Part shown: positions 1 through 43,385 of the stretch, piece after piece
Layout of the letters: each line of letters starts with the position of its first letter
How positions within the stretch are numbered: position 1 is the first letter of the stretch
From: an uncultured Telmatospirillum sp.
GTDB taxonomy: Bacteria > Pseudomonadota > Alphaproteobacteria > Rhodospirillales > Magnetospirillaceae
Assembly: GCA_903858635.1 (NCBI GenBank)
Contig: CAIOJO010000219.1
Span: forward strand, 1 to 43,385
Length of the DNA stretch: 43,385 nucleotides
Reading direction: 5' to 3'
The notes under the pieces: model-generated
Databases searched by the model: none
Seen by the model: the letters and a program-made list of their open reading frames with translations, nothing else
What the model was told of the DNA's origin: nothing
Made by a program: the position numbers and the translations under genes

Positions 1-1
1 G

Positions 2-496
2 GCGGCGCCGGTCGCCGTGGCCAAGCCCGTACCGCCGCCAAAGGCAGAGCCAAAGCCGCGTCCCAAAGCCGCGCCGGCGGCACCGAGTTCGTCCGCCGCC
101 TCGGTGCAACCGCCGGCCGCAGCGCCTGCCGCCGGCGACACTCGCCCCGCGACGCCGGCCGCCTCGCCGCCCGCCGCGGCAATCGAACCGCCACCGCCCG
201 CCGCCGTCGGCACCGACTTCGCCAATCTGGTATTCGACCGCATCAACCGGATCGCCCGCCGCAACTATCCCGAGGCGGCCATCCTTCGCCACCAGCAGGG
301 CAAGGTGGTCTACCATCTGCTGATCGGCCCGGCCGGCGAACTCTTGGAACACGGCATCGAGCCGTCCGGCATCGAGACCCTGGATCGCGCCGCCGAACAG
401 GCCATCACCGCCGCCGCGCCCTTTCCCAAGCCGCCCGACCTGGGGGCCAAGGCCTATCGACTGGGCGGAGCGATTGTCTATCGCCTGGAAAACTGA
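2..496 (+). CDS. TonB-family energy transducer, C-terminal part. The 5' end is cut by the window edge; the frame is open from nt 2.
   Basis: Pro/Ala/Lys-rich spacer (AEPKPRPKAAPAAP...) followed by a TonB_C-like block (RRNYPEAAILRHQQGKVVYHLLIGPAGEL...SGIETLDRAAEQAITAAAPFPKPP). There is no stop codon upstream within the window. Confidence 0.65.
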   Translation, partial: AAPVAVAKPVPPPKAEPKPRPKAAPAAPSSSAASVQPPAAAPAAGDTRPATPAASPPAAAIEPPPPAAVGTDFANLVFDRINRIARRNYPEAAILRHQQGKVVYHLLIGPAGELLEHGIEPSGIETLDRAAEQAITAAAPFPKPPDLGAKAYRLGGAIVYRLEN

Positions 497-541
497 GCCG
501 CCCGCCGCCCTGTAAGCCAAATTTCATTTGGCGCGGCGGCG
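497..541 (+). terminator. Nested GC-clamped hairpin immediately after the TonB stop; candidate terminator or attenuator.
   Basis: Outer stem CGCCGCC...GGCGGCG encloses a perfect inner stem CCAAAT-ttc-ATTTGG (nt 517-531). No clear U-tract follows, so it is not a canonical intrinsic terminator. Confidence 0.3.
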
Positions 542-590
542 CCCACGGCGCACCGTCGATAGCCTGCCAGCAAAGCGATATGGAAGGGAT

Positions 591-1148
591 ATGACCATGT
601 TCCCCACCCCCGCTCGCGTCTTTCTGACCAAAGGCGTCGGCATCCACCGGCAGGCCCTCACCGCCTTCGAATTCGCCTTGCGCGCCGCCGATATCGAACA
701 GCAGAATCTGGTCTATGTGTCGTCGATCCTGCCCCCGGGATGCGAACTGATCGGCCGCGAGATCGGCATCGAACGGCTCAAGCCCGGCGACATCACCTTC
801 TGCGTCATGGCGCGGGCCGAGACCAACGAGCCGGGGCGCCACGTCCATGCCAGCATCGGCCTGGCCAGGCCGACCGACCCCGCCATGTACGGGTATATTT
901 CCGAACATCACGGTTTCGGCATGAACGCCGCGTCGAGCGGTGAATACGCCGAGGATTTGGCCGCCACCATGCTCGCCTCCACCCTCGGGCTGGATTTCGA
1001 CCCCGAGGCGGCATGGAACGAACGCAAGCAGATCTACGAACACAGCCATGTGATCATCGACAGCATGTCGACCACGGCGTCGGCGGAATGCGATGCCGAT
1101 GGAAAATGGACCTGCGCCGTTGCCGCCGCGGTCTTCCTGTTTTCCTAG
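591..1148 (+). CDS. pdaD: Pyruvoyl-dependent arginine decarboxylase (PdaD family).
   Basis: FLTKGVG...NLVYVSSILPPGCE matches the PdaD N-terminus, including the Ser-Ser self-cleavage site. The track ORF starts at 528 inside the upstream hairpin. The ATGs at 591 and 597 sit behind a GGAAGGG Shine-Dalgarno and give a PdaD-like N-terminus (MFPTPARVFLTKG). Confidence 0.8.
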   Translation: MTMFPTPARVFLTKGVGIHRQALTAFEFALRAADIEQQNLVYVSSILPPGCELIGREIGIERLKPGDITFCVMARAETNEPGRHVHASIGLARPTDPAMYGYISEHHGFGMNAASSGEYAEDLAATMLASTLGLDFDPEAAWNERKQIYEHSHVIIDSMSTTASAECDADGKWTCAVAAAVFLFS

Positions 1149-1162
1149 CCGAGGCCTGCCGC

Positions 1163-2338
1163 ATGGACTTTTTCCAGCGTTTCACCTTCCTGGTCTGCGC
1201 GCCCGCCTTCGAGGTCGACGAACTCGAAGGGACCCGTCTGCAGCAGATCCTGTCCGAGATCGAACGCCTGGGATTCCAGGTGGTCAAGGCGCGCCGCGTC
1301 GAAGATGCGGAACTGGCGATCCGCACCGACGCCGCCATCGGCTGCATGATCATCGACTGGGGCAAGAAAGGGCTGGACGGCAAGGCAGCGGCCTTGATCG
1401 CCCTGGTGCGCCGCCGCGGGATGGAGATGCCGATCATCCTGTTGGTGCGGCACCAGCGGCTGGAGAACATTCCGGTCGATGTCCTCAACCATGTCGACGG
1501 ATATGTCTTCCTGGCCGAGGAAACGCCGGAGTTCATCGCCAAGAACCTGGTCAGCCGCCTCAAACAATACGCCGATACCTTGAAGACGCCCTTTTTCGGC
1601 GCCCTGGTGGACTATGCCGAGGAAGGCAACCAGCTATGGACCTGCCCCGGCCATAACGGCGGCATCTTCTACCGGCGCAGCCCGATCGGGCGGATCTTCG
1701 TCGAACATCTGGGCGAAGCCATCTTCCGCGACGACATCGACAACTCGGTCCTGGAACTGGGTGACCTTCTGGTCCACGAGGGGCCGGCCCTGCAGGCGCA
1801 GAAGGAAGCCGCCCGCATCTTCGGCGCCGAACGGACCTATTTCGTCCTCAACGGCACCTCGGCCTCCAACAAGATCGTGCTGTCGGCCTTGGTGGCGGAA
1901 GACGACCTGGTCCTGTTCGACCGCAACAACCACAAGGCAGCGCATCATGGGGCGCTGTTCCTGGGCGGCGGGTTGCCGATTTTCCTGGAAACCGACCGCA
2001 ACGCCTTCGGCCTGATCGGCCCGATCGACTTCGAGGCGCTGGACGAGGAAAGGATCCGCGACAAGATCCGTCGCCATCCTTTGGTCAAGGACCGCTCGGC
2101 CTGGCAGCGGGAACGCCCGTTCCGGGTGGCGGTCATCGAACAGTGCAGCTATGACGGAACCATCTACAGCGCCGAGATGATCCTCGCGAAGATCGGACCG
2201 CTCTGCGACTACATTCTGTTCGACGAGGCCTGGGCCGGCTTCATGAAGTTCCACCCCGACAACGAGATCCAGGGCCTGTACCGGGAAACCGAGGCCGACG
2301 GCAGCATTCGCTTCTACACCTATGTGGTGCGGGAATGA
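1163..2338 (+). pseudogene. Orn/Lys/Arg decarboxylase (fold-type I PLP, LdcC/AdiA family), truncated at about 392 aa. It lacks the PLP-lysine and the C-terminal domain, so it is a likely remnant.
   Basis: N-terminal wing domain (MDFFQRFTFLVCAP...), then the major-domain motifs NGTSASNKIV, LFDRNNHKAAHH and QCSYDGTIYSAE...FDEAWAGF. The frame stops (…FYTYVVRE*) exactly where the S-T-H-K PLP-lysine motif should follow. Family members are about 715-755 aa. Only 112 nt separate it from the next gene, and no continuation exists in any frame. Start ATG 1163 lies 14 nt after the pdaD stop, with a GAGG Shine-Dalgarno. Confidence 0.5.
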
Positions 2339-2450
2339 GCCGAACCGCTGGCGGGCGCCGCCGACGCATGCCTGCCGGCCGCCCCAAATCGTCATTCGGG
2401 GCTCGCCTGCACCTGGAGTAGAATAGCCTTCAGACCGAGGGGCTCACGCC

Positions 2451-3737
2451 ATGCTCCATGTTCCAGGCGATCTTTCGCACCAGCAGCAGATCCCAACGGT
2501 TTCCCCGGATCTCGACACCAGCGCGGTGGTCGGGGCGCTTCCCACCTATGAGGTCGGTCTTTCCTGGGATGCCAGCGGCGGCGACGCCGAAGCGGCGTTC
2601 AATCGCCAAGCCGAGTTGCCTGGTGTCTTGGTGACCAAGGATGGGGCGCTGGTCGGCCTGTTGTGCCGGGCGCGGTTCATGGAGTTGATGACCCATCCGT
2701 TCGCGCCCGAACTGTACCTGCGCTGGCCGCTGTCTCGCCTGCCGAAAGATATCTGGCCCGAGCCTCTGATCGTTGCCGCCGACCTGCCGATCGCCGATGC
2801 CGCCACTCGGGCCCTGGCCCGCCCAGCGGGTCAACTCTACGACCCGCTGGTAATACGGCAGATCGATGGCCGTTTGGCCGTGCTCGGCCTGCAAGTCCTG
2901 CTGCTGGCGGAAGGTCGGGTGCTGGCCCGTTATGCGGCCAGTCTCGAAACCACCCTGACCGAATTGCGCCTGGCCCAGGACAACCTGGTGGAAGCCCGCA
3001 AGATGGCCGCGCTGGCCGGATTGGTTGCCGGGATTGCGCACGAAATCAACACCCCGGTCGGGCTGGCGCTGACCAGCGGCTCCCATTTGCGGCAGCAGAC
3101 CGCGATGCTGGCGGAAAAGCTGCGGGCCGGCACCATCAAGCGCTCCGAGCTCGACCAATACCTGGTTCTCGCAGAAGAGGCGGGAAGCCATCTGGAAACC
3201 AATCTGCAACGTGCGGCGGAGCTGATCCGGAGCTTCAAGCAGGTGGCGATCGACCAAACCAGCCAGGAACGGCGGTCCTTCGACCTGCGCCAGTACATCG
3301 AGGCCGTGCTGTTCAGCCTCGGCCCACGCTTGAAAAAGCTGCCGCACCGGGTCGAGATCGACTGCCCGGCCGACCTGAAGATGGACAGCTACCCCGGGGC
3401 CGTCGCCCAGGTGCTGTCCAACCTCATCCTGAACGCTGTTATCCATGCCTTCCCGCAACAGCAGGCCGGGCACATCCGGATCGCCGCGCACAGCGACGGT
3501 GCGCTGGTCACCCTGTCGGTAAGCGATGACGGCGTCGGCATCCCGCCGGAAAACCTGCCCCGCATCTTCGACCCGTTTTTCACCACCAAACGCGGCGACG
3601 GCGGCAGCGGATTGGGCCTCCACATCGTGTTCAATCTGGCCACCCGCACGCTGGGCGGCGAGGTGCGGTGCGACAGCACACCGGGGATGGGCACCACCTT
3701 CCAGCTTCGCCTTCCCCTTGAGGGACCGCAACCATGA
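2451..3737 (+). CDS. Cytoplasmic sensor histidine kinase (HisKA + HATPase_c) with an N-terminal input region of about 170 aa and unknown function.
   Basis: H-box AGIAHEINTPVGL; G-boxes DDGVGIP...FDPFFTTK and GSGLGLHIV. No hydrophobic transmembrane segments. GAGGGG Shine-Dalgarno 9 nt upstream of the ATG. Confidence 0.85.
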   Translation: MLHVPGDLSHQQQIPTVSPDLDTSAVVGALPTYEVGLSWDASGGDAEAAFNRQAELPGVLVTKDGALVGLLCRARFMELMTHPFAPELYLRWPLSRLPKDIWPEPLIVAADLPIADAATRALARPAGQLYDPLVIRQIDGRLAVLGLQVLLLAEGRVLARYAASLETTLTELRLAQDNLVEARKMAALAGLVAGIAHEINTPVGLALTSGSHLRQQTAMLAEKLRAGTIKRSELDQYLVLAEEAGSHLETNLQRAAELIRSFKQVAIDQTSQERRSFDLRQYIEAVLFSLGPRLKKLPHRVEIDCPADLKMDSYPGAVAQVLSNLILNAVIHAFPQQQAGHIRIAAHSDGALVTLSVSDDGVGIPPENLPRIFDPFFTTKRGDGGSGLGLHIVFNLATRTLGGEVRCDSTPGMGTTFQLRLPLEGPQP

Positions 3738-5296
3738 GCGACGACGAACTGCGCTTTGCCGCAGAGGAACCCGAGGCCCCGGTGCTCGCTCTCGAGGAAT
3801 GGACGATCCTGGTCGTCGATGACGAACCGGAAGTTCACGCCGTCACCCGGATGGTTCTCGCCGACGTGCTGTTCCAGGGACGCCGGCTGGTATTCCGCTC
3901 GGCCTATTCGGCGGCCGAGGCGCGCGCCATGCTGGCGAGCGGCGCCGATGTGGCGGTGATCTTGTTGGACGTGGTGATGGAGACCGATCAGGCCGGTCTC
4001 GACCTGGTCCGCTTCATCCGCGGCGAGTTGGGCAATGCGATGGTGCGAATCATCCTGCGTACCGGCCAGCCGGGCCAGGCTCCCGAGCGGGACGTCGTCG
4101 TCCAATACGACATCAACGACTACAAGGAAAAGGCCGAACTGACGGCCCCCAAACTGTTCACCGCCGTTTTCTCGGCCCTTCGGTCTTACCAGGACCTGCG
4201 CAAGATCGAAACCATCCGGCGCGGGCTGGAACGGATCATTGCGGCGTCCGGCGACCTGTTCAAGCGTCGATCGATGGACCTGTTCCTGTCCGGGCTGCTT
4301 GGTCAATTGAATGGGGTGCTCGACCTGGGCCCCGATACCCTGTTATGCGCCCGCCATCCCGATAAGCCGGAGCAGGCCCTGCCCCGTATTCTTGCCGCGA
4401 CGGGCCGTTTTTCCGGTTCGGAGAAGCGCCCGTTGGCCGAGATGTTGTCGGCCGAGGAGGCCGCCGCGATCCGGCAGGCATTCGAAGCCGAACAGACATC
4501 CTATGCCCCCGGACATCATCTTCTGTTCTTCCACGGGGAGAACCGCCACCAGATCGTCATTTACGTCGCCCAAGGGCGCCCGCTGTCCGAGGTCGACGTC
4601 CAACTGGTCGAGGTGTTCTGCGCGAAAGCGGCCATCGGCTTGGACAACGTCTATCTTTACGAACAGTTGCGCGCCGCCATCGAGGCGACCGTAAACGCCC
4701 TGGCCAAGGCGGCGGAATACAAGGACGACAGTACCGGGGCCCATGTCCAGCGGGTCAGTCGCTACAGTACGGAATTGGCCCGCATCCTGTGGGAAGACGG
4801 CAGTTTCCCCAACGCCATCGATGCCGAATTCATCTCGCTGATCGGCTTGGCCAGCGTGCTGCACGACGTCGGCAAGGTCGGCGTTCCGGATGGCATCCTG
4901 AAGAAGCCGGACCGGCTGACCGAACAGGAATGGGAGTTCATGCACCGACATCCGGACATCAGCCTGGGTATCTTGACCGAAGCCGCCGCCATGGTCGATG
5001 GACGCACCTATCGGTCGATGGGCGTCGAGATCGCCGCCGCGCACCACGAACATTACGACGGCAACGGCTACCCGCATCGCCTGCAGGGGGAGGGTATCCC
5101 GCTATCGGCCCGGATCCTTGCCGTGGTCGACGTATTCGACGCCTTGACCTCGCGGCGCCCCTACAAGCGACCCTGGCCGGTCGATGAAGCCTTGGCGTTC
5201 ATCGGCGAGGCAGCCAACCGCCAATTCGATCCGGTGGTGGCAGCGGCCTTCCTGAAAGGTGTTCGGTGCGGCCGGATCCCGGTGGTGCCGCTCTGA
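3734..5296 (+). CDS. Response regulator with a C-terminal HD-GYP domain (predicted c-di-GMP phosphodiesterase).
   Basis: Receiver domain (ILVVDDEPEVH...LLDVVME), a middle domain of about 190 aa, then the HD-GYP motifs HDVGKVGVPDGILKKP, HHEHYDGNGYP and DVFDALTSRRPYK. The start overlaps the kinase stop (ATGA), indicating translational coupling. Confidence 0.85.
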   Translation: MSDDELRFAAEEPEAPVLALEEWTILVVDDEPEVHAVTRMVLADVLFQGRRLVFRSAYSAAEARAMLASGADVAVILLDVVMETDQAGLDLVRFIRGELGNAMVRIILRTGQPGQAPERDVVVQYDINDYKEKAELTAPKLFTAVFSALRSYQDLRKIETIRRGLERIIAASGDLFKRRSMDLFLSGLLGQLNGVLDLGPDTLLCARHPDKPEQALPRILAATGRFSGSEKRPLAEMLSAEEAAAIRQAFEAEQTSYAPGHHLLFFHGENRHQIVIYVAQGRPLSEVDVQLVEVFCAKAAIGLDNVYLYEQLRAAIEATVNALAKAAEYKDDSTGAHVQRVSRYSTELARILWEDGSFPNAIDAEFISLIGLASVLHDVGKVGVPDGILKKPDRLTEQEWEFMHRHPDISLGILTEAAAMVDGRTYRSMGVEIAAAHHEHYDGNGYPHRLQGEGIPLSARILAVVDVFDALTSRRPYKRPWPVDEALAFIGEAANRQFDPVVAAAFLKGVRCGRIPVVPL

Positions 5297-5395
5297 CGCG
5301 CCCAACCGCGGCGCCGGCCTGCTCATTCTCGCCCTGTCGGAAAAATCCTGGCATTCTATGGTTGAAGTTCGGCTTCTTACCTGGAATGAGGCTTC

Positions 5396-6334
5396 ATGAC
5401 CGCTGATCGCAATGACCCCAAGGACCTCCACCGGCGGCGCGTGCTGGCTGAACGAGCCGATGATTTCGACGAAGAGCTCGAGATGGAGCTCAATGATGAC
5501 GGCGACGACCGGATGGCCCAGTTGCTGGGCGGCCTGACCGACGAGCAGCAAAGCCAGGAGGTGATCGACCGTCGCCGCTACTTCCATGAGCTGTTCAAAT
5601 TGCAGCGCGAATTGGTCAAGCTGCAGGATTGGGTGGTCCACAAGAAGCTCAAGGTGGTGGTCCTGTTCGAGGGCCGCGACGCCGCCGGCAAGGGCGGCGC
5701 CATCAAGCGCATCACCCAACGCCTGAATCCCCGCGTCTGCCGGGTCGCCGCATTGCCGGCCCCCAACGAGCGGGAACAGACCCAATGGTATTTCCAGCGC
5801 TATGCCACCTATCTGCCGGCCGGCGGCGAGATCGTGCTGTTCGACCGAAGCTGGTACAACCGCGCCGGGGTCGAACGGGTGATGGGCTTTTGTAGCGAAG
5901 AGGACGTCGAAGAATTCTTCCGCTCGGTGCCCGAGTTCGAACGGATGCTGGTCCGCTCCGGCATCATCCTCATCAAGTACTGGTTCTCCATCACCGACGA
6001 TGAACAGCACTTCCGTTTCCAGATGCGCATCGACGATCCGATCAAACAATGGAAGTTGAGCCCGATGGACCTCGAGTCCCGGCGCCGTTGGGAACAATAC
6101 ACCCAAGCCAAGGAAGAGATGCTGGAACGCACCAACATTCCCGAGGCGCCGTGGTGGCTGGTCGAGGGTGTCGACAAGAAGCGGTCGCGGTTGAATTGTA
6201 TCCACCACCTCTTGACGCAAATACCGTATGGCGAAGTGGAGCATCCCCCCGTCATCCTGCCCGAACGGGTGCATAACCCCGACTATGTTCGCCATCCGAT
6301 GCCGAAAGAGATGTTCGTCCCGCAGGTCTATTGA
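5396..6334 (+). CDS. ppk2: Polyphosphate kinase 2 (PPK2 family).
   Basis: Walker A FEGRDAAGKGG; the PPK2 core RYATYLPAGGEIVLFDRSWYNRAGVERVMGF; lid region YWFSITDDEQHFRFQMR. Confidence 0.9.
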   Translation: MTADRNDPKDLHRRRVLAERADDFDEELEMELNDDGDDRMAQLLGGLTDEQQSQEVIDRRRYFHELFKLQRELVKLQDWVVHKKLKVVVLFEGRDAAGKGGAIKRITQRLNPRVCRVAALPAPNEREQTQWYFQRYATYLPAGGEIVLFDRSWYNRAGVERVMGFCSEEDVEEFFRSVPEFERMLVRSGIILIKYWFSITDDEQHFRFQMRIDDPIKQWKLSPMDLESRRRWEQYTQAKEEMLERTNIPEAPWWLVEGVDKKRSRLNCIHHLLTQIPYGEVEHPPVILPERVHNPDYVRHPMPKEMFVPQVY

Positions 6335-6369
6335 AGCGGCGGCAAGGCTGACCGTGCCGACCAGCGGCA

Positions 6370-7296
6370 TCAGGCGGCGACCCGGATGCCTCGGCGGCGC
6401 GCCGCGGTGGCATCGTACTTGGCCGTCGCGACGATATCGTAGGCCTGGAACCGCTGCAGCGCTCGGGTCTGCAGGTTCTGGCCGACGGCATTATGGAAAA
6501 CCGGCAAGCGGTCATAGGCCAGCCACACGCGCCGCAGGTGACGTTCCTGCCCGGTCTCTCCCTTGGCGAAGGGCTCGCGCCCGTGCAGCATGCGGTAGTT
6601 GTCGATCACCAGGATTTGGCCCTTGGTGAGGGACAACCGCTGGCGATATTTGGGCTTGGCGAAGTAATTCGTCTGCAGGGCGTGGAACGCTTCCACCGCC
6701 CACTCGGCGACGAAGGCCGTCGCATCGTAACGGAAGCGCAGCATGGTGCTGCCGTCATCCAGGTCCTCGAAGACGGCGCGGTCCAGGGCGATCTGATCGT
6801 CACGGCAATAGGTCACGCAGCCCTTGGTCGACAGAATGTCGAGATCGTGGCGGTTCTGTTGGGCCATGTCGCCATACACCCGCTGGGCGTCGATGAGGAT
6901 ATTGGCCCCGCCCACGACGGCGTTCTGCCAGCATTGCAGAACCAGCATCTTTGGCGGCTGCAGCTGGAGATAATGCCCGTCCCGGCGGACCAGCCCGTGC
7001 AGATAGGAACCGTCGGTATGCGGCAGGAACTCCTCGTTGCTGACCCCCATATATTCGGAGCGGTAGGCCTCCCAATAGCGATTGACGGCCGTCTCCGTGC
7101 CGATCCCGACCAAGCCGTCGGCGCCGGCGCGAACGTGCCACTGGACGCGTCCGAAGGATTCGGCGATCTCCTTCAATGTTTCGCTTTCCGCATCCCAAGC
7201 CTCGATAACGGCATAGCCCTGGGCCGCGACATGCCCGGCGATCTTTGCCTGGCCGGCGACGAATTGATCCCGGGTCCTACAGCAAAACACCATCAT
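6370..7296 (-). CDS. TauD/TfdA-family Fe(II)/2-oxoglutarate dioxygenase (clavaminate-synthase-like fold).
   Basis: HTDGSY (HxD facial triad), distal His in YRMLHGREP, and a C-terminal Arg typical for 2OG binding. The track ORF runs to 7395. The ATG pair MMVF at 7296 has a GGAGGA Shine-Dalgarno 5 nt upstream and is preferred. Confidence 0.6.
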   Translation of the reverse strand: MMVFCCRTRDQFVAGQAKIAGHVAAQGYAVIEAWDAESETLKEIAESFGRVQWHVRAGADGLVGIGTETAVNRYWEAYRSEYMGVSNEEFLPHTDGSYLHGLVRRDGHYLQLQPPKMLVLQCWQNAVVGGANILIDAQRVYGDMAQQNRHDLDILSTKGCVTYCRDDQIALDRAVFEDLDDGSTMLRFRYDATAFVAEWAVEAFHALQTNYFAKPKYRQRLSLTKGQILVIDNYRMLHGREPFAKGETGQERHLRRVWLAYDRLPVFHNAVGQNLQTRALQRFQAYDIVATAKYDATAARRRGIRVAA

Positions 7297-7442
7297 TCGG
7301 TCCTCCACCGGAAGTTGCTTTCCCACCGTAAGATGAACCAGGGTTGCTGACGCGGCACTGACGGGAGCCCGAGCTTTCGTGTGCCGGTGTGGCACGCGAA
7401 TGGCGCCTTGCGTGCCCCATAAGGGTTACCCATATTTTTTTG

Positions 7443-8120
7443 ATGAGATTACTTGTGGTGGAAGACAATCATCGTCTGGCCGCGCTGATGGCGAAACTTC
7501 TCGCCGAGAACCTGTTCGCCGTGGATGTGGTCGAAACAGTCGATGAGGCGTGGGCGGCCCTCAAAACGGTCGACTACGATGTGGTCCTCCTCGACCTCTC
7601 CTTGCCCGATGGCGACGGCACGGAGATTCTTCGTTCGCTACGCCGCACCGGACACGCCACGCGAATCCTGGTGGCGACCGCGCGGGCGGATGTCGTCGGG
7701 CGCGTCGAGGCATTGAATGACGGCGCCGACGACTACCTGGTGAAGCCCTTTTCCCTGGACGAACTTCTGGCGCGCATCCGGGCGTTGCTGCGCCGGCCGT
7801 CGACGACGGCGCAGGCGGTGCTGTCGGCCGGCCGGCTGACGCTGGACGTCACCTCCCTCCCCCTGTGCGTCGATGGCGAGGTGACGCCGCTGCCACGACG
7901 CGAGTTGGGCGTCCTGATGCTGCTGCTGGCCAATCAGGGGCGGTTGGTACCGAAGCAAAAGATCGAGAACGCCACCTACTCGTTCGACAGCGAAGTCACC
8001 CCCAACGCCATCGAGGCTTCGGTGTCGCGCCTGCGGCGCCGGCTGGCCAACCTCGATGCGGCGGTGACGATCACCAGCATGCGGGGACTCGGCTACATCC
8101 TCACCGTGCCAGGAGCGTGA
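7443..8120 (+). CDS. OmpR-family response regulator (REC + winged-helix).
   Basis: MRLLVVEDN...LLDLSLPDGDG...DDYLVKPFSLDELLARI, then a wHTH ending in GYILT. The track ORF starts at 7389; the ATG at 7443 gives the canonical N-terminus. Confidence 0.9.
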   Translation: MRLLVVEDNHRLAALMAKLLAENLFAVDVVETVDEAWAALKTVDYDVVLLDLSLPDGDGTEILRSLRRTGHATRILVATARADVVGRVEALNDGADDYLVKPFSLDELLARIRALLRRPSTTAQAVLSAGRLTLDVTSLPLCVDGEVTPLPRRELGVLMLLLANQGRLVPKQKIENATYSFDSEVTPNAIEASVSRLRRRLANLDAAVTITSMRGLGYILTVPGA

Positions 8121-9502
8121 TGGCCCCGCCCGCCCGACCCTTGTCGCGCATTCTGGCCATCCACATGGCCCTGGTGGCGGCCGCCGTCGCGTCGATGCTG
8201 ATCGCCTTCTACGCGGCCCATTGCGTTCTCGACACACAAGAGCTACGCCGGCTGACCATCGAAGCGCAACTGCAGGACATCATCGCCGGCGTCAAGCGGG
8301 GTGAGGATCCGGCCACCTGGAAGCTTTATACCGAGCACCCGCGCTCCTACGCCTTTCGCCTCTTCGACCACCGCCAGGCGTGGCAGCGCAAACTCATCGG
8401 CCAGGCCAATGACGAACTCCTGAACTCGCTCGTCCCCGACCAAGGGACCCAGGATCTGGTGAGCGGCTTCACCACGCTTCCCTCGGCAGCGGGAACGGCC
8501 GAGGACGAACCGTTGCTGATGACCGGCCGTGGAGAATTCGGTGGCCGCGTTTATTGGGTGCAGGCCGTCATGGTCGACGATCCGGCCTGGCGGTGGACCA
8601 CCGTGCTCTTCAAGTCCATTTTCGATCACGTGGCGATTCCGGTTCTGGCGATCGTTCCGGCGTTGACCTTGGCCGTCTTCCTCACGACGCGGCGCGTGCT
8701 GCGGCCGCTGACCCGGGTGGCCGGTCAGGCGAGCGAGCTGGGAAACGCGGTGATGGTCGGGCGCCCCATTGCGCCCCTCTCGGACGACAAACTGCCCCTC
8801 GAATTCCGCGGCGTGGTCGGGGCGATCAATGCCATGCTGGCAAAATTGGATCGCTCGCTCACCCTACAGAAGGAATTCACCTCCGATGTGGCGCATGAGC
8901 TCCGCACGCCCCTGTCTGTCCTTCTGCTCGAGGCGTCACGCCTGCCCCCCGGATCGGGGACCGGGCGCTTCAAACGTGAGCTCCGCGATCTTGCCGATCT
9001 GGTCAACCAACTCCTGAATTTCGCCCAGGCCGAGGACGCAATGGCGCACCAACCCCAGTCCGTGGACCTTGCCGGCACCGCCCGCAAAGTCTGCGAAGAG
9101 CTGGCGGCGACGGCCGTCGGGCAACAGAAGTGCATCGAGTTCGATGCACCTGAGGAACCGATCCTGATTTCCGGTCATCCGGCGCTCATCGATGTGGCAA
9201 TCCGCAATATCGTGGACAACGCGGTGAAGCTCTCGCCGCCCTGTTCGACCGTGTCGGTCACGGTCGACCCGGAATGTCAGGTCGTGGTCGAGGATCGCGG
9301 ACCCGGCGTCGCGGACGAACACAAGGAACGCATCTTCGAGAGGTTCTGGCGGGGAGACCGCCAACGCAAGGACGGCATGGGCGTCGGCCTGTCGCTGGTC
9401 CGCCGCATCGCGCTGTTGCACGGCGGCGACGTAAGTGTGGAAGACCGCCCGGGTGGCGGCGCGCGCTTCGTGCTGCGTCTTGGGGTTCCCGCCTTCGCGT
9501 GA
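8120..9502 (+). CDS. EnvZ-like membrane sensor histidine kinase (2 TM + HAMP + HisKA + HATPase_c).
   Basis: The start overlaps the response-regulator stop (gtGATGg). TM1 ILAIHMALVAAAVASMLIAFYAA and TM2 IPVLAIVPALTLAVFLTT. H-box SDVAHELRTPLSV; G-boxes DRGPGV and GMGVGLSLV. Confidence 0.85.
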   Translation: MAPPARPLSRILAIHMALVAAAVASMLIAFYAAHCVLDTQELRRLTIEAQLQDIIAGVKRGEDPATWKLYTEHPRSYAFRLFDHRQAWQRKLIGQANDELLNSLVPDQGTQDLVSGFTTLPSAAGTAEDEPLLMTGRGEFGGRVYWVQAVMVDDPAWRWTTVLFKSIFDHVAIPVLAIVPALTLAVFLTTRRVLRPLTRVAGQASELGNAVMVGRPIAPLSDDKLPLEFRGVVGAINAMLAKLDRSLTLQKEFTSDVAHELRTPLSVLLLEASRLPPGSGTGRFKRELRDLADLVNQLLNFAQAEDAMAHQPQSVDLAGTARKVCEELAATAVGQQKCIEFDAPEEPILISGHPALIDVAIRNIVDNAVKLSPPCSTVSVTVDPECQVVVEDRGPGVADEHKERIFERFWRGDRQRKDGMGVGLSLVRRIALLHGGDVSVEDRPGGGARFVLRLGVPAFA

Positions 9503-9547
9503 GAATGTCGGCGCCCGGTCGACTTTGGCGAGATGCTCGGTGCGGCT

Positions 9548-10753
9548 TCAGGCGACGTTCGCGTTCGAGGCCAGCACCCGCTCCAGTTCCGCCATGCCGG
9601 CGGGCAGGTCGGCCTTGCCACCCACCGCCCGGATGGCCGAACCCAGGGCGTGCAGGGTGCGGAACAGGTTGTGAGTCCGGCTTTGCTCGCCCATCTGGCC
9701 GATCCGCAGGATGTTCAAGCCGAAGGCGCCGGAGATCTCGACCTTGTAGAGTTCGGACATGGCATGGCGTACCCGCTCGGCGCTGATGCCGTCGGGCACG
9801 GTGATGCCGACCACCGAATTGAGGCGGCAATAGGCCGGCGTCAATAGCTCCAGTCCCATGGCCTCGACGCCGCCCTGAAGGGCGGCCGAACACATGGCGT
9901 GGCGGCGGAAGCGGGCCGGCAGGGTTTCGTCGCAAACCAGGCGCAACGCCTCGTGTAGCGCCAGGACGCCGGATACCGGGGCGGTGTAGTGGTAGGCCTG
10001 CTTGTTCCAGAACTGATCGGCTAGGCGGGCATCCAGGCACCAATGGGCCATCGGCGCGTTGCGCTTTTCGATCCGTTCCCAGGCATCGTCGGAAAAGGCG
10101 ATCAACGACACGCCGGGGATGGAGGACAGGCCCTTCTGGCCGCCGGTGATGACGGCGTCCACCTCCCACTCCTCCATTTCCATCGGCATGGTCGACAGGG
10201 TGCAGACCGCATCGACGACGTTGAGGCAGCCGTAGGATTTGGCAATGCGGCAGATCTCGGCAAGGTCGCGATTCCATACCGTGTTGGAGGTCTCGCCCTG
10301 GACGATGGTCATGACTTGGAAACGGCCATCCTTCAGCAGGGCCTCGACCTGCTCGGGACGCGCCGGCTCCTGGTCCGGCAGCTCGAGGCGAACCACGTCG
10401 CCACCGACCCGGACCGCCATTTCCGCCAGACGGCGGCTGAACAGGCCGCCGCAGATGGACAGCACCCGGGTCCCCGGCTCGACCAGATTGCAGATAGCCA
10501 TCTCCATGGCCGCCGAGGCCGGGCCCGACACCCCCATGACATGGCCCGAGGATGTCTGGAAGACGTAACGGGCCATGATTTTGACCTGATCGACCACCTT
10601 GTTCATGGTGTCGCCCAGGTGATTGATCACCAGCGAATTGGCGTAGGCCACCTTGTTGGGAATCGGCACCGGACCGGCCCCCATCATCAACAGAGGTTCG
10701 TCAGGCAGAATGTTGTCGAGCGGGACGATGCCGGGCGGCTTGGGAAATTTCAT
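9548..10753 (-). CDS. Class V PLP aminotransferase (serine-glyoxylate or alanine-glyoxylate aminotransferase-like).
   Basis: LLMMGAGPVPIP N-terminal motif, ...ETSNTV..., and the PLP-Lys region ITGGQKGL. The track ORF extends to 10849. MKFPKPPG at 10753 fits the family N-terminus. Confidence 0.75.
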   Translation of the reverse strand: MKFPKPPGIVPLDNILPDEPLLMMGAGPVPIPNKVAYANSLVINHLGDTMNKVVDQVKIMARYVFQTSSGHVMGVSGPASAAMEMAICNLVEPGTRVLSICGGLFSRRLAEMAVRVGGDVVRLELPDQEPARPEQVEALLKDGRFQVMTIVQGETSNTVWNRDLAEICRIAKSYGCLNVVDAVCTLSTMPMEMEEWEVDAVITGGQKGLSSIPGVSLIAFSDDAWERIEKRNAPMAHWCLDARLADQFWNKQAYHYTAPVSGVLALHEALRLVCDETLPARFRRHAMCSAALQGGVEAMGLELLTPAYCRLNSVVGITVPDGISAERVRHAMSELYKVEISGAFGLNILRIGQMGEQSRTHNLFRTLHALGSAIRAVGGKADLPAGMAELERVLASNANVA

Positions 10754-11015
10754 ACCATCAATCTTTCTGCGACTCCCCGGATCGCGCTTGTGCGGGGACG
10801 ACGAAAGCGGAATGGAGCAACGACCGTCACCCGTTTGCCCCGGTTTCATGCGAGCCTAAACTCCGCCCTCTATCTAGCCGGCGTCAACCGATTCCGCCAG
10901 CGTTCCGACGACGATAATGTGGGAAATGGCACGGCCGGAACATCTCCCGCACCATCAAGGATCCGCGCTCGCGGCGACGCCGGCACAGACGCCGTGAGGC
11001 GCCAAGGCCCTCGGT

Positions 11016-11303
11016 TCATCCCTGCCGAATACGGCGGTTCACCCGGTACCCGGCATAGGCGCCGAGGATGAGCGCCACGGGGGAGGGCAGCAACAGTGCG
11101 GCGGCGCAGGCGGCGCCGAAGCCGCTGCCGCAGGCGGCGAGCAGCCGTGCCGGCACCGAGACCTCGCGGGCAGCAACCGGCTGCGGCACGGGGAGAGGAG
11201 GAGCGGGCGGCGGAACGGCAGCCTCCGGTTCGGCAGCCTCCGGCAGCCTCCGCAGCACTTCGGTCAGGGCCCGTCTAGGCGTTTTCCTCGGTCGGGTGGC
11301 CAT
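11016..11303 (-). CDS. Small protein with a basic N-terminus, a Pro/Ala-rich linker and a C-terminal hydrophobic tail anchor; candidate partner of the adjacent ParA-like ATPase.
   Basis: The ATG is embedded in the ParA 3' end in the +1 frame (cgATGGcc), preceded by a GGAGA Shine-Dalgarno 6 nt upstream. The N-terminus is MATRPRKTPRR. The C-terminus GFGAACAAALLLPSPVALILGAYAGY is transmembrane-like. Confidence 0.35.
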   Translation of the reverse strand: MATRPRKTPRRALTEVLRRLPEAAEPEAAVPPPAPPLPVPQPVAAREVSVPARLLAACGSGFGAACAAALLLPSPVALILGAYAGYRVNRRIRQG

Positions 11304-11958
11304 CGAGCATCTCCAGGATTGATGTGGTCAGTCGCTGGATCTCTGCGGCGGCAGTAGAACCGGGAGCGAAGCCGCCGACCCAGTCGCCGGTGGTAAAGCA
11401 GTCGACGAATTTGGTCCGCAACCCGATTGCCGGCGCCACCGGCTCGCCGAAATCGCCGAGCGCCGCGGCGAGCTCGCGCCCGACCGCGGTGCGGGTGTCC
11501 ACCCGGCTGGGCACCAGCACCACCCGTGGCGCTCCCTGCCGGACGGCCCGTGCCGCTCGCACCAGTTCCAGCGCCCGCTGGGTGGCGAACAAGTCGGCAC
11601 CGCTCGGCGTGACCGGGACCAGCACCAAATCGGCCAGCATCACGGCGGCTTGGGTCGCTCCCTCCAGGCTGGGCGGGCAATCGATCACCGCGATCCCGGT
11701 CGCTCCGGCGGCCGCGATCTCGGCCCGCCAGTCGGCTGCGACGCTCTCCGCCCGCCACGGATGGGCCCGCACCGCCATCGGCAGCCGCCCGCGCTCGGCC
11801 CAAAGGGCGCTGGTGCGCTGCTGATCGGCGTCGAACAGCAGGACCTCGCGGCCTCGTTCCGCCAGCGCCGCGGCAAGGCTGACGGCGATGGTGCTCTTCC
11901 CAACTCCTCCCTTGAGATTGGCGCAGGCGATGACGCCACGGAATGGTGCAGCCCTCAC
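11275..11958 (-). CDS. Orphan ParA/MinD-family P-loop ATPase.
   Basis: Deviant Walker A ANLKGGVGKST near the N-terminus, and the Walker B region VIDCPPS. The GTG start overlaps the TGA stop of the upstream lipoprotein gene (GTGA). The long track ORF (to 12531) is an upstream extension in a frame overlapping that gene and is rejected. Confidence 0.75.
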   Translation of the reverse strand: MRAAPFRGVIACANLKGGVGKSTIAVSLAAALAERGREVLLFDADQQRTSALWAERGRLPMAVRAHPWRAESVAADWRAEIAAAGATGIAVIDCPPSLEGATQAAVMLADLVLVPVTPSGADLFATQRALELVRAARAVRQGAPRVVLVPSRVDTRTAVGRELAAALGDFGEPVAPAIGLRTKFVDCFTTGDWVGGFAPGSTAAAEIQRLTTSILEMLDGHPTEENA

Positions 11959-13466
11959 GGATGCGCGCCGGTAATGGTCAAGACATTGGTGCTCGGCAGC
12001 GATTTCGCTGATTTGTTCAGAATCAACAGTTCGTTCACCAGTCCGAGCACGAGACCGGACGCGCCGCCCTCCTCGATATCGGCGGGAACCCAGTAGCTGT
12101 GCCCCAGATAGTCGACGCCCACCAGCGGCTGCCCGCTTTCGGGACCCTGTTTGACCACGAACAGCTTGCCCGCCCGGTATTTGTAGCTCGCCACCGGCTG
12201 GTCCGGCGGACCGATGGGGACGGTAATGAAGCGCGGCGGCGCGCCGTCGGCCTTGAGCTGGAGTGCGGCCACCGAGCCGAGATAGGAGATGATCCCGGAG
12301 GTGGAGCGGGTGACGAACTCGTAGGAGACCGGGCAGTCCGGACGAAACGCCGGCAGGAACTGGCGCCCCTGGCCGTCGTGCTCTTCCGTCCATTTCTCGC
12401 TCAGCAGGCGGCCCAGATGCGGACCCACCATCATGCGCTCCATCTCGGCGGAATTGCCGGCCGCCGCTTCGGCTTGCGGCCCGCCCTTGCCGGGCTGCGG
12501 CGGCAGTGGATTGGCCGCCCTCTCCGCACAAGCCGCAGTCGTGCCTCCGGCACCGGGGGTCGGTCCAGCCGCCGGAGCGCCGCCCTGAACACGGGTTACC
12601 GCGCAGCGCAGCTGCTCGGGAATCCCCGAAAGCCGCTGTACGCGTTCGGATATTCCGAAGCAGAAGCGGTATTCCGGTCCGACCCGCTGCACTTGATAGA
12701 CCTCGGACAGCCCCTCCTTGCGGTACCGGGTCCGTTCGGCGTCATCAAGATTGTTGCCGCGATCGGCCACCGCCAGCTTGACCAGCCGCAGATCGGGCGC
12801 CGCCAGGGCGGCGAAGCGCCGGGGATCTTCGAGGTCGCGCGGCATCAGGCGGGGCCCGACATCGGCCCTTAGTAAATATGGTTCGGTGCTGATCTCCTGA
12901 TCGAGCAGGTCCTCCAGCACGCCTTCGAATTCAGCGTAGCGCTTCGGGTCCTCGGCGAAATTGCCGAAAGTCATCATGCGGCCGTCCTGACGAACCACGA
13001 TCTTTTCGATCACCAGACCGAGAAGGGCCGCATGGGGGAAATCCGCATGCATGTAGTAGTCGATGGTCTGCGGTTTGATGGGCGTCAGGATGCCCTGGTA
13101 GAATTCCTGGGTCTCCAGGACGCCGACGCTGTAAGTGGGACCTCCCGATGCCGTCGCCGAGGGACTGAAAATCGACGGAGCCAGTTGTCCGTTCGATCCG
13201 AACGGAAGGCTCAATGAGGCGCCCGCCGAGGTCAGCGCCTGCCCGGTCACCGATTCGAGGCCGGTGAATTCGAGGGGGCGGCGTTCGCTGGCCCGCACGA
13301 TATTGAGCAGCAGCCCCTGCTCCTGGGTCTTCTCCGCCTCGATATTGTAGCGCAGCGTACTGGCCGAGAATCCGTCGGCCACCGCGCACCCCGCCAGCAG
13401 ACTAGCGAGACCACAGGACAGAATTACGGCGCGCATCCGGCCGGCAACAGACACAATCTTCGACAT
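11955..13466 (-). CDS. Lipoprotein of unknown function, about 500 aa.
   Basis: Signal peptide with the lipobox LLAGC (MRAVILSCGLASLLAGCAV). The ATG at 13466 has an AAGGGGGG Shine-Dalgarno 9 nt upstream (the track used a TTG at 13472). No domain is recognisable by eye. Confidence 0.6.
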   Translation of the reverse strand: MSKIVSVAGRMRAVILSCGLASLLAGCAVADGFSASTLRYNIEAEKTQEQGLLLNIVRASERRPLEFTGLESVTGQALTSAGASLSLPFGSNGQLAPSIFSPSATASGGPTYSVGVLETQEFYQGILTPIKPQTIDYYMHADFPHAALLGLVIEKIVVRQDGRMMTFGNFAEDPKRYAEFEGVLEDLLDQEISTEPYLLRADVGPRLMPRDLEDPRRFAALAAPDLRLVKLAVADRGNNLDDAERTRYRKEGLSEVYQVQRVGPEYRFCFGISERVQRLSGIPEQLRCAVTRVQGGAPAAGPTPGAGGTTAACAERAANPLPPQPGKGGPQAEAAAGNSAEMERMMVGPHLGRLLSEKWTEEHDGQGRQFLPAFRPDCPVSYEFVTRSTSGIISYLGSVAALQLKADGAPPRFITVPIGPPDQPVASYKYRAGKLFVVKQGPESGQPLVGVDYLGHSYWVPADIEEGGASGLVLGLVNELLILNKSAKSLPSTNVLTITGAHP

Positions 13467-13467
13467 G

Positions 13468-13667
13468 GACAAGGACCCCCCTTCCCCAGTGCGGCCGACC
13501 GGCGGTCGCGGCCTGATCCAAGTGATAGTAATTCATAGTAGCGCCAAGATTCCCCGACGTATATAGTCAGGATTGTATCGATTGCGGCCGGACCCATGCC
13601 GGGTCTACATCAAAGTATATCCAACCTCACCGAGGGAACGCGGCGATCGGGAAAGGGAGGACAGGGC
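13468..13667. promoter_or_regulatory. AT-rich divergent intergenic region between the lipoprotein operon (minus strand) and the lipopeptide operon (plus strand).
   Basis: A local GC drop (agtgatagtaattcatagtagcg...gacgTATATAGtcaggattgtatcgattg) in an otherwise roughly 70% GC window. TATATAG at 13561-13567 is a -10-like element. Small hairpin GACCC-atgcc-GGGTC at about 13593-13607. Confidence 0.3.
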
Positions 13668-16600
13668 ATGGGATTGCTTTCGTACCCCTGGGACATACAG
13701 GGCTTTTCGGTCTTGCCTGAACATCGCCGCGAGACCCGATCCACCCCACTTCGCCTATTCCCGAAGACGGGCCTGCGGCTGACTGCCTGCCTCGCCTTCG
13801 CGATTGCCGGAGGGGTTCCCGGGCCGGTGACCGCCGGCATGAGCGAGACCCAGATTTCCCCCATCGCCCAGGCCACCCTCGATGCCTTGGTCGGCTCTTC
13901 CCTGGTGCCGGGCGCCACCGCCGGCCTGCGGTTCGCCGACGGCACCACCTGGCTCGGTGCGTCCGGCTATGCCGACGCCGCCCACACCCAGCTCCTGACG
14001 CCCTCCACCGAGATGCGCATCGGCAGCCAGACCAAGACCTATGTCGGCACCGTCGTCCTGCAACTGGTGGCCCAGGGCGCCATCGGCCTCAACCAGACCC
14101 TGGCCCAGTGGCTACCCTCGCTGAACGTTCCCAATGCGGCGCAGATCACCATCCAGGATCTCCTGGACATGCGCAGCGGCATTCCCGACTACCTGACGGT
14201 GCCGTCGCAGCATGCCGGCTATGCGGGCAAGACCATCCTCGACGAATGGGCGCTGACCGGGGGCCAGGCCGTCTATACGCCGACGCAACTGGTCACCGCC
14301 ACCAACGGCGTCGCCCGGACGACGCCGGCGCCGGGCGGGCAGATGAGTTACACCAACACCGATTTCGTCATCCTCGCCCTGATCGCCCAGCAGGCGAGCT
14401 GTCTCACTGCCACCGGCTGCCAATCCATCGAGACCATGGTCAATCAGGGGGTCATCGCCCCCCTCGGGCTGACCCATACGGTCTTCCCGACCAACTCCGC
14501 CTTCACCGGCACGTTCAGCAACGGCTATGTGTTCGCCGTTCCCGGGGCGCCGGTGACCGGCTTCGGCTCCTACGCCAATCCCGCCGCCACCGTTCCGGTG
14601 TCCTTCACATCGATCAATCCGGCGGTCCCCTGGGCCGCCGGGGCCATGCTCTCGACCTCCCAGGACGAACTGGTGTGGGTCGGCCAGCTTACCCGCAATG
14701 TCGCCGGTTTGTTGCCGGCCTCGCTCCAGGCGCAGCGGCTCACCCTGCTGCCCAATGCGGAGGTTGCCGGCTATCCGGCGGCCTACGGCCTCGGCATTTA
14801 CTCTCAAGTTTCGCCTCTGAACGGCGATGTCTTCCTGGGCCATGCCGGGTCGATACCGGGATATACCTCGGCCCCGTTCGAGAACACCACCCTCGGCATC
14901 GATTACGCCGTCAACGTCAATGCCTACCCGGCACCGGACGGCACCAGCGCGGTGACGGTGATGTGGCAGCTCGACCAGAACGTCGCCGGTGCCCTGGTCG
15001 CTTCCGGCAATTGCAGCAGCACGACGGCGGGCGCCGCCGGCACCGCCGCCTGTTCCGGCGACAGCGTCCGCCTGGCGCCGCTGACCTTGCAAGGGGGAAA
15101 CCTGACCATCGCCCCGTCGGGCAAGATCTACAACGGCTACGACAATCCGGTGTCGAACGCCGACGGCAGCGTCACCGTCACGCCGACCGCTCTGCCTGTT
15201 CCGACGGTCGCCTTCTACGGCGACAACCTGACCGGGATGAGCCTCGGCGGCGGTGCCGGGCTGACCATTCAGGCCGGTGCCCTGCTGTCGATGACCGGCA
15301 ACAATTCGGCCACCATCGCCCTCACCGGCACCGGCAATTCCGTCGCCGTCGCCGGCATGCTGCAGTCGATGGGCCTCAACGCCGCAGCGCTCAGCGATTC
15401 CGGATCCGGATCGACCATCACCCTGATGCCGGGCAGCGCGATCAACGCCCAGACCGGTGCCACCGGCGCGGCCATCATGCTGGCCGGCAGCAATGCCACG
15501 CTGACCGTCGGCGGCAGCGTGCAAAACCTCAATCAGTTCAGCTACGGCGCCCTGCTCTATCCCGCCTTGATCGACCGGGGCCACGGTTCACGGGTCACGG
15601 TGACGCCGACCGGGTCGCTGACCGGCGCGGTCGATCTGAGCCAATCCGACACCCGGCTGCGCCTCGATGGGATGATCGCCGGCAGTGTCACCATGGGCAG
15701 CAATGCGAGTTTGAGCGGATCAGGCACGGTTGCCGGCGCCGTGCAGGGTGGCACCATCCAGCCTGGCGATCCGGGCGGCACCGCGGCGCTGACGGTCGGC
15801 AGCCTCACCGGCGCCGGCACCACCCTGGCCTTCGACCTCACCGGTCCGCTGGCGCCGCTGGCGGTGACCACCGTCGCCAGCCTTACCGGTGGCGCCCTCG
15901 TCGCCACCCAGGCTCCCGCCGCCGGCACGGACGTGGCGACGGTGCTGCAGGCCGGGAGTGTCAGCGGCAACTTCGCCTCGGTAACGGCGCCGGGCCGCGT
16001 CGCCGCCACCGCCAATTACGGCGCCGACACCGTCCAACTGGCCACCGTCAGCCCGGCGCTGCTGGATGCCGAGACCTTCGCGGCACAGCATTCGATGCTC
16101 ACCCAACTCGACGCGGTCCGCGGGCGGCTCGCCGGCTTGCCTCGGGACGGGGAGAGTCCCGCCGCCACCAACACGGCCTCCGTCGAGGGCGGAGGCGGCG
16201 GCTTGGACGCCATGGGCAATGCGCTGGCTGCGGCGCCCCTGTCGGTTTCCGGCGCGAAGGGCACCGTATGGGGCCGTGGCTTCTATGAAGGCGGCCATCT
16301 GGGCGGCGCCGATGGGGTGAGTCCTTTCGCCGCCGGTGGCGGCGGCTTCCTGCTCGGTGCCGATACCACGATCACCGACGCAGTCACGGTGGGCGGGGCG
16401 TTCGGCTACGACCATCTGATCACCGGCCGCATTGGCGCCGGCGACCGTTTCGAGGGCTCGGCCTATTACGGCACGTTGTACGGCGCCTGGACACGGAAGT
16501 CGCTGTTCGTTCGCGGGGCGCTGCTGATGGGCGCCGGGGATGACAGCCTGACCCGCAGCACCAGCCTGGCCGGCTCCACTCTCCTTAGCCAGGCGCATCC

Positions 16601-17084
16601 CACCGATTGGCGGTTGGGGGCCGAGCTCAGCGCGGGAAAGGTGATTCCCGCCTATGGATTCGACATCGTGCCCAATCTCGGCCTGAGCTATCTGCGGGTG
16701 GACCAGCCGGCGGTCACCGACAGCGGCGCCGGCGCATTCAACCTGTCGACCGGCGGCCGGACGCCCGAGCTTCTGCGGATCCGCGCCGGTGCTGATCTCG
16801 ACCACACGAGCACCGCCGGCGGCCGCACGGTCAGGACCGATCTCCGTCTCGCCTACGCCCATGACAGCATGCTCGGCGGGCAGACGGCGACCGCCGCCTT
16901 CGCCGGATTCGGCTCGCCCTTCGCCTTGATCGGCAATGGCCATGACACCGACTCCGCGGTGATCGGCCTCGGCGCCCAAGTCAAACTCGACTCCGGCCTG
17001 TCGCTCGCCGCCGATTTCGAGGAGGATGTCTCCTCCGCCTCCTCCACCCGTTGGTTCATGGGCACCGTACGCTATGCTTTCTGA
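13668..17084 (+). CDS. Autotransporter (type Va) with a beta-lactamase-fold, S12-like serine hydrolase passenger.
   Basis: GGGAGG Shine-Dalgarno, then the ATG at 13668. Signal peptide LRLTACLAFAIAGGVPGPVTA. SxxK motif SQTK, YxN motif YTN, and an HxG-type third motif HAGSIPGY. A G/A/T/S-rich beta-helix-like stalk. The C-terminal beta-barrel ends in the aromatic terminus RYAF. Confidence 0.8.
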   Translation: MGLLSYPWDIQGFSVLPEHRRETRSTPLRLFPKTGLRLTACLAFAIAGGVPGPVTAGMSETQISPIAQATLDALVGSSLVPGATAGLRFADGTTWLGASGYADAAHTQLLTPSTEMRIGSQTKTYVGTVVLQLVAQGAIGLNQTLAQWLPSLNVPNAAQITIQDLLDMRSGIPDYLTVPSQHAGYAGKTILDEWALTGGQAVYTPTQLVTATNGVARTTPAPGGQMSYTNTDFVILALIAQQASCLTATGCQSIETMVNQGVIAPLGLTHTVFPTNSAFTGTFSNGYVFAVPGAPVTGFGSYANPAATVPVSFTSINPAVPWAAGAMLSTSQDELVWVGQLTRNVAGLLPASLQAQRLTLLPNAEVAGYPAAYGLGIYSQVSPLNGDVFLGHAGSIPGYTSAPFENTTLGIDYAVNVNAYPAPDGTSAVTVMWQLDQNVAGALVASGNCSSTTAGAAGTAACSGDSVRLAPLTLQGGNLTIAPSGKIYNGYDNPVSNADGSVTVTPTALPVPTVAFYGDNLTGMSLGGGAGLTIQAGALLSMTGNNSATIALTGTGNSVAVAGMLQSMGLNAAALSDSGSGSTITLMPGSAINAQTGATGAAIMLAGSNATLTVGGSVQNLNQFSYGALLYPALIDRGHGSRVTVTPTGSLTGAVDLSQSDTRLRLDGMIAGSVTMGSNASLSGSGTVAGAVQGGTIQPGDPGGTAALTVGSLTGAGTTLAFDLTGPLAPLAVTTVASLTGGALVATQAPAAGTDVATVLQAGSVSGNFASVTAPGRVAATANYGADTVQLATVSPALLDAETFAAQHSMLTQLDAVRGRLAGLPRDGESPAATNTASVEGGGGGLDAMGNALAAAPLSVSGAKGTVWGRGFYEGGHLGGADGVSPFAAGGGGFLLGADTTITDAVTVGGAFGYDHLITGRIGAGDRFEGSAYYGTLYGAWTRKSLFVRGALLMGAGDDSLTRSTSLAGSTLLSQAHPTDWRLGAELSAGKVIPAYGFDIVPNLGLSYLRVDQPAVTDSGAGAFNLSTGGRTPELLRIRAGADLDHTSTAGGRTVRTDLRLAYAHDSMLGGQTATAAFAGFGSPFALIGNGHDTDSAVIGLGAQVKLDSGLSLAADFEEDVSSASSTRWFMGTVRYAF

Positions 17085-18790
17085 GGGACCCGTCACCACG
17101 CTGGTTGAAGCCATTACGGCGCAACGGCGCAACGACCGCGTCCTTGCCCTGGTGTCGGGGACTGGGCGCACCACCCGGCGGACCTTCGCCGAACTCTACG
17201 CCGACGCGGCGCGGACCCTGGCCTGGCTGACCGCCTCGGGGCTGCGGCCGGGCGACGAACTGGTCCTGCTCATGGAGGATTACCCGCGCTTCGTCGGCAC
17301 CTTCTGGGCCTGCCTGCTGGGCGGCATCATCTGCGTCCCGGTGTCGCCGCCGACCACTGCCGATATCGCGCTCCGCATCCACCGCATCCTCGACGTCCTG
17401 GCCAGTCCCTGGCTGATGGCAAGCGCTCCCATGCGGGAGCGCCTGGCGGCAGCCGAGGGCCAGCGGCAGGAGCCGATGCAGGGACGGATGCTGGATCCGC
17501 CGACCTTGGACGAGACCGCGCCGCTGGCCGAGGCGCGTCCGGCAAGCGCCGACGACATCGCCTTCATCCAGTTCTCCTCGGGCTCCACCGGCCAGCCCAA
17601 GGGGGTCGTGCTGACCCATGCCAACCTGCTTGCCAACATCGCCGCGATCAAAGCCGGCGCCAAATTGGAGGAGACCGACCGGCTGGCGAACTGGATGCCG
17701 CTGACCCATGACTTCGGCATAATCTGGTTCCATATCATGCCGATGGTGCTGGGGCTCGACCATGCACTGATCCCGACACCGCTGTTCGTGCGCAACCCGC
17801 AGATCTGGTTGCGCACCATCGATTCCTTCAAGGCGACGGTGTCGGCCGCACCCAATTTCGCCTATCGCCACCTGCTCAAGCATCTGCGCAAGGAGATGCG
17901 GCGGGATTGGCGGCTGGACAGTCTGCGGCTGATCACCAACGGGGCGGAGCCCATCTCGGTGGGACTCGCCCGCAGCTTCGAAGCGGAGTTCGCCGGGGAC
18001 GGCCTGCGCGCCGGCGTGATCACTGCCGCCTACGGCCTGGCCGAAGGCACCTTGCTCGTCACCATGGCGGAACCCGGAACCGGCCTGCGGGAAATCGGCG
18101 TCGACCGCCGCGCCCTGTCCGCCGGCGACCGCGTCCGCCCGCTGCCCAACCGGGAGGACCCCGACCGCGCGGCCTTCGCCGAGGTCGGCCGGCCGGCTCC
18201 CGGCGTCGCCGTCCGCATCGCCGGCCAGGCGGATACACCCTGCGACGAGGGCATCGTCGGCCGCATCCAGATCCGCGGTCCTTGCGTGACGCCCGGCTAC
18301 TATCGCAATGAGCAGGCGACCCGGGCGGTGATGACCACGGATGGCTGGCTCGACACCGGCGATCTCGGCTTCATCGAGGACGGGAGTCTCTGTGTCACCG
18401 GGCGGCGCAAGGACGTGGTCATTCTGGGCGGGGCCAACTACTACCCACCGGATATCGAACGCGCCGCGGCGGATGTGCCCGGCCTCGATCTCAACATGGT
18501 GCTCGCCTGCGCCGTCCCTGTGGGCGAGGGCGAAGGCCTGGCTCTGTTCGCGCTGTTCCGCCAACCGATCGAGCAGTTCCCCGAACTGGCGCGCCAACTG
18601 CGCGACGCGGTGGTGCGCCAGATCGGGGTCCCGGTCGATTACTGCCTGCCGGTGACGCAGATCCCGCGCACCACCAGCGGCAAGGTGCAGCGCTACCGGT
18701 TGGCCGAGGACTTCAAGGCCGGCGTCTTCGCCGCCGAGATCGCCGCCCTGGAAGGATTCGAGCGGTCCGCCTATGCCCCCTTGCGCGACG
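17074..18790 (+). other. Fatty acyl-AMP ligase (FAAL) starter domain.
   Basis: [41 protein letters not shown], and GYYRNEQ...[11 protein letters not shown]...[20 protein letters not shown] (FAAL-type). Confidence 0.8.
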
Positions 18791-21700
18791 CCTGGCGCGC
18801 GGGTCGGCGGCGCGACCTCCTGGCGCGGCTCGGTGAGGAGGCGGGACGGCTGGTGCCCAGCGGCGCGGTAGCGGTCGACCAGCCGCTGATGAGCGCCGGC
18901 ATGACCTCGTTGCGCCTGGTCGAACTGGTCAGCCGGCTCAACACCGCCCTCGACCTGTCGCTGGCGGCCACCTTCCCGTTCGAATATCCGACGCTGGAGG
19001 ACATGGCCGAGGCCCTGCTCGGCATGCGCATCGCAAGCCAGGCGGAAGGCCCGGGCCCGACACAAGACTCTGGGGCGGGCGTTCCGCTTCGTGGCGAGGA
19101 TCGTCCGGGAGAGCCGATCGCCGTCATCGGCATCGGCTGCCGCCTGCCCAACGGCATCGACGGTCCCGACGCGTTGTGGAAACTTCTCGCCGAGGGCCGC
19201 GACACCGTCGGCCAGCCACCGGCCGGGCGCTGGCCCGACCCCTCGGCCGCCCCGGCGCCGGGATCCTGGCTGGCCGATCTCGACTTGTTCGACCACCGGC
19301 TGTTCCAGCTGTCGCCGGCCGAGGCCGCTGTCCTCGATCCCCAGCAGCGGCTGCTGCTGATGGTGAGCTGGCAGGCCTTCGAGGATGCCGGCATCGACCC
19401 GTTGGGTCTGCGCGGCAGCCGCACCGCGGTGTTCACCGGAATCACCAATCTCGACCAAGCCCGCTCCCAGGCCCGGGCCGGGCGCGAGGCGATGACCGGG
19501 CCTTACGCGGTGACCGGCGTATCGGCCAGCGTCGCTTCGGGCCGGCTGTCCTTCGTCTACGGTCTGGCCGGACCCAATCTCGCCATCGATACCGCCTGTT
19601 CTTCCGGGCTGGTGGCGGCGCATCAGGCGATGCGCAGTCTGCGGGCCGGCGAATGCGACCTCGCCCTGGCCGCCGCGGTCAATCTGATCCTGGTGCCCGA
19701 CACCCAACTGGGGCTTCAGGCGATGAACGCCCTGTCCCCCGACGGGCGCTGCAAGGCGTTCGACGCCCATGCCGACGGCTACGGCCGGGGCGAAGGCTGC
19801 GTCGTCCTGGTGATGAAGCGCCTGGCCGATGCAGTACGGGACGACGATCGGGTCCTGGGACTGCTGCAGGGCAGCGCCGTCAACCACGACGGCCGCAGCA
19901 GCGGGCTGACGGCGCCCAACGGCGCGGCGCAGCAGGCCGTCCTGCGGGCCGCCCTGGCCGACAGCGGCCTGGCCGGCAGCGCCATCGATTATGTCGAAGC
20001 CCATGGTACCGGCACGCCCCTGGGCGACCCGATCGAAGCCAATGCGCTGGGCGCCGTGTTCGGCGAAGACCGCCCGGCCGATCTGCCGCTGCTGGTGGGG
20101 TCGGTAAAGACCAATATCGGCCATCTCGAAGCGACAGCGGGTCTGGCCGGGCTGGTCAAGCTGCTGCTCGCCCTCGAGCATGGCCGCATCCCGCCCTCGC
20201 TGCATTTCAGCGAACCGAACCCGACCATTCCCTGGTCCGCCTTGGCGCTCGAGGTCACTGCCCAGGCGGTCGCCTGGACGGCCGGCCAGGACCGCCCCCG
20301 CCGGGCCGGGGTCAGCGCCTTCGGTTTCAGCGGCACCAATGTCCATGTCATCGTCGAGGAGGCAGCCGTCCCGGCGCCGCCGGCCAGGGTCGCCGGCCTT
20401 CCCCTGCTGCTGCCCTTGTCAGCGCGCAGCGACGCGGCCTTGGCCGCCATGGCCAAGACGACGGCCGCCGAACTGGCCGGCGCCGACGACGGCCGCCTCG
20501 TCGACCTCGCCTACACCCTGGCCACCGGACGCGCCGCCCTCGACCGGCGGATCGCGGTGGTCGGCCGCAGCAGCGCCGACCTTGCCGGCCGCCTCGAAGC
20601 GGCGGCGGCCAGACCGCAGCCGCCGGCCAGCGGCACGCCGGAGGTGATCTTCGCCTTTCCCGGGCAGGGTTCGCAAATGGCCGGGATCGCCGGCGAACTG
20701 CTCGCCCTGTCGCCGATCTTCCGCGACACCGTGGCCCGCGCCGATGCGGTCCTGGCACCCCGCCTCGGCCGGTCGCTGACCACGCTGCTGGCCGAATCCT
20801 GCAACGCCGCCGATTTGGCCCGCACCGGCCTCACCCAGCCGGTGGTGGTCGCCCTCGGCGTCGCGCTGGCGGCAATGCTTGAAGATTGGGGTATCCGGCC
20901 AACCGCCGTGCTGGGCCATTCGGTCGGCGAGATCGCCGCCGCCATCCATGCCGGAGCGATCGCCTTCGAGTCCGGCCTGGTCTTTGCCGCCGAACGGGGT
21001 CGGCTGATGGAGGGGCTGCCGGAAGGCGGCGCCATGGCGGCGGTGGTCGCCAGCGAGGACGAAGTGCGGGCGCTGCTCGACTCCGATCTCGCCCAAGATC
21101 TGGCCATCGCCGCCTTCAACGCCCCCAATCAGCTCACCATCTCCGGGCCGGCCGCGGCGCTGTCGGCATTCCGCGAACGCGCCTCGGCGCGCCACCTGCG
21201 GGTGGTGCCGCTGGCGGTGTCCCATGCCTTCCATTCGCCGCTGATCGAACCGGCCCTGCCCGAGCTCGCCCGCCTCGCGGCGCAATTGGTACCGGGCCGG
21301 CCGCGCCTGCCGGTCCATTCGACGCTGACCGGCGGCCTGATCGATCCCGCCGCCCTGACCGATCCCGATCATTGGCTGCGCCATGCCCGCCAGCCGGTGC
21401 GCTTTGCCGAAGCGCTGGGCTCGATTCCGCTGCGACCCGGGGCCTGCCTGATCGAACTCGGCGCCCGGCCGGCGTTGGGGCCGCTGGCGGCGCAGACGCA
21501 GCCTGATCTGCTCTGCCTGCCCGGCGCCAGTCAGGACGGCCTGGCTGTGGCGATGCTGGATTGCGCCGCCGCCCTGTTCATCGCCGGCACCGCCCTCGAC
21601 TGGCCGAGGCTTTACGCCGGCATTGGCGGCCGCCGGGTGCGGGCGCCCGGCTATGCCTTCGTCGAGCCGGTGCCGGCGGCTTCCCTGTTCACCGCGTCGG

Positions 21701-24700
21701 CGCCCCCGCCGTCCACCGGCGCAGGCAACGATCGAACGGTGACGGCGACGGTCACCGCCTTGCCCGTGACGGCGCCCGGCGCGACACCGCGTCCGGCGCG
21801 CCTGGCGGCGCGGCTGGTGGCGCTGGTGGCGGCGATCAGCGGGCTGCCCCCGGCCGACATCCCGCCGCGGACCAACTGGTTCGGATTCGGCCTCGATTCG
21901 CTGCTGCTGGTGCAGATCCAGCACGCGGTGAACCGGGAATTCGGCCTCGCCCTCACCCTGGCCGACCTGCTCAAGGACGGCGACAGCGTCGACGCCCTGG
22001 CCGGCCTGCTCGACCGCAGCCTGCCGGCCGAAGTCGTGCCGGCCGCGCTGCCGCCGGCCGCCGCCGCCGGGCCGGCATTGCCTGGCGATGTCGGCAGCTT
22101 GATGGCGCAGCAGGTCGAGGCGATGAGCCGGTTGTTCGCGCAGCAGCTCGACACCCTGAAGGACCTTGGCCGGGAAACTCCGGCGACGGCGGCCCCGCCG
22201 CCCGCGGCGAAGCCGAAGACCGGGCCGGAAGCGGGATCCGGCATCGAGATCAAAGGCCTGTTCCGCAAGATGCCGGCCCGGCGCGACGACTTCACCGGCG
22301 ACCAGATCGCCCATTTCGACCGGCTGGCGGTGCAATACGGGGCGCGGACCAAAGGTTCGAAGGACCACACCCAACGCCATCGCGGCCACTATGCCAACCC
22401 CCGCGCCATCATCGGCTTTCGCCCGGAATGGAAGGAGATGACCTATCCGCTCACCGTCGAGCGGGCGGAAGGGGCCCATGTCTTCGACGTCGACGGCAAT
22501 CGCTATGTCGACATCACCATGGGTTTCGGCGCCATCCTGCTTGGCCATACGCCCCCTTTCGTCGCGGCGGCAATCACCGCCGAGCTGGGGCGCGGCGCCC
22601 CGCTCGGACCGCAATCGCCCAAGGCCGGTGAACTCGCCGCGGTGATCGCCGAACTGACCGGAGTCGAGCGGGTGGCCTTCTTCACCACCGGCTCGGAAGC
22701 GGTGATGGTGGCGGTCCGCCTGGCCCGCTCGGTCACCGGCCGGCGCAAGATCGTGTTGTTCACCGGCGCCTATCACGGCACCTTCGACGGCGTGCTGGCC
22801 GCCGGTTGGGCGGACGGCGACAGCCTGGTCACTATTCCGGTCACCGACGGCACCCCGCAAAGCCTGGTCGACGACACCATCGTCCTGCGTTACGGCGACC
22901 CGGGCGCCCTCGACCGCATCCGGGCCCATGCCCAGGACATCGCCGCGGTGCTGGTGGAGCCGGTGCAAAGCCGCGACCCCGCCCTCCAACCCCACGACTT
23001 CCTGCATGCGCTGCGCGGCCTGACCCGGGACGCCGGCATCGCCCTGATCTTCGACGAGGTGATCCTCGGCTTCCGCGTCCATCCCGGCGGCGCCCAGGCC
23101 CATTTCGGCATCGAGGCCGATATGGTCACCTATGGCAAGATCGTCGGCGGCGGCCTGCCGATCGGCGTGGTCGCCGGCCGCCGGCAGTTCCTCGACGCGG
23201 TCGATGGCGGTGCCTGGTCCTATGGCGACGATTCGCTGCCGGCAGCGCGCACCGCTTTCGTCGCCGGCACCTTCAACGGCCACGCACTGTCGATGGCCGC
23301 CGGCCTGGCTGTGCTCGATCATCTGCGCAGCGCCGGCCCCCGGCTGCAGCAACGGCTGAACGAACGCACCGCCCAGTTCTGCGCCGAACTCGACGGCTTC
23401 TTCGCCGCCGAGCGGGTGCCGATCCGCATGGCGCATTTCTCCTCGCTGTTCCGCTTCGAGTTCACTCCGGGGACCGAACTTCTCAACACCCATCTGCTGA
23501 ACAACGGCGTGTTCGTCTGGGAGGGCCGCAACTGCTTCCTCTCCACCGCCCATGACGATGCCGATCTCGCCACCATCGTCGCGGCGGTGCGTCACGGCGT
23601 CGCCGAGATGCGCCGGGACCTGATGATCCCGGTGGCGGAGACGCCGGCCGAACCGGACGCGCCGATCCCCCTGTCGCAGGTGCAGCGCGAGATCTTCTTC
23701 CTGGCCGCCGCCAACGAAGCGGCCGGGCGCGCCTATCACGAAATGGTGGCGCTCGACCTGCAGGGCCCCTTCGACGCCGGCGCCATGGATCGCGCCGTCC
23801 GCCGCCTGGCGGCACGCCACCAGGCGCTGGGCATGGCCGCCGTCGACGGCGAGACCTGGCGGCCGGCCGCAGCCCCGTTGTCGCTGCCGGCCGCCAGCGA
23901 GATTGGCCCGGCGCCCGAAGCGCTGCGCCAGGCGCTGGCCGCGGAGATCGACCGGCCCTTCGATCTCGCCGCCGGTCCGCTGCTGCGCTTGGCCCTGCTG
24001 CGGCGGGGCCCGGACCATCATTGCCTGGCTCTGACCGCCCATCACATCGCCGTCGACGGCTGGTCGCTGGGCCTGCTGACCGGCGAGCTGGGCGCCCTGT
24101 ACGGGGCCGAGCGGCAGGGACAGCCCCTGGATCTACCGCCCGCCGCGCCGTTCGGCGAATTCGTGCAGTGGGCCGCCCAACTGGCGCCCGCCGCTGCCGG
24201 CAAGCGTCTGCCGCCGCTCGACTTGCCGGCGCTGGGGGCGGCGGACGACAGCGGCCGGGCCCGGCGGCTGCATCGCCGCGATCCGGCGGCGCCCGACGGG
24301 GGCCGGCTGTTGGCCCAGCTCAAGCGCTTCGCCCGCGACCAGGGCGCCAGCCCGTTCGCCGTCCTGCTGGCCGCCTTCACCGCCTTTTTCGGCCGCTTGG
24401 CCGGCCAGGGCAGCTTCGCCGTCGGCATGCCCTATGCCGGCCACGCCGCCGCCGGATTGCCGGTCATGGTCGGCCAGGCCTCGGTAATCCTGCCGATCCC
24501 GGTGAGGCTGGACCCCGCGCTGAATTTTGCCGAGCATTTGCGCCACAGCAGCGACGCCCTGGCCGAGGCGCTGCAGGGCGCCCTCGATCTGATGCGCCCC
24601 GGCACCCCGGTGCGCGCGCCGATCACCGCCTTGGTCAACATGGATCGCGGTGTCGAGGTGACCTTCGACGGGCTGACGGTGGACTGGGTATCGGCGCCGG

Positions 24701-27700
24701 CGATCCGCGCCAAGCACGGCCTGTTCCTCAACCTGCTCGAGTTCAACGGCAGCGCGCTGTTCGATTTCGATTGCGACGGCGCAATCGCCGATGCCGAAAC
24801 CGCCGAACTGTGGTTCGACGGCCTGCTCGCCCTGCTGGCCGCCGCCATCGCCACGCCGCAGATGGCGCTGGGCGCCCTGCCGATGCCGGCGGTCGCCGAC
24901 CGGACCCGGCCGGCGGATCGCCCGCGGCACCGCCGGCCCCGCAACATCGAACCGCCCGCCACGGCGGAAGAGGCCCGGCTGGCGGCGATCTGGGCCGAGG
25001 CCCTCGGCCTGGAGGAGGTCGGCGTTACCGAATCCTTCTTCGATCTCGGCGGCCACAGCCTGGCCGGGCTGGCCATCCTCAGCACCATCGAGCGGCAGAC
25101 CGGCCGCAGGGTGCCGATTCGCCTGTTCTTCGAAGGACCGTCGGTGCGGGCGCTGGCGGCGGCCCTCGGCCGGACGGAAGACCCAGCCCCGGCCATCCGA
25201 CCGACGCCGGAAGCAGCCGATTACCCTGCTTCCAATGCCCAGGCGCGGCTGTGGATGCTCGAACAGCTCAATCCCGGGCTCACCGCCTATAACGTCGGGA
25301 TCGGGCTATGGAGTCCGGCGCCACTGGATCCGGCGGTGGTCCGCCGCAGCCTGGCGCGGTTGGCGGAGCGCCATGAAAGCTTGCGCACCGCCCTGATCGA
25401 GCGGGATGGGCTGCCGCGCCAGAAGATTGCCGCAACCATCGCCCTGCCGCTCGCCGAACGGGCCGTCGCCGACCGGGCCGCCGCCATCCTGGAGGCGCAG
25501 GCCCTGGCCGCCGCCCCGTTCGACCTGGCGGAAGCGCCCCTCTGGCGGGCCCTGCATCTGAAGCTCCCGAACCAGGACTGCCTGCTCCTGGTGCTCCACC
25601 ACAGCATTTGCGACGTCTGGTCGATGACGGTCCTGGTCCGCGACTTCGTCGCCTTTGCCCAGGGGGCCGATCCGTCGCCCCTGCCGATCCAGTTTCGCGA
25701 TTACGCGGCCCAACCGCAGCGACCGACAGACAGCGATCCCGATCTCGCTTATTGGCGGGACCAGCTTGCCGGGCCACCGGCCTTCCTCACTCTGCCGAGC
25801 GACCATCCGCGCCCGGCCGTCAAGGGTTACGACGGCGCCCGGGTCCGCACCAGACTATCGGCGGCGATGGCCGAACGCGTGCGGGCACTGGCGGCGGACC
25901 ACGGCACCAGCCTGTTCGTGGTGCTGGCGGCAGCGCTCAAGGCATTGCTGCATCACCGCACCGGCGAGAGCGACCTCACCATCGGCACGGTGGTGGCCGG
26001 GCGGGAACAGGCCCTGCTCGACGATCAGATCGGTTTCTTCGTCAACACCCTGCCGCTGCGCGACCGCATCGACCCCAAGGCCGGCTTCGACCGGCTGGTG
26101 GCGCAGCTGCGCCGGACGGTGCTGGAAGCATTCGAGCATCAAGCGGTGCCTTTCGAGCAGATCGTCGAGGCCTTGCCGCGCGACACGGCGCGCAACCCGC
26201 TGTTCGAGATCATGCTGGTGATGGACGACCGCCAAGGCATCCGTGCCGCCGGAGCGCCGCTCGGACTGGAACCCTTCGAGATCGAATTGCCGACCGCCCA
26301 ATTCGACGTCACCCTCTACGTCACCGACGAGCCCGCCTTCATCGACCTGCACACCGTCTACAACAGTCGCCTGTTCAAGGAAGAGCGCATCGCGGCGTTG
26401 ATGGCGGATTTCGGCCTGCTGCTCGACCAGGTCACCGAGCAACCCGAGACTCCGGTGGCGGCATTGGCGTCCACAACCGTCCTCGCCAACAGCCATCAGG
26501 AGCGCCTGTGGTTCGTCGACCGCTTCGAGCGGGGCGTGCTCTACCCGTCCGGCCCCACCTACTACAATATGCCGCTGGCGGTGGAAATTGCCGCCGGCTT
26601 CGATGGCGACCGCCTGCGGCAGGCGCTGGCAGAACTGTCCGGGCGCCATCCGGCGCTGCGCACCGCCTTCCTCGAAGACAGCGAGACTCCGCTGCTCCGT
26701 GTTGCCCGGCAAGGCGATCCGGTGCCGCTGCGGGAGCTGTCTTCGGTGGCCGATCCCCTTGCCGCCGTCATCGCCGAATCCCAGGTGCCGTTCCGCCTGG
26801 CCACCGCCCCCCTGTGCCGCGCCATCCTGGCCCGCCGGCCGGACGGCAGCGGTCTGTTGGCGCTCGCCGCCCATCACGCGGTGACCGATCCGGTGGGTCT
26901 GCGGCACCTGCTGGCCGATCTGCTGGCGCTGACCGCCGATCCCGCCGCCCCGCCGCCGGCGCCGGCCACCGAACCCGTAACGGCTGTCGACGAGGCCGAA
27001 GCCGCCGCCTATTGGCATGAGGCGCTGGCCGGTGCGGCCCCCTTGGTCCTGCCGACCGACCGGCCGCGGCCGGGAATCCACCTCTACGAAGCCGGGCGCA
27101 CCGCCTTCACCCTGCCCGCCGCCCTGCTGCGTCGGCTCGATGCCGCGGCCAGCGAGCGCGGGCTGGCCCGCTGCGACCTGCTGCGCGCCGCCTTCCAGAC
27201 CCTCCTGCACCGCTTGTCCGGTCAGAGTGATATCGTCCACGGGGAACCGCTGCATCGGGCCCATTTCCCCGCCAATCTGCTGGTACTGCGGAGCGATCCG
27301 GGCGCCGCAGCGAGCCTCGCGGCACTGGCCGCCCGGGGGCGGGTCGAACGCGCCGCGGCCGAACGGCATGGGGCAATGGCCTTCGACCGCGTCGTACTGG
27401 CCGTCAAACCGCAGAACGATATGAGCCGCACCGCCCTGTTCGACGTGCTGTTCGACGACGGAGAGGGAGAGCTTGCCGGACTGGCCGACCCCAGCTTGAT
27501 CGATCCGGGTCTGGGCTGGGGCAAATACGATCTCGTGCTCTGCTTGCGGGGCGCCGGCGAGGACCTGTCGGTCAGTCTGGTCTTCAACCGGCTGTTGTTC
27601 GACGACGCCAGCGCCGACCGCATCGCCGAATTGTTCCGCCGACTGGCCGAGGCGGCAGCGAACGACCCGGACGCGCCGCTGGCGTCGGTCGACCTGCTCG

Positions 27701-30700
27701 GAGCGGCGGCACGCTTTGCCCTGGCCGAGTCGCTGGCGGTGCCGGCCCCGCAGCGGACGGATGCGACGATTCCCAGCCTGTTCCGGGCGGTGGCCGCGGC
27801 GCGCGGCGAGGCCATCGCCGTAACCGACGGCGAGCGCCAGATCAGCTATCGCCAACTCGACCGTGCCGCCCAGGCCATCGCCGCCCGCTTGCGCGCCGCC
27901 GGCATTGGCCGGGACAGTCGCGTCGGGGTGATCATGGAACGCGGCGCCGAACTGATCGCCGCCTTCCTCGGTATCCTCGACGCCGGCGCCGCCTATGTGC
28001 CGATCGATCCCGAGCTGCCCCCGGACCGCATCCGCTTCGTGATCGCCGATGCCGGCCTTGGCGCCCTTTGTGTCGCCGCCGGGACGGGAACCGGGTTGCA
28101 ACAGCTGGACGTCGCCCTGCCGGTCGTCGCAATCGACCGGGTGGAAATGCTGGTGGCAACCCCGGCGCCGCCGGCGGCGCCGGGAACCAGCGATTCCGCC
28201 CCCGAGGATCTCGCCTATGTGATCTACACCTCGGGCTCCACCGGCCAACCCAAGGGGGTGGCCATCGAACATCGCAACGTCGTCCAGCTGCTGTTTCAGG
28301 ACGGCCTTCCCTTCCGCTTCGATGCCGCCGATGTGTGGACCTTGTTCCATTCGCCCAGCTTCGACTTCTCGGTGTGGGAAATGTACGGCGCCCTCCTGTT
28401 CGGCGGCCGGCTGGTGGTGGTCAGGCGCCATCAGGCGGCCGACCCGGCGGCGATGGTCCGCCTGCTGGCGGGCGAGGGCGTGACCGTGCTCAATCAGACC
28501 CCGACGGCATTCCAGGGCCTGAGCGAAGCGGCCCTGGCCGAGGCGCCGCAGCCCCTCGCCCTGCGTTTGGTGATCTTCGGCGGCGAAGCGCTGCAGCCGG
28601 CCGGGCTGGCGCGCTGGCGGGACCGCTACCCGGCGGTGCGGCTGGTCAATATGTACGGCATCACCGAAACCACCGTCCATGTCACCTGGGCGGAGATCGG
28701 CGACGCCGAGATCGCCACCGGTCAATGCCTGATCGGCAGGCCGCTGCCGACCTATGGCCTGGTGCTGGTCGATACGGCGCTGCGCCCGGTGCCGGACGGC
28801 CTGCCCGGGGAAATCTGCGTTACCGGGCCTGGCCTGGGGCGCGGCTATCTCAACCGGCCGGAGCTGACCGCCGAGCGTTTCCTCGCCCTGCCGGATTTCC
28901 CCGGTCGTCGCTTCTATCGCTCCGGCGATCTCGCCTGGCGGCGTGGCGACGGGGCGCTGATCTACCTCGGCCGCCGCGACGACCAGGTGAAGATTCGCGG
29001 CTTCCGCATCGAGTTGGCCGAGATCGAGCGGCAGCTTCTGGGACAGGCCGAAATCCGTCAGGCGGTGGTGCTGCCGGAACCGTCCGATGGCGGCCGCAGC
29101 CTGACCGCCTGGCTGGTCGCCGCCTCCGCCCTCGCCGGCGGCCTGAATGGCGAGACGGTCCACCGCCATCTCGGCGACAAGCTGCCGGCCTATATGATTC
29201 CCTCGCGCTTCGTCGAGTTGCCGGCCATACCGCTGACCCGCAACGGCAAGATCGATCGGCGGGCACTCGGCGGCGCCTCCGGCCGCGTCCTCGCCACCGT
29301 GCGCGGCGGCGCACCGGCAACGGATGGACTCGAACGGACCATCGCCACCATCTGGCAGGAAATTCTTGGCGGAGCCCTGCCGGGCCGCGAGGATAATTTC
29401 TTCCTGTTGGGCGGCCACAGCCTGCAGGCCAACCAGGCGGTGGTGCGCCTGCGCCGCGCCTGCGGCTGCGCCCTGAGCCTCAAGGATTTCTTCAGCGCAC
29501 CCTCGCTCGGCGCCTTGGCCACCCTGATCCGCTCCGGCGCGGCGCAGGCGGGCGGCGACCAGCCGCAGACGATCACCCGCGCCGAAGCCATTGAGGGCAG
29601 TTATCCGTTGTCGCCGGCGCAGCGCCGCTTGTGGTTGCTGCAATCGCGGGACCCGCGGACCCTCGCCTACAACATGGTGGGAGCCTTCCGGATCGACGGA
29701 GCCCTGGACCGCGAAACGCTTGCCCGCGCCTTCGCCCAACTGCTCGCCCGCCATGAAGTGTTGCGCAGCCGTTTCGTCGAACGGCGCGGCGAACCCCGCC
29801 AGGTTGTCCTGCCCGCGCCGGCGAAGTTTGCCCTGCCCTCGACCGTGGTGGCGGCAGCCGATCTCGACCAAGCCATCGATCGGGTGGTGGCCGAGGAACT
29901 GCGCCATGTTTTCGATCTCGGCCGCGGCCCGCTGCTGCGCGCCCGGCTGATCGCCGCCGCCGGCAGCAACGGCGAGGGCCATTACGGGCTGGTTCTCAAT
30001 ATGCACCATATCGTCGCGGACGGCTGGTCGGTGACCGTGCTGCTGAACGATCTCGCCCGCCTTTACGGCGGCGGCGACCTGCCGCCCCTTCCCGTCCAAT
30101 ACAAGGATTATGCCGCCTGGCAAACCGCACTGCTGGCCGACGGCAGCCTGGCCACCCAGCGCGCCTATTGGCATGCCCGCTTCGAGGATGAACCGGCGCC
30201 GCTCGACCTGCCGCTCGACCGTCCGCGAGCGGCCCAGCCGAGCCAGGCCGGCGCTTTGCTGCAGGTCCGCCTCGAACCGGCACTGGCGGCAGCGCTGGAA
30301 GCAAGGGCACGGGCCGCGGATTGCAGCTTGTTCATGCTGCTGCTGGCGATTCTCCAGGTGCAGCTGCATGCCCTTTCCGGCGCCGACGAAGTGGTCATCG
30401 GCACCCCGGTGGCCGGGCGCAACCATGTCGATCTCGAGGCGCAGATCGGCTTTTATCTCAACCTGCTGCCGCTGCGGCTCGGCCTCGGCGGCGCCAGCCG
30501 CTTCTCCGAGCTGTTGGCCAGCGCCCGCGCCGTCGCTCTCGACGCCTTCGCCCACCAGGATTATCCCTTCGACCGCCTGGTGGAAGAGCTCGCCCCCGTC
30601 CGCATCCCCGGCCGCCAGCCGCTGTTCGACCTGCTGCTGATCCTCCAGAACAACGATCCACCGCGACTGGCGCTGCCCGGGGCACGGACGGAATTGCTGC

Positions 30701-30963
30701 GCGATGCCACGGTGAGCGCCAAATACGACCTCAATTACATGTTCGAGCGGGATGATGGACTGTCGCTGACCATCGAATATGCGACCGAGTTGTTCGACGC
30801 CCCGACCGTCGAACGCTTTGCCGCCGAATTCCAGCGCATCGCCGCCATCGTCGCCGTGGACGGCGATGCGTCGCTGGCCCCTTTGTTGGCCGGCGGCAGG
30901 GTTGTCGCCGAGGCCGCTTTCCTGGGTTCGGCCGCCCCGGCGGCACGGGGCGAGGACTGGTAG
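17074..30963 (+). CDS. Hybrid FAAL-PKS-aminotransferase-NRPS megasynthase. Domain order: FAAL-ACP-KS-AT-ACP-AMT-C-T-C-C*-A-T-C.
   Basis: See the domain features below. The preferred start ATG at 17074 ([14 protein letters not shown]...) resembles FAAL N-termini and overlaps the autotransporter stop by 11 nt. The alternative in-frame ATG at 17026 (MSPPPPPP) has its Shine-Dalgarno too close. Confidence 0.95.
18840..19040 (+). other. Carrier protein 1 (ACP).
   Basis: [15 protein letters not shown]; phosphopantetheine-attachment Ser context. Confidence 0.6.
19111..20360 (+). other. Ketosynthase (elongating).
   Basis: The Cys-His-His triad is intact: [33 protein letters not shown]. Confidence 0.85.
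20641..21620 (+). other. Acyltransferase, malonyl-type.
   Basis: FPGQGSQ, GHSVGE, and HAFHS (an HAFH motif typical of malonyl-CoA specificity). Confidence 0.8.
21790..22020 (+). other. Carrier protein 2 (ACP).
   Basis: [14 protein letters not shown]. Confidence 0.65.
22290..23620 (+). other. Class III PLP aminotransferase (AMT) domain, the beta-amino-forming domain seen in iturin/mycosubtilin-type synthetases.
   Basis: [42 protein letters not shown], and the PLP-Lys region [13 protein letters not shown]. Confidence 0.8.
23668..24900 (+). other. Condensation domain C1.
   Basis: [10 protein letters not shown]...; HHIAVDGWS. Confidence 0.8.
24955..25170 (+). other. PCP with no cognate A domain in cis.
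   Basis: [30 protein letters not shown] sits directly between C1 and C2. There is no room for an A domain of about 500 aa. Confidence 0.75.
25219..26470 (+). other. Condensation domain C2.
   Basis: [13 protein letters not shown]...; HHSICDVWS (HHxxxD present, the Gly replaced by Val). Confidence 0.75.
26479..27760 (+). other. Second, contiguous C-like domain (C*) with a degenerate active-site motif.
   Basis: [12 protein letters not shown]...YYNMPLAV... follows C2 directly without a carrier. The motif is HHAVTDPVG instead of HHxxxDG. Confidence 0.65.
27770..29275 (+). other. Adenylation domain A1.
   Basis: [72 protein letters not shown]. Confidence 0.85.
29320..29540 (+). other. PCP.
   Basis: IWQEILGG...[11 protein letters not shown]. 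Confidence 0.75.
29593..30960 (+). other. Condensation domain C4 at the C-terminus of gene 1; it forms a split module with the A-T at the start of the second NRPS.
   Basis: [13 protein letters not shown]...; [10 protein letters not shown]. Confidence 0.8.
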
Positions 30964-30967
30964 CCCC

Positions 30968-32845
30968 ATGTGCGGAATCGTCGGCATTTTCGACCCCGCC
31001 AGCGAGGGGCTTTCGTCGCCGGACCTGCTGCGGCGGATGGCGGGAGCGCTCCGCCATCGCGGCCCCGACGACGAGGGCTTCTTCGAACGGCCGGAAGTTC
31101 AACTGGGCTTCCGCCGCCTGGCGATCATCGACCTCGCCGGCGGCAACCAGCCGATGGCCAGCGCCGATGGCCGGGTGGTCTCGGTGTGCAACGGCGAGAT
31201 CTACAATTATGCGGAACTGCGCAGCGAACTAGAGGCGCGCGGCCACCGCTTTCGGACGAACTGCGACGTCGAGGTGATCCCGCCGCTCTATCTGGAATAC
31301 GGACCGGATTTCGTCACCCGCCTCAACGGCCAGTTCGCTTTCGCCCTCTACGACATTCCCAATCGCCGCCTGATGCTGGCCCGCGATCCGGTGGGCATCG
31401 CGCCGCTGTTCACCGTCGCCTGCGGCAACGGCCTGCTGTTCGCTTCCGAGATCAAGGCCCTGCTGCAACATCCCGCCACCCCGCGGGCCGTCGACCTGAC
31501 CGGGCTCGACCAGATCCTGACCTTTCCCGGCCCGGTCAGCCCGCGCACCATCTTCCGGGACATTGCCAGCCTGGCGCCAGGCAGCCGCATGATCGTCGAG
31601 GCTTCGGGACGGCGGCGGATCGATACCTATTGGGATCTCGACTATCCGCGCATGGACGTGGCAGCGCCGGTGGGCCGCGAGGAAGACTACGTCGACGCCC
31701 TCGACGAGGCACTGCAAGCCGCGGTGCGGCGCCGGTTACGAGCCGACGTGCCGGTGGGCCTCTATCTGAGCGGCGGCCTCGACAGCTCGCTGATCGCCGC
31801 CATGGCGCAGGGGATCTCGGGCGGTGCCGACCGGCAATCCTTCGCCATCGGCTTCCACGACCCCGCCCTCGACGAGCGCCGCTACCAGCAGATCATGGTG
31901 GAACGACTCGGTACCCGCCATCATCAGGCGATCGTCGATCCCGATGCCATCTGCGGACGGCTGCGCGACATCGTCTTCCATGCCGAAGCGCCGCTGCGCG
32001 AATCCTACGACGTCTGCTCGCTGATCCTGTCCGGCCTGGTCCGCGATAATGGCATCAAGGTGGTGCTGACCGGCGAAGGCGCCGACGAGCTGTTCGGCGG
32101 CTATGTCGGCTATCGCCTGGACCCGCATCGGGCCGATGCCGAAGACGACGACCCCAATGACCTCGAAGCCCAGCTCGAGGCGGAGACTCGCCAGCATCTG
32201 TGGGGCGATCGGAATTTCTTTTACGAAAAGCCCTATCGCGCCTTCGCCGACCTCAAGACGGCGCTCTATGCGCCGGCGCTGCGCGAAGCCTTCGCCGAAT
32301 TCGACTGCCTGCGGGACTCGCCGGTCGATCGCCGCCGGCTGGACGGACGGCACGTGCTGCACAAGCGCTCCTATCTCGATTTCAAATTGCGCCTGGCGGA
32401 TCACCTGCTGGCCGACCATGGCGACCGGGTCGCCTACGCCCATTCGATCGAAGCGCGCTATCCCTTCCTCGACCCCCAGGTCATCGACCTGGTGCGGACC
32501 CTGCCGCCCGACCTGATGGTGAAGAACGGCATCGAAAAATACCTGCTGAAACGCCTCGCCGCCCGCTACCTGCCGGCCGCCATCACGGAACGCCAGAAGT
32601 TCAGTTTCGTCGCTCCTCCGGGACCGGCGCTGCTGCAGGCCGGCCATTCCTGGGTCGAGGACCTGTTATCGCCCGAACGCATCCGGCGGCAAGGCTATTT
32701 CGACCCGGAGACCGTCGAGGCGATGAAGGCGCAATATCGCCGGCCCGATTTTGCCCTCAACCAGACCTTCGACGATGATCCGCTGATGGTCGTCCTGACC
32801 TTCGGCATCCTGCTCGAAACCTTCGACCTGCCAAACCTCTCCTGA
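30968..32845 (+). CDS. Asparagine synthetase (glutamine-hydrolysing) AsnB-like amidotransferase.
   Basis: N-terminal nucleophile MCGIVG; PP-loop LYLSGGLDSSLIAA. The ATG lies 4 nt after the megasynthase TAG stop. Confidence 0.9.
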   Translation: MCGIVGIFDPASEGLSSPDLLRRMAGALRHRGPDDEGFFERPEVQLGFRRLAIIDLAGGNQPMASADGRVVSVCNGEIYNYAELRSELEARGHRFRTNCDVEVIPPLYLEYGPDFVTRLNGQFAFALYDIPNRRLMLARDPVGIAPLFTVACGNGLLFASEIKALLQHPATPRAVDLTGLDQILTFPGPVSPRTIFRDIASLAPGSRMIVEASGRRRIDTYWDLDYPRMDVAAPVGREEDYVDALDEALQAAVRRRLRADVPVGLYLSGGLDSSLIAAMAQGISGGADRQSFAIGFHDPALDERRYQQIMVERLGTRHHQAIVDPDAICGRLRDIVFHAEAPLRESYDVCSLILSGLVRDNGIKVVLTGEGADELFGGYVGYRLDPHRADAEDDDPNDLEAQLEAETRQHLWGDRNFFYEKPYRAFADLKTALYAPALREAFAEFDCLRDSPVDRRRLDGRHVLHKRSYLDFKLRLADHLLADHGDRVAYAHSIEARYPFLDPQVIDLVRTLPPDLMVKNGIEKYLLKRLAARYLPAAITERQKFSFVAPPGPALLQAGHSWVEDLLSPERIRRQGYFDPETVEAMKAQYRRPDFALNQTFDDDPLMVVLTFGILLETFDLPNLS

Positions 32846-32879
32846 GGATGGCGAAATAAGGAACGGGACCATAGACGCC

Positions 32880-34400
32880 ATGCAACGCAACGCTTACGTG
32901 GAGCAGTTCGAGTGGCAGACCGAGACCCGCCCGGCGGCGATCGCCATCGAGGCCGGCGGACGGGAGGTGAGCTACGGAACGCTGAATCGCGACGCCAACC
33001 GTCTCGCCCATGCCCTCGGCAGCGGGTCCGCCGGAACCGCCCCGCGGATCGTCGGCCTGTTCCTCGAACCCGGCATCGCCTATGTCGGCGCGCTGCTGGC
33101 GGCCGGCAAGGCGGGCGCCGCCTTCATGCCGTTGGATCCGGCCGATCCGCCGGCCCGGCTGGCCGACAAGCTGGCCCGCAGCGGGGTCCGCCAAGTCATC
33201 ACCGACTCCCGGTTGGCGCCACTCCTGGCCGAACCTCTGGCCGGCCGGCCGGAGGTGGCGCTGTTGGTGGCGGACCATGCCGGCGCCGGCCTGCCGGACA
33301 GCAATCCCGGCCTCGCCGTCAAGGCCGGCGATCCCTGCTACGTCATGTTCACCTCGGGCTCGACCGGAACACCCAAGGCGATCCTCGGCCAGCAACGCGG
33401 CCTCAGCCATTTCCTGCGCTGGGAACTGGCCGAATTCGGACTCGACGAACGCTGCCGGATCTCCTGGCTGGCGCCGCCCACCTTCGATGTCAGCCTGCGC
33501 GACATCCTGGCGCCGCTGATGGCCGGCGGCTGCCTGTGCATTCCCGACGAGCCCACCGCCCGCACGCCGCGGCTGCTGATCCGCTGGCTGGCCGACCGCC
33601 GGATCACCCTGGTCCATTGCGTTCCCACCGTGCTGCGCCTTCTGACCCAAGAACTGGGATCAACCGGGGCGGCCCTGCCGCTGCCCGACCTCGGCCATCT
33701 CCTGGTGGCGGGGGAACCCCTCTACGGCGCCGATGTCGCCGCCTGGCGCGCCGCCGCCGGCGGTGGCGCCCGGCTGGTCAATCTGTACGGGCCCTCGGAA
33801 ACCACCCTCGCCAAGCTGTTCCATCGGATCGAGGACCTGCCCGCCGATCCGCGCCGGGTGCTACCCATCGGCCGGCCGCTGCCCAATACCGCGGTGTTGA
33901 TTCTCAAGAACGGCAAGCCCTGCGTGGTCGGCGAAATCGGCGAGATCCATATCCAGACCCCCTATCGCAGCCTCGGCTATCTCGGCGATCCGGAATTGAC
34001 GGCAGCCGCCTTCATCGCCCATCCGCAGAATCCGGCCGAGCCGGAACCGCTCTACCGGACCGGCGATCTTGGTCGCATCAACGAGCAGGGACTGGTGGAA
34101 TGCCTCGGCCGCATCGACAACCAGGTCAAGATCCGCGGTATCCGGATCGAACTGGGCGAGATCGAGGCTGCCATGCGCAGCCTGCCCGGGGTCGCCGATG
34201 CGGCGGTGACGGTGCATGCCGATCAGTCCCAAACACTGGTCTGCTACGTCACCGGCCGCGATGGTCCGCCGCCGGCGGCGGAAGCATTGCGCCAAGGACT
34301 GACGGCGATTCTGCCGCCGGCGCTTCATCCCCATCTGTTCGTCCCCCTCGCCCTGCTGCCCCGCACCCTCAGCGGCAAGATCAACCGCAAGGCCTTACCC
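32880..34400 (+). other. Adenylation domain A2.
   Basis: MFTSGSTGTPKA, TFDVSLRDI, NLYGPSETT, YRTGDLGR, GRIDNQVKIRGIRIELGEIE, SGKINRKAL. Confidence 0.85.
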
Positions 34401-37400
34401 CGGCCCGAAGCGCTGTTCTACCAACAGCACGCCTTTGCCGCGCCCGAGAGCGCCGCCGAAGAACGGCTGTGCCGGATCTGGAGCGAGCTGTTCGGCATGG
34501 AGCGGATCGGTGTGACCACCGCATTCGTCGAGTTCGGCGGTGACTCGCTGAAAGCGATGCGCGCCCTGGCCCGCATCTACGACGACTTCGGCATCGAGGT
34601 CAGCCTGCGCGATTTCTTCTCCCGTCCCACCATCCGCGCCCTGGCCTCCCTGCTTGCCACTACGGCCCAGCCTGCGGTCCCCGGCGCGCTGATTTCCCGA
34701 ATGCCGGAGATGCCCGACTATCCGGTATCGGCGGTCCAGGCACGGCTGTGGACGCTTGACCGCATGGGGGTCGCCCCGACCGCCTACAATCTCGCCGAAG
34801 CCTATCTGCTGGCCGGCCCGCTCGATGCCGAGGCCCTGGAGCAGGCCTTCCAGGCCACCATCGCCCGCCATGAATCGCTGCGCACCGCCTTCGTCGAGGG
34901 GGCGGGCGGCCTGCCCCGCCAAGTCGTCCATGCCGACCCGGCCTGGCGCATGGAACGGTTCGCAATGGCCTCGATCGAAGAGGCGGAAGCCGCGGCGGCA
35001 GCCAATCCCGAACATCCCTTCGATCTATCCCGGCCCACCCAGCTGCGGGTCGTCCTCATCCATTTGCCTGCCGGCCAGGACATCGAACGGCATGTGCTGC
35101 TGTTCAATATCCACCATATCATCAGCGATGTCTGGTCCCTCGACCTGCTGGTCCGCGAGGTGGCGGCACATTACCGGGCACGCATCGACACTGGCGGCGA
35201 GGCTCCCCTGCCCCCCCTCGCGCTGCACTATCGTGATTTCGCCGGCTGGCAACAGGCGCGGCTGTCCGGCCCCGATGCCGGCGCCGACCGGGCCTTCTGG
35301 CACGCCCATCTGGCGGCACCGCGGCCCCTGCTCGATCTGCCGACCGACCTGCCGCGCCCGGTGATGCAGACCTTCCGTGGCGCCACGCTGCACTTCGAGC
35401 TGCCGCCGGACAACCTGGCGGCGCTCGACCGTCTGGCCGAGACGCGCGGCGCCAGCCGCTTCTCCCTCCTCGCGGCGCTGACCGGACTGCTGCTGCACCG
35501 CGTCACCGGCCAGACCGACCTGATCCTCGGCAGCCCGGTGCTCGGACGCGATCAGCCCGGCCTGCAAGAGCAGATCGGCTGTTTCGTCAATGAACTTGCC
35601 CTTCGCCTGAGGATCGCTTCCGACGACAGCTTCGCCGACCTCCTGGCCCGCATGGCCGAAACCGTCGGCGGCGCTTTGCAGCACCAGTCCTTCCCCTTCG
35701 ACGCCCTGCTGGGTGAACTGGAATTGCGCCGGGACATCAGCCGCGCGCCGCTGTTCGATGTCATGGTGGTGCTGCAGCCGGAGGACAGTCTCGATCTGAC
35801 CCTCGACGGGATCGCAGTCTCGCCGTTCGGAGCGCGCAACGCCTGGAGCTTCAGCCGCTACGATCTGGTGTTCCATTTCATGGAAACCGCGGACGGGCTT
35901 CGCCTCGACCTCAATTACAACACCGATCTGTTCCTGCCCGCGCGGATCCGCCGACTGGGCGCCCTGTGGCTGGAAGCGGCGGAGGCCGCCGCCCTGGCCC
36001 CGGATGCGCCGTTGGCGTCCCAGGCGCCGCTGCCGGCCCAGGAAGTAACGCTGTTGGCCGAGCTGGCGGCGGGGCCGATGCGGCCGCGGCCGCAAGAGGC
36101 GACCATGGCGAGCCTGGTCGCGGCGCAGGCGCTGCGGGATCCGCAAGCGCTGGCGGTGCTGGCGGCGGGACAGTCGGTGAGCTACGGGCGGCTCGACCAG
36201 GCTGCCGGGCGGATCGCCCGACATCTGGCGGAACGGGGGATCCGACGCGGCGACCGGGTGGGGGTGCAGGCCCTGCCGAGCGCTGCCAGCCTGGCCGCAT
36301 TGCTGGGGATTCTCTATGCCGGAGCGGTCTATGTGCCGCTCGATTCGACCCTGCCGACGGCGCGGCTGGCGTGGATGGCGGCTCGCGCCGGCTGCCGCCT
36401 GGTGCTGGTCGACACGGCGGACGAGACCCGCCCCGAGGTCGGCGAAGCGGCAGCGGTGGCCGCCATTCTCGGCAGCGCCGATCCTGCCGGCTGGGCGCTG
36501 GAGGGACAGTCGGGTGGCCTCGACGCGGCGCTCGCGCCACGTCCGGAGGATGCCGCCTACCTCATCTTCACCTCCGGCTCGACCGGGGAACCCAAGCCGG
36601 TCCTGGTGGCCCACGGCGGTTTCGTCAACATGACCCTGGGCCAGGTCGAAATCCTCGGCTTAACGACGACGGACCGGGTGTTGCAGTTCGCCTCGCCGGG
36701 GTTCGACGCCGCCCTGGCCAATCTGTTCATGGCCTGGGTGGCGGGCGGGGCGGTGGTCACCATCGAGCGCGCGACGATTGACGATCCAGGACGCTTTCTC
36801 GCCACTCTGGACGCGACGAAGTGCAGCGTGGTGACCCTGCCGCCGACCTATCTGCGGATGCTCGACCACGCAACATTGGGCCCGGTGCAGGTGCTGATCA
36901 CCGCTGGCGAGCCGGCCGTAGCGGGGGATCTGGGCCATTACGCGAATCACCTGCGGGTGTTCAACGCATACGGTCCGACCGAGATCTCGGTCTGCGCCAC
37001 CATGCATCGGGTGCAGCCGGCGGATGGCGCCTTGGCCCGCATTCCCATCGGCCGGCCGCTGCCCAACGTCACCATCCGACTGCTCGATGCGGCCGGACGC
37101 GCGGTGCCGGCGGGCGCCGTCGGCGAGATCCATATCGGCGGGCCGGGCGTGGCGCTCGGCTATCTCGGCGATTCGACGGCGACCGCGGCGCGTTTCGTCA
37201 TCGGCAATAGTGGAGAGCGGCTCTATCGCAGCGGCGATCTGGGCCGATGGCGTGAAGACGGTAGCCTCGACTTCCTGGGCCGCAACGACGATCAGGTCAA
37301 GGTGAACGGCCATCGCCTCGAACCGGGCGAGGTGGCAGCGGCGCTGCGTGGCCTGCCCGATGTCGCCGACGCCCATGTCGCCGGGCTGACGCGGCCCGAC

Positions 37401-40229
37401 GGCAGCACCGGACTGGCCGCCTGGTACGTGCCGCGGCGCCGCCCGGAGCTGTGGCCATCGGTGGCGGAATTCTATATCTACGACGATATCCTCTACGGCA
37501 GCATGGCCGCCGACACGGCGCGCAACGCCGCCTACCGCGCCGCCTTCCAGCGCCATCTTGCCGGCAAGACGGTGCTCGAGATCGGTCCCGGCCCGCTGGC
37601 GGTGCTGTCGCGGCTTGCCATCGAAGCCGGGGCGAAGCGGGTTTATGCCGTCGAACTGCTGGCCGAGACCTGCGAGAAGGCGCGCCGTACCGTCGCCCTG
37701 CAGGGCCTGGCCGACCGCATCGTCGTGCTGCATGGCGATCTGCGCCATATCGCGCTGCCGGAACCGGCCGATATCTGCATCTCGGAGATTGTCGGCGCCA
37801 TCGGCGGCTCGGAGGGAGCGGCAGCGATCATCAATTCGGCGCGCCGCCTGCTGACCGACCCGACGGCAATGCTGCCGCGACGCAGTCTGACCCGCGTCGC
37901 CGCGGCAAGCCTGCCCGACGAATTGCTGCGGCGGGCCTTCGGCAAGACCGCCGCCCATTACGTCGAGCGAATCTTCGCCGAGGTCGGGCGCCCCTTCGAC
38001 CTGCGACTCTGCGTCAAACACCTGCCGATGGACGCAATCCTGTCCGGCGACGCGGCGTTCGAGGATCTCGACTTCACCCGCGACCTGCCGCTCGAGGGCG
38101 ACCACACCATCACCCTCGACGTCACCCGGGCCGGAGTGATGACCGGATTCATCGTTTGGCTGACCCTCGAAATCGACGAGACCAGCCGGTTCGACATCCT
38201 CGAATCGCAGGCCAGCTGGCTGCCGGTCTATCTTCCGGCCTTTCCCGAGGGGATCCAGGTCGAGCCCGGCGACCGCATCACCGCCACCATCCGCCGCCGC
38301 CTCTCGGTCAACCGCCTCAATCCCGACTTTGCGCTCTCCGGCGAGGTCATCCGAGCCGGCCTCCCGCCCTTGGCTTGGCACCATGACAGCCCCCATTGCG
38401 CTCAGTCGTTCCGGGCCAATCCCTTCACCCAAGCCTTGTTCCCCGAAGGGCGCATCGCCACCAGCGAGGCGGCCGCCACCGCCGAGCTGCGCTCCGCCTT
38501 GGCCCGCCAGTTGCCGGCCTATGCTGTTCCCGCCTTCCTGATCCCGGTGGACAGCCTGCCGCTGACCGCGAACGGCAAGGTGGACCGCACCGCCCTGCCC
38601 GACCCCCTGGCCGGCGCAGCGCAAAGCGGCGGCATCCCCGGGACGGCCCTCGAAGCAACCATTCTGGCCATCTGGCACAAGGTGCTGGGTCGGGAGGATC
38701 TGGGCACCGGTGACGATTTCTTCTCCCATGGCGGCGACTCGATCCGCGCCATCCAAATCCTCGCCCAGCTCTACCAGGCCGGTCTCAAGGCGGAGATCCG
38801 CGATATCTTCCAGAACCCGACGGTGGCGACCTTTGCCCGGCGGGTCCGGCCGCTCCGGCAGGCCGCCACCCAGGAGCCGGCGGCCGGTCCGGCGCCGTTG
38901 ACCGCAATCCAGCGCTGGTTCTTCCACACCATCACGGCGGCCCCGGCGCATTTCCTCGTTGCGGTGCTGCTCAAGGCGCCGGCACGGCTTGACCCTACCG
39001 CCACCGAAGGCGCGGTGCAGGCCCTATGGCGCCACCATGATGCCCTGCGGGCCCGTTTCATCGATGGGCCGCCGACCATCCAGCAAATCATCGACGGCCC
39101 CGAAACCCGGGCTGGCTTTACCGAAGTCGATCCGGATCGACTGCCCGACTGGGCGAACGCCGCCTATGGCAGCCTGTCGCTGCGCGATGGCCCCTTGTTC
39201 AAGGCGGTACTCGCCCGTGGCGCCGGCGAGGCGGGCGGCGATGCGGTTCTCCTGGTCGCCCACCATCTGGTCGCCGACGCGGTGTCCTGGCGCTTCCTGC
39301 TGGAGGACTTCATCACCGCCTACGAGGCGCTGCGGACCGGTGAGGTTCCCAACCTGCCCCGCAAGACCCTGTCATTCCGCGACTATGCGCGGAGCGAAGA
39401 GCAGGCCGCGCCTGCCAACGACACCGACCTCGCCGACTGGCGGCGGCTGGCGGCGGTGCCGCCGCTGCCGGTCGACCACCCGGCACCGGGCGGCGCGACC
39501 GTCGCCGACAGCCGCAGTGTGGCCCTGGTGATTCCCGCCCCCGAAACCGCCCTGCTGGTGGCGGCGGCGCATTCCGAGCCCGATGGGGGACTGCAGGTTC
39601 TGCTCCTGGCCACCCTTGCCCGTGCACTGCGCCGCAGCTTCGGCTGCCGGCGCGCCCTGATCACCGTCGAAGGGCACGGCCGCGACGAAAGCGCCGATGA
39701 ATTCGATCTCACCCGCACCGTTGGCTGGTTCACCGTCTTCCATCCGCTGCTCCTGGAGATGCCGGAGGTTCCGATCCTCGATCTGGCCCGCCAGATCCAG
39801 CGCAATCTCGCCCTGCTGCGCGGCCGTAGCCGGGCCTACGTGAAAGGCTTGGCGGCTCTCGGCGCCGAAGCACCCGCCCCGTCGATCGGCTTCAATTATC
39901 TGGGTGACTTCGGTGCGACCCGCCGGGGCGAAGGGATCGCCGTCGAGTGGACGCCGCCAGGCCAGCCGGCCGCGCCGGACAATCCGCGGATTCACCCGAT
40001 CGACCTGCTGGCCATGGTGATTGATGGTCGGCTGGAGATCGGGATCGATTACGATTCCGGCAGCTTCGCGGCGACGACCATCGCCCGGCTGGCCGAGTCG
40101 TGGCGGGCCGCGCTGGACGAATTTGCCGCCGGATGCCGCCAGGCGGGCGGCTTGAGCCGCCTTGACACCGCCCCTTCCCACTTTCCGATGGACCAGGCGC
40201 ATTTGGAGAACCTGCTTGTCGGCGACTGA
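32880..40229 (+). CDS. NRPS. Domain order: A-T-C-A(with embedded methyltransferase)-T-C(terminal).
   Basis: See the domain features. There is no thioesterase domain. Confidence 0.95.
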   Translation: MQRNAYVEQFEWQTETRPAAIAIEAGGREVSYGTLNRDANRLAHALGSGSAGTAPRIVGLFLEPGIAYVGALLAAGKAGAAFMPLDPADPPARLADKLARSGVRQVITDSRLAPLLAEPLAGRPEVALLVADHAGAGLPDSNPGLAVKAGDPCYVMFTSGSTGTPKAILGQQRGLSHFLRWELAEFGLDERCRISWLAPPTFDVSLRDILAPLMAGGCLCIPDEPTARTPRLLIRWLADRRITLVHCVPTVLRLLTQELGSTGAALPLPDLGHLLVAGEPLYGADVAAWRAAAGGGARLVNLYGPSETTLAKLFHRIEDLPADPRRVLPIGRPLPNTAVLILKNGKPCVVGEIGEIHIQTPYRSLGYLGDPELTAAAFIAHPQNPAEPEPLYRTGDLGRINEQGLVECLGRIDNQVKIRGIRIELGEIEAAMRSLPGVADAAVTVHADQSQTLVCYVTGRDGPPPAAEALRQGLTAILPPALHPHLFVPLALLPRTLSGKINRKALPRPEALFYQQHAFAAPESAAEERLCRIWSELFGMERIGVTTAFVEFGGDSLKAMRALARIYDDFGIEVSLRDFFSRPTIRALASLLATTAQPAVPGALISRMPEMPDYPVSAVQARLWTLDRMGVAPTAYNLAEAYLLAGPLDAEALEQAFQATIARHESLRTAFVEGAGGLPRQVVHADPAWRMERFAMASIEEAEAAAAANPEHPFDLSRPTQLRVVLIHLPAGQDIERHVLLFNIHHIISDVWSLDLLVREVAAHYRARIDTGGEAPLPPLALHYRDFAGWQQARLSGPDAGADRAFWHAHLAAPRPLLDLPTDLPRPVMQTFRGATLHFELPPDNLAALDRLAETRGASRFSLLAALTGLLLHRVTGQTDLILGSPVLGRDQPGLQEQIGCFVNELALRLRIASDDSFADLLARMAETVGGALQHQSFPFDALLGELELRRDISRAPLFDVMVVLQPEDSLDLTLDGIAVSPFGARNAWSFSRYDLVFHFMETADGLRLDLNYNTDLFLPARIRRLGALWLEAAEAAALAPDAPLASQAPLPAQEVTLLAELAAGPMRPRPQEATMASLVAAQALRDPQALAVLAAGQSVSYGRLDQAAGRIARHLAERGIRRGDRVGVQALPSAASLAALLGILYAGAVYVPLDSTLPTARLAWMAARAGCRLVLVDTADETRPEVGEAAAVAAILGSADPAGWALEGQSGGLDAALAPRPEDAAYLIFTSGSTGEPKPVLVAHGGFVNMTLGQVEILGLTTTDRVLQFASPGFDAALANLFMAWVAGGAVVTIERATIDDPGRFLATLDATKCSVVTLPPTYLRMLDHATLGPVQVLITAGEPAVAGDLGHYANHLRVFNAYGPTEISVCATMHRVQPADGALARIPIGRPLPNVTIRLLDAAGRAVPAGAVGEIHIGGPGVALGYLGDSTATAARFVIGNSGERLYRSGDLGRWREDGSLDFLGRNDDQVKVNGHRLEPGEVAAALRGLPDVADAHVAGLTRPDGSTGLAAWYVPRRRPELWPSVAEFYIYDDILYGSMAADTARNAAYRAAFQRHLAGKTVLEIGPGPLAVLSRLAIEAGAKRVYAVELLAETCEKARRTVALQGLADRIVVLHGDLRHIALPEPADICISEIVGAIGGSEGAAAIINSARRLLTDPTAMLPRRSLTRVAAASLPDELLRRAFGKTAAHYVERIFAEVGRPFDLRLCVKHLPMDAILSGDAAFEDLDFTRDLPLEGDHTITLDVTRAGVMTGFIVWLTLEIDETSRFDILESQASWLPVYLPAFPEGIQVEPGDRITATIRRRLSVNRLNPDFALSGEVIRAGLPPLAWHHDSPHCAQSFRANPFTQALFPEGRIATSEAAATAELRSALARQLPAYAVPAFLIPVDSLPLTANGKVDRTALPDPLAGAAQSGGIPGTALEATILAIWHKVLGREDLGTGDDFFSHGGDSIRAIQILAQLYQAGLKAEIRDIFQNPTVATFARRVRPLRQAATQEPAAGPAPLTAIQRWFFHTITAAPAHFLVAVLLKAPARLDPTATEGAVQALWRHHDALRARFIDGPPTIQQIIDGPETRAGFTEVDPDRLPDWANAAYGSLSLRDGPLFKAVLARGAGEAGGDAVLLVAHHLVADAVSWRFLLEDFITAYEALRTGEVPNLPRKTLSFRDYARSEEQAAPANDTDLADWRRLAAVPPLPVDHPAPGGATVADSRSVALVIPAPETALLVAAAHSEPDGGLQVLLLATLARALRRSFGCRRALITVEGHGRDESADEFDLTRTVGWFTVFHPLLLEMPEVPILDLARQIQRNLALLRGRSRAYVKGLAALGAEAPAPSIGFNYLGDFGATRRGEGIAVEWTPPGQPAAPDNPRIHPIDLLAMVIDGRLEIGIDYDSGSFAATTIARLAESWRAALDEFAAGCRQAGGLSRLDTAPSHFPMDQAHLENLLVGD
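34440..34660 (+). other. PCP.
   Basis: FVEFGGDSLKAM. Confidence 0.75.
34715..36020 (+). other. Condensation domain C5.
   Basis: YPVSAVQARLWTL...; IHHIISDVWS. Confidence 0.8.
36090..38605 (+). other. Adenylation domain A3, interrupted between core motifs A8 and A9.
   Basis: FTSGSTGEPKPV, GFDAALANL, NAYGPTEIS, YRSGDLGRW, GRNDDQVKVNGHRLEPGEV (A8), then an insert of about 350 aa, then LPAYAVPAFL (A9) and NGKVDRTAL (A10). Confidence 0.85.
37440..38500 (+). other. Embedded PRMT-fold (type I protein-arginine-methyltransferase-like) SAM methyltransferase domain.
   Basis: FYIYDDILYG...NAAYRAAF resembles the YFxxY...ML...R...Y N-terminal helix of PRMTs. The motif I region is VLEIGPGPLAVLSRLAIEAGAKRVYAVE; compare PRMT VLDVGSGTGIL..AAKAGA.KVIGIE. 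The post-I region is IVVLHGDLRHIALPEPADICISEIVGAIGGSEGAA, with two Glu nine residues apart (compare the PRMT double-E loop in VDIIISEWMGYCLFYESM). A THW-loop-like SWLPVYL follows. Confidence 0.65.
38640..38860 (+). other. PCP.
   Basis: FFSHGGDSIRAIQ. Confidence 0.75.
38888..40226 (+). other. Terminal condensation-like domain (a candidate releasing or cyclising C domain).
   Basis: LTAIQRWFF...; VAHHLVADAVSW (an HHxxxD-type motif with Ala in place of Gly). It is the last domain, and the operon encodes no thioesterase. Confidence 0.7.
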
Positions 40230-40929
40230 CCGATCTGTTTCCTGGCCACAGCCCGGCCAGATTCATGTCTGGTACTGCCGGCAGGACTCCGCGACGGAGC
40301 CGGCGGCCGACACGCTCGATGCGGCCGAGCGGGAGCAGGCGGGGCGGTTCCGCAATCGCCACGACGCCCGGCGCCATATGGCGACCCATGGCGCCTTGCG
40401 CCGTATCCTCGCCGCCTATCTGGGGCTTGATCCCGCCGCCGTGCCGATCACCCGCAGCGCCGCCGGCAAGCCCCGGCTCGGTCTGTCCGGCGCAGAACCC
40501 GGCTTGACCTTCAACCTGTCCCACAGCGCCGATCTGGCCGCCGTCGCCGTCGCCGCGGGGGCAGAGATCGGAGTCGATATCGAGGAGAAGCGGCCCTTGG
40601 CAGATCTGGATGGCGTCGCCCGCCTGGTCTTCACCGAGGCGGAATGCGCCGCCCTGGACTCCCTGCCGCAATCGCGACGACTCGACGCCTTCTATGAGTG
40701 CTGGACCCGCAAGGAGGCGTTGCTCAAGGCGATGGGCAGCGGCCTGCTGCGCGATCCGCGGGAGGTCGGACTGGGGTTCGGGGAAGGCGGCAAGATGGAA
40801 TTCCGTGACGCCGATTCCAGCCTGTGGTCCATCGCCCCGCTTGCCCCGCCGGAGGGGATGGGCGGAGCGGTGGCCATCCAGGGCCGACTCCTCGGAGTCC
40901 TGCAGTTTGACGGCGCACCGGGGAAGTAA
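40216..40929 (+). CDS. Sfp-type 4'-phosphopantetheinyl transferase.
   Basis: GKPRL, FNLSHSADLA, GVDIEEKRP, ECWTRKEALLKAMG. The proposed TTG start at 40216 has a GGAGA Shine-Dalgarno 7 nt upstream and overlaps the NRPS stop by 14 nt. There is no in-frame ATG or GTG before the conserved N-terminal region. Confidence 0.75.
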   Translation: MSATDRSVSWPQPGQIHVWYCRQDSATEPAADTLDAAEREQAGRFRNRHDARRHMATHGALRRILAAYLGLDPAAVPITRSAAGKPRLGLSGAEPGLTFNLSHSADLAAVAVAAGAEIGVDIEEKRPLADLDGVARLVFTEAECAALDSLPQSRRLDAFYECWTRKEALLKAMGSGLLRDPREVGLGFGEGGKMEFRDADSSLWSIAPLAPPEGMGGAVAIQGRLLGVLQFDGAPGK

Positions 40930-40935
40930 CGGCCC

Positions 40936-42300
40936 CTACTTCGGAGTCGAACCCGTCGTCGCGGCATCGGCGAGGAAGGGAATCTTGAAAGGCAGGCGAA
41001 TGGTCACGGTGCTGCCGCCGGTACCGGCGGCGGCGCGGCTCTGTCGATCGGAGGTCTTGGTGGCCATCACCGCCGCCTGCGTGTCGCTGCCCGCCTGGGT
41101 CTCGCTCTCGCCTTGCGGCTCCTTGTTCCCGGCCATCGAGCGATCGATATTGGACAGTCCCTGGGGCTCGGCGGGGGCCACCGGCACCTCCGCCGTGTCG
41201 GGAAGCGGCTTCGCCTGGCCCGTGGCCAGATCGGGATTGGCCGCATCGGCCGCGACCGGGCGATCGCCCGAACGGGATCCACGAGCAAGCGGCGGACCGC
41301 TGGACAGCGAGCCACCGTATTGCGGCAACCCCTCCGGCGCTCCGGCCTGGGCATGCGGGCCCCACGGGGCGCCCGGCGCCGCGGCCGGGGCCGTCGCGCC
41401 GTCGGTATTGAGGATGAGCGGCAGGCCGTCCTTGCCACCGATGACGATTACCTTGGCGTTCGGCGAGGTGGCGAGTTGCAGCGTCGCCTCGATGCCGCGC
41501 CATTGCAGATAGGTCGGCGAGATGCCCTGCTGCACCACCTGCTGGAACTTGGAGATGCCGCCGGCCTCGATCTCCTTCCTCTGCGCTTCCAGCCGCTCGC
41601 GGTCCAGCCGATAGGTATAGCCCAGCGCCAGCTGCTGCTGGCGGGCCTTCTCGAGGATCGCCTGGGACAGTTCCTCGGGAAGCTGCACCTCGCGGATATG
41701 GATCTCGTCGGCGAAGACCAGGTCAATCGGTATCTGCCGGCCTCTTCCGGCGACCCGATTTTCCGGCGCGCTGACGATATCGGTAAGGATTTCCGCCTCG
41801 ATCTGGTGGCGTTCGGCACCATAGAGGGAATCGACCGAATAATTGGCGATGGCGCGCCGCACCTCGGCGCCGATCGCCGGCAGCATCAGTACGTCGACAT
41901 AGTCCTGGCCGATCTGCTGGTGCAGTTGCGGCAGGTTCTCGCGGACCAGGTGATAGAGCAGGGTGATCTGGCAATCGACGGTGATGCCGTCCTTGGTGAT
42001 CGCCTTGTAGCTATGGGTGTCGTTGCGCTCGCGGATGTAATAGGAATAGATCCGATCCCAAGGGAAGATGAGGTGCAGCCCGTCGTTCAGCGGCTGCGGC
42101 GCCACCCCGCCGCCGAAGCGGTACCACAGGACCCCGGCATCGCCGGTGGCGACGGTGATCGCCACCCGCGGCGCAAAGAAGGTCGCGACGAACATGATGG
42201 TGAACAGGACGATCAGCAGGTCCCGCCGCGCCGGGCCGGCCGCCTGTTTCAACCAGCCGAAGACGCCGGCGAGGATGGGATGCTTGTCGGAAACCGCCAT
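40936..42300 (-). CDS. SPFH/band-7 (prohibitin/HflK/C-like) membrane protein with a long low-complexity C-terminal tail.
   Basis: N-terminal transmembrane segment LLIVLFTIMFVATFFA. SPFH core VLWYRFGGGV...ITKDGITVDCQITLLYHLV. The tail is rich in Ala, Pro, Gly and Gln. Confidence 0.8.
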   Translation of the reverse strand: MAVSDKHPILAGVFGWLKQAAGPARRDLLIVLFTIMFVATFFAPRVAITVATGDAGVLWYRFGGGVAPQPLNDGLHLIFPWDRIYSYYIRERNDTHSYKAITKDGITVDCQITLLYHLVRENLPQLHQQIGQDYVDVLMLPAIGAEVRRAIANYSVDSLYGAERHQIEAEILTDIVSAPENRVAGRGRQIPIDLVFADEIHIREVQLPEELSQAILEKARQQQLALGYTYRLDRERLEAQRKEIEAGGISKFQQVVQQGISPTYLQWRGIEATLQLATSPNAKVIVIGGKDGLPLILNTDGATAPAAAPGAPWGPHAQAGAPEGLPQYGGSLSSGPPLARGSRSGDRPVAADAANPDLATGQAKPLPDTAEVPVAPAEPQGLSNIDRSMAGNKEPQGESETQAGSDTQAAVMATKTSDRQSRAAAGTGGSTVTIRLPFKIPFLADAATTGSTPK

Positions 42301-42340
42301 GGCCCTTCTGATCTGCTGGTTCGGGTGCCGGAGAGGACCC

Positions 42341-42507
42341 TCAACGGGTCTGTCGTTGGGCCATGCTCATGGTAATGATCAGGACCAGCAACCCGATAAG
42401 CGGCGTCATCACCATCGAAACGACAAAATAGAGCAGGAAACCGCCCGGCCGGCCGGTCGCCAGGAGACCGACCAGCAAGGCGCAGGCGACGTACCAGACC
42501 CCGAGCA
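42341..42507 (-). CDS. Possible membrane protein of about 55 aa with two transmembrane segments; it is not in the ORF track.
   Basis: Own translation: MLGVWYVACALLVGLLATGRPGGFLLYFVVSMVMTPLIGLLVLIITMSMAQRQTR. It sits between the SPFH gene and the DUF697-like gene on the same strand. No Shine-Dalgarno was checked. Weak. Confidence 0.2.
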
Positions 42508-42541
42508 TCACGGCACCCGCCGGCCGGTTCCGCTCATGGCG

Positions 42542-43099
42542 TCATCCGGCCCTGGCTTCGGCGCGCGCTGGCTTGCCGCCGGTCTTGGCCCCGCCGACGG
42601 CGCCGGTTTCCGTCTTCGCCGCCTCGAACTCCTTCAGGAAGAAGGCCCGCATTTCGTCGGGATCGAAATCCAGCAGCGTGCCGCCGGCCTCGAAATGGGA
42701 GATGAACACGCGGCCCAGCGCCAGCGTCGCCGCTCCGGCCAGGGCCGGCATCAGCGCCATGCCGACCACCGATCCGACGAACGGGATCGACTTGGCAACC
42801 ATCCCCAAGACCCCCGTGCTGAGCGCATAGGGAACGCCGCCGCCGACCAGGCCGCCGATGATCGCCTTGACCCGCTCCCGCTGGAAGGGCACCCCGTACA
42901 ACTCGCCCAGGCGGTAGATCAGATTGATCTGCACGCCGGCCACCGTCGCCAGGTCGAGCGCGGGAATCGGGATCAGCCCGGCCCCAGCCGACCACCAGGC
43001 ATTATTTCTCACCAGCCGATGCGCTTCCGCCAGCCGCTCCGCCTCGTTCAGCGGCGGCTTCTCCGCTTCCGCGGTCGCGATCTCAACGCCCTCGCTCAT
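42542..43099 (-). CDS. DUF697-like membrane-associated protein.
   Basis: LVRNNAWWSAGAGLIPIPALDLATVAGVQINLIYRLGELYGV resembles the DUF697/YcjF-type core. The ATG at 43099 (MSEGVEIA) has a GGAGGG Shine-Dalgarno 4 nt upstream. Confidence 0.5.
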   Translation of the reverse strand: MSEGVEIATAEAEKPPLNEAERLAEAHRLVRNNAWWSAGAGLIPIPALDLATVAGVQINLIYRLGELYGVPFQRERVKAIIGGLVGGGVPYALSTGVLGMVAKSIPFVGSVVGMALMPALAGAATLALGRVFISHFEAGGTLLDFDPDEMRAFFLKEFEAAKTETGAVGGAKTGGKPARAEARAG

Positions 43100-43111
43100 C
43101 ACACCCTCCAT

Positions 43112-43329
43112 ATTGCAATGGTTGCATCCCCGCTGCGCCCGCAGACTTGTCCTAACCCTAGTAATGCAACGGTTTTTCGGCGCGATTGAAAGTCACTGTT
43201 ACTATTTGCCGGCAAAACCTCGAAGTCAAGTGACCTCTCCCCGACGGCAGGGCTCCGAACTCAGGTTAACGAGGTTTACGGCTTGCGCTGGGCGTGATTC
43301 TCTGAATCGCCCAGATTCGGAGAACCCTG
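43112..43329. promoter_or_regulatory. Divergent promoter region with an inverted repeat; candidate operator.
   Basis: AATGGTTGCAT (43117-43127) and ATGCAACGGTT (43164-43174) are imperfect inverted copies about 36 bp apart. A small palindrome CTGCGcccGCAG lies between them. TTGCA is also directly repeated (TTGCAatggTTGCA). Confidence 0.2.
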
Positions 43330-43385
43330 ATGCCCCTGACGGCGATGTTTCTTGGCGAGAAATCGCGCCTGCGTGCCCTGCTCGA
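43330..43385 (+). CDS. 5' end of an unidentified CDS running off the window.
   Basis: The ATG at 43330 has a GGAGA Shine-Dalgarno 7 nt upstream (MPLTAMFLGEKSRLRALL...). Confidence 0.3.
   Translation, partial: MPLTAMFLGEKSRLRALL

Follow-up and report, generated by a model that had tools for sequence, protein, structure and literature searches.

Introduction

Several described systems resemble parts of the locus reported here. A tandem C-C module is present in the assembly line of the beta-amino-fatty-acid lipopeptide cystomanamide (PMC9581180), and the LynB3 protein of lyngbyapeptin B biosynthesis carries an arginine-methyltransferase-like MT inside its Tyr A domain and is associated with an O-methyl-Tyr peptide (PMC10127204). 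Trans complementation of modules whose A domain is missing or inactive is also known (PMC8949500). S12 D-peptidases embedded in biosynthetic gene clusters have been described as well: BogQ is stated to be an S12 enzyme and a resistance peptidase, and TriF, described together with BogQ, cuts after aromatic D-residues (PMC9541196), and lipopeptide remodelling by S12 DL-peptidases has been reported (PMC12903863). Assembly lines of the potashchelin type start with FAAL-ACP-C-TauD-C-A(Asp) (PMC7100376). In this study we analysed a 43,385-nt stretch of DNA (the window) from an uncultured Telmatospirillum sp., which probably carries the larger part of a hybrid PKS-NRPS cluster from a conserved but uncharacterised family. 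The predicted product class is a short lipopeptide with a beta-amino acid; the pathway is an orphan and its members are widespread.

Results

Five open reading frames lie on the + strand at 13668-17084, 17074-30963, 30968-32845, 32880-40229 and 40216-40929, and their start codons agree with public records by exact look-up. In gene order, the first two genes overlap by 11 nt, gaps of 4 and 34 nt follow, and the last two genes overlap by 14 nt; no terminator-like site above chance is found between the five genes. The initial annotation had described five co-directional genes with overlapping or 4-34 nt junctions, three cis A domains for four peptide carriers, and an operon free of MbtH and transporter genes; the coordinates, the domain count (n=3 versus n=4) and a motif and gene search of the five-gene operon all agree with it.

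The hybrid PKS-NRPS megasynthase (17074..30963, +) comprises 4629 aa from the called start, as given by exact product look-up, and its domain coordinates follow a residue numbering that begins at the ORF start (17026). Pfam finds AMP-binding, PP, KS, AT, PP, Aminotran_3, C, PP, C, C, A, PP and C in this order, which is exactly the order that had been read from the sequence before any domain search. The protein is collinear with orthologues in five related loci (L001 and L003-L006; 38-51% identity), and the parts present in L002, L013 and L014 are likewise collinear (38-61% identity). The loading domain (17119-18795; Pfam AMP-binding) is followed by ACP1 (18817-19017; Pfam PP-binding). Although an acyl-AMP ligase is clearly present where a FAAL had been proposed, it can be called only FAAL-like, since its top NCBIfam matches, long-chain-fatty-acid--CoA ligase PRK07768 (346 bits) and fatty acyl-AMP ligase PRK09192 (340 bits), both fall below their cut-offs and its PDB matches include 6ulx and McyG 4r0m beside FAAL 3pbk/3kxw and FadD32. 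McyG and a keto-acid A domain score slightly above the solved FAALs, suggesting that the starter is not necessarily a long fatty acid. The PKS module consists of KS (19111-20208; DTACSS, HGTGT), malonyl-type AT (20650-21432; GHSVG, HAFH) and ACP2 (21811-22011; Ser within GLDSL), all by Pfam. The aminotransferase (AMT) domain that follows (22444..23412; Aminotran_3, 1e-47) is of the MycA type: its best solved relative is the AMT domain of mycosubtilin synthase A (6kfm; E 1.8e-128, 432 bits), compared with 209 bits (E 1.4e-60) for the next family, GSA aminomutase. It is the most conserved domain among the orthologues (60-72%) and would turn a beta-keto group into a beta-amino group. This match upholds the core idea of the initial annotation, a MycA-like front end coupled to an NRPS for the synthesis of a beta-amino-acyl lipopeptide.

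The NRPS part of the megasynthase opens with an A-less module (23653..25167), in which C1 (23653-24885; HHIAVDGWS) is joined to T2 (24976-25167; GGHSL). An adenylation domain between C1 and T2 is absent in the window and in all orthologues; L001, L004, P0422 and P0425 hold a degenerate remnant of an A C-terminal subdomain there, about 150-165 aa long. Two C domains in tandem come next. C2 (25216-26466) is canonical and L-donor-like with all core motifs, and its best PDB matches are Txo1/2 and TycC (227 bits). C3 (26479-27708; HHAVTDPVG) belongs to a distinct clade, reaches 108 bits and has degenerate C4/C5 motifs, and its conservation among orthologues equals that of the other domains. Elsewhere, including in other phyla, domains of the C3-type clade stand 0-16 aa behind another C domain in 13 of 17 cases, and a Thr-coded A domain comes next in 13 of 14 (Fisher p 1e-14). 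In the window this position is taken by an A domain (27781-29250) with the code DFWNIGMVHK, extracted, like the other A-domain specificity codes, by alignment to the GrsA sequence; the orthologues show DFWNIGMV, DFWSVGMVH or DFWSWGLVH. By comparison of the extracted codes with known ones, we take the substrates to be Thr here, and a Tyr/Phe-like residue and Asp at two later positions. The module (27781..30864) is completed by T3 (29338-29529) and C4 (29593-30864; HHIVADGWS), which pairs with A1-T of the second NRPS.

Between the two synthetases lies an AsnB-type glutamine-dependent amidotransferase (30968..32845, +; TIGR01536, 467 bits against a cut-off of 267). An N-terminal MCGIVG with its N-terminal Cys and the PP-loop SGGLDS are intact, in keeping with the AsnB-like amidotransferase proposed at first, and the gene occupies this place in all ten loci that show the junction (L001-L006, L017, L018, L019 and L024).

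The second NRPS, NRPS2 (32880..40229, +; Pfam and motifs), reads A1-T-C-A2(MT)-T-E. A1 (32907-34379) has the code DVRH(L/F)ALLA(K), conserved in seven orthologues, and is followed by T (34461-34655) and C5 (34716-36038). The A2 core (36123-37376) is interrupted by a PRMT-fold MT (37377-38483), with the A2 remainder extending to 38579; its code is DAATIAAVC(K), or DASTIAAVC(K) in Rhodobacterales, and is Tyr/Phe-like. That the embedded MT is PRMT-like, as first suggested, is supported both by its sequence (PRMT6, E 5.5e-17) and by its predicted fold (pLDDT 88.7), for which the top 50 PDB matches are all PRMTs. The protein ends in a second T (38658-38846; GGDSI) and a terminal domain (38892-40199) with the E motifs PLTAIQRWFF, HHLVADAVSW, EGHGRD and TRTVGWFT, a TIGR01720 match and PvdL, TycA E 2xhg and GrsA E 5isw as top PDB matches; no releasing C domain appears among its solved relatives. 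We therefore reject a releasing C domain at this position, given the canonical E motifs, the E-domain PDB matches and the preceding GGDSI carrier; what had been read as a C domain standing in for a thioesterase is a canonical E domain. The last of the five genes (40216-40929, +) encodes a 4'-phosphopantetheinyl transferase of the Sfp/HetI type (ACPS, AASDHPPT_N). The Pfam ACPS match bears out the earlier Sfp call; the HetI model gives 135 bits, below its cut-off, and the exact 237-aa product is present in public records. A PPTase also follows NRPS2 in L017 and L024.

The limits 13668-40929 fall short of the full cluster, and the five-gene operon is not self-contained, because the genes at 40936-43099 travel with the cluster and both relatives and near-identical sibling contigs hold additional C-A-T-TE and type II thioesterase (TEII) genes; the operon taken as a unit in the initial annotation thus has to be extended. 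On the - strand lie a Band_7/SPFH gene (40936-42300; Pfam), a 55-aa membrane ORF (42341-42508) and a DUF697 gene (42542-43099; Pfam). This triad adjoins the cluster in L014, L017 and L018 (Puniceibacterium), and DUF697 does so in L023. On sibling contigs a C-A(Asp code)-T-TE gene begins about 260 nt past DUF697: a 58450-nt contig holds a 1318-aa C-A-T-TE protein, a 262-aa TEII and TauD, and the sibling contig with C-A-T-TE carries identical AsnB, Band_7 and DUF697 proteins. L020, which is 99.3% identical to window positions 41881-43247 and then differs, has the identical DUF697 protein and a C-A-T-TE module of which the first 1090 aa are present, whose product begins MLTPDNVQQIFPLSPLQEGMLFHH and whose A code is DLTKIGHIC (Asp code); L021 and L022 have an ABC ATPase past the point of divergence. 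In L003-L006 the termination module immediately precedes the megasynthase, in L014 and L023 it adjoins the cluster, and in L017 a C-domain gene runs off the contig at its position. The last 138 nt of the window (43248..43385), with which its contig ends, diverge from the sibling contigs, so this strain may lack the C-A-T-TE module or have moved it.

It could be argued that the five genes suffice for a lipopeptide of about four residues that is released, cyclised or amidated by the terminal C domain without a thioesterase, since they are tightly packed on one strand and neither a TE nor an additional module occurs within the 43-kb window. However, the terminal domain of NRPS2 has all the E motifs and E-type relatives described above, the carrier before it shows GGDSI, and in relatives and sibling contigs the C domain of the separate C-A-T-TE protein opens with a D-donor-type PLSPLQEGMLFH motif. 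Self-sufficiency is thus quite unlikely. The chain is not released or cyclised by a terminal C domain, and the last protein of the family's assembly line is a separate one, C(D-donor type)-A(Asp code)-T-TE. The product is not a tetrapeptide either, because NRPS2 ends in E and the family has this separate protein; in the family product, five amino-acid positions follow the beta-amino acid.

The Asp code in the terminal module also bears on an amphiphilic siderophore, in which a lipid tail, Thr and hydroxylated Asp would serve to bind iron, a design seen in marine lipopeptide siderophores whose synthesis starts with a FAAL. The start of potashchelin-type lines (PMC7100376), a TonB C-terminal gene at 17-496 and TauD-family genes at 6370-7395 and beside TEII on the sibling contig fit such a product. 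Nevertheless, we consider it unlikely: no TonB-dependent receptor, siderophore importer, hydroxamate or catechol genes adjoin the cluster in any locus, there is a single Asp position only, the TauD-like protein of the window is only weakly similar to butyrobetaine-type dioxygenases, and the TonB gene is 13 kb away.

At the other end, the first gene (13668..17084, +) encodes a fusion of an S12 serine hydrolase with a type V autotransporter (PF00144, 1e-36; PF03797, 1e-38), with a signal peptide at about 13668-13835, the S12 domain at 13878-14873, a passenger linker at 14874-16265 and the beta-barrel at 16266-17018. The motifs SQTK144, YTN252 and HAG416 are intact and the C-terminus reads ...RYAF; Pfam matches, motifs and signal peptide together confirm the S12-hydrolase autotransporter named earlier. 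The solved structures nearest to it are those of alkaline D-peptidase 4y7p (1e-27), the D-stereospecific amidohydrolase 3wwx, the R61 DD-peptidase and a D-amino-acid amidase. Only 15 homologues score at E<=1e-10, and each of them has intact motifs and a signal peptide. Homologues adjoin the cluster family in L013, L014, L023, L024, L003 and L005, and the gene stands beside the family in 7/7 independent versions examined, from distant taxa. A cell-wall DD-peptidase or esterase that merely neighbours the pathway might be proposed, as S12 enzymes serve many housekeeping roles and the gene is divergent from the megasynthase in L014 and L023, so that the two are not co-transcribed in every locus. 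But every homologue context examined lies in this cluster family across distant taxa, the family is tiny (15 proteins at that threshold), and the 11-nt stop/start overlap with the megasynthase is kept in the window and L013, which leaves an unrelated neighbour highly improbable.

Another role for this protein would be that of a SurE-like PBP-type thioesterase, an off-loading cyclase that takes over the D-terminated chain from NRPS2 T-E and replaces the TE in this strain. NRPS2 terminates in T-E in a window devoid of TE, the SxxK/YxN/HxG motifs are as in SurE (PMC12903863), and there is a weak SurE match (E 9e-6). The signal peptide, the full autotransporter barrel and the C-terminal aromatic residue, however, place the enzyme outside the cytoplasm, apart from the carrier-bound thioester; D-peptidases and amidases, rather than SurE, are its nearest solved relatives; and S12 and the TE-containing module occur together in L014, L023, L003, L005 and the sibling contig. 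Off-loading by the S12 protein is therefore very unlikely.

Divergent from the S12 gene lies a lipoprotein-like ORF of 503 aa (11955..13466, -) with the lipobox LLAGC. It has no Pfam or NCBIfam match, and its AF2 single-sequence model is unusable (pLDDT 34). A 58%-identical homologue occupies the same divergent position in L013 and the exact protein is on the sibling contig, and the ORF is a possible accessory gene.

Discussion

Taken together, we propose that the window encodes a beta-aminoacyl lipopeptide assembly line with associated accessory functions, a reading of the whole to which we give a probability of about 0.7; the domains are shown, and their order of use is inferred from collinearity. 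The acyl-AMP ligase would load a carboxylic acid, probably a fatty acid, on ACP1, KS-AT(malonyl)-ACP2 would extend it by two carbons, and the AMT would convert the beta-keto group to a beta-amine. C1 would then couple the beta-aminoacyl unit to an amino acid on T2, a carrier that would have to receive it in trans from an A domain elsewhere, and the canonical C2 would condense the chain onto Thr, activated by the sole cis A domain of the megasynthase. The C3-type domain, which appears specific to Thr modules, might modify T-bound Thr or recruit a tailoring enzyme. C4 would work with A1-T of NRPS2, C5-A2 would add the Tyr/Phe-like residue, the PRMT-fold MT would methylate it, by analogy with LynB3 most likely on the phenol oxygen, and the E domain would convert it to D. 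The separate C-A-T-TE protein outside the window would add Asp and release the chain. AsnB may amidate a pathway carboxylate, most simply Asp to Asn or the C-terminal carboxylate to an amide, and the PPTase would prime the carrier domains. The S12 autotransporter is predicted to be exported to the cell surface, where, judging from homology and strict co-occurrence, it may hydrolyse or transacylate the exported peptide at the D-aromatic residue, either to protect the producer or to mature the peptide. For the family we predict the product beta-aminoacyl–X–Thr–Y–D-Tyr(probably O-methylated)–Asp/Asn, which the TE would release.

We found no characterised counterpart of the cluster. Of the parts that the initial annotation had singled out, the A-less module, tandem C-C, PRMT-like MT, surface hydrolase and AsnB are present and conserved; in relatives labelled Hyphomicrobiales, Rhodobacterales, Halieaceae and Acidobacteriota, conservation extends to AsnB, to the A-less C-T module, to the C-C tandem and to the PRMT-fold MT. 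However, several of the supposedly non-canonical parts have precedents or had been misread, and the precedents concern the tandem C-C, the arginine-MT-like domain embedded in a Tyr A domain and the S12 D-peptidases of gene clusters. The AL-PKS-aminotransferase front end is shared in kind with MycA of mycosubtilin, the tandem C-C module of the megasynthase is found in cystomanamide as well, and the PRMT-fold MT in the Tyr/Phe-like A2 of NRPS2 parallels the arginine-MT-like domain in the Tyr A domain of LynB3.

Organization of the locus

The window has a GC content of 63-73%, and five plus-strand ORFs with high third-position GC (0.81-0.86) occupy 13.6-40.9 kb. By exact look-up of their products in public records, these ORFs encode a putative S12 autotransporter (13668-17084, 1138 aa), the megasynthase (17074-30963, 4629 aa), an AsnB homologue (30968-32845, 625 aa), a second NRPS designated NRPS2 (32880-40229, 2449 aa) and a PPTase (40216-40929, 237 aa). 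Their junctions are, in order, an 11-nt overlap, spacings of 4 nt and 34 nt, and a 14-nt overlap. Scans for terminator-like sites and promoters gave no signal above chance, and the lack of above-chance terminators fits, although it does not prove, a single transcript for the five genes. Alignment of the intergenic sequences with those of the related locus L013 found no conserved box, and no Rfam families or tRNAs were found in the window. The PPTase is of the Sfp type, with an ACPS domain and an N-terminal AASDHPPT domain, and it scores 135 bits with the HetI model, below the equivalog cut-off.

Several neighbouring genes deserve mention. A 503-aa lipoprotein-like ORF on the minus strand (11955-13466), with a lipobox LLAGC and no family match, has a 58% identical counterpart in L013, the closest relative (3473-4900), at the same divergent site upstream of the S12 gene; its AF2 single-sequence model was unusable (pLDDT 34). 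A distant TauD-family dioxygenase of the butyrobetaine/TmpA-like kind (6370-7395, minus strand), a two-component system at 7389-9502 and a class V aminotransferase at 9548-10849 (minus strand) are located 3-7 kb upstream of the cluster. Farther away, the match of the plus-strand ORF at 1013-2338 to the 720-aa ornithine/arginine/lysine decarboxylase models is confined to their positions 45-328, and part of this ORF is also covered by the pyruvoyl-dependent arginine decarboxylase gene (528-1148). The ORF has the appearance of a truncated gene or a pseudogene. On the other side of the cluster, genes for a Band_7/SPFH protein, a 55-aa membrane ORF and a DUF697 protein (40936-43099, minus strand) accompany the cluster family, often together with an ABC exporter. 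This group is seen in the window lineage and in Puniceibacterium, and at the related loci L014, L017, L018 and L023, and one possibility is that these genes form a module that protects the membrane or exports the lipopeptide.

The megasynthase and its module without an A domain

Pfam searches of the whole proteins and of cut segments confirmed the domain order that the initial annotation had read from the sequence, and its observation of a five-gene beta-amino lipopeptide operon is largely right. With residues counted from the ORF start at 17026, the megasynthase contains an AMP-binding domain (residues 32-426), a first PP domain (598-664), a KS (696-1061), an AT (1209-1469), a second PP domain (1596-1662), an Aminotran_3 domain (1807-2129), a first C domain (C1, about 2210-2620), a third PP domain (T2, 2651-2714), a second and a third C domain (C2, 2731-3147; C3, 3152-3561), an A domain (3586-4075), a fourth PP domain (4105-4168) and a fourth C domain (C4, 4190-4613). 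The KS has the motifs DTACSS and HGTGT, the AT is of the malonyl type (GHSVG, HAFH), the Ser is kept in all carriers and HHxxxD is kept in all C-type domains. The aminotransferase domain, sited after the KS/ACP pair, is of the MycA type: its match to the mycosubtilin synthase A AMT domain (6kfm) has an E value of 1.8e-128, with the best glutamate-semialdehyde aminomutase far behind (1.4e-60). The proposed product class, a MycA-like beta-amino front end followed by NRPS modules, is therefore upheld. The picture is less clear for the FAAL call of the loading domain. The best NCBIfam models, long-chain-fatty-acid--CoA ligase and fatty acyl-AMP ligase, both score below their cut-offs, and among PDB entries 6ulx and McyG come ahead of the FAAL structures 3pbk and 3kxw and of FadD32. 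We therefore describe the domain as FAAL-like, a resemblance that is not a clean one.

The first peptide module has a complete C1 and a carrier T2 with the motif GGHSL, and the space between them is too small for an A domain; the module is A-less in every orthologue. At the loci L001 and L004 and in the homologous proteins P0422 and P0425, however, a degenerate A C-terminal subdomain of about 150-165 aa is left between C1 and T2, which argues that this module has lost its A core. The remnant is present in the Pseudochelatococcus (L001) and Bradyrhizobium (L004) versions; in the window, as in the versions from Rhodobacterales, its deletion is complete. T2 must be charged in trans, a mode of charging whose precedents have been reviewed (PMC8949500).

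A C-C unit linked to Thr A domains

The possibility that C2 is a mis-called E domain was rejected, because C2 has every canonical C motif and its best relatives are L-donor C domains. Of the two domains, C3 diverges more (108 bits to Txo, HHAVTDPVG, altered C4 and C5 motifs), and its conservation among orthologues, at 35-50%, equals that of the neighbouring domains. A search with C3 over 1.84 billion representatives yielded giant NRPSs in order of their summed scores, and the best 150 proteins were dissected with local HMMs of the C1-C4, A and T domains of this cluster family. Among 812 C-like regions in these 150 proteins, 17 preferred the C3 model; 13 of them lie 0-16 aa after another full C domain or slightly overlap it, and two are at a protein N-terminus. 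A Thr code was found in 13 of the 14 A domains directly after a C3-type domain, against 55 of 707 overall (Fisher p 1e-14), an association of which shared descent may explain part, given that C and A domains co-evolve. The fourteenth A domain has the code DVWNVAMVH. Carriers of a C3-type domain include Chitinophaga, Desulfopila and Rhodospirillum, in whose NRPSs the arrangement C-C3-A(Thr)-T recurs; the clade is represented by the proteins P0289, P0302, P0320, P0325, P0330, P0341, P0411, P0417 and P0427. Because the unit recurs with Thr codes among the best 150 proteins, C-C3-A(Thr) is a recurrent unit rather than an accident of the window gene.

The C3 clade has the signature HQERLWF(I/V)DxFExGxxYxxxPxY(H/Y)N, HHxxxD(R)x (then 14 protein letters not shown) and GKYD, and the catalytic second His is missing in two of its 20 members. 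One candidate role for C3 is an activity that modifies Thr. Alternatively, C3 may act as a scaffold to which a tailoring enzyme is recruited; analogous cases would be the interface domains now annotated by antiSMASH 8 (PMC12230676), the C-C-A(Asn) module of cystomanamide (PMC9581180) or the potashchelin arrangement C-TauD-C-A(Asp) (PMC7100376). The match of C3 to the CmodAA domain of AmbE, a domain class of the dehydrating kind, is weak (7e-9), and C3 sits upstream of the Thr A domain rather than downstream of the Thr carrier.

NRPS2, its final domain and the embedded methyltransferase

NRPS2 has the order A-T-C-A(MT)-T and ends in a further domain of the C superfamily, which had been taken for a terminal C domain that releases the product. 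Its motifs (PLTAIQRWFF, HHLVADAVSW, EGHGRD, TRTVGWFT, FNYLGD) and its match to TIGR01720 point instead to an E domain. Among solved structures, its strong relatives are confined to E domains and fragments that contain one (PvdL, TycB, bacitracin synthase 3, the TycA E domain 2xhg and the GrsA E domain 5isw), and the carrier preceding this final domain has GGDSI. Judged by sequence, the final domain is an E domain and not a C domain. A releasing domain of the CT type was rejected on this ground and because the family has a separate TE-containing module. As NRPS2 ends in an E domain, a C domain that accepts a D-configured donor is needed next.

Specificity codes were read by alignment to a GrsA fragment and compared with reference codes, and they serve as leads only. 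We take the code of the megasynthase A domain, DFWNIGMVHK, to be Thr, that of NRPS2 A2, DAATIAAVCK (DASTIAAVCK in Rhodobacterales), to be Tyr/Phe-like, and that of the termination module, DLTK(x)GHI(G/C)K, to be Asp-like. The last is the same in L003-L006, L014, L017 and L020. The code of NRPS2 A1, DVRH(L/F)ALLAK, gave no substrate reading and is kept throughout the orthologues examined, that of Acidobacteriota among them.

The methyltransferase of A2 is a 369-aa insert in the C-terminal subdomain, between GHRLEPGEV and LPAYAVP...NGKVDR. The sequence relatives of the insert are PRMT6, CARM1, PRMT9, PRMT7 and Hmt1 (best E 5.5e-17), and the top 47 matches are all PRMTs. A model built from 12 orthologous inserts (pLDDT 88.7) gave the same picture: the best 50 solved-structure matches are all PRMTs (PRMT6, CARM1, Hmt1; TM 0.64/0.72), aligned over about 340 columns that include both the Rossmann half and the beta-barrel half. 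Two loops are invariant in the 12 orthologues, namely the double-E loop (SEIVGxIGGSEG) and an SWLP loop. A canonical backbone N-MT of the TioS kind was rejected, because the fold and sequence matches are all to PRMTs. In lyngbyapeptin B synthesis, the arginine-MT-like domain of LynB3 is presumed by its authors to O-methylate Tyr and so to yield O-methyl-Tyr (PMC10127204). By this analogy we favour O-methylation of the Tyr-like residue, and N-methylation is a possible alternative.

Relatives, sibling contigs and the termination module

Searched with the C1-T-C2 region, the species-representative genomes yielded six collinear relatives, each of which has the megasynthase, AsnB and NRPS2 in identical order. 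The Pseudochelatococcus (L001) and Bradyrhizobium (L004) MAGs show 56-57% identity, and the relatives from Halieaceae, Marivita, Puniceibacterium sediminis DSM 29052 (L005, a carrier in culture) and Sulfitobacter show 37-40%. Further NRPS2 orthologues of about 2300-2460 aa come from MAGs labelled Azospirillaceae and Thermoanaerobaculia and from metagenomes; the gene set shared around them comprises AsnB, NRPS2, PPTase, ABC exporter, Band_7 and DUF697, to which L017 adds a C-domain gene, beginning ...PLSPLQEGMLFH. Across the family, the contigs bear the labels Pseudochelatococcus, Bradyrhizobium, Azospirillaceae, Marivita, Puniceibacterium, Sulfitobacter, Halieaceae and Thermoanaerobaculia. At L003-L006 a gene for a C-A-T-TE protein lies directly upstream of the megasynthase, and L004 carries a type II TE as well.

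Sibling contigs, which are near-identical to the window, share identical AsnB, Band_7, DUF697, S12, lipoprotein and PPTase proteins. One of them, of 58,450 nt (ERZ1426847), continues past DUF697 with a 259-nt gap and a divergent gene for a 1318-aa C-A-T-TE protein, followed by a 262-aa thioesterase, TauD, DUF4337, Cupin_2 and CheA; this contig and a 24.7-kb sibling are known from gene tables alone. The TauD-family gene that adjoins the type II thioesterase there is the second of its family. The same contig records the megasynthase as products of 2470 and 2070 aa, compared with 4629 aa in the window, and this split is a frameshift or an assembly error. A search with the L014 homologue as query did not return the C-A-T-TE protein of the window lineage, and its sequence was taken from the short ENA contig L020, which is 99.3% identical to window positions 41881-43247 and encodes the first 1090 aa of the protein. 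At the window's 43247 point the contigs L021 and L022 carry the end of an ABC ATPase instead, and the last 138 nt of the window (43248-43385) match neither L020 nor L021/L022. Because siblings that are about 99% identical have three different continuations past 43247 (the C-A-T-TE gene, the ABC ATPase end and the window's own 138 nt), this position is a strain-variable junction, which is probably why the contig ends at this point. The window itself contains no termination module, and its strain may carry the module, have moved it or lack it.

These findings correct two further claims, that the product is a roughly four-residue peptide and that 13668-40929 delimits the cluster. Relatives and siblings carry a further C-A-T-TE module with the Asp code, and the termination module, the type II thioesterase and the exporter lie outside that range. 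For this reason, expression of 13668-40929 alone would probably yield no released product. For the full gene set, the predicted product is beta-amino acid–X–Thr (or a modified Thr)–Y–D-Tyr(OMe)–Asp/Asn.

In every relative the AsnB gene separates the megasynthase gene from that of NRPS2. The protein exceeds the TIGR01536 cut-off and retains its N-terminal catalytic Cys and the PP-loop SGGxDS. Given the Asp code of the final module, AsnB would most simply amidate Asp or another carboxylate of the peptide. Beta-lactam synthetases have lost the glutaminase Cys. The retained Cys, together with scores below the cut-offs of the lasso cyclase (222 bits, cut-off 525) and macrolactam cyclase (77 bits, cut-off 300) models, places AsnB outside the beta-lactam synthetase and lasso cyclase branches. 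Because of this Cys, and because the generic asparagine-synthase model fits, we rejected a scheme in which AsnB would convert the beta-amino acid as a beta-lactam synthetase and the S12 protein would be a "beta-lactamase" that confers resistance.

The S12 autotransporter

The S12 protein has a signal peptide, the motifs SxxK, YxN and (H/K)xG on a beta-lactamase fold, and a C-terminal PF03797 barrel (profile positions 1-254 of 255, E 1e-38) with a terminal Phe. It is accordingly predicted to be a type V (classical) autotransporter. Its closest solved proteins are alkaline D-peptidase, D-stereospecific amidohydrolase, R61 DD-peptidase and D-amino-acid amidase. Among candidates scored from 5.8 billion clusters, 15 homologues were found at E<=1e-10; all 15 are intact with a signal peptide, six have the barrel, and every homologue context examined falls within this cluster family. 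The S12 gene overlaps the megasynthase gene in L013 by the same 11 nt as in the window, lies between the megasynthase and C-A-T-TE genes in L014 and L023, and follows the ABC exporter, without a barrel, in L024. Partial S12 genes stand beside C-A-T-TE in Marivita and Puniceibacterium.

Precedents exist for S12 D-peptidases encoded by NRP clusters, and cleavage by TriF takes place after aromatic D-residues (PMC9541196, PMC12903863). Because of such precedents, of the closest solved relatives and of the predicted D-aromatic residue, we infer that the S12 enzyme acts outside the cytoplasm and hydrolyses the cluster product at a D-configured residue, presumably D-Tyr. A SurE-like, PBP-type off-loading thioesterase was rejected, because the protein has an export signal and a barrel and co-occurs with TE modules. 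A ClbP-type N-acyl-D-Asn prodrug system was also rejected: there is no Asn-coded A domain, and no E domain after the first peptide module.

A bolder proposal has two linked parts. The surface S12 enzyme would be a maturase, not a simple resistance hydrolase, and C3 would represent a new, Thr-dedicated class of condensation-like domain; we give this linked pair roughly one chance in five. As a maturase, the enzyme would act like a DD-transpeptidase on the acyl-D-Tyr–Asp/Asn end of the exported peptide, expelling the terminal residue as the leaving group and moving the acyl chain to an amine. If the acceptor were the peptide's own beta-amine, the result would be ATP-independent cyclisation outside the cell; alternatively, a cell-envelope amine might accept the chain. 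The C3 part of the proposal would view C-C3-A(Thr) as a unit recurring in Bacteroidota, Desulfobacterota and Alphaproteobacteria.

Comparison with known systems

Full-text searches found no literature on this cluster family, an absence that is weak evidence given the library searched, and the sources and literature searched hold no product name for it. The family offers a compact, conserved system for three NRPS questions: how A-less modules are charged, what the extra C-like domain before Thr A domains does, and what role a PRMT-fold methyltransferase plays within an A domain. The cluster-linked S12 autotransporter would extend the idea of Gram-positive D-stereospecific resistance and maturation peptidases to the Gram-negative surface, and this enzyme and the cluster product form a directly testable enzyme–substrate pair.

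The MycA systems of Bacillus (mycosubtilin/iturin) share with the window the order acyl-AMP ligase, ACP, KS, ACP, aminotransferase and C. In those systems the AT acts in trans, whereas the window has it in cis (HAFH). The window also differs in its Gram-negative host of about 70% GC, in a first peptide module without an A domain, in a shorter and different predicted peptide, and in the added tandem C-C, embedded PRMT-fold MT, AsnB and S12 autotransporter. The puwainaphycin/laxaphycin-type cyanobacterial systems likewise open a hybrid NRPS with a FAAL and a PKS carrying an aminotransferase (PMC4219810). Thr-derived residues are common in their peptides. Unlike the window's predicted product, these peptides are macrocycles of 10-12 residues that come from many canonical modules, and the available descriptions mention no A-less module, AsnB or S12 enzyme.

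The cystomanamide cluster (ctm/cym) of Cystobacter fuscus, compared on its published description (PMC9581180), also makes a beta-amino-fatty-acid lipopeptide in a Gram-negative host and has a C-C-A-PCP module and E domains. However, its tandem C stands before an Asn module (beta-OH-Asn) instead of Thr, and unlike the window it carries an FkbH glycerate module and ends in E-TE in cis; the description consulted mentions no AsnB, S12 autotransporter or A-less module. In lyngbyapeptin B synthesis (Moorena bouillonii), LynB3/LynB5 resemble NRPS2 in carrying an arginine-MT-like methyltransferase inside a Tyr-activating A domain; LynB3 has a second, TioS-like backbone N-MT that A2 does not have (PMC10127204), and the assembly line is otherwise unrelated to that of the window. 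BogQ with TriF, ClbP and Lip3/Lip7 are alike in that an SxxK/YxN serine hydrolase is encoded beside an NRPS that installs D-residues (PMC9541196, PMC12903863), and these enzymes act outside the cytoplasm, as predicted for the S12 protein here. The latter differs from these enzymes in its apparent fusion to an autotransporter barrel for Gram-negative surface display and in having alkaline D-peptidase as its closest solved relative, and the N-acyl-D-Asn prodrug module of ClbP systems is absent from the window's line. Several seemingly unique parts thus have precedents, namely the methyltransferase in LynB3, the C-C in cystomanamide and the S12 D-peptidases. What is still unusual is the conserved combination, with two features standing out: the surface S12 enzyme, which is strictly linked to the cluster, and the C3-type domain with its link to Thr.

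Follow-up and report, generated by a model that had tools for sequence, protein, structure and literature searches.

A predicted surface-displayed S12 hydrolase as a conserved accessory of a lipopeptide gene cluster family

The window, by which we mean the whole stretch of 43,385 nt that was analysed, contains a hybrid megasynthase gene, a second NRPS gene (NRPS2) and their neighbours, and a gene for a serine hydrolase fused to an autotransporter overlaps the start of the megasynthase gene (Table 1).

Table 1 Genes and features of the window
Feature	Coordinates	Strand	Details and basis
Divergent lipoprotein gene	11955..13466	-	Lipobox LLAGC; translation
S12-autotransporter gene	13668..17084	+	1138 aa plus stop; ORF, translation, Pfam PF00144 and PF03797
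Predicted long Sec signal peptide	13668..13835	+	aa 1-56: basic n-region, core LTACLAFAIAGG, VTA/G; by inspection
S12 / AmpH-type class C PBP catalytic domain	13839..15002	+	aa 58-445; AF2 pLDDT 86, pTM 0.87
SxxK motif, S120-Q-T-K123	14025..14036	+	aa 120-123; nucleophile and general base
YxN motif, Y228-T-N230	14349..14357	+	aa 228-230
HxG motif, H392-A-G394	14841..14849	+	aa 392-394; aligns to HGG of alkaline D-peptidase
Beta-strand-rich passenger stalk	15042..16052	+	aa 459-795, Gly/Ala/Thr-rich; short strands, pLDDT 80-92 (full-length AF2)
Helical and disordered linker	16056..16232	+	aa 797-855; AF2 model
Type Va beta-barrel ending RYAF	16260..17081	+	aa 865-1138; PF03797 and AF2
Stop/start overlap of S12 gene and megasynthase gene	17074..17084	+	11 nt (ATGCTTTCTGA)
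Hybrid megasynthase	17074..30963	+	4629 aa; FAAL-ACP-KS-AT-ACP-AmT-C*-T-C-C-A(Thr code DFWNIGMVHK)-T-C; Pfam (whole protein and segments), NCBIfam for FAAL, A-domain code
Glutamine-dependent asparagine-synthase-like amidotransferase	30968..32845	+	Starts MCGIVG; Pfam; TIGR01536, 466 bits
NRPS2	32880..40229	+	2449 aa; A(DVRHLALLAK)-T-C-A(DAATIAAVC, Phe-like, roughly 350-aa insert)-T-E
Sfp-type phosphopantetheinyl transferase	40162..40929	+	Pfam ACPS and AASDHPPT_N
Conserved trio	40936..43111	-	Band_7/SPFH (40936-42300), small membrane protein (42341-42511), DUF697 (42542-43111)

The S12-autotransporter gene lies in an open reading frame spanning 13596..17084(+), in which the start ATG at 13668, located 7 nt after GGGAGG, gives the 1138-aa protein. 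Its passenger matches the Pfam family Beta-lactamase (PF00144, aa 71-401, E = 4.6e-36, 125 bits at a cut-off of 27) and its C-terminus the family Autotransporter (PF03797, aa 867-1117, E = 1.1e-38, 133.9 bits at a cut-off of 26, positions 1-254 of the 255 of the model). A first-pass annotation made from the DNA had proposed an S12/beta-lactamase fold with SQTK, YTN and HxG motifs; this stands, with the motifs where they had been read and with S120, K123, Y228, H392 and G394 invariant in alignments of 6 and of 14 homologues. The whole mature protein contains only four Cys, arranged as two close pairs, which are conserved.

The stalk gave a weak bactofilin (beta-helix) match in Pfam. Helices of the linker occupy residues 797-822 and 847-855 of the AF2 model, the latter just ahead of the barrel, which is modelled (prediction only) as about 12 long antiparallel strands at residues 865-1137 with pLDDT of 80-92. 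The terminal RYAF (aa 1135-1138) ends in an aromatic residue, as for outer-membrane insertion; the last residue is F or W in four of five aligned homologues and L in the other (P0011). All S12 homologues have signal peptides, their N-termini being by inspection comparable to that of the window protein. With PF03797, some 12 predicted strands and a linker helix, a signal peptide and the C-terminal aromatic residue, the protein has the predicted features of a classical type Va autotransporter, in agreement with the initial reading, and the S12 passenger is predicted to be exposed at the surface, carried by the barrel.

The S12 gene ends with TGA at 17082-17084, and the ATG at 17074 is in the megasynthase frame, which makes the overlap already noticed at first pass one of 11 nt (TATGCTTTCTGA). 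The same overlap is called in L001 (protein 49% identical; TATGTTTTCTGA) and in L118 (fragment 95% identical), and residue 1 of the megasynthase FAAL aligns to the L001 start. No terminator-like site was found between the two genes. Since the genes overlap by 11 nt and no clear Shine-Dalgarno sequence precedes 17074, we infer from the sequence that they are translationally coupled. The divergent lipoprotein gene on the other side had no Pfam or NCBIfam match; L001 has a gene in the corresponding position whose product is 57% identical, and in this lineage the lipoprotein gene may belong to the unit.

The A domains of the assembly line carry a Thr code, a code without assignment and a Phe-like code (with Asp in relatives), and an Asn code was found in none of them. 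The Phe-like code DAATIAAVC of the last NRPS2 A domain is identical in four loci. The terminal E domain of NRPS2 (38892-40145; TIGR01720, E = 1e-15; motifs EGHGRD, RTVGWFT and FNYLG) is the one epimerase in the whole assembly line and acts on the Phe-like residue. Stereochemical typing of the C domains was based on literature motifs; because C* and C3 are atypical and one T domain stands without an A domain, further D or unusual residues are possible. The asparagine-synthase-like amidotransferase is conserved in L006, L036, L037, L038 and L121; Cys2 is retained as its nucleophile and its score is that of a true asparagine synthase, which does not point to a beta-lactam product. An Sfp-type phosphopantetheinyl transferase also follows NRPS2 in L036 and L037. 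Neither a C-A(Asp)-T-TE module, nor a thioesterase, nor an exporter gene was found within the window. In six related clusters a C-A(Asp)-T-TE module, with a C domain starting YPLTPFQEG, comes after the Phe-like residue. Some 270 nt separate the DUF697 gene from the end of the window, and the module absent here may be encoded past 43385. The product predicted from these domains is a beta-amino fatty acyl peptide of the order (residue without assignment)-Thr-X-D-(Phe-like), with a final Asp in the relatives.

In phmmer searches the best-scoring enzymes were alkaline D-peptidase (4Y7P, 2.4e-27), 3WWX (4e-21), R61 (1e-17) and D-amino acid amidase (5e-14), and in Foldseek R61, 4Y7P and 3WWX reached about 1e-27 and TM values of 0.83-0.85. 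Sequence comparison and two fold searches place the S12 domain with the R61 DD-peptidase, alkaline D-peptidase and D-amino acid amidase, nearer to these than to AmpC, ClbP, EstB, DAP or SurE. Alkaline D-peptidase is a D-Phe-specific endopeptidase, and the SxxK/YxN/HxG motif set is that defined for AmpH-type class C PBPs (PMC4570186). We place the gene product in this group of MEROPS S12 as a serine hydrolase with intact catalytic motifs and predicted activity. The same rankings bear on a family VIII-type esterase or lactonase that would open a depsipeptide bond, e.g., an ester at the Thr hydroxyl: esterases fell under the D-peptidase/amidase group by all three methods, and the window protein shares HxG as third motif with R61 and alkaline D-peptidase (PMC4570186), so that we give this role very little probability. 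A housekeeping cell-wall DD-peptidase or class C beta-lactamase unrelated to the lipopeptide would account for the PF00144 membership and for weak NCBIfam matches to AmpC families and AmpH, and alkaline D-peptidase has some beta-lactamase activity (PMC4570186). Those NCBIfam scores are all far under the family cut-offs, however, the peptidoglycan of the same cell is out of reach for a passenger beyond the outer membrane, and the context is a secondary-metabolite cluster; location and context largely refute this explanation, the least probable of those considered.

About 17 independent loci of this cluster family (the window, L001, L118, L002, L003, L008, L119, L120, L121, L123, L036, L037, L038, L040, L006, L047 and L045) carry S12 homologues with 31-56% identity, all with signal peptides. 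Their position and orientation within the clusters vary, the barrel is absent from some, and divergence of the S12 domain tracks that of the megasynthase; homologues under about 35% identity show no such cluster link. The proposed tie between hydrolase and lipopeptide cluster is thus borne out, and the neighbours, named beforehand as the place where that proposal could fail, are NRPS and not housekeeping genes. The association is real across these loci, which points to a conserved, dedicated accessory of the lipopeptide pathway. The Band_7/small membrane protein/DUF697 trio adjoins the S12 gene in L003, L008, L119, L120, L121 and L124. The S12-autotransporter architecture is uncommon yet genuine: a set of 1.84 billion representatives contains at least 15 clusters of it, taken at 50% identity, and the lipopeptide cluster family comes mostly from metagenomes and alphaproteobacterial MAGs.

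Other contexts exist. In L041, a 46%-identical S12-autotransporter lies beside an OppC-like permease, an Opp ATPase, a DAO-type FAD oxidoreductase and an MBL-fold protein. Within 8 kb no NRPS was found; the setting is degradative or catabolic, and the protein can occur outside the cluster. In L124 and L122 the gene accompanies the Band_7/DUF697 trio and no NRPS is visible in the available DNA. These loci, together with R61 as a top structural match, speak for a general D-peptide hydrolase that scavenges D-amino-acid peptides or peptidoglycan fragments, or attacks competitors' cell walls or peptides, with co-regulation as its sole tie to the cluster. The L124 and L122 contigs are short, however, and unless a substrate is shared it is difficult to see why the association should persist in about 17 rearranged loci, at identities as low as 31%; we consider such a general role improbable.

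By sequence and by analogy we lean, tentatively and at somewhat less than an even chance, towards a surface D-stereospecific peptidase that would cleave the exported lipopeptide at its D-aromatic-Asp bond as an accessory of the pathway. Sec would export the S12 protein, and its own type Va barrel would display the catalytic domain outside the outer membrane on the beta-rich stalk. The pathway would make the beta-amino fatty acyl peptide, with the last Asp added, as in the relatives, by C-A(Asp)-T-TE. After export of the lipopeptide, Ser120 would be acylated by the D-aromatic residue and the only D-L bond, D-aromatic-Asp, would be broken, with removal of the C-terminal residue or opening of a ring. 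The net role would be self-protection of the producer or turnover, as for BogQ and TriF, which we hold slightly likelier than activation. Domain architecture, intact motifs, extracytoplasmic address, cluster membership and terminal epimerase are the firm ground, read from sequence and models, from which we infer substrate, cleavage site and physiological outcome. The D residue set by the terminal E domain and the Phe-like code is of a kind accepted by the D-peptidase family, which fits D-aromatic cleavage; the D-aromatic-Asp bond itself is taken from the relatives, because the window contains no C-A(Asp)-T-TE module or thioesterase. S12 enzymes that cut lipopeptides or other nonribosomal peptides after D residues have precedents (PMC12903863, PMC9541196, PMC9231227). 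We lean to protection because the S12 gene travels with the Band_7/DUF697 membrane trio, also in L124 and L122 with no visible NRPS, and because of the degradative context in L041. The first-pass alternative, in which the enzyme would linearise or detoxify the product, is compatible with such cleavage.

A surface enzyme destroying what its own cell has exported looks wasteful, which favours prodrug-type maturation instead: an inactive pro-form would be exported and the S12 enzyme, at the surface or in the periplasm, would take off a pro-moiety, the active compound arising only outside the cell, a generalised form of the ClbP logic. The pro-moiety would most plausibly be a C-terminal Asp or Asn that follows the D residue, or an amide put on the C-terminus by the AsnB-like enzyme; the beta-amino fatty acyl group at the N-terminus ranks last as a candidate. 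Removal of that group had been offered as an example in the earlier reading and is unlikely, because cleavage by characterised S12 D-peptidases falls on the C-terminal side of a D residue, and the sole predicted D residue is near the C-terminus. The ClbP analogy as such survives in part: the window has a cluster-linked extracytoplasmic S12 peptidase, but neither an N-acyl-D-Asn module nor ClbP-type membrane helices, and ClbP is not the closest relative. The specific ClbP model finds no support, as loading is by FAAL-ACP-KS-AT-ACP-AmT and not by C-A(Asn)-T-E and no A domain has an Asn code. The window without an exporter and the catabolic context of L041 also argue against maturation, which we regard as rather unlikely.

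The predicted product ends in an amine on one side and in D-Xaa-Asp on the other, and an extracytoplasmic transpeptidase or cyclase might make use of both. The acyl-enzyme would form at the D-aromatic residue of an exported linear peptide with expulsion of Asp, and the fatty acid's beta-amino group or some other amine, in place of water, would resolve it to a macrolactam, the sacrificial Asp leaving as D-Ala does in peptidoglycan cross-linking. R61, a top match, is a DD-transpeptidase, alkaline D-peptidase and its relatives catalyse aminolysis (PMC4570186), and PBP-type thioesterases couple a C-terminal D residue with the amine at the N-terminus (PMC11735501). We rate cyclisation as very unlikely, one rank above the esterase.

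Cluster-encoded S12 peptidases are so far known as prodrug activators (ClbP) or self-resistance enzymes (BogQ/TriF), and autotransporter placement beyond the outer membrane would be a third format. The S12-autotransporter also marks an uncharacterised, conserved lipopeptide cluster family. Activation, if true, would extend the prodrug logic to the cell surface, and producer protection would extend D-peptidase resistance to Gram-negative producers; with either role the enzyme would be a candidate D-stereospecific biocatalyst already built for surface display. A transpeptidase would close the ring of a natural product at the cell surface without ATP, and would link cell-wall transpeptidases in evolution to the cytoplasmic PBP-type thioesterases.

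Alkaline D-peptidase of B. cereus (4Y7P), Streptomyces R61 (1IKG/3PTE) and D-amino acid amidase of O. anthropi (2DNS) share the fold and the SxxK/YxN/HxG motifs with the window protein; all are secreted and act on an acyl-D-residue. They are soluble proteins of about 350 aa from outside biosynthetic clusters, whereas the window S12 domain, 22-28% identical to them, is fused to a roughly 340-aa stalk and a barrel. ClbP has an inner-membrane anchor of three helices and cleaves the N-acyl-D-Asn made by a C-A(Asn)-T-E starter. Peptidases of its type, which activate the prodrugs of colibactin, xenocoumacin and zwittermicin, resemble the window protein as extracytoplasmic S12 enzymes conserved in an NRPS-PKS cluster and acting after export (proposed for the window). 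In place of the three C-terminal helices of ClbP the window protein has 680 aa of stalk and barrel, and the exporter that delivers the pro-form in ClbP-type clusters has no counterpart in the window; L036, L037 and L121 do have an ABC exporter.

Enzymatic type Va autotransporters comprise SPATE and subtilisin-type proteases and the GDSL esterase EstA (PMC6555100), and like the window protein they combine an N-terminal catalytic domain on the passenger with a linker helix and a 12-stranded barrel. EstA of P. aeruginosa is implicated in cleaving the cell's own rhamnolipids (PMC6555100). In the type V secretion literature searched, a beta-lactamase-fold passenger was found neither in a type V review (PMC6555100) nor in a survey of serine-protease domain architectures (PMC2605481).

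The PBP-type thioesterases SurE, Ulm16 and PenA, stand-alone S12-fold enzymes from NRPS clusters, recognise a D residue at the C-terminus; they are cytoplasmic, carry a lipocalin-like domain and stand in for a missing thioesterase (PMC11735501). The T-E ending of the window NRPS protein parallels these systems. A SurE-type thioesterase was considered for the window protein and rejected, as the protein has a signal peptide and an autotransporter and no lipocalin-like domain.

Lip3 and Lip7 of Paenibacillus are S12 DL-peptidases whose action on D-L bonds close to the C-terminus trims lipopeptides and alters their bioactivity (PMC12903863). BogQ and TriF (Li et al. 2018), as portrayed in two papers that cite them (PMC9541196, PMC9231227), are S12 peptidases encoded by NRPS clusters for products with D-amino acids; both cut on the C-terminal side of a D residue, TriF after aromatic D residues. 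On that description they belong to Gram-positive Bacillales and are not autotransporters, and the window protein is like them in being an S12 peptidase in the cluster of a D-amino-acid nonribosomal peptide, with an E domain ending NRPS2 and a conserved co-location.

The S12-autotransporter gene, which couples a serine hydrolase domain of beta-lactamase fold to an autotransporter barrel (Table), lies in high-G+C DNA (63–73% across the window). Its start is most likely the ATG at 13668, 7 nt past a GGGAGG motif, which gives a product of 1138 aa. The motifs reported in the first-pass annotation were all found in the translation: SQTK (residues 120–123), YTN (228–230), HAG (392–394) and the C-terminal RYAF. 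The S12 catalytic residues are invariant whether 6 or 14 homologues are aligned. Judged by eye, the N-terminus looks like a long signal peptide, with a basic region, a hydrophobic core and a VTA/G site. In the full-length AlphaFold2 model short beta strands form a stalk (aa 459–795, pLDDT 80–92), followed by helices at aa 797–822 and 847–855 and by some 12 long strands that make up a barrel (aa 865–1137). The catalytic domain is poor in that model because the alignment was shallow; modelled alone it is confident (pLDDT 86, pTM 0.87), and the domain-only model was the one used for fold searches. Four cysteines occur in the mature protein, as two close, conserved pairs (245/251 and 449/462). The autotransporter secretion pathway generally passes only short disulphide loops, and the close spacing within the pairs is therefore compatible with an exported passenger. 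A megablast search of positions 13000–18000 against PLSDB gave no match.

By sequence and fold comparison, the passenger domain belongs to the subgroup of R61 DD-peptidase, alkaline D-peptidase and D-amino acid amidase, the characterised members of which act on acyl-D-residue bonds. The top match in the PDB sequence search was alkaline D-peptidase 4Y7P (2.4e-27), followed by the Streptomyces D-stereospecific amidohydrolase 3WWX, dHy1, R61 DD-peptidase and D-amino acid amidase; SurE matched weakly (2.4e-5) and ClbP was absent at E<=1e-3. Foldseek returned R61, alkaline D-peptidase and 3WWX at about 1e-27 (TM 0.83–0.85), with ClbP only at rank 23 and 17% identity. The assignment also takes into account the SxxK/YxN/HxG set, by which AmpH-type class C PBPs are defined (PMC4570186), and NCBIfam matches to the AmpC families and AmpH that were all far under the cut-offs.

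Features of the S12-autotransporter gene, its surroundings and one locus of a relative (L041)
Feature	Position	Strand	Details
Predicted lipoprotein, 504 aa	11955-13466	-	Signal MRAVILSCGLASLLAG/C; divergent from S12-autotransporter gene
ORF holding S12-autotransporter	13596-17084	+	ORF call
Beta-lactamase domain PF00144	aa 71-401		Pfam, E 4.6e-36, far over cut-off
Autotransporter beta-domain PF03797	aa 867-1117		Pfam, E 1.1e-38, far over cut-off
Megasynthase, 4629 aa	17074-30963	+	FAAL-ACP-KS-AT-ACP-aminotransferase-C*-T-C-C-A-T-C (FAAL, fatty acyl-AMP ligase; C*, atypical C domain)
Asparagine-synthase-like Ntn amidotransferase (AsnB-like)	30968-32845	+	N-terminus MCGIVG; TIGR01536, 466 bits
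Second NRPS gene (NRPS2)	32880-40229	+	A(DVRHLALLAK)-T-C-A(DAATIAAVC, Phe-like, with insert)-T-E
NRPS2 terminal epimerisation domain	38892-40145	+	TIGR01720, E 1e-15; EGHGRD, RTVGWFT, FNYLG
Sfp-type phosphopantetheinyl transferase	next after NRPS2		
Band_7/SPFH, small membrane protein and DUF697 trio	40936-43111	-	
L041: S12-autotransporter, OppC-like permease, Opp-type ATPase, DAO-family FAD oxidoreductase, MBL-fold protein	1962-11082 (L041)		In a row

The overlap between the stop codon and the megasynthase start, also part of the first-pass annotation, was confirmed: the stop lies at 17082–17084 and an ATG at 17074 is in frame with the next ORF, so that 11 nt are shared. The product read from 17074 aligns from residue 1 onward with the FAAL behind the closest homologue (locus L001), and the same 11-nt overlap appears in the gene calls of L001 and of L118, a 95% identical fragment. 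The terminator scan detected no terminator-like hairpin at this boundary, and no clear Shine-Dalgarno sequence was seen before 17074. From these features we infer that the S12 gene and the megasynthase are likely co-transcribed and translationally coupled. The promoter and terminator scan yielded no promoter, and its single hairpin, which falls within the ORF at its 5' end, is at chance level.

The sole amino-acid-activating A domain of the megasynthase carries the classical Thr code DFWNIGMVHK; code extraction was validated on GrsA, which gave DAWTIAAICK. The stretch behind the aminotransferase, at aa 2198–3545 (window about 23660–27710, +), has an unusual domain order: next to a C domain with HHIAVDG comes a T domain without an A domain, then two successive C-type domains (HHSICDV and HHAVTD) and the Thr module. 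The AsnB-like gene begins 5 nt past the megasynthase stop and is conserved within the cluster family; given the Asp-activating final module of relatives, its product may convert a carboxylate group in the peptide to an amide. A pairing of this enzyme, as beta-lactam synthetase, with the S12 protein as beta-lactamase was rejected on the MCG start and the 466-bit score as a true glutamine-dependent asparagine synthase.

With the relatives' proteins as tblastn queries, no thioesterase, ABC exporter or C-A(Asp)-T-TE protein was found in the window. The window stops roughly 270 nt after the DUF697 gene, and this negative result applies to the window rather than to the cluster as a whole. Six related clusters encode a separate C-A-T-TE protein whose A domain has the Asp code DLTK[FLM]GH[IV]GK. 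Its gene lies directly behind NRPS2 in L123, and L121 holds it together with NRPS2 and the AsnB-like gene in one cluster; the A-domain codes of NRPS2 are identical in four loci. The C domain of this protein begins YPLTPFQEG, which, going by C-domain subtypes, we take to be the signature of a domain accepting a D-configured donor, and the other regular C domains of the window have an SxAQxRLW-type motif, presumably denoting L-to-L condensation. A type II thioesterase and a TauD/PhyH-type oxygenase are sometimes found near the C-A(Asp)-T-TE gene (L119, L120, L121 and L003). Based on domain order, A-domain codes, C-domain motifs and the relatives' Asp module, the predicted backbone is beta-amino fatty acyl-(unassigned residue)-Thr-X-D-(Phe-like)-Asp, its final Asp being taken from relatives, with one predicted D-L bond, near the C-terminus.

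The S12-autotransporter protein is rare. A word-indexed search gave 16 matches, 58 proteins reached E<=1e-30 among 1.84 billion representatives, and at the 50% identity level no fewer than 15 clusters combine the S12 domain with an autotransporter. The genome-collection scan contained no genome of the same species, and the relatives are alphaproteobacterial MAGs. Contexts were gathered by exact look-up, genome scan and metagenome scan and scored by tblastn with the cluster proteins of the window; several contigs were too short for judging context. Homologues whose catalytic-domain identity is at least about 36%, together with one (P0032) at 31% overall, were found within the same cluster family at L001, L118, L002, L003-5, L008, L119, L120, L121, L123, L036, L037, L038, L040, L006, L047 and L045. 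The S12 gene comes first and overlaps the megasynthase in the window, L001 and L118, is divergent from it in L002, L003, L008 and L119, and lies behind C-A-T-TE in L120 and L123 or behind an ABC exporter in L036, L037 and L121. The barrel is missing from the homologues of about 860 aa, in which signal peptide, S12 domain and part of the beta-rich stalk are retained; these barrel-less paralogues stand last in the cluster, directly behind the ABC exporter (L036 10001-12610, L037 10001-12580, L006, L038 and L040).

Across loci, S12 identity declines in step with that of FAAL, KS and aminotransferase, as co-inheritance predicts, and the link to the cluster is lost under about 35% identity. The one clear exception is L041, where a 46%-identical S12-autotransporter is encoded outside any NRPS cluster; the gene row there suggests that D-amino-acid peptides are cleaved, taken up and oxidised. 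In L043 an S12-autotransporter homologue is followed immediately by another gene (3267-4430), for a stand-alone PF00144 protein of 388 aa, a tandem that recalls the tandem adp genes reported for B. cereus.

The trio of Band_7/SPFH protein, roughly 56-aa membrane protein (MLGVWYVACALLVGLL...) and DUF697 protein is conserved in the cluster family and adjoins the S12 gene in L003, L008, L119, L120, L121 and L124. It accompanies the S12 gene even without a visible NRPS (L124, with none within 7.7 kb, and L122), and may be a membrane-protection module against a membrane-active product. On the other side, the divergently encoded predicted lipoprotein had no match in Pfam or NCBIfam and shares 57% identity with the product of the correspondingly placed L001 gene. 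The 3' part of its ORF (11955-13472, -) is overlapped in another frame by a ParA/MinD-like ATPase ORF (11275-12531, -), the true start of which is probably near 11950, because the P-loop domain starts only at aa 199. Genes before 11.9 kb (two-component systems, PPK2, decarboxylase) look unrelated to the cluster. Among them, the Orn/Lys/Arg decarboxylase ORF (1013-2338, +) stops after covering just positions 1-214 of the 417 in the major-domain model, so that truncation or a frameshift is possible. Some 8 kb upstream of the cluster, a response regulator (3734-5296, +) that carries DUF3369 and an HD_5 domain of HD-GYP type adjoins a histidine kinase.

Characterised S12 D-peptidases cleave C-terminal to D residues: alkaline D-peptidase cuts at D-Phe (PMC4570186), the D residue is aromatic for TriF and cationic for BogQ (PMC9541196), and ClbP cuts after D-Asn, with Lip3/Lip7 acting at D-L bonds of lipopeptides (PMC12903863). 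The best explanation of the sequence data is that the putatively surface-displayed S12 enzyme would cleave the exported lipopeptide at the bond between the D-aromatic residue and Asp. Much less probably, the enzyme would act outside the cytoplasm as a transpeptidase, cyclising the peptide with loss of Asp as leaving group. As the outcome of D-aromatic/Asp cleavage, protection or turnover, by analogy with BogQ/TriF, is slightly favoured over activation of the product, since the Band_7/DUF697 trio travels with the S12 gene and the L041 context is degradative. The ClbP-type prodrug activation proposed in the first-pass annotation, taken in its strict form, failed on three defining features. Domain order and A-domain codes show the N-acyl-D-Asn prodrug motif to be absent. 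A cytoplasmic PBP-type thioesterase is excluded by the export signals, and a housekeeping cell-wall or beta-lactamase role by location and context.

Neither an S12 or beta-lactamase-fold autotransporter nor the cluster family turned up in literature searches. The passenger functions given in a type V review comprise proteases, lipases/esterases and toxins, with no beta-lactamase-fold passenger (PMC6555100), and in a survey of serine-protease domain architectures subtilisins were the only proteases fused to autotransporters (PMC2605481). An extracytoplasmic S12 peptidase encoded in a biosynthetic cluster is a known concept. The mode of display and the cluster family are new relative to the literature searched.

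Follow-up and report, generated by a model that had tools for sequence, protein, structure and literature searches.

In a contig from an uncultured Telmatospirillum sp., analysed over its whole length of 43,385 nucleotides (hereafter the window), nucleotides 17074-23634 very probably specify the portion of a hybrid lipopeptide synthetase (PKS-NRPS) that loads a fatty acid, carries out its first extension and makes it a beta-amino fatty acid chain. The module is a mosaic, in which the cis-acyltransferase PKS part resembles that of RmyA, while the acyl-ligase domain and the condensation-carrier pair lacking an adenylation domain (A-less C-T) that follows the aminotransferase are hallmarks of the iturin synthetases.

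Results

The synthetase gene and its starter module

The synthetase, an intact PKS-NRPS of 4629 residues, is encoded by one unbroken ORF on the plus strand (17026/17074-30963); residue numbers below are counted from nucleotide 17026. The ATG at 17074 agrees with the 4629-residue gene call on a sibling contig (L002), whose domains match those of the window at 99-100%, and the start overlaps the stop of the upstream peptidase gene by 11 nucleotides. Exact protein look-up with both start codons returned no match in an index that apparently holds no entries above about 2400 residues, and two of three homology searches with the synthetase gave just fragments or generic NRPSs because of this apparent limit. 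The features of the locus are collected in Table 1.

Table 1. Features of the lipopeptide locus and its flanks
Feature	Position	Strand	Evidence
Predicted lipoprotein, 505 residues	11955..13472	-	LLAGC lipobox; divergent from peptidase gene
Exported S12 (beta-lactamase-fold) D-peptidase passenger with autotransporter beta-barrel	13596..17084	+	Pfam Beta-lactamase 95-426, Autotransporter 891-1141
FAAL / acyl ligase (AL)	17074..18795	+	Pfam AMP-binding, residues 32-426, E 1e-62
ACP1	18817..19050	+	Pfam PP-binding ~611-664; local T-domain HMM; Ser628 in AGMTSL
Ketosynthase (KS)	19111..20208	+	Pfam ketoacyl-synt and Ketoacyl-synt_C, residues 696-1061, E 6e-77 and 2e-43
KS-AT linker	20215-20610	+	KAsynt_C_assoc, CurL-like linker
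Cis acyltransferase (AT), malonyl type	20650..21525	+	Pfam Acyl_transf_1, residues 1209-1469, E 1e-52; GHSVGE, HAFH
ACP2	21811..22011	+	Pfam PP-binding 1596-1662; local T-domain HMM; Ser in GLDSL
PLP-dependent aminotransferase (AMT)	22288..23634	+	Pfam Aminotran_3, residues 1807-2131, E 2e-49; Lys2038
C1, post-AMT condensation-type	23665..24945	+	Pfam Condensation; HHIAVDGWS; clustering
T1, carrier without cognate A domain	24976..25167	+	Pfam PP-binding; GGHS
C2, ordinary LCL-like condensation	25216..26466	+	Pfam, clustering, local matches; HHSICDVWS
C3*, divergent/degenerate C-like	26479..27708	+	Pfam, 167 bits; HHAVTDPVG
A domain, predicted Thr	27781..29250	+	Pfam; code DFWNIGMVHK
T2	29338..29529	+	Pfam
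C4, LCL-like; C-terminal half of a module split over two proteins	29593..30864	+	Pfam, clustering
AsnB-family glutamine amidotransferase	30968..32845	+	Starts MCGIVG; Pfam GATase_7 and Asn_synthase; TIGR01536, 467 bits, above cut-off
NRPS2, A1-T3-C5-A2-T4-E	32880..40229	+	A1 DVRHLALLAK; A2 DAATIAAVCK
Methyltransferase embedded in NRPS2 A2	37440-38489	+	
Sfp/HetI-type phosphopantetheinyl transferase (PPTase)	40216..40929	+	Pfam ACPS and AASDHPPT_N; NCBIfam HetI-like match below cut-off
Band_7/SPFH protein, 55-residue ORF, DUF697 membrane protein	40936..43099	-	Conserved with cluster

An earlier note on this DNA had described an FAAL-ACP-KS-AT-ACP-AMT module with its catalytic residues intact. 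Pfam recovers that order at the synthetase N-terminus with E-values far beyond chance, the module end given previously (23620) falling within 15 nucleotides of the AMT end, and every cited motif is present and occupies the catalytic columns in comparison with solved structures. The KS, for which missing activity motifs would have counted against the proposal, has its Cys-His-His triad in DTACSS (Cys858, nucleotide 19588), HGTGT (His993) and NIGH (His1033). The KS-AT region aligns with CurL (4MZ0; E 8e-199) and also with DEBS; the AT has its serine (Ser1299, nucleotide 20914) and HAFH at residues 1400-1403 (nucleotide 21223), within a VSHAFHS shared with the CurL AT, and the AMT lysine lies in YGKIVGGG (nucleotide 23131). 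Pfam detected no KR, DH or ER in the module, where the AT-ACP2 gap spans just some 95 residues; a KS with a complete triad and no reducing domains is likewise what the iturin-type loading region contains.

The best characterised relative of the AL domain is the ItuA/MycA-type AL of an iturin-family protein (L013; 38.6% identity, 405 bits), the AMT of which is 88% identical to that of MycA. Matches in the PDB include the FAALs 3PBK, 3KXW and FadD32. Since the best solved relatives, 6ULX and McyG, are not classical FAALs, assignment of a fatty-acid starter draws on architecture together with the identity to the ItuA AL. Compared with E. coli FadD the domain has an insertion of about 22-30 residues, common to ItuA, RmyA and other aligned FAAL domains, which agrees with the insertion of about 20 residues after the YGLxE motif by which FAALs are recognised. 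We thus have a putative fatty-acid-activating AL/FAAL fused to an ACP, as in the iturin-type region, and this fusion and the PPTase gene of the cluster are consistent with the predicted FAAL trait of passing acyl-AMP to holo-ACP while refusing CoA.

Phylogeny had been proposed to decide between a PKS-embedded AMT and a glutamate-1-semialdehyde aminomutase (GSAM), and it places the window domain with the former: 57 assembly-line AMTs, with which that of the window groups, separate from 13 HemL-like sequences in 200 of 200 bootstraps. In a first tree this split had a support of 56/200 because partial sequences were included, and it rose to 200/200 once gappy rows were removed. The best solved relative is the MycA AMT (6KFM/6KFU; E 2e-146, 491 bits, 50% identity), as against 211 bits for the best GSAM; the alignment to MycA (6[12 protein letters not shown] against TYGKIIGGG) covers the lysine motif. 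HemL proteins have the class III fold and the region around the PLP lysine in common with the window AMT, but they are only 31-38% identical to it, stand alone at about 430 residues, form a separate clade and are encoded at loci with no PKS context. With its PLP lysine and 56 invariant columns kept, the window AMT is a member of the MycA clade, as in the iturin-type loading region.

From the aminotransferase to the first amino acid

Condensation of the beta-amino chain with an amino acid by C1, as previously suggested, does not fit the order of the domains, in that the carrier following C1 has no A domain, an arrangement shared with ItuA (PMC11751314); the chain is probably joined to Thr at a later step, by C2 and/or C3*. 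The best local matches of C1 are C domains that follow AMTs, and the A-less C-T pair that separates the AMT from the first C-A-T is that of the iturin-type region, recurring in the ItuA-type L013 and in the related loci L010, L007 and L088. In the model proposed for ItuA, the first C domain transfers the beta-amino acyl chain to the first PCP (PMC11751314), and the role of C1-T1 is a proposal in both systems. Treating the pair as an anomaly was rejected on the same grounds, the L013 layout and that study making it the iturin norm.

We also discarded the reading of C2, the domain after T1, as an epimerase: clustering and motifs identify an LCL-type C domain, and a true E domain ends NRPS2. C3* clusters solely with its counterpart in a Marivita metagenome-assembled genome (MAG; L007). 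Its possible function as an interface domain that recruits a TauD hydroxylase for Asp was set aside, the next A domain being of Thr type and the TauD of the window (6370-7395) being unlike the cluster-linked TauD of Azospirillum.

Downstream genes and predicted product

The AsnB gene is syntenic in L007 and lies near L010. The code of NRPS2 A1 matches none known to us, and the terminal domain of NRPS2 clusters with E domains and carries E motifs. The PPTase corresponds to a 237-residue gene call on sibling contigs, and the minus-strand set beyond it (Band_7/SPFH, 55-residue ORF, DUF697) likewise accompanies the Azospirillum cluster. Past the right end of the window are the last module, C-A-T-TE, a TEII and a TauD. 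Codes were extracted with a GrsA reference verified against 1AMU; four A domains are predicted (Thr, no assignment, Tyr/Phe-like, Asp), and the backbone of the product is predicted as bAA-Thr-X-D-(Me)Tyr/Phe-Asp. With these four A domains and a TE outside the window, the iturin heptapeptide line (Asn-Tyr-Asn-...), which a TE closes via the beta-amine, was not recovered. Among the other genes, PPK2 has 70-74% identity to homologues from alphaproteobacteria and Azotobacter.

Comparison with known beta-amino fatty acid systems

The label 'iturin-type' used in the earlier note suits the AL domain, the MycA-clade AMT, the A-less C-T and the lack of reducing domains; it does not extend to the cis AT or to the peptide line. 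Like MycA/ItuA, the window synthetase runs AL/FAAL-ACP-KS-...-ACP-AMT, then A-less C-T, then C-A-T-C (AMT-C-T-C-A-T-C in L013). FAAL-ACP-KS-AT-ACP-AMT is, however, not the MycA layout: L013 has a KS-T gap with no AT and a separate AT gene upstream (trans AT), the FenF/ItuD trait, whereas the window has its malonyl-AT in cis. The window further differs in the extra C3* between C2 and the A domain, in Thr as first amino acid versus Asn, in four predicted A domains versus seven, in a diderm host and in a KS only about 39% identical.

RmyA (ralsolamycin/ralstonin), from the Ralstonia solanacearum megaplasmid, has the same FAAL-ACP-KS-AT(cis)-ACP-AMT on one polypeptide of a high-GC proteobacterium, with AMT, KS and AT identities of 54-56%, 52% and 41%; its first A-domain code, DFWNIGMV.K, is also alike. 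Its FAAL, in contrast, is just 33% identical. In RmyA about 400 residues separate the AMT from the next C domain (gap 2341-2754), a gap in which a monooxygenase has been reported (PMC4989320), and C-A-T follows with no A-less C-T; in the window the AMT ends at residue 2200, C1 starts at 2214 and a T domain comes next. RmyA has many more modules and different accessory genes (MbtH, MBL hydrolase, ABC exporter).

The PKS-NRPS locus of Burkholderia sp. FXe9, which we take to be occidiofungin-type, is also FAAL-primed; its PKS, which includes an AMT (54% identical), supplies an NRPS, and TauD and E/DCL domains are nearby. It differs in having several KS modules on separate proteins, the AMT on its own ACP-AMT protein, annotated reducing domains and no A-less C-T. 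Puwainaphycin-type systems (PMC4219810) and a Calothrix locus (L011) share the FAAL start, KS-AT-ACP-AMT and the beta-amino fatty acid lipopeptide logic, with AMTs 50-53% identical, but belong to another phylum, spread the domains over several proteins and pass directly from AMT to C-A-T.

Such modules are not the rarity outside Bacillus that had been supposed: FAAL-KS-AT-AMT modules are widespread in Gram-negative bacteria, occurring in Ralstonia (RmyA), Burkholderia, cyanobacteria (Calothrix), Bacteroidota (Chitinophaga), Acidobacteriota, Aliikangiella, Marivita, Azospirillum and many MAGs. More than 3780 AMT homologues were found at E<=1e-10, and among the matches listed 595 of 600 pattern matches in species-representative genomes encode relatives. 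The likeness of RmyA to MycA has already been published (PMC4989320). Azospirillum sp. TSH100 and the Marivita MAG carry related clusters, and the window architecture is repeated in L007, L087 and L088; for the Azospirillum-type cluster, no described product came up in a search of the literature. The locus is an uncharacterised yet ordinary member of a known, widespread class, and its less ordinary parts, the S12 D-peptidase-autotransporter and the degenerate C3*, both lie outside the starter module.

A conserved exported peptidase

The gene upstream of the synthetase combines a signal-like N-terminus, the motifs SQTK, YTN and HAG and a full autotransporter barrel; its best PDB matches are an alkaline D-peptidase (4Y7P), an S12 peptidase (3WWX) and the R61 DD-peptidase. 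It is kept beside the related synthetases in L087 and L088. The divergent lipoprotein gene, without a Pfam or NCBIfam match, has a 591-bit homologue in the equivalent position in L087. We rejected the notion that the beta-lactamase-fold protein is a SurE-like offloading cyclase because it is exported and because a TE-containing module, as well as a TEII, follows just past the window; such PBP-type cyclases are cytoplasmic and take as substrate the final, T-bound D-residue in lines with no TE. A delipidating acylase of the lipopeptide-siderophore kind was likewise discounted, those enzymes being Ntn hydrolases and not S12 peptidases.

Discussion

Among other readings of the locus, the one with most in its favour, which we still consider unlikely, has an amino acid loaded onto T1 in trans, so that C1 truly forms a peptide bond and the product is one residue longer. 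A-less modules loaded in this way occur in other NRPSs, C1 keeps an intact HHxxxDG, and an AsnB gene and an A1 with no assigned substrate lie nearby; yet a free-standing A domain is absent from the window, and in iturin the number of alpha-amino acids equals that of A domains exactly. The same C-T pair, moreover, stands in the iturin-family synthetase, where, by the published description, the first C charges the first PCP with the beta-amino acid (PMC11751314). A non-fatty starter (an aryl, short-chain or alpha-keto carboxylic acid), giving an Adda- or Ahp-like, non-lipidic beta-amino acid, appears decidedly unlikely. The PDB ranking of the AL domain would suit it, with the keto-acid A domain 6ULX/6ULW (284 bits) and McyG 4R0M (253) ahead of E. 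coli FAAL 3PBK (220), but the match to the ItuA/MycA-type AL is stronger, the FAAL insertion is present, the AL is fused to ACP and KS as in MycA and RmyA, and KS identity peaks (47-55%) with KSs downstream of FAAL-ACP.

A decaying or chimeric assembly artefact with no product is very improbable. The source is a metagenome contig, and one sibling contig has the synthetase gene called in three pieces (2470, 2070 and 127 residues); against this, the window ORF is uninterrupted with every catalytic motif kept, the equal gene is found in another assembly, AsnB, NRPS2 and the flanking proteins are identical across up to 10 contigs from several independent assemblies, and a GC3 of 0.86 is usual for genuine genes in the window. 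It is scarcely conceivable that the AMT is an aminomutase of the GSAM kind or an inactive remnant that leaves the chain beta-keto: automatic annotation routinely gives class III aminotransferase domains the name glutamate-1-semialdehyde aminotransferase, which is seen among the homologues, but the match scores, the bootstrap split, the conserved lysine and columns and the non-PKS setting of HemL-like genes all speak otherwise.

For the preferred beta-amino fatty acid synthetase, homology and architecture uphold the activation, malonyl C2 extension, beta-keto transamination and hand-over to the NRPS proposed in the earlier note, and it is only the condensation by C1 that falls away. The analysis shows domain content and order, catalytic motifs, clade membership and conserved synteny, and from these we infer substrates, chain length, amino donor, C1-T1 role and product as follows. 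The N-terminal FAAL would adenylate a free fatty acid and load ACP1, the cis AT would place malonate on ACP2, and the KS would condense both to a Cn+2 beta-ketoacyl-S-ACP2, the ketone persisting because there is no KR. The AMT would convert this into beta-aminoacyl-S-ACP2, and C1 may hand the chain to T1, as proposed for ItuA, before C2, aided or altered by C3*, couples it to Thr. One residue with no assignment and a methylated aromatic residue epimerised to D would follow; the third synthetase, just past the window, would add Asp, probably hydroxylated by the adjacent TauD, and its TE would release the product.

The locus overturns nothing in current understanding. Beta-amino fatty acid lipopeptides (iturins, ralstonins, occidiofungins, puwainaphycins) are membrane-active antifungals and interaction signals, to which it adds an uncharacterised short, four-residue alphaproteobacterial version with a cultured relative in Azospirillum sp. 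TSH100. The unusual A-less C-T step known from ItuA also exists outside the Bacillales and is compatible with a cis-AT PKS, a combination of use for thinking about the evolution and engineering of loading regions. Tentatively, and with some doubt, one may picture a small alphaproteobacterial iturin-like family whose product is processed extracellularly by a dedicated surface S12 D-peptidase, with C3* as a new non-canonical member of the condensation superfamily. If so, the peptidase, translationally coupled to the synthetase, would cut beside the D-aromatic residue installed by NRPS2, and this cleavage would activate a pro-form or protect the producer; the conserved D-peptidase autotransporter is thus a concrete lead on extracellular lipopeptide processing.

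Architecture of the synthetase

The window (43,385 bases, GC 63-73%) encodes a large synthetase in a single unbroken plus-strand ORF that runs from 17026 or 17074 to 30963. ATG 17074 is the likely start, given its 11-nt overlap with the stop of the upstream gene and its agreement with a 4629-aa gene call on a sibling metagenome contig. Pfam scans of the entire protein and of ten overlapping pieces returned, in this order, AMP-binding, PP-binding, ketosynthase (N and C halves with the KS-AT linker families), Acyl_transf_1, PP-binding and Aminotran_3, followed by Condensation, PP-binding, Condensation, Condensation, AMP-binding, PP-binding and Condensation. The starter module FAAL-ACP-KS-AT-ACP-AMT, which an earlier note had read from the sequence alone, is thus borne out in domain order and motifs within one ORF. 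Its catalytic residues lie intact where that note had placed them: DTACSS, HGTGT and NIGH in the ketosynthase (KS), GHSVGE and HAFH in the acyltransferase (AT) and YGKIVGGG in the aminotransferase domain (AMT). Motif inspection located the serine of each starter-module carrier domain. The gap between the AT and the second ACP is short, about 95 residues, and no reducing domain was detected in the synthetase by Pfam, so that a beta-keto intermediate would persist. On one sibling contig, ERZ1426847, the same gene is annotated in three pieces of 2470, 2070 and 127 aa rather than as a single 4629-aa protein, a sign of assembly errors or of frameshifts between strains.

The KS-AT region aligns over its full length with CurL (E 8e-199) and with DEBS modules. 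The Cys/His/His of the KS are kept in register with both, as are the malonyl-type GHSVGE and VSHAFHS motifs of the AT. The N-terminal adenylating domain carries an insertion of about 22-30 residues relative to Escherichia coli FadD, a feature distinguishing FAALs, and among characterised proteins it comes closest to the acyl ligase of ItuA/MycA type from the Bacillus iturin and mycosubtilin systems (405 bits, 38.6% identity). Both points favour the earlier proposal that the domain activates a free fatty acid, but because a keto-acid A domain and McyG rank first among its solved relatives, we infer rather than demonstrate the fatty-acid starter.

Identity of the aminotransferase domain

The class to which the AMT belongs decides between a beta-amino fatty acid module and a domain related to glutamate-1-semialdehyde aminomutase (GSAM/HemL), and structures, genome scan and tree all argue for the PKS-embedded type. 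Among solved structures the crystallised MycA AMT domain scores best (6KFM/6KFR/6KFU; E 2e-146, 491 bits, 50% identity across 451 residues), its TYGKIIGGG standing in register with TYGKIVGGG of the window; the top GSAM reaches 211 bits. A scan of species-representative genomes returned, among the matches listed, 58 assembly-line-type relatives at 41-61% identity and, below a clear identity gap, 22 HemL-like genes that stand alone (31-38%), beside none of which a PKS or NRPS gene was found. A neighbour-joining tree built from 70 near-complete sequences (200 bootstraps) spoke against clustering with GSAM: the assembly-line AMTs, that of the window included, were split from the HemL-like proteins in 200/200 bootstraps, and the window AMT paired with that of a Marivita MAG in 199/200. 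MycA-type formation of a beta-amino fatty acid, the established route that had been proposed, accordingly holds at the domain level and is in our judgement very probable; the substrate assignments of the starter module are inferred with less confidence.

A module of mixed affinity

The description of the module as iturin-type stands in part. A Bacillus mexicanus locus whose AMT (88% identical to that of MycA) and Asn-type first A domain mark it as an iturin-family operon encodes a large protein with the layout FAAL-T-KS-T-AMT-C-T-C-A-T-C. It shares with the window a C-T pair lacking an A domain directly behind the AMT; for ItuA, a recent paper describes loading of the beta-amino fatty acid onto the first PCP by the first C, and its coupling to Asn by the second (PMC11751314). 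The corresponding proteins of Ralstonia (RmyA, the ralsolamycin synthetase), Chitinophaga, Calothrix and Aliikangiella proceed from the AMT to C-A-T without such a pair. The AT, however, is absent from the B. mexicanus synthetase, being encoded by a separate gene immediately upstream, whereas the window has a cis AT; and the window KS is 47-55% identical to those behind FAAL-ACP in Ralstonia, Burkholderia, Calothrix, Chitinophaga and Acidobacteriota, as against 38-39% for Bacillales. The module is therefore a mosaic: its cis-AT PKS core resembles that of RmyA, while the acyl ligase and the C-T hand-over are of iturin character. In Paenibacillus sp. UNC499MF (5297-18061 of the fetched locus), a fragment of about 130 aa matching A domains lies between the post-AMT C and T, which suggests that the iturin-type A-less pair is the product of C-A-T module decay.

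The protein of the Marivita MAG has the layout of the window's synthetase, FAAL-T-KS-AT-T-AMT-C1-T-C2-C3*-A-T-C4 (C3* being a divergent condensation-type domain), and an AsnB gene comes after it. FAAL-T-KS-AT-T-AMT also occurs in Azospirillum sp. TSH100 (GCA_003115975.1, LGQX01000002.1), with C1-T-C after the AMT, and on a further contig, L087, which stops inside the AMT. The host is a diderm, as shown by the autotransporter barrel together with a TonB C-terminal domain. The PPK2 of the window shares 70-74% identity with homologues from alphaproteobacteria and Azotobacter, and an alphaproteobacterial host is likely.

Neither the supposed rarity of this chemistry nor its oddity outside Bacillus survived the searches. 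With 8000 candidates scored, more than 3780 proteins matched the AMT at E<=1e-10, and a pattern search of one-genome-per-species contigs found at least 595 encoding relatives (595/600 among the matches listed). The AMT was matched by 137 Ralstonia plasmid records, with about 52-54% identity for every Ralstonia record among the matches listed. FAAL-primed versions among the fetched loci span Beta-, Alpha- and Gammaproteobacteria, Bacteroidota, Cyanobacteria, Acidobacteriota and Bacillales. Published Gram-negative cases include RmyA, a FAAL-KS-aminotransferase starter called 'very similar' to MycA (PMC4989320), ralsolamycin and the occidiofungins, which a 2025 review counts among FAAL-primed Pseudomonadota products (PMC11837247), and the cyanobacterial puwainaphycins (PMC4219810).

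The downstream assembly line and its predicted product

Features of the window accompanying the starter module
Feature	Position	Strand	Remarks
Pyruvoyl-dependent arginine decarboxylase ORF overlapping a 441-aa Orn/Lys/Arg decarboxylase ORF	528-2338	+	
TauD-family dioxygenase	6370-7395	-	
ParA-family partition ATPase region	11275-12531	-	adjoins the cluster
505-aa protein with lipoprotein signal	11955-13472	-	LLAGC; divergent from the peptidase gene
S12 beta-lactamase-fold D-peptidase-like passenger with full autotransporter barrel	13596-17084	+	SQTK, YTN, HAG intact
C3*, extra degenerate C-like domain	26479-27708	+	HHAVTDPVG, downstream motifs degenerate; between LCL domain and Thr A domain
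AsnB-family glutamine amidotransferase	30968-32845	+	TIGR01536, 467 bits, above cut-off; between both synthetase genes
NRPS2 A1	32901-34394	+	specificity code DVRHLALLAK
Band_7/SPFH protein, 55-aa ORF and DUF697 membrane protein	40936-43099	-	flank the cluster; set recurs beside the Azospirillum cluster

Clustering of the six C-like domains with 39 others whose context is known placed C1 among the C domains located behind AMTs and showed C2, C4 and C5 to be ordinary LCL-like domains; C3* grouped only with its Marivita counterpart, and the terminal domain of the second synthetase, NRPS2, was an epimerase (PLTAIQRWFF, EGHGRDE, RTVGWFT, FNYLGDF). A-domain codes were read against a GrsA reference checked on 1AMU. 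The first, DFWNIGMVHK, indicates Thr. For NRPS2 A1 we know of no matching code; it bears a distant likeness to hydroxyphenylglycine-type codes. NRPS2 A2 (DAATIAAVCK) is Tyr/Phe-like and has an embedded methyltransferase. No TE was found within the window, as the contig stops before the last module and its gene cluster is incomplete. Past its right end, ERZ1426847 (58,450 nt) encodes a 1318-aa C-A-T-TE protein, a type II thioesterase and a TauD dioxygenase, and a short contig (L089, 3-3272, minus strand) holds the N-terminus of this C-A-T-TE synthetase, with a DCL-type C (FHHILLDGWC) and the Asp code DLTKIGHIGK. Taken together, codes, epimerase and C-A-T-TE predict a TE-released product, beta-amino fatty acid-Thr-X-D-(Me)Tyr/Phe-(possibly hydroxy)Asp. 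The TauD-family enzyme inside the window showed no match to that linked with the Azospirillum cluster and is probably unrelated to the pathway. AsnB also lies behind the Marivita synthetase and near that of Viridibacillus; no Asn-type A-domain code was found along the assembly line.

Neighbouring genes and significance

The S12 passenger has its nearest relatives in alkaline D-peptidase, an S12 peptidase of Streptomyces and the R61 DD-peptidase, and its gene's stop forms the 11-nt overlap with the synthetase start. Fusion of such a passenger to an autotransporter is uncommon (5/14 homologues found), and the fusion adjoins the FAAL synthetase in L087, again with an 11-nt overlap, and in Azospirillum sp. 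TSH100. S12 D-stereospecific peptidases are known to inactivate or remodel nonribosomal peptides with D-residues (PMC12903863 and works cited therein); since the line installs a D-aromatic residue, extracellular processing of the lipopeptide or self-protection would be a reasonable candidate role. The 505-aa lipoprotein matched no Pfam or NCBIfam family and is conserved in the same place in L087 (591 bits), and the Band_7/SPFH, 55-aa and DUF697 set may serve as membrane protection or export partners. With the ParA region nearby, the cluster may sit on a plasmid, a chromid or an island. Of the major domain, the 441-aa decarboxylase ORF covers just one half (profile positions 1-214 of 417), and the gene may be truncated or frameshifted.

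Annotation of the antiSMASH type should detect this locus as a hybrid PKS-NRPS. Its starter logic holds no surprise for specialists, having already been described in Gram-negative producers and being plentiful among genomes; mildly new are the pairing of a cis AT with the C-T step of iturin lines, the additional C3* domain, the conserved D-peptidase autotransporter and the short peptide.

Follow-up and report, generated by a model that had tools for sequence, protein, structure and literature searches.

An adenylation-domain-less condensation-carrier module behind the aminotransferase of a PKS-NRPS hybrid, and its candidate in-cluster loaders

Modules without an adenylation (A) domain of their own are an established arrangement in other nonribosomal peptide synthetase (NRPS) pathways, and PCP3 of HMWP1 is grouped with those charged by a non-cognate A domain. 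Charging of the A-less capreomycin module CmnI by CmnA-A1 has been shown experimentally (PMC12400406). Module 2 of pandorachelin biosynthesis in Pandoraea carries Thr, and the neighbouring Thr-specific A domain was proposed to load both carriers (PMC13592322); the charging of A-less modules in the thalassospiramide and WS9326A pathways has been reviewed (PMC10510592). The cluster described here, on a 43,385-nt stretch of DNA from an uncultured Telmatospirillum sp. (the window), adds a further example. Its C1-T3 module has the hallmarks of an A-less elongation module, namely an intact HHxxxDG motif, the carrier Ser and a reproducible absence of the A core. We consider it somewhat probable that C1-T3 is an elongation module that lost its own A domain and is likely charged by an A domain of the cluster.

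Domain architecture of the cluster

Synthetase 1 (4645 aa) is encoded by a single unbroken ORF (17026-30963, + strand) with the Pfam domain series FAAL-ACP1-KS-AT-ACP2-AMT-C1-T3-C2-C3-A1-T4-C4. Its domains, with Pfam residue ranges in synthetase 1, and the genes that follow are:

17119-21432, + strand: FAAL (aa 32-570), ACP1 (aa 598-664), KS (aa 696-1061) and AT (aa 1209-1469); Pfam, with DTACSS, HGTGT, GHSVG and HAFH motifs in the sequence
21811-23418, + strand: ACP2 (aa 1596-1662; PF00550) and AMT, a class-III aminotransferase (aa 1807-2131; PF00202)
23665-24945, + strand: C1 (aa 2214-~2640), condensation domain immediately past the AMT; PF00668, E = 3.3e-39
24946-24975, + strand: end of the C1-T3 linker, Pro/Arg-rich; from the four-way alignment
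24976-25167, + strand: T3 (aa 2651-2714), peptidyl carrier without a cognate A domain; PF00550, E = 7e-16
25216-27708, + strand: C2 (aa 2731-3147; HHSICDV) and C3 (aa 3150-3561; HHAVTDP), tandem condensation domains between T3 and A1; Pfam, 301 and 181 bits
27781-29529, + strand: A1 (aa 3586-4075) and T4 (aa 4105-4168); A1 specificity code DFWNIGMVHK, threonine; candidate T3 loader
29593-30867, + strand: C4 (aa 4190-4614), C-terminal condensation domain of synthetase 1; Pfam, 323 bits; HHIVADG
30968-32845, + strand: asparagine synthase, glutamine-hydrolysing (AsnB), between both synthetase genes; Pfam; starts MCGIVG
32880-34655, + strand: A2 (code DVRHLALLAK) and T5, N-terminus of the second synthetase; second candidate T3 loader
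34716-40229, + strand: C5, A3 (methyltransferase-interrupted; code DAATIAAVCK), T6 and a terminal E domain
40216-40929, + strand: Sfp-type phosphopantetheinyl transferase (PPTase); PF01648 and PF22624; gene call in independent contigs

The iturin-type initiation order of acyl ligase-ACP, KS, class-III AMT and then C is present by Pfam. FAAL-ACP1-KS-AT would activate a fatty acid and extend it by one malonyl unit, and ACP2 and the AMT are predicted to deliver a beta-amino fatty acyl donor to C1. In a four-way alignment of the window with the orthologous loci L001, L002 and L085, the AMT was the most conserved domain (66-70% identity to its orthologues); its counterpart in an iturin-like locus of Paenibacillus is 52% identical. 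A TauD-family gene (6370-7395) lies 6 kb upstream of the cluster, with regulatory genes between.

C1 has the active-site motif HHIAVDG (aa 2339, nt 24040-24060) and T3 the motif GGHSL, with Ser2678 at nt 25057-25059; the Pfam E-values of both come from a search with a 601-aa segment. Where C1 ends, only ~35 residues, rich in Pro and Arg, remain before the first T3 helix, so an A domain cannot fit, and C2 begins 16 residues beyond T3. The preliminary description had assigned an A-less C-T module to 23668-25170, and the Pfam domains together with this linker reproduce it to within 3 nt (23665-25167). Sequence matches of C1 in the PDB were C domains, among them the PCP-C chain of FscG, whose alignment spans residues 3-398, and its nearest relatives are C domains downstream of AMT domains. 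The C1 motif HHIxxDGWSLG did not vary across the four lineages, and the T3 motif GG[HD]SL was found in all four (GGDSL in L085). C1 is 45-46% and T3 44-64% identical to the orthologues, the same range as for C2-C4 and T4. The invariant C1 motif and T3 Ser, together with conservation at the level of the neighbouring domains, indicate that the module is probably active.

C2 and C3 matched C domains, not E domains, in the PDB, and their scores against C domains from an LCL context were ~2-3 times higher than against those from a DCL context; both behave as LCL-type domains in these comparisons. The tandem is kept in L001, L002 and L085, and one of the two domains is surplus to a collinear scheme. 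Dehydrating CmodAA domains are marked by a strictly conserved DG, a [K/R]SVLLAAH helix before motif C5 and D-clade affiliation (PMC11342130); we rejected this identity for C2 and C3, whose HHSICDV and HHAVTDP motifs have no DG and whose behaviour is of the LCL type. At the position of the CmodAA helix C2 has a ten-residue stretch and C3 has RCDLLRAAF, and C3 matched AmbE only with E = 6e-9 at rank 24. Interface (I) domains have a C-like fold without the HHxxxDG motif (PMC13638107), whereas C3 keeps HHxxxD in all lineages, and its assignment as an I domain recruiting trans hydroxylases was likewise rejected.

Specificity codes of the A domains were read off an alignment to GrsA. The A1 code is DFWSVGMVHK in the orthologues, and the nearest relatives of A1 have Thr codes. 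The A2 code is unchanged in L001 and L002; among solved structures A2 is nearest to the second A domain of LgrA, which activates Gly (394 bits, next match 287), and this places A2 in a small-amino-acid (Gly/beta-Ala) lineage, and its candidate substrate would be small or polar. The last domain of the second synthetase matched the solved E domains of PvdL, TycA, TycB and GrsA. C4 presumably partners with A2-T5. No TE or R domain for release was found in the window.

NRPS genes are in general prone to repeat collapse in assembly, and the preliminary description had raised this as a way in which an A domain could have been lost; nothing specific to the window points to it, and the check was negative. 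Contigs from three other metagenome assemblies aligned to 20968-33000 with 99.97-99.99% identity and zero gaps (two span the whole interval and one begins at 28211), and internal direct repeats within 17026-40229 reach at most 58 nt, with 78% identity in the longest. Diverged orthologues share the architecture and retain a decayed remnant of the A domain. We therefore rejected an assembly origin of the missing A domain, to which we attach practically no weight.

Decay of the A domain in orthologous clusters

Orthologous clusters from Xanthobacter, a Rhizobiales MAG and a JGI metagenome share the A-less order at an amino-acid identity of 45-50%; Xanthobacter sp. VTT E-85238 is a cultured bearer. 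The gene set synthetase-AsnB-synthetase is common to L001, L002 and L085, with a PPTase or an ABC transporter in some, and a compact gene set is kept in five lineages. No A core was found between C1 and T3 in the window, L001, L002 or L085. In the latter three, C1 and T3 are separated by a 135-165-aa degenerate remnant of the C-terminal part of an A domain, and relative to these the window has a clean deletion of ~125 columns at the C1-T3 site. The remnants matched A-domain motifs A7-A10 (blast E = 1e-15 to 1e-28) and Pfam AMP-binding_C (E about 1e-3), lack the A10 lysine and showed no specific kinship to A1, A2 or Gly domains.

The nearest complete relatives of the module are AMT-C-A-T, mostly with Gly-type A domains. 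Because remnants persist in the orthologues, the module would descend from a normal C-A-T module, and by this sequence evidence C1-T3 shows itself as a decayed ordinary module, not one built for an exotic residue. The earlier suggestion that the missing A domain marks an unusual residue is thus not borne out. The family captures successive stages of decay: full C-A-T in the relatives, a C-terminal remnant in three lineages and a clean deletion in the window. The loss occurred in the module right behind the AMT domain, and there is a parallel case in Paenibacillus.

Charging of T3

A tblastn search of both strands of the window with A domains as queries picked up the ANL domains of FAAL, A1, A2 and A3, four in all, and no further A domain. 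The statement in the preliminary description that no free-standing A domain is encoded in these 43 kb thus holds, and no free-standing A or A-T gene occurs in the gene set of the five lineages either. Pfam searches of window ORFs within 13596-40929 found no aminoacyl shuttle (SyrC/CmaE-type or TEII-like), halogenase or hydroxylase, and tblastn with approximate query sequences gave no match to MbtH or a type II TE in the window. Charging of T3 from outside its own module, as proposed earlier, agrees with a carrier that has no cognate A domain, in a conserved module that looks catalytically intact, in a window without a dedicated loader.

Because the cluster is conserved without a free-standing A domain, we favour loading by an A domain of the cluster. 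FAAL would load the fatty acid, KS and AT would add a malonate unit, and the AMT would convert the beta-keto group to the beta-amine on ACP2. C1 would then join the beta-amino acyl chain to the amino acid on T3, and C2 or C3 would hand the product to Thr-T4. T3 would be charged by A1 or A2 serving a second carrier. A1, which has a threonine code and lies in the next module of the same polypeptide, is a tentative choice; its adjacency argues for it, and so does T3 of L001, L002 and L085, which resembles T4 slightly more than T5. A2, the N-terminal A domain of a separate protein, as is CmnA-A1, is equally tentative, and its Gly/beta-Ala lineage fits the mostly Gly acceptors of the C1 relatives. 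T3 of the window is closest to T5 (44%), which also argues for A2; the hints from carrier-domain similarity conflict between lineages. We regard A1 and A2 as about equal; the downstream A1 named in the preliminary description stands as a candidate, not as the sole one, with A2 at least as plausible. If loading is from within the cluster, the beta-amino fatty acid would be followed by a residue that repeats another one in the peptide.

Loading by a dedicated A or A-T protein that stands alone and is encoded outside the cluster, with or without a shuttle, has precedents in enduracidin EndD, ramoplanin Ramo17, SyrB1/SyrC and the WS9326A A-T/TEII pairs, and we consider it unlikely here, if the most serious of the other routes to T3. 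In its favour, none of A1-A3 has a Gly code, yet the complete relatives of C1 mostly pair with Gly-type A domains; the loader search covered the ~43 kb of this genome and +/-10 kb around the orthologous clusters; and the actinomycete A-less C-T loci L006, L012, L015 and L028 adjoin a divergently transcribed A gene. Specialised loaders, however, usually cluster with their pathway, and the compact gene set kept in five lineages neither contains such a gene nor adjoins one. The SyrB1/SyrE-type picture put forward earlier calls for a free-standing A-T protein, a tailoring halogenase or hydroxylase and a shuttle, and is unsupported, as the conserved five-gene cluster has none of them; none of the genes that the preliminary description proposed to look for (stand-alone A, MbtH-like, halogenase or hydroxylase) turned up there, within the 43-kb window. 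That AsnB loads T3 or makes its cargo, for example on a carrier-bound dicarboxylate, as OxyD acts on one to give malonamate, we hold to be very improbable. AsnB lies between both synthetase genes in five lineages (L001, L002, L084, L085 and the window) and none of the A domains carries a code for Asn. However, it scored 466.7 against the NCBIfam equivalog TIGR01536 (cut-off 267.1), its glutaminase Cys2 is intact, ordinary homologues across phyla are 55-71% identical, and an ordinary Azospirillum AsnB (64%) is nearer to it than its orthologue from the L002 cluster (59%). Enzymes of the AsnB type form amides, and we know of none that forms a thioester. The comparisons mark this one as an ordinary asparagine synthase, at most a source of free asparagine, which speaks against the earlier idea that its product supplies the carrier.

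The surplus C2 or C3 and the missing release domain mean that the assembly line may not be fully understood and that the collinear reading may fail. T3 might not be an ordinary aminoacyl carrier: the module could be skipped, or C1-T3-C2-C3 could be a way-station or branch point, with C4 releasing the product, for example via the beta-amine. Besides the extra C domain and the lack of a TE or R domain, it speaks for this that no protein begins with a C domain and that the second synthetase runs from A-T at its N-terminus to E and a short COM-like tail; in icosalide, tandem C domains are the entry of a second chain (PMC10510592). Skipping is at odds with the invariant C1 motif and T3 Ser and with conservation equal to that of the neighbours, and a branch point with the LCL type of C2 and C3, which are not DCL or starter domains and look unsuited to a D-configured chain from E. 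It would also call for C-domain-catalysed thiol-to-thiol transfer, for which we know of no precedent, and we rate skipping or branching as rather improbable. In a related and still more doubtful scheme, C1-T3 with C2-C3 would be a convergence point at which the beta-amino-lipid chain and a D-terminated dipeptide from the second synthetase are both joined to Thr-T4; that synthetase (A-T-C-A-T-E) looks like a self-contained initiation unit, and release of a macrocycle by C4 via the beta-amine would account for the missing TE. The cargo of T3 and its loading route could then be unconventional, and the C-terminal A vestige of the orthologues might dock a foreign A core.

Comparison with known systems

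Nothing here overturns the present understanding of NRPS enzymology. A-less modules break the one-module-one-residue rule of genome-mining software, by which the product of the window would be predicted one residue short, and recognising them avoids wrong structure predictions.

In initiation, the window resembles iturin/mycosubtilin MycA (acyl ligase-ACP-KS-AMT-C-A-T) and the puwainaphycin-type cyanobacterial FAAL/PKS/AMT hybrids, in which the fatty acid is activated, elongated by one unit and transaminated, and a C domain right after the AMT passes the resulting beta-amino acyl thioester to the first amino acid. Those systems have their own A domain in the first module and a TE at the end, whereas the window has a deleted A core, an integrated AT, tandem C domains and no TE. 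SyrE module 9 is likewise an A-less C-T that receives its aminoacyl group from elsewhere; the dedicated A-T, halogenase and aminoacyl shuttle of syringomycin are all in the cluster, and none is in the window.

For the loading step, CmnI/VioI of capreomycin and viomycin, like the window, combine a carrier and a C domain without A and are charged by CmnA-A1/VioA-A2, which also serve their own carrier (PMC12400406). Like A2 here, CmnA-A1 is the N-terminal A domain of a different synthetase, and it needs no shuttle (PMC12400406). In contrast, CmnI is a separate T-C protein from an actinomycete pathway with an MbtH partner, whereas the C-T of the window is an internal part of a PKS-NRPS hybrid of 4645 aa, no MbtH was found in the window, and the loading route is a candidate. 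Pandorachelin module 2 is, like C1-T3, an internal A-less C-T of a proteobacterial lipopeptide synthetase that is kept in all related clusters (PMC13592322). Its donor A domain lies upstream (C-A-T-C-T) and the product confirms Thr-Thr, while A1 of the window lies downstream, past two C domains.

The C1-T3 module and its gene cluster

The module C1-T3, which has no adenylation (A) domain, lies in a compact cluster of five genes on the + strand of the window:

13596-17084, + strand, PF00144/autotransporter gene
17026-30963, + strand, PKS-NRPS hybrid synthetase, 4645 aa
30968-32845, + strand, asparagine synthase
32880-40229, + strand, NRPS, 2449 aa
40216-40929, + strand, phosphopantetheinyl transferase

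When overlapping segments of the 4645-aa protein were scanned for domains, they yielded the order FAAL-ACP1-KS-AT-ACP2-AMT-C1-T3-C2-C3-A1-T4-C4 (C, condensation; T, carrier; AMT, aminotransferase). C1 and T3, with the motifs HHIAVDG and GGHSL, respectively, are joined by about 35 Pro/Arg-rich residues, and a gap of 16 residues separates T3 from C2. The preliminary description, which had C1, the carrier and C2 contiguous with no space for an A domain, was right in every detail; its interval, 23668-25170, is C1 plus T3 (23665-25167). The statement that the window encodes no free-standing A domain also held, as tblastn of both strands with A-domain queries returned only FAAL, A1, A2 and A3. Searching both strands of the window by tblastn with approximate queries gave no match to MbtH-like or type II thioesterase-like sequences. 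Single-sequence AlphaFold2 prediction of C1-T3 reached a pLDDT of 35, too low for the model to be used.

We considered whether an A domain had been lost from this region by assembly collapse. Eight contigs in several metagenome assemblies encode the asparagine synthase protein; three for which DNA was available matched the window at 99.97-99.99% identity with zero gaps, and two of the three cover the entire C1-T3 region. No direct repeat across the two synthetase genes exceeds 58 nt (78% identity), and that longest one is just the A3 core motif. Because of these gap-free contigs, the lack of long repeats and the same domain order in diverged orthologues, assembly collapse was rejected.

Orthologous loci and remnants of the lost A domain

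Relatives were sought by scanning one genome per species and by walking outward from asparagine-synthase homologues. The scan yielded two collinear orthologues of about 49% identity, L001 (Xanthobacter sp. VTT E-85238) and L002 (a Rhizobiales MAG), and the walk reached two further ones, L085 (a JGI metagenome) and the partial L084. Neither a search of a plasmid collection nor the initial protein-homologue search gave close relatives. The order FAAL-ACP-KS-AT-ACP-AMT-C1-T3-C2-C3-A1-T4-C4, AsnB, then A2-T5-C5-A3(MT)-T6-E is common to all, and the A core between C1 and T3 is absent in every orthologue. In L002 the synthetase is split into two overlapping ORFs within C2 (about 9650-9700), probably not a natural split but the effect of a frameshift or of a sequencing error.

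Between C1 and T3, L001, L002 and L085 contain 135-165 additional residues, recognisable as an A-domain C-terminal portion that bears motifs A7 to A10 (TGDLG/TGQLG, LGR, TAFVV), in which the A10 lysine is substituted (ADGT-D). The L001 and L085 remnants are mutual best non-self matches, indicating that the truncation is older than the split of these lineages; the remnant was later deleted cleanly in the window lineage. Genome and metagenome contig scans found no orthologue with an intact A domain nearer than the four A-less lineages, and other AMT-C-A-T loci share only about 30% identity. Next closest to C1 come C domains directly after AMT in other phyla, nearly all in complete C-A-T modules, the A domains of which mostly have glycine-type codes (DIL[QA]LG[LM][IV]WK; a threonine code in one). 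A Paenibacillus sanfengchensis locus (L005, 8762-14863) reads FAAL-ACP-KS-AMT-C-(A-domain remnant)-T, and a Gly-type C-A-T module comes after it. This decay is independent, so A-domain loss directly behind AMT occurred more than once. The proposal that the A-less module marks an exotic, separately tailored residue thus gives way to a decayed ordinary module, as indicated by the remnants in the orthologues, the C-A-T relatives and L005. The remnants did not reveal the specificity of the lost domain, since they resemble generic A C-terminal subdomains to an equal degree and show affinity to neither A1 nor A2 nor Gly-type domains.

Across four lineages, identity was 45-46% for C1, 44-64% for T3, 45-53% for C2/C3/C4 and 59-61% for T4, and both the catalytic HHIxxDGWSLG of C1 and the carrier motif GG[HD]SL are invariant. 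This equal conservation and the invariant motifs argue against C1-T3 being dead or skipped, although they do not amount to proof.

Tandem C domains and product release

A collinear scheme needs four condensations as against the five C domains present, which leaves one of C2 and C3 as surplus. These two (HHSICDV and HHAVTDP) stand in tandem about 15 residues apart between T3 and A1 (25216-27708) and are kept in all orthologues. Their PDB matches, like their scores against C domains whose context is known, mark both as LCL-like, and they were rejected as epimerization or DCL domains. Neither the CmodAA signature (PMC11342130) nor the description of interface domains (PMC13638107) was fitted by them.

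The cluster contains no thioesterase or reductase domain. The second synthetase starts with A-T (A2-T5) and ends with an epimerization domain, especially 38910-40229, with a short COM-like tail (APSHFPMDQAHLENLLVGD), and a C domain opens none of the window's proteins. A D-aromatic amino acid is predicted as the final residue of the product. In icosalide, tandem C domains are the entry point of a second chain (PMC10510592). With this parallel, the tandem C domains, the missing thioesterase and reductase, the A-T start and the E end make a non-collinear, convergent assembly line conceivable, but the LCL-like nature of both tandem domains disfavours acceptance of a D-configured donor, and we consider such an arrangement quite improbable. 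A3 is interrupted between A8 and A10 by about 470 aa (window about 37400-38800; aa 1500-1900 of the second synthetase), and this insert has weak Methyltransf_25/PRMT5-like Pfam matches rather than matches to the usual NRPS N-methyltransferase models.

The 13596-17084 protein has an N-terminal hydrophobic segment, signal-like as judged by eye; its S12/PF00144 serine-hydrolase passenger carries an SQTK motif, and it also contains a long stretch rich in Gly/Ala/Thr and the beta-barrel of an autotransporter. Co-transcription with the synthetase gene is suggested by an overlap of this gene's stop with the called synthetase start (17074). Among solved structures, alkaline D-peptidase and R61 DD-peptidase are the protein's nearest relatives. 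This closeness to D-peptidases, the signal-like segment and the barrel led us to discard a SurE-type offloading cyclase, SurE matching only at E 2e-5. L001 also has a PF00144 gene upstream of its synthetase, but the two are not orthologous. At 31-1311 and 2008-3195 (minus strand), the Xanthobacter locus has this different PF00144 protein before the synthetase and an opposite-strand family S58 (DmpA/BapA-type) aminopeptidase. Family S58 aminopeptidases are known to cleave N-terminal beta-amino acids, and the position of one beside a cluster for a beta-amino acyl peptide is of note.

Charging of T3

Specificity codes were extracted by alignment to GrsA. A1 has the canonical threonine code DFWNIGMVHK (DFWSVGMVHK in L001 and L002), and the A3 code, DAATIAAVCK, is Phe/Tyr-like. 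The orthologues share an unchanged A2 code, DVRHLALLAK, and we know of no matching code. Among solved structures A2 is by far the closest to the second A domain of LgrA, which activates glycine (394 bits vs 287 for the next hit), and its nearest relatives among the compared loci include one domain of beta-alanine type and two whose codes are almost the same as its own. The LgrA and beta-alanine-type relatives place A2 in a small-amino-acid lineage; its pocket has Arg, His and Ala in place of the pocket-closing Leu, Gln and Trp for glycine. Similar codes (DVRHISLLAK, DVRTLALLAK) recur in unrelated Streptomyces and Archangiaceae MAG loci.

A2-related domains
32880-34379, the window
6949-8394, locus L074
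8922-10397, locus L043

The asparagine synthase had also been suggested to supply T3 through its product. Its N-terminus, MCGIVG, retains the glutaminase nucleophile Cys2, and it scores above the NCBIfam asparagine-synthase equivalog cut-off, which together rule out a beta-lactam synthetase or specialised enzyme. It shares 55-71% identity with ordinary enzymes of many phyla and is nearer to Azospirillum AsnB than to the L002 cluster orthologue. On these three grounds a role in loading the carrier is implausible, and the enzyme's probable activity is the synthesis of free asparagine or the amidation of a carboxylate. Its position between the two synthetase genes is kept in all five lineages, yet 0 A domains have an asparagine code.

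Loading by an A domain from another module has precedents. In capreomycin biosynthesis, CmnA-A1 was shown to charge the A-less module CmnI besides its own carrier (PMC12400406), A-domain re-use has been proposed for module 2 of the pandorachelin synthetase, which carries Thr (PMC13592322), and charging of A-less modules in thalassospiramide and WS9326A has been reviewed (PMC10510592). These precedents and a conserved five-gene set without a dedicated loader suggest that T3 would be charged by re-use of one of the cluster's own A domains, A1 and A2 being candidates of about equal likelihood. Carrier similarity did not single out the loader: T3 of the window is nearest T5, but those of L001, L002 and L085 are nearer T4 or T6. 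It is possible that an unlinked loader elsewhere in the genome charges T3, the DNA inspected being the window and ±10 kb per orthologue. About 6 kb upstream of the cluster, beyond a two-component regulator and ParA-like genes, a TauD-family Fe(II)/2-oxoglutarate dioxygenase (6370-7395, minus strand) weakly resembles amino-acid beta-hydroxylases.

The analysis confirms the A-less module and bears out part of its interpretation in the preliminary description: loading in trans or by an iterative A domain is reasonable to propose, but neither the SyrB1-type version, given a cluster with no dedicated loader and the decay of an ordinary module, nor the AsnB-type one is supported. A-less NRPS modules and iterative A domains are already established, and what is new here is an uncharacterised alphaproteobacterial lipopeptide family in which stages of A-domain decay are visible.

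Follow-up and report, generated by a model that had tools for sequence, protein, structure and literature searches.

A conserved accessory condensation-fold domain linked to threonine-activating adenylation domains in a hybrid PKS-NRPS of an uncultured Telmatospirillum sp.

The second of two contiguous condensation (C) domains in a hybrid PKS-NRPS from an uncultured Telmatospirillum sp., here designated C*, belongs, as judged by sequence comparison, to a distinct and conserved condensation-fold subfamily, which we name C′. On the same grounds, members of this subfamily are inherited together with threonine-activating adenylation (A) domains, to which they are fused directly on the upstream side, and C* is a conserved specialised domain and no decaying relic. 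C* represents a kind of extra C domain that has already been reported, but is so far uncharacterised. We infer that the preceding domain, C2, would make the peptide bond, and that C* would act on threonine bound to the carrier of its own module, with a setting of the β-carbon configuration, to give L-allo-threonine, as the outcome that we tentatively favour. This little-studied family may explain the origin of L-allo-threonine in some bacterial peptides.

Anatomy of the C2-C* didomain

The window, i.e., the whole stretch of 43,385 nucleotides analysed, carries on its forward strand a single open reading frame (positions 17026-30963) for a hybrid PKS-NRPS of 4645 aa, defined from the ORF list and its translation, and from Pfam, which returned four Condensation, two AMP-binding, KS, AT, Aminotran_3 and four PP-binding matches. 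The domain order of this protein, FAAL-ACP-KS-AT-ACP-AMT-C1-PCP1-C2-C*-A(Thr)-PCP2-C4, is found identically in nine alphaproteobacterial loci. All of its domains and motifs described below lie on the forward strand. On the 5' side of the didomain, Pfam and motifs delimit an A-less module, C1 (HHIAVDGWS)-PCP1, at 23668-25200; a C-terminal A-domain remnant of approximately 160 aa between C1 and PCP1, present in the orthologues, is gone in the window. On the other side, a canonical C-A linker joins C* to the A(Thr) domain (27760-29265; Stachelhaus code DFWNIGMVHK, with motifs A4 at nt 28357 and A5 at nt 28648), followed by the carrier that this domain serves, PCP2 (29308-29550), and by C4 (29578-30960, HHIVADGWS), an ordinary downstream C domain that hands the chain to the next protein. 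The modules further downstream are A-PCP-C-A(MT)-PCP-E. PCP2 has the motif GGHSL, the type paired with LCL domains (PMC10880069).

The initial annotation had described two contiguous condensation folds with no carrier between them, and this was borne out: both folds are complete, the NRPS-type motif GGHSL occurs only at nt 25048 (PCP1) and nt 29410 (PCP2), and the strings quoted in support (HHSICDVWS, HHAVTDPVG and SHQERLWF, the last of which opens the second domain) were found where they had been placed. Moreover, phmmer searches against PDB chains matched both halves over their full length to the C domain of teixobactin Txo2 (227 bits and E = 3e-66 for C2; 108 bits and E = 7e-30 for C*). Both matches far exceed chance, and the pair is a genuine C-C didomain and no misparsed linker. 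An AlphaFold2 model of C* has a mean pLDDT of 90.7 and a pTM of 0.88, and this predicted structure can be overlaid on canonical C domains (query-normalised TM scores of 0.75-0.83). As C2 and C* are only 30% identical, the pair does not stem from a recent duplication.

C2 (25204-26457) is a canonical-type condensation domain with intact motifs C1, C2, C5, C6 and C7, and a further motif of 11 residues at nt 26029-26061. Nevertheless, its active site (HHSICDVWS, 25597-25623, aa 2858-2866) is also non-canonical, as the HHxxxDVWS form, with Gly replaced by Val, is present in every orthologue, including that of locus L009, a relative from the Desulfovibrionaceae. C* (26458-27759), assigned as a C′-type accessory domain from its match to Txo2, its model and its clade membership, had been called degenerate. 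This is correct in so far as it is no ordinary elongation domain but a specialised, non-canonical one, in which both the C4 motif and the canonical IGxFVNT form of C5 are missing, as is the Gly after the Asp, but His-His-x3-Asp is retained in its active site (HHAVTDPVG, 26872-26898, aa 3283-3291), where Gly is replaced by Pro. Alignment of the orthologues delimits an N-terminal signature of 27 residues beginning with HQERLWF (26494-26574) and a C5-equivalent segment of 13 residues (27253-27291). Two further signatures follow, one of 13 residues in place of the canonical RDxSRNPLF C7 motif (27415-27453), and one of 11 residues containing GxGKYD (27508-27540).

The C′ subfamily and its link to threonine

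In the phylogenetic tree, all 28 collected C′ domains, and no others, group together within the LCL-like C domains, apart from E domains, DCL domains and one interface domain. Their sources are Alphaproteobacteria, Desulfovibrionaceae, Chitinophaga, Aliikangiella and metagenomes, and they share the signatures HQERLWF(V/I)DxFE..LY..PxY(H/Y)N, HHxxxD without the Gly, DMSRTALFD and GxGKYD. An alignment of 16 sequences from four phyla, spanning 37-72% GC, has 39 invariant columns; residues invariant in it include H, Q, R, W, F, F, E, Y, P and Y of the N-terminal signature, DMSRT..FDVL, and G, G, K, Y and D of GxGKYD. The residue after the Asp is variable across the family (R in nine members, P in five, K in five, G in two, D in two, and Q, H and Y in one each). 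The second His and the Asp, the conservation of which had been singled out for checking, are both kept in the window copy, while two of the 28 members have lost the second His. In addition, the C5-equivalent loop of C* has a deletion of 7-8 residues relative to the other 15 aligned members, which removes the family 'GP', and the domain carries a P308A change; the loss of the second His and these two changes count against the L-allo-threonine reading. On the other hand, C* is as conserved between orthologues (46-51% identity) as its catalytic neighbours C1 (43-50%) and C2 (46-51%), in favour of its being a real family member.

C′ domains are found after an intact ordinary C domain, at the start of a protein, or as free-standing genes, one of which (locus L043) adjoins a free-standing Thr-like A gene. 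Whenever a C domain directly precedes C′, its HHxxxD and C5 motifs are intact, and C′ thus appears, from its sequence context, to be extra to an ordinary C domain and no replacement for it.

The constant partner of C′ across the wider family is the downstream threonine-activating A domain. A Thr-code A domain follows directly in 25 of the 26 fused copies scored; the Thr code is present in all 11 loci of the window type and in two further metagenomic cases, and all ten orthologues of the window A domain have the code DFW(N/S)(I/V)GMVHK. Within a set of 150 large NRPSs, a Thr-code A domain follows C′ in 12 cases out of 13 (the thirteenth has DVWNVAMVH), and the association is strong (Fisher p = 5.7e-14). 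The same set holds 53 Thr-code A domains, 40 of which are preceded by an ordinary C domain, and one of which has no C domain upstream. As most of the A(Thr) domains that follow C′ fall into one group, this link may partly reflect descent of a single C′-A cassette.

Such descent bears on the possibility that C* is non-catalytic, a former C domain of a mobile C-A(Thr) cassette that was spliced behind an existing C and kept as a C-A platform or gate. The canonical linker at the end of C*, the short C2-C* junction, the lost second His in two members and the shortened loop in the window copy would all suit this explanation, and in the myxoglucamide pathway a C-like interface domain was dispensable in vitro (PMC13638107). 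However, among the invariant positions shared across phyla are HH..D and motifs not conserved in ordinary C domains, conservation is at the level of the neighbouring catalytic domains, and the 40 Thr-code A domains mentioned above manage with an ordinary C and no C′. Furthermore, C′ also exists as a free-standing gene, which would hardly be expected of a domain that serves only as a scaffold within its own protein. We therefore regard a purely structural role as unlikely, though far from implausible.

Comparison with named condensation subtypes

It had also been proposed that an X-type platform, a dehydrating domain or an epimerising dual domain would add chemistry to the residue delivered by the A-less carrier. 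That an extra C fold adds chemistry is plausible, but for threonine on PCP2 and not for the A-less carrier: since locus L009, which has no A-less module, keeps C2-C*-A(Thr) right after the aminotransferase, C* is not tied to that carrier. Moreover, by scores, motifs and position, no named class fits C*. The domain lacks the N-terminal second HH motif of dual E/C domains, and the EGHGR and FNYLG motifs of E domains; it scores 28 bits on its own to the teicoplanin X domain, and its position is also wrong for an X domain. Against the C′ profile, Txo1 reaches 298 bits and elongation C domains 283-298 bits, compared with 86-90 bits for Cy chains and 79.5 bits for the CDA starter C. Two C-superfamily domains that divide the labour before one Ser/Thr A domain do occur in VibF of vibriobactin, Cy1-Cy2-A(Thr), where the roles are split between the Cy domains, and in icosalide, C-Cstart-A(Ser); unlike C*, the former are Cy domains with the DxxxxD motif, and the latter includes a starter-type C. 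A review lists tandem cyclization domains and covers the tandem C of icosalide (PMC10510592).

Interface (I) domains (Reitz et al. 2019; glidomide; myxoglucamide MxgB) are likewise extra C folds located after a true C and before an A domain, with a proposed action on the amino acid of their own module's carrier. However, they lack the HHxxxDG histidines, work with αKG dioxygenases and are dedicated to Asp, His or Glu, whereas C* has retained HH..D, is tied to Thr and shows no conserved association with a dioxygenase. There is accordingly little likelihood that C* is an interface- or X-type platform docking a trans-acting tailoring enzyme onto Thr-S-PCP2, even though it stands where interface domains do, as the x of C-x-A-T (PMC13638107), the teicoplanin X domain is scored fairly well by the C′ profile (230 bits), and the window holds two candidate partners, a TauD-family dioxygenase gene (6370-7392) and an AsnB-like amidotransferase gene (30968-32845). 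A probable interface domain, from a C-TauD / I-A-T locus, lacks HH, scores 42 bits to C*, below its score to C4, and falls outside the C′ clade. Neither is any partner gene conserved: the AsnB-like gene is missing from L009, related loci have no TauD gene within 10 kb of C*, and that of the window, which has a weak resemblance to TmpA and butyrobetaine dioxygenases, lies 10 kb upstream, with regulatory genes in between.

Dehydrating (modAA or DHC) C domains (AmbE-C2, AlbB-C2 and C3, LgnD-C2, NocB-C5) share the C fold and act at the β-position of hydroxy amino acids, Thr among them, while these are bound to a carrier. C* could then be a new positional variant that converts Thr to dehydrobutyrine (Dhb), which we consider very improbable. 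In its favour, C′ is specific for Thr modules, and Dhb occupies the equivalent position in related β-amino lipopeptides, the laxaphycins (β-amino acid-X-Dhb) and the puwainaphycins. Moreover, water elimination from Ser/Thr by C folds is known (PMC10880069). However, the characterised domains follow the loaded carrier, which is of the GGDSx type, work on it from the donor side and have an intact HHxxxDG, while C* lies upstream of A, lacks the Gly and works with a GGHSL carrier; kinship to AmbE is distant as well (39 bits to C*, and 105 bits to the C′ profile against 298 bits for Txo1). In addition, the tandem-C module of keanumycin presumably delivers allo-Thr6 and not Dhb7, an assignment to residue 6 that we take from the published residue order and partly from the nunamycin and cormycin sequences.

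Tandem-C relatives and a possible route to L-allo-threonine

The closest described parallel in architecture that we consider is megapolipeptin from Paraburkholderia megapolitana, with MgpB (KS-AT-T-TA-C-A-T) and MgpC, C-C-A(Thr)-T-C-A(Ser)-T-KS-KR-DH; the second C of MgpC has HHxxxDR and a function for which the authors offer only a hypothesis, and L-allo-Thr is part of the product (PMC11411415). The window follows the same order, KS-AT-T-aminotransferase-C-(A)-T and then C-C-A(Thr)-T-C, with HHxxxD followed by a residue other than Gly (R in MgpC, P in C*) and a Thr-specific A domain behind. MgpB differs from the window in retaining its A domain, and downstream megapolipeptin has Ser and a PKS module in place of A-PCP-C-A(MT)-PCP-E. 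That the second C of MgpC would be a C′ domain is suggested by HHxxxDR and by a proxy with MgpC-type domain order, P0079, the C′ of which is 46% identical to C*. The megapolipeptin authors tentatively suggested for MgpC a starter-like domain acylating the β-amine of the fatty chain; its second C was reported to clade with starter C domains, megapolipeptins are N-acyl capped on the β-amine, and the window enzyme also makes a β-amino acyl chain via AMT. For C* such a role is extremely improbable, as 12 of the 13 C′ domains of large NRPSs belong to proteins with no aminotransferase or PKS part, and therefore no β-amine to cap (P0079, with KS-KR, being the exception), the CDA starter C falls far below elongation C domains on the C′ profile, and the tree nests C′ away from N-terminal C domains.

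Keanumycin, from Pseudomonas, contains one L-allo-Thr, and the first module of KeaB has a 'tandem CL domain', also present in thanamycin and nunamycin, which its authors describe as not yet investigated (PMC9897216). In its described architecture, KeaB resembles the window in placing two consecutive LCL-type C domains before one A-T, with the published module count and residue order leading to L-allo-Thr, albeit in a pure NRPS lipodepsipeptide context. These systems also bear on whether C* is a second working C domain, through which two threonines would be inserted, either by using A(Thr)-PCP2 twice or by letting A(Thr) also charge PCP1, which has no A domain of its own. The proposal made for MgpC, with two consecutive Thr units assigned to one C-C-A-T module, the retained HHxxxD, and the A-less carrier directly upstream, which needs a trans or neighbouring A domain, all speak for it. 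However, in the published module count the tandem C of keanumycin leaves colinearity undisturbed, with residues 6-9 matched by three full KeaB modules and a C-T-TE. A single carrier without an A-less module next to it is the rule among C′ modules and holds for L009, every family member has another sequence in place of the C5 motif that lines the acceptor site, and it is hard to see by what mechanism donor and acceptor could share one carrier. Two threonines are thus a quite improbable outcome.

With regard to the L-allo-threonine reading, C2 would join the chain on PCP1 to Thr-S-PCP2 by a peptide bond, and C*, which sits on the A(Thr) platform where a canonical C would be and retains His-His-x3-Asp, would act on the threonyl thioester of PCP2. 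The most likely result would be control of the β-carbon configuration, possibly through elimination followed by re-addition of water, or through retro-aldol followed by aldol, on the thioester. We hold this reading tentatively: we know of no precedent for β-carbon inversion by a C fold, jagaricin contains N-Me-L-allo-Thr from a module with no reported extra C, and another route to L-allo-Thr has been proposed in actinomycetes. Nevertheless, the GGHSL motif of PCP2 and the L-type C4 fit an L-configured α-carbon, and the occurrence of both a tandem-C module and L-allo-Thr in the megapolipeptin and keanumycin families is in line with a β-carbon role of C′.

The C2-C* didomain of the megasynthase

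The window (63-73% GC) encodes on its forward strand a hybrid PKS-NRPS megasynthase (17026-30963, 4645 aa), for which Pfam and motif mapping gave the domain order FAAL-ACP-KS-AT-ACP-aminotransferase (class III)-C1-PCP1-C2-C*-A-PCP2-C4. Its predicted N-terminus, MSPPPPPPVGSW, overlaps the preceding gene (17026-17084) and, as the FAAL domain starts near aa 30, the true start codon may be located further downstream.

We focused our attention on C2 (nt 25204-26457) and C* (nt 26458-27759), two full-length condensation folds on the forward strand. NRPS-type carrier serine motifs were found only at nt 25048 and nt 29410, on either side of the pair. In phmmer searches against the PDB, the teixobactin Txo2 C domain was matched with 227 bits by C2 and with 108 bits by C*, and the AlphaFold2 model of C* (pLDDT 90.7, pTM 0.88) displays a complete two-lobed C fold that superposes on canonical elongation C domains (Txo, TycC6 and LgrA) with query-normalised TM values of 0.75-0.83. 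The two domains share 30% identity. These results confirm the didomain of two complete C folds without an intervening carrier that had been described in the initial annotation, and the motifs HHSICDVWS, HHAVTDPVG and SHQERLWF were all found where it had placed them.

C2 is canonical apart from a Val in place of Gly (HHSICDVWS, nt 25597-25623), with HHxxxD and the C5 motif intact. The degeneracy previously attributed to the C* active site is partial: the Gly following the Asp is missing (HHAVTDP), the C4 motif is not recognisable and the C5 motif is replaced, but HHxxxD itself is retained. Two features are particular to the window copy. It lacks 7-8 residues of the C5-equivalent loop (nt 27253-27291, GPxxNL), including the family-conserved GP, and it carries Ala at a near-invariant Pro (P308A); the 15 other aligned members keep the loop, and the substitution was not seen in any of them. 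It was also observed that HHxxxDVWS of C2 is kept in every orthologue (L001-L010), the one from Desulfovibrionaceae included; the Val of C2 is thus a second conserved departure from HHxxxDG within the didomain.

The C′ family and known condensation-domain subtypes

Used alone as query in a word-indexed homologue search, C* retrieved one true relative, a fragment, and no plasmid match was obtained by tblastn at E ≤ 1e-20. An exhaustive representative search with C* provided a reference set of 150 large NRPSs, in which approximately 810 C-fold domains were labelled by context; the ranking of that search is dominated by multi-module NRPSs that sum several C-domain scores, and it is not usable as a list of relatives. 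Among these domains, 13 bear the C* signature, which consists of S(Y/F/W)HQERLWFIDxFE..LY..PxYHN(I/L)P, HHxxxD followed by R, P, K, H or Q, DMSRTALFD, and GxGKYD. All four motifs were found in C* itself, as HQERLWF(V/I)DxFE..LY..PxY(H/Y)N, HHxxxD-not-G, DMSRTALFD and GxGKYD. We refer to this accessory family as C′. Its named hosts include Chitinophaga, Aliikangiella and Rhodospirillum. Within the large NRPSs, 11 C′ domains stand directly behind an ordinary C domain and two at the start of a protein; the first C of every tandem pair has HHxxxD and the C5 motif intact, and the carrier (GGHSL) and the next C of these modules are ordinary. A profile search added four members, two fused before a Thr-code A domain and two free-standing (426-442 aa).

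A neighbour-joining tree built from 122 C-fold domains placed the 28 C′ sequences together in an exclusive clade without outsiders, nested among LCL-like domains and distant from the E and DCL domains and from one probable interface domain. As for the second His and the Asp, whose conservation the initial annotation had singled out for checking, both His and the Asp are among the 39 invariant columns of a 16-sequence alignment, but the second His is absent in 2 of the 28 members.

The two free-standing copies are from metagenomic loci. One (L040, 10001-11329, 442 aa) stands after a large NRPS that ends in a reductase, and has ABC-transporter, LspA (Peptidase_A8) and Rce1-like genes as neighbours. 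A globomycin-like reading of this locus, suggested by the LspA gene beside the free-standing C′, was rejected on two grounds: the terminal reductase of the NRPS, and the specificity of its last two A domains, which is neither Thr nor Gly. The other copy (L043, 966-2246, 426 aa) is followed by a C-A-T protein and directly preceded by a free-standing Thr-like A domain (code near DFWNIGEISK).

Subtyping of C* was carried out by profile and motif tests instead of NaPDoS. True members score 403-519 bits against the C′ profile. Among PDB chains, no solved structure belongs to C′; the profile gave 253-298 bits with elongation C domains (Txo1, Txo2, DhbF-like, TycC6 and fuscachelin, with Txo1 at 298), 230 bits with the teicoplanin X domain, 105 bits with the AmbE dehydrating C domain, 86-90 bits with Cy domains, 79.5 bits with the CDA starter C domain and 78 bits with the TycA E domain. 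PDB 8z0q, described as a "special condensation domain", is the terminal C domain of HtmB2 and not a relative.

C* is not a canonical LCL elongation domain, as HHxxxDG and IGxFVNT are absent and it is the second C of its module. A starter C domain is contradicted by its internal position, by the low CDA starter score (79.5 vs 298 bits for Txo1) and by the tree, where it is not nearer to N-terminal C domains. As to a Cy domain, HHxxxD is present but DxxxxDxxS is absent, and the Cy chains scored only 86-90 bits. Dual E/C and E identities were discarded for both halves of the didomain, since neither C2 nor C* contains HH(I/L)xxxxGD, the N-terminal motif expected of the dual E/C domain considered in the initial annotation, nor EGHGRE or FNYLG. 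Likewise, C2-C* is not the E-C part of the common PCP-E-C-A tandem, C2 having C-type and no E motifs.

Two other proposals of the initial annotation fared no better. The glycopeptide X domain stands after the last PCP and before the TE, has a mutated active site and recruits P450s, whereas C* has a C domain before it and an A domain after it and matches the teicoplanin X domain (4tx2) with 27.8 bits; no P450 was found in Pfam scans of the window ORFs scanned. Dehydrating C domains (modAA/DHC) act downstream of a loaded carrier and pair with GGDSx carriers (PMC10880069), whereas C* is upstream of A(Thr) and both PCP1 and PCP2 of the window read GGHSL. Moreover, AmbE scored 38.7 bits with C* and 105 bits with the profile, as compared to 108 and 298 bits for Txo.

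Interface domains, a recognised C-like subtype associated with αKG β-hydroxylases, include one that proved dispensable in vitro (PMC13638107). In interface domains, the HHxxxDG histidines are lost, the partner is an Fe/αKG β-hydroxylase and the residue is Asp, His or Glu; in C*, by contrast, HH..D is kept and the A domain is Thr-specific. The sole interface-domain reference in our comparison was the metagenomic locus L039 (17-5256), where a C-TauD fusion precedes a protein composed of a C-like domain without the histidines (LPALCAD), an A and a PCP, an arrangement that matches the one published for an integrated β-hydroxylase with an interface domain. This probable interface domain gave 42 bits with C* against 98 bits with C4 and fell outside the C′ clade. 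In the related loci, C* has no TauD gene nearer than 10 kb. On sequence, A-domain specificity and absence of a conserved partner, this identity was rejected. Overall, C* is a specialised, non-canonical C fold, as had been supposed, but it belongs to none of the subtypes that had been listed for it.

Association with threonine and published tandem-C systems

The A domain behind C* has the canonical Thr Stachelhaus code DFWNIGMVHK, and DFW(N/S)(I/V)GMVHK was found at this place in all ten related loci. In the large NRPSs, 12 of the 13 C′ domains directly precede a Thr-code A domain and the remaining one precedes DVWNVAMVH; both further metagenomic fused copies also stand before a Thr-code A. Of the 53 Thr-code A domains in the same 150 NRPSs, 40 stand behind an ordinary C domain and one has no C upstream; Fisher's exact test gave p = 5.7e-14 for the association between C′ and the Thr code. 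The A(Thr) domains found behind C′ mostly group together, and the C′-A(Thr) unit therefore behaves as a co-inherited cassette; such co-inheritance could account for part of the association. The assignment of C* to a conserved, Thr-locked accessory C-fold family is secure, and we see little room for doubting it.

A genome scan detected this megasynthase, with an identical series of domains, in Azospirillum, Bradyrhizobium, Methylobacterium, Xanthobacter, Pseudochelatococcus and a Rhizobiales MAG. The C* orthologues of these alphaproteobacterial loci are 46-51% identical to the window copy and share long invariant blocks with one another, and C* diverges no more than C1, C2 and C4, the catalytic domains around it. 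A Desulfovibrionaceae MAG (L009, 37% GC) has ACP-AMT-C-C*-A-PCP-C and lacks the C1-PCP1 module; its first C is the C2 orthologue (HHSVCDVWS), and its C* has all the same blocks. Hence, the C2-C*-A unit is old and independent of the A-less module. As C2-C*-A(Thr) is conserved from Alphaproteobacteria to Desulfovibrionaceae, the tandem is unlikely to be the relic of an A-PCP deletion between two modules. The chemistry added by the second C fold had been ascribed to the residue on the A-less carrier; this has to be corrected, as the constant partner of C* is A(Thr)/PCP2 and not PCP1, and the special step predicted for the window concerns Thr on PCP2.

The C1-PCP1 module (23668-25200) contains no A domain. 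In the alphaproteobacterial orthologues among L001-L010, approximately 160 aa between C1 and PCP1 (ORF aa ~2640-2810) look like the degenerate C-terminal end of an A domain, with A7-A10-like stretches (GRLRPDGT..LG, HPAV..AVV, LP....P), and this remnant is entirely gone from the window. The neighbouring A(Thr) is a candidate loader of PCP1.

Tandem C domains in Thr modules have been noted in passing for keanumycin, thanamycin, nunamycin and megapolipeptin, and neither tests of their function nor their description as one family was found in the literature searched. In megapolipeptin biosynthesis in Paraburkholderia megapolitana, MgpB is KS-AT-T-TA-C-A-T and MgpC is C-C-A(Thr)-T-C-A(Ser)-T-KS-KR-DH; HHxxxDR occurs only in the second C of MgpC, and L-Thr and then L-allo-Thr are both credited to one module; iterative use of this module and an N-capping role are suggestions made by the authors (PMC11411415). 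This layout follows the same logic as the window megasynthase. The first module of the keanumycin protein KeaB contains a "tandem CL domain", which thanamycin and nunamycin also have and which its authors called not investigated, and keanumycin contains one L-allo-Thr (PMC9897216). A Rhodospirillum protein (P0079) has the MgpC-type domain order, and its C′ shares 46% identity with C*, a value within the range of the orthologues. P0079 and the HHxxxDR of MgpC are the support for a putative link between C′ and the published examples MgpC and KeaB, whose second C domains may carry the C′ signature. Judged by the module count, and by the sequences of nunamycin and cormycin, the L-allo-Thr of keanumycin would be residue 6. 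The papers on chitinopeptin, nobilamide, laxaphycin and jagaricin offer no conclusive explanation for extra C domains. In actinomycetes, L-allo-Thr has been proposed to form on separate A-T proteins and to enter via A-less modules.

The two families with known chemistry have a single product feature in common, L-allo-Thr, whose α-carbon is L-configured, in agreement with the GGHSL carrier and with a downstream C domain of LCL type. C2 would perform the condensation, and C*, seated on the canonical C-A platform, would act on Thr-S-PCP2. The shared L-allo-Thr favours control of the β-carbon configuration as the role of C*. This functional claim is a tentative hypothesis, less probable than its negation. 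In its most far-reaching form, likewise less likely true than false, C′ would be a new catalytic subtype that inverts the β-carbon of carrier-bound Thr. It would then supply the missing route to L-allo-Thr, and possibly to an E-Dhb precursor, in Gram-negative non-ribosomal peptides, and the signature before a Thr-code A would predict L-allo-Thr with the sequence as sole input.

C′ now stands as one sharply bounded clade, recognisable by four short motifs and tied to Thr-activating A domains across several phyla, and it is probably present in both of the above product families for which L-allo-Thr is known. Should the link to L-allo-Thr be true, it would provide a stereochemical predictor for genome mining, a portable C′-A(Thr) cassette for NRPS engineering and a tractable means of studying in vitro a step of peptide biosynthesis that lacks an explanation. 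Should C′ instead be inert, assembly lines would offer in it a well-documented case of a pseudo-enzyme domain conserved over a long time.

Neighbouring genes in the window

A gene at 13596-17084 encodes a β-lactamase/D-aminopeptidase-like serine hydrolase fused to an autotransporter β-barrel and overlaps the megasynthase start by 59 nt. By analogy with ClbP-type prodrug activation, one may speculate that its product acts on the lipopeptide as a processing peptidase displayed at the cell surface. Downstream of the megasynthase, a glutamine-dependent asparagine-synthase family gene (AsnB-like, 30968-32845, with the true start MCGIVG near 30968) scores 466 bits against TIGR01536 (model cut-off, 267 bits). 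It lies between both NRPS genes, was detected there in 7 of the 9 alphaproteobacterial loci and is absent from L009; Asn supply, amidation and lactam formation are candidate roles.

The second NRPS (32880-40229), present in all nine alphaproteobacterial loci, is A-PCP-C-A(methyltransferase insert)-PCP-E. Its terminal domain (38850-40229) is an epimerase, with HHLVADAV, EGHGR and FNYLG, preceded by a GGDSI carrier. No C, TE or reductase was found downstream of it within the window; the chain-release step is missing there. Regarding its A-domain codes, DVRHLALLAK has no obvious assignment, and DAATIAAVCK, from the A domain that bears the methyltransferase insert, is similar to a Phe-type code but has Ala in the place of Trp239. 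The next gene encodes an Sfp-type phosphopantetheinyl transferase (40162-40929).

Upstream, a TauD-family dioxygenase gene (6370-7392, reverse strand) is located 10 kb from the megasynthase; its product is weakly similar to TmpA and to γ-butyrobetaine and clavaminate-type enzymes, and a two-component system, a class-V aminotransferase and a ParA-like gene lie between it and the cluster. At the left end of the window (528-2338), adjacent genes for a pyruvoyl-dependent arginine decarboxylase and an Orn/Lys/Arg decarboxylase probably belong to polyamine metabolism, unrelated to the cluster.

What the first reader, a model, noticed from the sequence alone, without database searches (positions are those of the whole stretch)
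37440..38500. PRMT-fold methyltransferase with a double-E loop embedded in an NRPS adenylation domain.
The insert sits at the canonical A8/A9 position used by embedded N-, O- and S-methyltransferases. Its sequence is not of those families. It aligns by eye with type I protein arginine methyltransferases: the YFxxY helix, the motif I VLEIGPGP...AGAKRVYAVE, the double-E loop ICISEIVGAIGGSEGAA with two Glu nine residues apart, and a THW-like loop. In PRMTs the double-E loop clamps the guanidinium group. That suggests this domain methylates a guanidino (or amidino/ureido) side chain of the residue activated by A3, which would imply an N-omega-methyl-arginine-like building block. I am not aware of a PRMT-type domain among described interrupted A domains.
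Basis: partly seen in the sequence, partly recalled or inferred. Interest (0 to 1): 0.8.

Follow-up and report, generated by a model that had tools for sequence, protein, structure and literature searches.

The report
Known tyrosine-methylating insert in peptide synthetase
The insert really is an arginine-methyltransferase-like (PRMT-fold) domain inside a peptide-synthetase adenylation domain, but it belongs to an already catalogued family linked to O-methyl-tyrosine, and its host domain is built to select tyrosine, not arginine.

Summary
Between motifs A8 and A9 of the second adenylation (A) domain of the NRPS gene 32880-40229(+) lies a ~344-aa methyltransferase (nt 37434-38465). It is homologous to type I PRMTs along its whole length: PRMT6 scores 8e-17 with the single sequence and 7e-48 with a profile. 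An AF2 model (pLDDT 94) gives Foldseek top-50 hits that are all PRMT6, CARM1 or plant PRMT4. Both Glu of the double-E loop are present and conserved in homologues.

The interpretation does not hold. The insert matches all four motifs of the "type III M domain, Ms(O,Tyr,a8-a9)" of interrupted A domain families 2b/5b (Lundy et al. 2020). PRMT similarity of such a domain was already noted for LynB3 (2023). The host A domain's specificity code is DAATIAAVCK, which is Tyr/Phe-type with no acidic pocket residue for a guanidinium.

Relatives about 47% identical sit in DidJ (didemnin, N,O-diMe-Tyr) and in the gene I read as CrpC (cryptophycin, 3-Cl-O-Me-Tyr). Both keep the double-E loop, so that loop does not indicate a guanidino substrate.

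Most likely function: SAM-dependent O-methylation of carrier-bound tyrosine. Verdict: new member of a known kind. Residual interest: no assay or structure of this family turned up in my searches, and a sister clade sits in Arg-like A domains.

The parts
32880..40229 (+). NRPS gene (2449 aa), layout A-T-C-A(M)-T-C, ending in a C domain and not a TE
   Evidence: Translation. Pfam finds AMP-binding x2, PP-binding x2, Condensation x2, AMP-binding_C, Methyltransf_25 and PRMT5. HHxxxD motifs are at aa 745 and 2128.
36057..37433 (+). Host adenylation domain, N-terminal part through motif A8 and the first strands of the A-sub domain (aa 1060-1518)
   Evidence: Pfam AMP-binding aa 1082-1429 and TIGR01733 aa 1101-1500. 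A5 is at aa 1362, A6 at 1415, A7 at 1449, A8 at 1467.
36705..36995 (+). Stretch holding nine of the ten specificity-code residues: D1276 A1277 A1280 T1319 I1340 A1342 A1363 V1371 C1372. With K1900 the code is DAATIAAVCK (Tyr/Phe-type).
   Evidence: Positions were mapped by motif register to GrsA numbering. The same mapping recovers canonical codes elsewhere: Thr DFWNIGMVH, and Tyr DASTVAAVC and Gln DAWQFGLID.
37278..37334 (+). A-domain core motif A8 (GRNDDQVKVNGHRLEPGEV)
   Evidence: Regex match.
37434..38465 (+). Embedded methyltransferase, ~344 aa (aa 1519-1862): a type III M domain with a PRMT fold (Rossmann domain plus beta-barrel)
37572..37601 (+). M-domain motif i, the SAM-binding motif I (VLEIGPGPLA; GxGxxA)
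   Evidence: Exact match to V(V/L)(E/D)(I/V)GxGxxA of PMC8341866.
37734..37802 (+). M-domain motif ii (GDLRHIALPEPADICISEIVGAI), containing the first Glu
   Evidence: Exact match to the published motif ii.
37782..37817 (+). Double-E loop SEIVGAIGGSEG (E1636 at nt 37785-37787; E1645 at nt 37812-37814)
   Evidence: Aligns with SEWMGYGLLHES of PRMT6. Conserved 77/82 and 80/82.
37971..38006 (+). M-domain motif iii (IFAEVGRPFDLR)
   Evidence: Exact match to (I/V)FxxxxxxFDLR.
38217..38240 (+). M-domain motif iv (WLPVYLPA). Its Trp aligns with the Trp of the PRMT THW loop; the preceding residue is Ser where PRMTs have His.
   Evidence: Exact match to WLPV(F/Y)(F/L)Pd. Profile alignment to PRMT6, 'sW' against 'HW'. 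Column counts.
38466..38609 (+). Rest of the A-sub domain after the insert: A9 LPAYAVP (nt 38511-38531) and A10 NGKVDR (nt 38571-38588, K1900 = position 517)
   Evidence: Pfam AMP-binding_C profile positions 42-76. Regex matches.
38652..38849 (+). Carrier (T) domain that would hold the substrate; GGDSI starts at aa 1951, so the phosphopantetheinyl Ser is aa 1954 (nt 38739-38741). Domain limits are approximate.
   Evidence: Pfam PP-binding x2 in the ORF. GGDSI motif.
38862..40226 (+). Terminal condensation-type domain (HHLVADA at aa 2128), the presumed release step. The start coordinate is approximate.
   Evidence: Pfam Condensation x2. Motif. Retained in relatives L005, L006 and L009, where alignments run to aa ~2415-2426.

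Best explanation
The insert is a type III M domain, the side-chain O-methyltransferase of family 2b interrupted adenylation domains (A8-MIII-A9). Its fold descends from type I protein arginine methyltransferases.

Proposed working (steps inferred unless marked as shown):
1. The host A domain (code DAATIAAVCK, shown) adenylates L-tyrosine or a very close aromatic analogue.
2. It loads that residue on the downstream T domain (phosphopantetheinyl Ser1954).
3. The embedded domain binds SAM through motif I (GxGxxA) and the post-I Glu of AVE (motifs shown).
4. It transfers the methyl group to the phenolic oxygen of the tethered residue, giving an O-methyl-tyrosine building block.
5. This is the last residue of an assembly line that starts from a beta-amino fatty acid, before release by the terminal C domain.

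The two conserved Glu probably position and deprotonate the phenol instead of clamping a guanidinium. The loop between them is Gly/Ala-rich (EIVGAIGGSE), whereas PRMT6 has bulky aromatics there (EWMGYGLLHE). The THW His is replaced by Ser. Both changes fit a remodelled, roomier acceptor pocket.
For: Family membership.
- All four published type III motifs match exactly. The length is 344 aa against a published 350 +/- 10, and the position is a8-a9.
- That family was defined from ThxA2 (thaxteramide), DidJ (didemnin) and VatN (vatiamide), whose products carry O-Me-Tyr or N,O-diMe-Tyr (PMC8341866).

Product-linked relatives retrieved here.
- Tistrella mobilis pTM3: C-A-MIII-(Methyltransf_12-type MT)-T-TE, code DASTLAAVC, 47% identical, with all motifs plus SEIIGPIGGCE. 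I read this as DidJ.
- Nostoc sp. ATCC 53789: C-A-MIII-T-E, flanked by PKS, P450, TauD and PanD genes, code DASTIAGIG, 46% identical. I read this as CrpC. Cryptophycin unit B is 3-chloro-O-methyl-D-Tyr.

Host specificity.
- About 47 of 82 homologous domains sit in A domains with Tyr-like codes; 27 are exactly DAST[IV]AAVC.
- In a neighbour-joining tree of the M domains, the window falls inside that Tyr-code clade.
- Ala and Ser alternate at position 239 between near-identical cyanobacterial sisters: L030 DAATIAAVC and L032 DASTIAAVC.

Prior literature. LynB3-OMT and LynB5-OMT were described as arginine-methyltransferase-like and presumed to be Tyr O-methyltransferases.

No alternative substrate pathway. 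The window has no p-aminophenylalanine genes and no arginine-modifying genes next to the NRPS genes.
Against: - I found no in vitro assay or solved structure of any type III M domain in the searched library. O-methylation rests on the correlation between gene and product.
- The window's code has Ala at position 239 where the canonical Tyr code has Ser, so Phe or another para-substituted aromatic cannot be excluded.
- Strict conservation of both Glu is not obviously required for methylating a phenol.
- The same domain type also occurs in A domains with non-Tyr codes, so the family is not tied to tyrosine alone.
- The product of this gene cluster is unknown. No close (>54% identical) relative of the insert was retrieved.
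Confidence: 0.78

Rival explanations
1. One reading: the domain is a guanidino (or amidino/ureido) N-methyltransferase. It would act on an Arg-like residue activated by the host A domain and give an N-omega-methyl-arginine-type building block.
For: True PRMT homology with both Glu conserved. Some more distant family members do sit in A domains with Arg-like codes: DVEDIGAIT in L046 and L055, against the Arg-specific ApnA-A1 code DVEDIGAIEK.
Against: The host code DAATIAAVCK has no acidic pocket residue and is 9/10 identical to a Tyr code. The window's M domain clusters with Tyr-code hosts. DidJ and CrpC keep the double-E loop yet are linked to O-Me-Tyr products. The THW His is absent.
Confidence: 0.03
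2. The domain methylates an aromatic residue other than plain tyrosine, or a different atom. Examples are the O-methylation of homotyrosine, beta-hydroxy-Tyr or a Hpg-like residue, or the N-methylation of an amino-substituted Phe. This would be permitted by the enlarged pocket from Ser239 to Ala.
For: Ala at position 239 departs from the canonical Tyr code. The family tolerates varied hosts: Hpg-like DIFHFGLII, bHty-like DASSIAAIG, and keto-acid-type [VI]GSWLAASG in A-KR-M loading modules. [quoted passage not shown]
Against: No genes for making such precursors lie next to the NRPS genes. S and A interchange at position 239 between near-identical sisters L030 and L032. Syntenic clusters with the identical code exist in Pseudoalteromonas (L005, L006) without evident precursor genes in the 10-kb flanks, which I did not search exhaustively.
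Confidence: 0.13
3. The domain is a catalytically dead or purely structural remnant, and the module incorporates unmethylated Tyr or Phe.
For: No direct evidence of activity. The Pfam methyltransferase scores are marginal.
Against: The SAM-binding positions counted are intact and near-invariant across 82 homologues: both motif I Gly, the post-I Glu (82/82), Arg1549 (80/82), and Asp1546, which the profile alignment places on the PRMT6 Asp (77/82). The AF2 model is highly confident. All four family motifs are exact.
Confidence: 0.04

Closest known systems
Type III M domain, Ms(O,Tyr,a8-a9), of interrupted A domain family 2b (A8-MIII-A9; representative ThxA2 module 6, thaxteramide synthetase) - Lundy, Mori & Garneau-Tsodikova 2020, PMC8341866
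   Same: Same insertion point (a8-a9), same size, all four signature motifs exact, a single M domain, and a Tyr-type host code.
   Different: Position 239 of the code is Ala, not Ser. The module is followed by T and a terminal C domain. The source organism and product are unknown. Identity to any retrieved relative is at most 54%.
Family 5b back-to-back domains (A8-MIII-MI-A9): DidJ (didemnin), VatN (vatiamide), LynB3/LynB5 (lyngbyapeptin B)
   Same: The first M domain is the same type. The DidJ domain is 47% identical, with all motifs and the double-E loop. The LynB3 domain is explicitly described as arginine-methyltransferase-like.
   Different: Those carry a second, backbone N-methylating type I M domain (Methyltransf_12-type) and give N,O-dimethyl-Tyr. 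The window has only the side-chain domain.
CrpC of the cryptophycin synthetase (Nostoc sp. ATCC 53789 plasmid pNsp_c). The identification comes from gene order and the published cluster description.
   Same: C-A(MIII)-T architecture, 46% identity, all motifs plus SEIVGPIGGSE. The Pfam PRMT5 hit is stronger there, at 35.8 bits. The product carries O-methyl-Tyr.
   Different: CrpC ends in an epimerisation-type domain and its Tyr is also chlorinated. Its code is DASTIAGIG.
Eukaryotic type I protein arginine methyltransferases (PRMT6, CARM1/PRMT4, PRMT1, PRMT3, PRMT8)
   Same: The whole catalytic core is shared: the N-terminal helix with a conserved Asp and Arg, motif I, the post-I Glu, a double-E loop with identical 9-residue spacing, the beta-barrel, and the Trp of the THW loop.
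   Different: Sequence identity is only ~22-25%. The THW His is replaced by Ser or Cys. The double-E loop is Gly-rich instead of aromatic. The domain is embedded in an A domain and presumably acts on a carrier-tethered small molecule. The inferred acceptor atom is a phenolic O, not a guanidino N.
Type II M domain, Ms(O,Ser/Thr,a8-a9) (KtzH, ColG)
   Same: Also a side-chain O-methyltransferase inserted between a8 and a9.
   Different: It has an unrelated motif set (EIFxxxxYxxxG, DVGx(N/H)xG...) and a ~290 aa size. None of those motifs occurs in the window insert (by eye; no regex search was run for them).

Membership tests
Type III M domain / family 2b interrupted A domain (PMC8341866) | M domain inserted between A-domain core motifs a8 and a9 | tested here: met
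   A8 at aa 1467-1485 and A9 at aa 1878, with the insert between them.
Type III M domain / family 2b interrupted A domain (PMC8341866) | Size 350 +/- 10 aa | tested here: met
   About 344 aa (aa 1519-1862), with boundaries taken from the alignment to homologues and the A-sub motifs.
Type III M domain / family 2b interrupted A domain (PMC8341866) | Motif i V(V/L)(E/D)(I/V)GxGxxA | tested here: met
   VLEIGPGPLA at aa 1565.
Type III M domain / family 2b interrupted A domain (PMC8341866) | Motif ii GDdxxdx(L/I)PEx(A/V)(D/E)xC(V/I)SEI(V/I/F)GxI | tested here: met
   GDLRHIALPEPADICISEIVGAI at aa 1619.
Type III M domain / family 2b interrupted A domain (PMC8341866) | Motif iii (I/V)FxxxxxxFDLR and motif iv WLPV(F/Y)(F/L)Pd | tested here: met
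   IFAEVGRPFDLR at aa 1698 and WLPVYLPA at aa 1780.
Type III M domain / family 2b interrupted A domain (PMC8341866) | Host A domain predicted to activate Tyr, Phe or analogues | tested here: met
   Code DAATIAAVCK, 9/10 to the Tyr code DASTIAAVCK and 8/10 to the GrsA Phe code DAWTIAAICK.
Type III M domain / family 2b interrupted A domain (PMC8341866) | A/M boundary sequence L(V/A/I)(A/G)(Y/F)xxx | tested here: inconclusive
   The window has LAAWYVP, with Trp in place of Tyr/Phe. The strict regex finds no match, but this is a near match.
Type III M domain / family 2b interrupted A domain (PMC8341866) | O-methyl-tyrosine in the product, or O-methylation activity | not testable with these tools
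   The product is unknown. Even for the family this is inferred from products only.
Type I protein arginine methyltransferase (PRMT) | PRMT catalytic-core fold (Rossmann SAM domain plus beta-barrel) | tested here: met
   Foldseek top 50 are all PRMTs, TM 0.65-0.76, ~335 aligned columns. Profile E 6.9e-48.
Type I protein arginine methyltransferase (PRMT) | Double-E loop: two Glu nine residues apart | tested here: met
   E1636 and E1645 align with the PRMT6 Glu pair. Conserved 77/82 and 80/82.
Type I protein arginine methyltransferase (PRMT) | THW loop with its His | tested here: not met
   Trp is kept (80/82). The His position is Ser in the window; across the family it is Ser 38, Cys 28, Ala 7, Thr 5, Asn 3, Ile 1 and His 0.
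Type I protein arginine methyltransferase (PRMT) | Substrate is the guanidino group of (protein) arginine | tested here: not met
   This is an indirect test. The host A-domain code is aromatic with no acidic pocket residue. The product-linked relatives DidJ and CrpC give O-Me-Tyr.
Type I protein arginine methyltransferase (PRMT) | Homodimerisation through a dimerisation arm | not tested
   The model has two short helices (insert residues 160-163 and 169-182) at that position. No oligomer prediction was run.

The most novel reading that the evidence does not exclude
Despite its Tyr-type host pocket, the domain may keep PRMT-like nitrogen chemistry. It would then N-methylate an amino-, amidino- or guanidino-bearing aromatic residue, so the module would deliver a building block not yet known from NRPS products.

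A related reading, which my evidence leaves open for relatives and not for the window: the sister clade of this domain sits in Arg-like A domains (DVEDIGAIT and similar, in Pyrinomonadaceae, Longimicrobium and some cyanobacteria). Those could be true assembly-line arginine N-methyltransferases, and the Tyr O-methyltransferases would be their derivatives.
Probability: 0.05. Interest if true: 0.8.

Novelty: new member of a known kind. Interest (0 to 1): 0.28.

Why it matters
For this window the result is an annotation. The last module of a lipopeptide-type PKS/NRPS line most likely installs O-methyl-tyrosine, which helps structure prediction and genome mining.

More generally, the analysis makes explicit something the defining paper of type III M domains did not state, and a later paper mentioned in one sentence. 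This whole class of NRPS side-chain methyltransferases is a PRMT-fold enzyme with an intact double-E loop. I found no structure or assay of it, so how a guanidinium-clamping active site was converted to methylate a phenol is an open and tractable mechanistic question.

The family is widespread: at least 534 loci among GTDB species representatives.

Tried and rejected
- Guanidino-substrate hypothesis: rejected on the A-domain code and on product-linked relatives.
- p-Aminophenylalanine or another unusual precursor: Pfam annotation of the window genes at 1-13500 and 40162-43189 found no pap-like or arginine-modifying genes next to the NRPS genes. What it found was an Orn/Lys/Arg decarboxylase fragment 30 kb away, a TauD-like dioxygenase, a class V aminotransferase, histidine kinases, a ParA-like ATPase, a PPTase and an SPFH protein.
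- Literature search for the exact codes DAATIAAVCK and DVEDIGAITK: no paper. A looser search found the ApnA-A1 Arg codes.
- Identifying the source organism: megablast of 30000-43385 against plasmids gave only ~95-bp NRPS-motif hits in Ralstonia. The best protein and locus hits are 50-54% identical. The organism remains unknown; the nearest M-domain relatives are alphaproteobacterial.
- SznE (streptozotocin free-arginine N-methyltransferase) as a possible stand-alone relative: I could confirm from a paper only that it is an arginine methyltransferase. I had no sequence to compare, so this is untested.
- One Pfam call failed on a frame error and was repeated.
- Shadow ORFs over the region have no family match.

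Full report
**1. What is there.**
The window is GC-rich, 63-73%. Its right half holds a hybrid PKS/NRPS cluster. The finding lies in ORF 32880-40229(+), a 2449-aa NRPS. Pfam gives two AMP-binding, two PP-binding and two Condensation domains, plus weak Methyltransf_25 and PRMT5 hits at aa 1565-1661. The layout is A-T-C-A(insert)-T-C.

In the second A domain the core motifs A5, A6, A7 and A8 are at aa 1362, 1415, 1449 and 1467. A9 (LPAYAVP) and A10 (NGKVDR) follow only at aa 1878 and 1898. The ~344 residues between, aa 1519-1862 (nt 37434-38465), are the insert. Long ORFs on the opposite strand and in another frame over this region have no family match. They are the shadow ORFs expected in GC-rich DNA.

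**2. Is it PRMT-like? Yes, unambiguously.**
- The insert alone, searched against all PDB sequences, returns about 48 PRMT entries before anything else. PRMT6 leads at 8e-17, followed by AtPRMT4.2, PRMT9, CARM1, PRMT7, PRMT1, PRMT8, PRMT3 and PRMT2.
- The alignment places SEIVGAIGGSEG on SEWMGYGLLHES of PRMT6, so both Glu of the double-E loop match.
- A profile of the insert plus 26 database homologues (alignment A1) raises this to 6.9e-48. It extends the alignment across the beta-barrel to the THW loop, and all 60 listed hits are PRMTs.
- An AlphaFold2 model built on A1 is very confident, with pLDDT 94.2 and pTM 0.91.
- Foldseek against the PDB gives PRMT6, CARM1 or plant PRMT4 for all top 50 hits, E about 1e-23, TM 0.65-0.76 over ~335 columns.
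- Pfam's PRMT5 model just passes its curated cut-off, 23.2 against 22.9 bits.

In 82 homologous domains the two Glu are conserved 77/82 and 80/82. The post-I Glu is conserved 82/82, the Arg of the N-terminal helix 80/82, and the Trp of the THW-equivalent loop 80/82. There are two corrections of detail. The His of THW is never present; the position is Ser, Cys, Ala, Thr or Asn, and Ser in the window. The YFxxY motif reads FYIY.

**3. Is it outside the described embedded-methyltransferase families? No.**
Lundy, Mori and Garneau-Tsodikova (2020, PMC8341866) sorted bacterial interrupted A domains into families. They defined a 'type III M domain, Ms(O,Tyr,a8-a9)' of 350 +/- 10 aa. It occurs alone in family 2b (representative ThxA2 of the thaxteramide synthetase, n = 79). 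It occurs followed by a backbone N-methylating type I domain in family 5b (DidJ of didemnin, VatN of vatiamide). Its four motifs are listed.

The window matches every one exactly:
- VLEIGPGPLA
- GDLRHIALPEPADICISEIVGAI
- IFAEVGRPFDLR
- WLPVYLPA

Motif ii contains the first Glu of the double-E loop, and motif iv is the THW-equivalent loop. That paper never mentions arginine or PRMT. The lyngbyapeptin B paper (2023, PMC10127204) states that the first embedded methyltransferase of LynB3 and LynB5 resembles arginine methyltransferases and presumes it O-methylates Tyr. So both the domain family and its PRMT likeness are in the literature.

**4. What does the host A domain select?**
I mapped the ten specificity positions by motif register to GrsA numbering. 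The code is DAATIAAVCK. The same mapping returns textbook codes for other domains: DFWNIGMVH (Thr) for the A domain of the upstream gene, and DASTVAAVC (Tyr, as in CepA) and DAWQFGLID (Gln) in other loci. This validates the register.

DAATIAAVCK is 9/10 identical to DASTIAAVCK. It has no acidic residue in the pocket apart from the alpha-amine-binding D235. For comparison, the Arg-specific ApnA-A1 domains of Planktothrix read DVEDIGAIEK (PMC5311044).

**5. Relatives.**
A scan of one genome per GTDB species found at least 534 loci encoding this domain. They occur in Acidobacteriota, Cyanobacteria, Myxococcota, Proteobacteria, Bacteroidota and others, with best identity 54%. The protein database also holds stand-alone forms of ~360 aa.

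For the 80 retained loci I extracted the host code. About 47 of the 82 domains are Tyr-like, and 27 are exactly DAST[IV]AAVC. Three loci share the window's DAATIAAVC: L005 and L006 from Pseudoalteromonas, and L030 from Komarekiella. In L030 the near-identical sister L032 has DASTIAAVC, so Ser and Ala interchange at position 239.

In a neighbour-joining tree of the M domains, the window lies inside the Tyr-code clade. Its neighbours are alphaproteobacterial loci: BAL199, Roseomonas, Acidisphaera and Rhodopila. L005 and L006 are also syntenic with the window. They have an NRPS gene, an asparagine-synthetase-like gene (53% identity), and then A-T-C-A(M)-T-C at 40% identity over ~2415 aa.

**6. 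Product-linked relatives.**
A tblastn search of plasmid records found two.

- On Tistrella mobilis KA081020-065 pTM3, from the didemnin producer, the domain lies in a 2187-aa ORF. The layout is C-A-MIII-(Methyltransf_12-type MT)-T-TE and the host code is DASTLAAVC. This is the published A8-MIII-MI-A9 architecture of DidJ, which supplies N,O-dimethyl-Tyr.
- On Nostoc sp. ATCC 53789 pNsp_c, the domain lies in a 1943-aa NRPS with the layout C-A-MIII-T-E. That gene sits between a PKS gene and a 3344-aa gene, followed by P450, TauD-family and aspartate decarboxylase genes. [quoted passage not shown] I read the locus as crpB-crpG on that basis. Cryptophycin unit B is 3-chloro-O-methyl-D-tyrosine (PMC6835634).

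Both domains are 46-47% identical to the window's insert. Both have all four motifs and both Glu: SEIIGPIGGCE and SEIVGPIGGSE. This is the key logical point. The double-E loop is retained in domains tied to O-methyl-tyrosine, so its presence cannot be used to infer a guanidino acceptor.

**7. Mechanism proposed.**
- Shown: the fold, the SAM-binding motifs, the position in the A domain, the host code, and family membership.
- Inferred: the A domain loads Tyr (or a close aromatic analogue) on the T domain (Ser1954). The embedded domain then methylates the phenolic oxygen of the tethered residue with SAM, either before or after condensation.

The two Glu probably orient and deprotonate the phenol. 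Compared with PRMT6 (EWMGYGLLHE), the loop between them is Gly/Ala-rich (EIVGAIGGSE), and the THW His is Ser. This suggests a roomier, remodelled acceptor site. That last point is sequence-based inference; I could not inspect the model coordinates. I put 0.78 on Tyr O-methylation. The main reservations are that I found no type III M domain that has been assayed or solved, and that position 239 is Ala.

**8. Rivals.**
- Guanidino N-methylation (0.03) fails on the code, the tree position, the DidJ and CrpC precedents and the missing His.
- A different aromatic substrate or a different acceptor atom (0.13) is not excluded, because the family is versatile (see section 9).
- A dead domain (0.04) is unlikely given the intact, near-invariant SAM-binding residues.

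**9. Things beyond the finding.**
- A separate clade of these domains sits in A domains with non-Tyr codes. It comes mostly from Pyrinomonadaceae, Longimicrobium, Gemmatimonadota and Chthoniobacterales. The codes include several Arg-like ones (DVEDIGAIT, DVENVGAIT, DVEDVGAVA), a Gln code, Hpg-like codes and codes lacking D235.
- ApnA-A1 variants such as DVESIGAIAK activate both Arg and Tyr, so these codes do not settle the substrate. The M-domain motifs, including the double-E loop, are equally conserved there.
- Six loci (for example Methylobacter tundripaludum SV96) carry the domain in an A-KR-M-T loading module of a PKS, with a keto-acid-type code.
- A stand-alone homologue on Streptomyces plasmids sits next to an 'arginine deiminase family protein'.

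**10. Verdict.**
The PRMT homology is right. The claim of novelty and the guanidino-substrate inference are not supported. This is a new member (at most 54% identical to any retrieved relative) of a known kind of interrupted A domain, and it most likely makes O-methyl-tyrosine. Interest is modest at 0.28. It rests on the uncharacterised mechanism of a PRMT-fold O-methyltransferase and on the Arg-code sister clade, not on this locus itself.

Noticed in passing
L046, L055, L051, L072, L066, L068, L070, L031, L037 (M domain at the coordinates listed): Homologous PRMT-fold M domains sit in A domains with Arg-like codes: DVEDIGAIT, DVENVGAIT, DVEYVGAIT, DVEDVGAVA, DVEDIGCIS. The Arg-specific ApnA-A1 code is DVEDIGAIEK, and DVESIGAIAK is Arg/Tyr bispecific. 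Both Glu are conserved there too. These could be assembly-line arginine methyltransferases, or Tyr modules with unusual pockets.
   Followed up: partly
L007, L010 (nt 6191-16942), L026, L029, L039, L040: The same M domain occurs in a PKS loading module, A-KR-M-T-KS-AT-DH-KR-T (Methylobacter tundripaludum SV96, Rhodospirillum sp., Thiomargarita and others). The A codes lack Asp235 ([VI]GSWLAASG), which is the keto-acid type. This suggests O-methylation of a hydroxy acid, not of tyrosine.
   Followed up: partly
L080, L047, L076, L071, L079, L073, L075: Further host codes for this M domain: the exact Gln code DAWQFGLID, Hpg-like DI[WF]HFGLII, GFWS[VA]STG[QR] (no Asp235) and DAFSLGGTF. The family is not restricted to tyrosine.
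   Followed up: no
L083 nt 7069-11026 (Streptomyces sp. F2 plasmid pFRL4); similar hits on six other Streptomyces plasmids: A stand-alone homologue (~36% identity, annotated as class I SAM-dependent methyltransferase) lies in a same-strand gene run after an 'arginine deiminase family protein', cation antiporters and a nitroreductase. This hints at guanidino-compound metabolism for the free-standing forms.
   Followed up: no
window 17026-30963 (+): A 4645-aa hybrid gene: FAAL-ACP-KS-AT-ACP-aminotransferase-C-T-C(or E)-C-A(Thr, DFWNIGMVH)-T-C. This is an iturin/mycosubtilin-like beta-amino fatty acid start. One C-T module has no A domain of its own.
   Followed up: partly
window 30779-32845 (+) and 32880-34400 (+): An asparagine-synthetase-like gene (GATase plus Asn_synthase) sits between the two synthetase genes. 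It is conserved at 53% identity in the syntenic Pseudoalteromonas loci L005 and L006, and at 51% in L011. The A domain right after it has an unusual code, DVRHLALLA, of unknown specificity.
   Followed up: partly
window 13596-17084 (+): A 1162-aa protein fuses a beta-lactamase/PBP-fold domain (aa 95-426) to an autotransporter beta-barrel (aa 891-1141). It lies directly upstream of the PKS/NRPS gene and overlaps its start by 59 nt. Whether it belongs to the pathway (stand-alone PBP-type enzymes release some NRPs) is unknown.
   Followed up: no
window 38862-40226 (+) and 40162-40929 (+): The assembly line ends in a condensation-type domain (HHLVADA), not a thioesterase, and this end is retained in relatives L005, L006 and L009. 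An Sfp-type phosphopantetheinyl transferase gene overlaps the end of the NRPS gene.
   Followed up: no
window 6370-7395 (-) and 9548-10849 (-): A TauD/TfdA-family dioxygenase and a class V aminotransferase lie upstream of the cluster, among two-component regulators. Their relation to the pathway was not determined.
   Followed up: no
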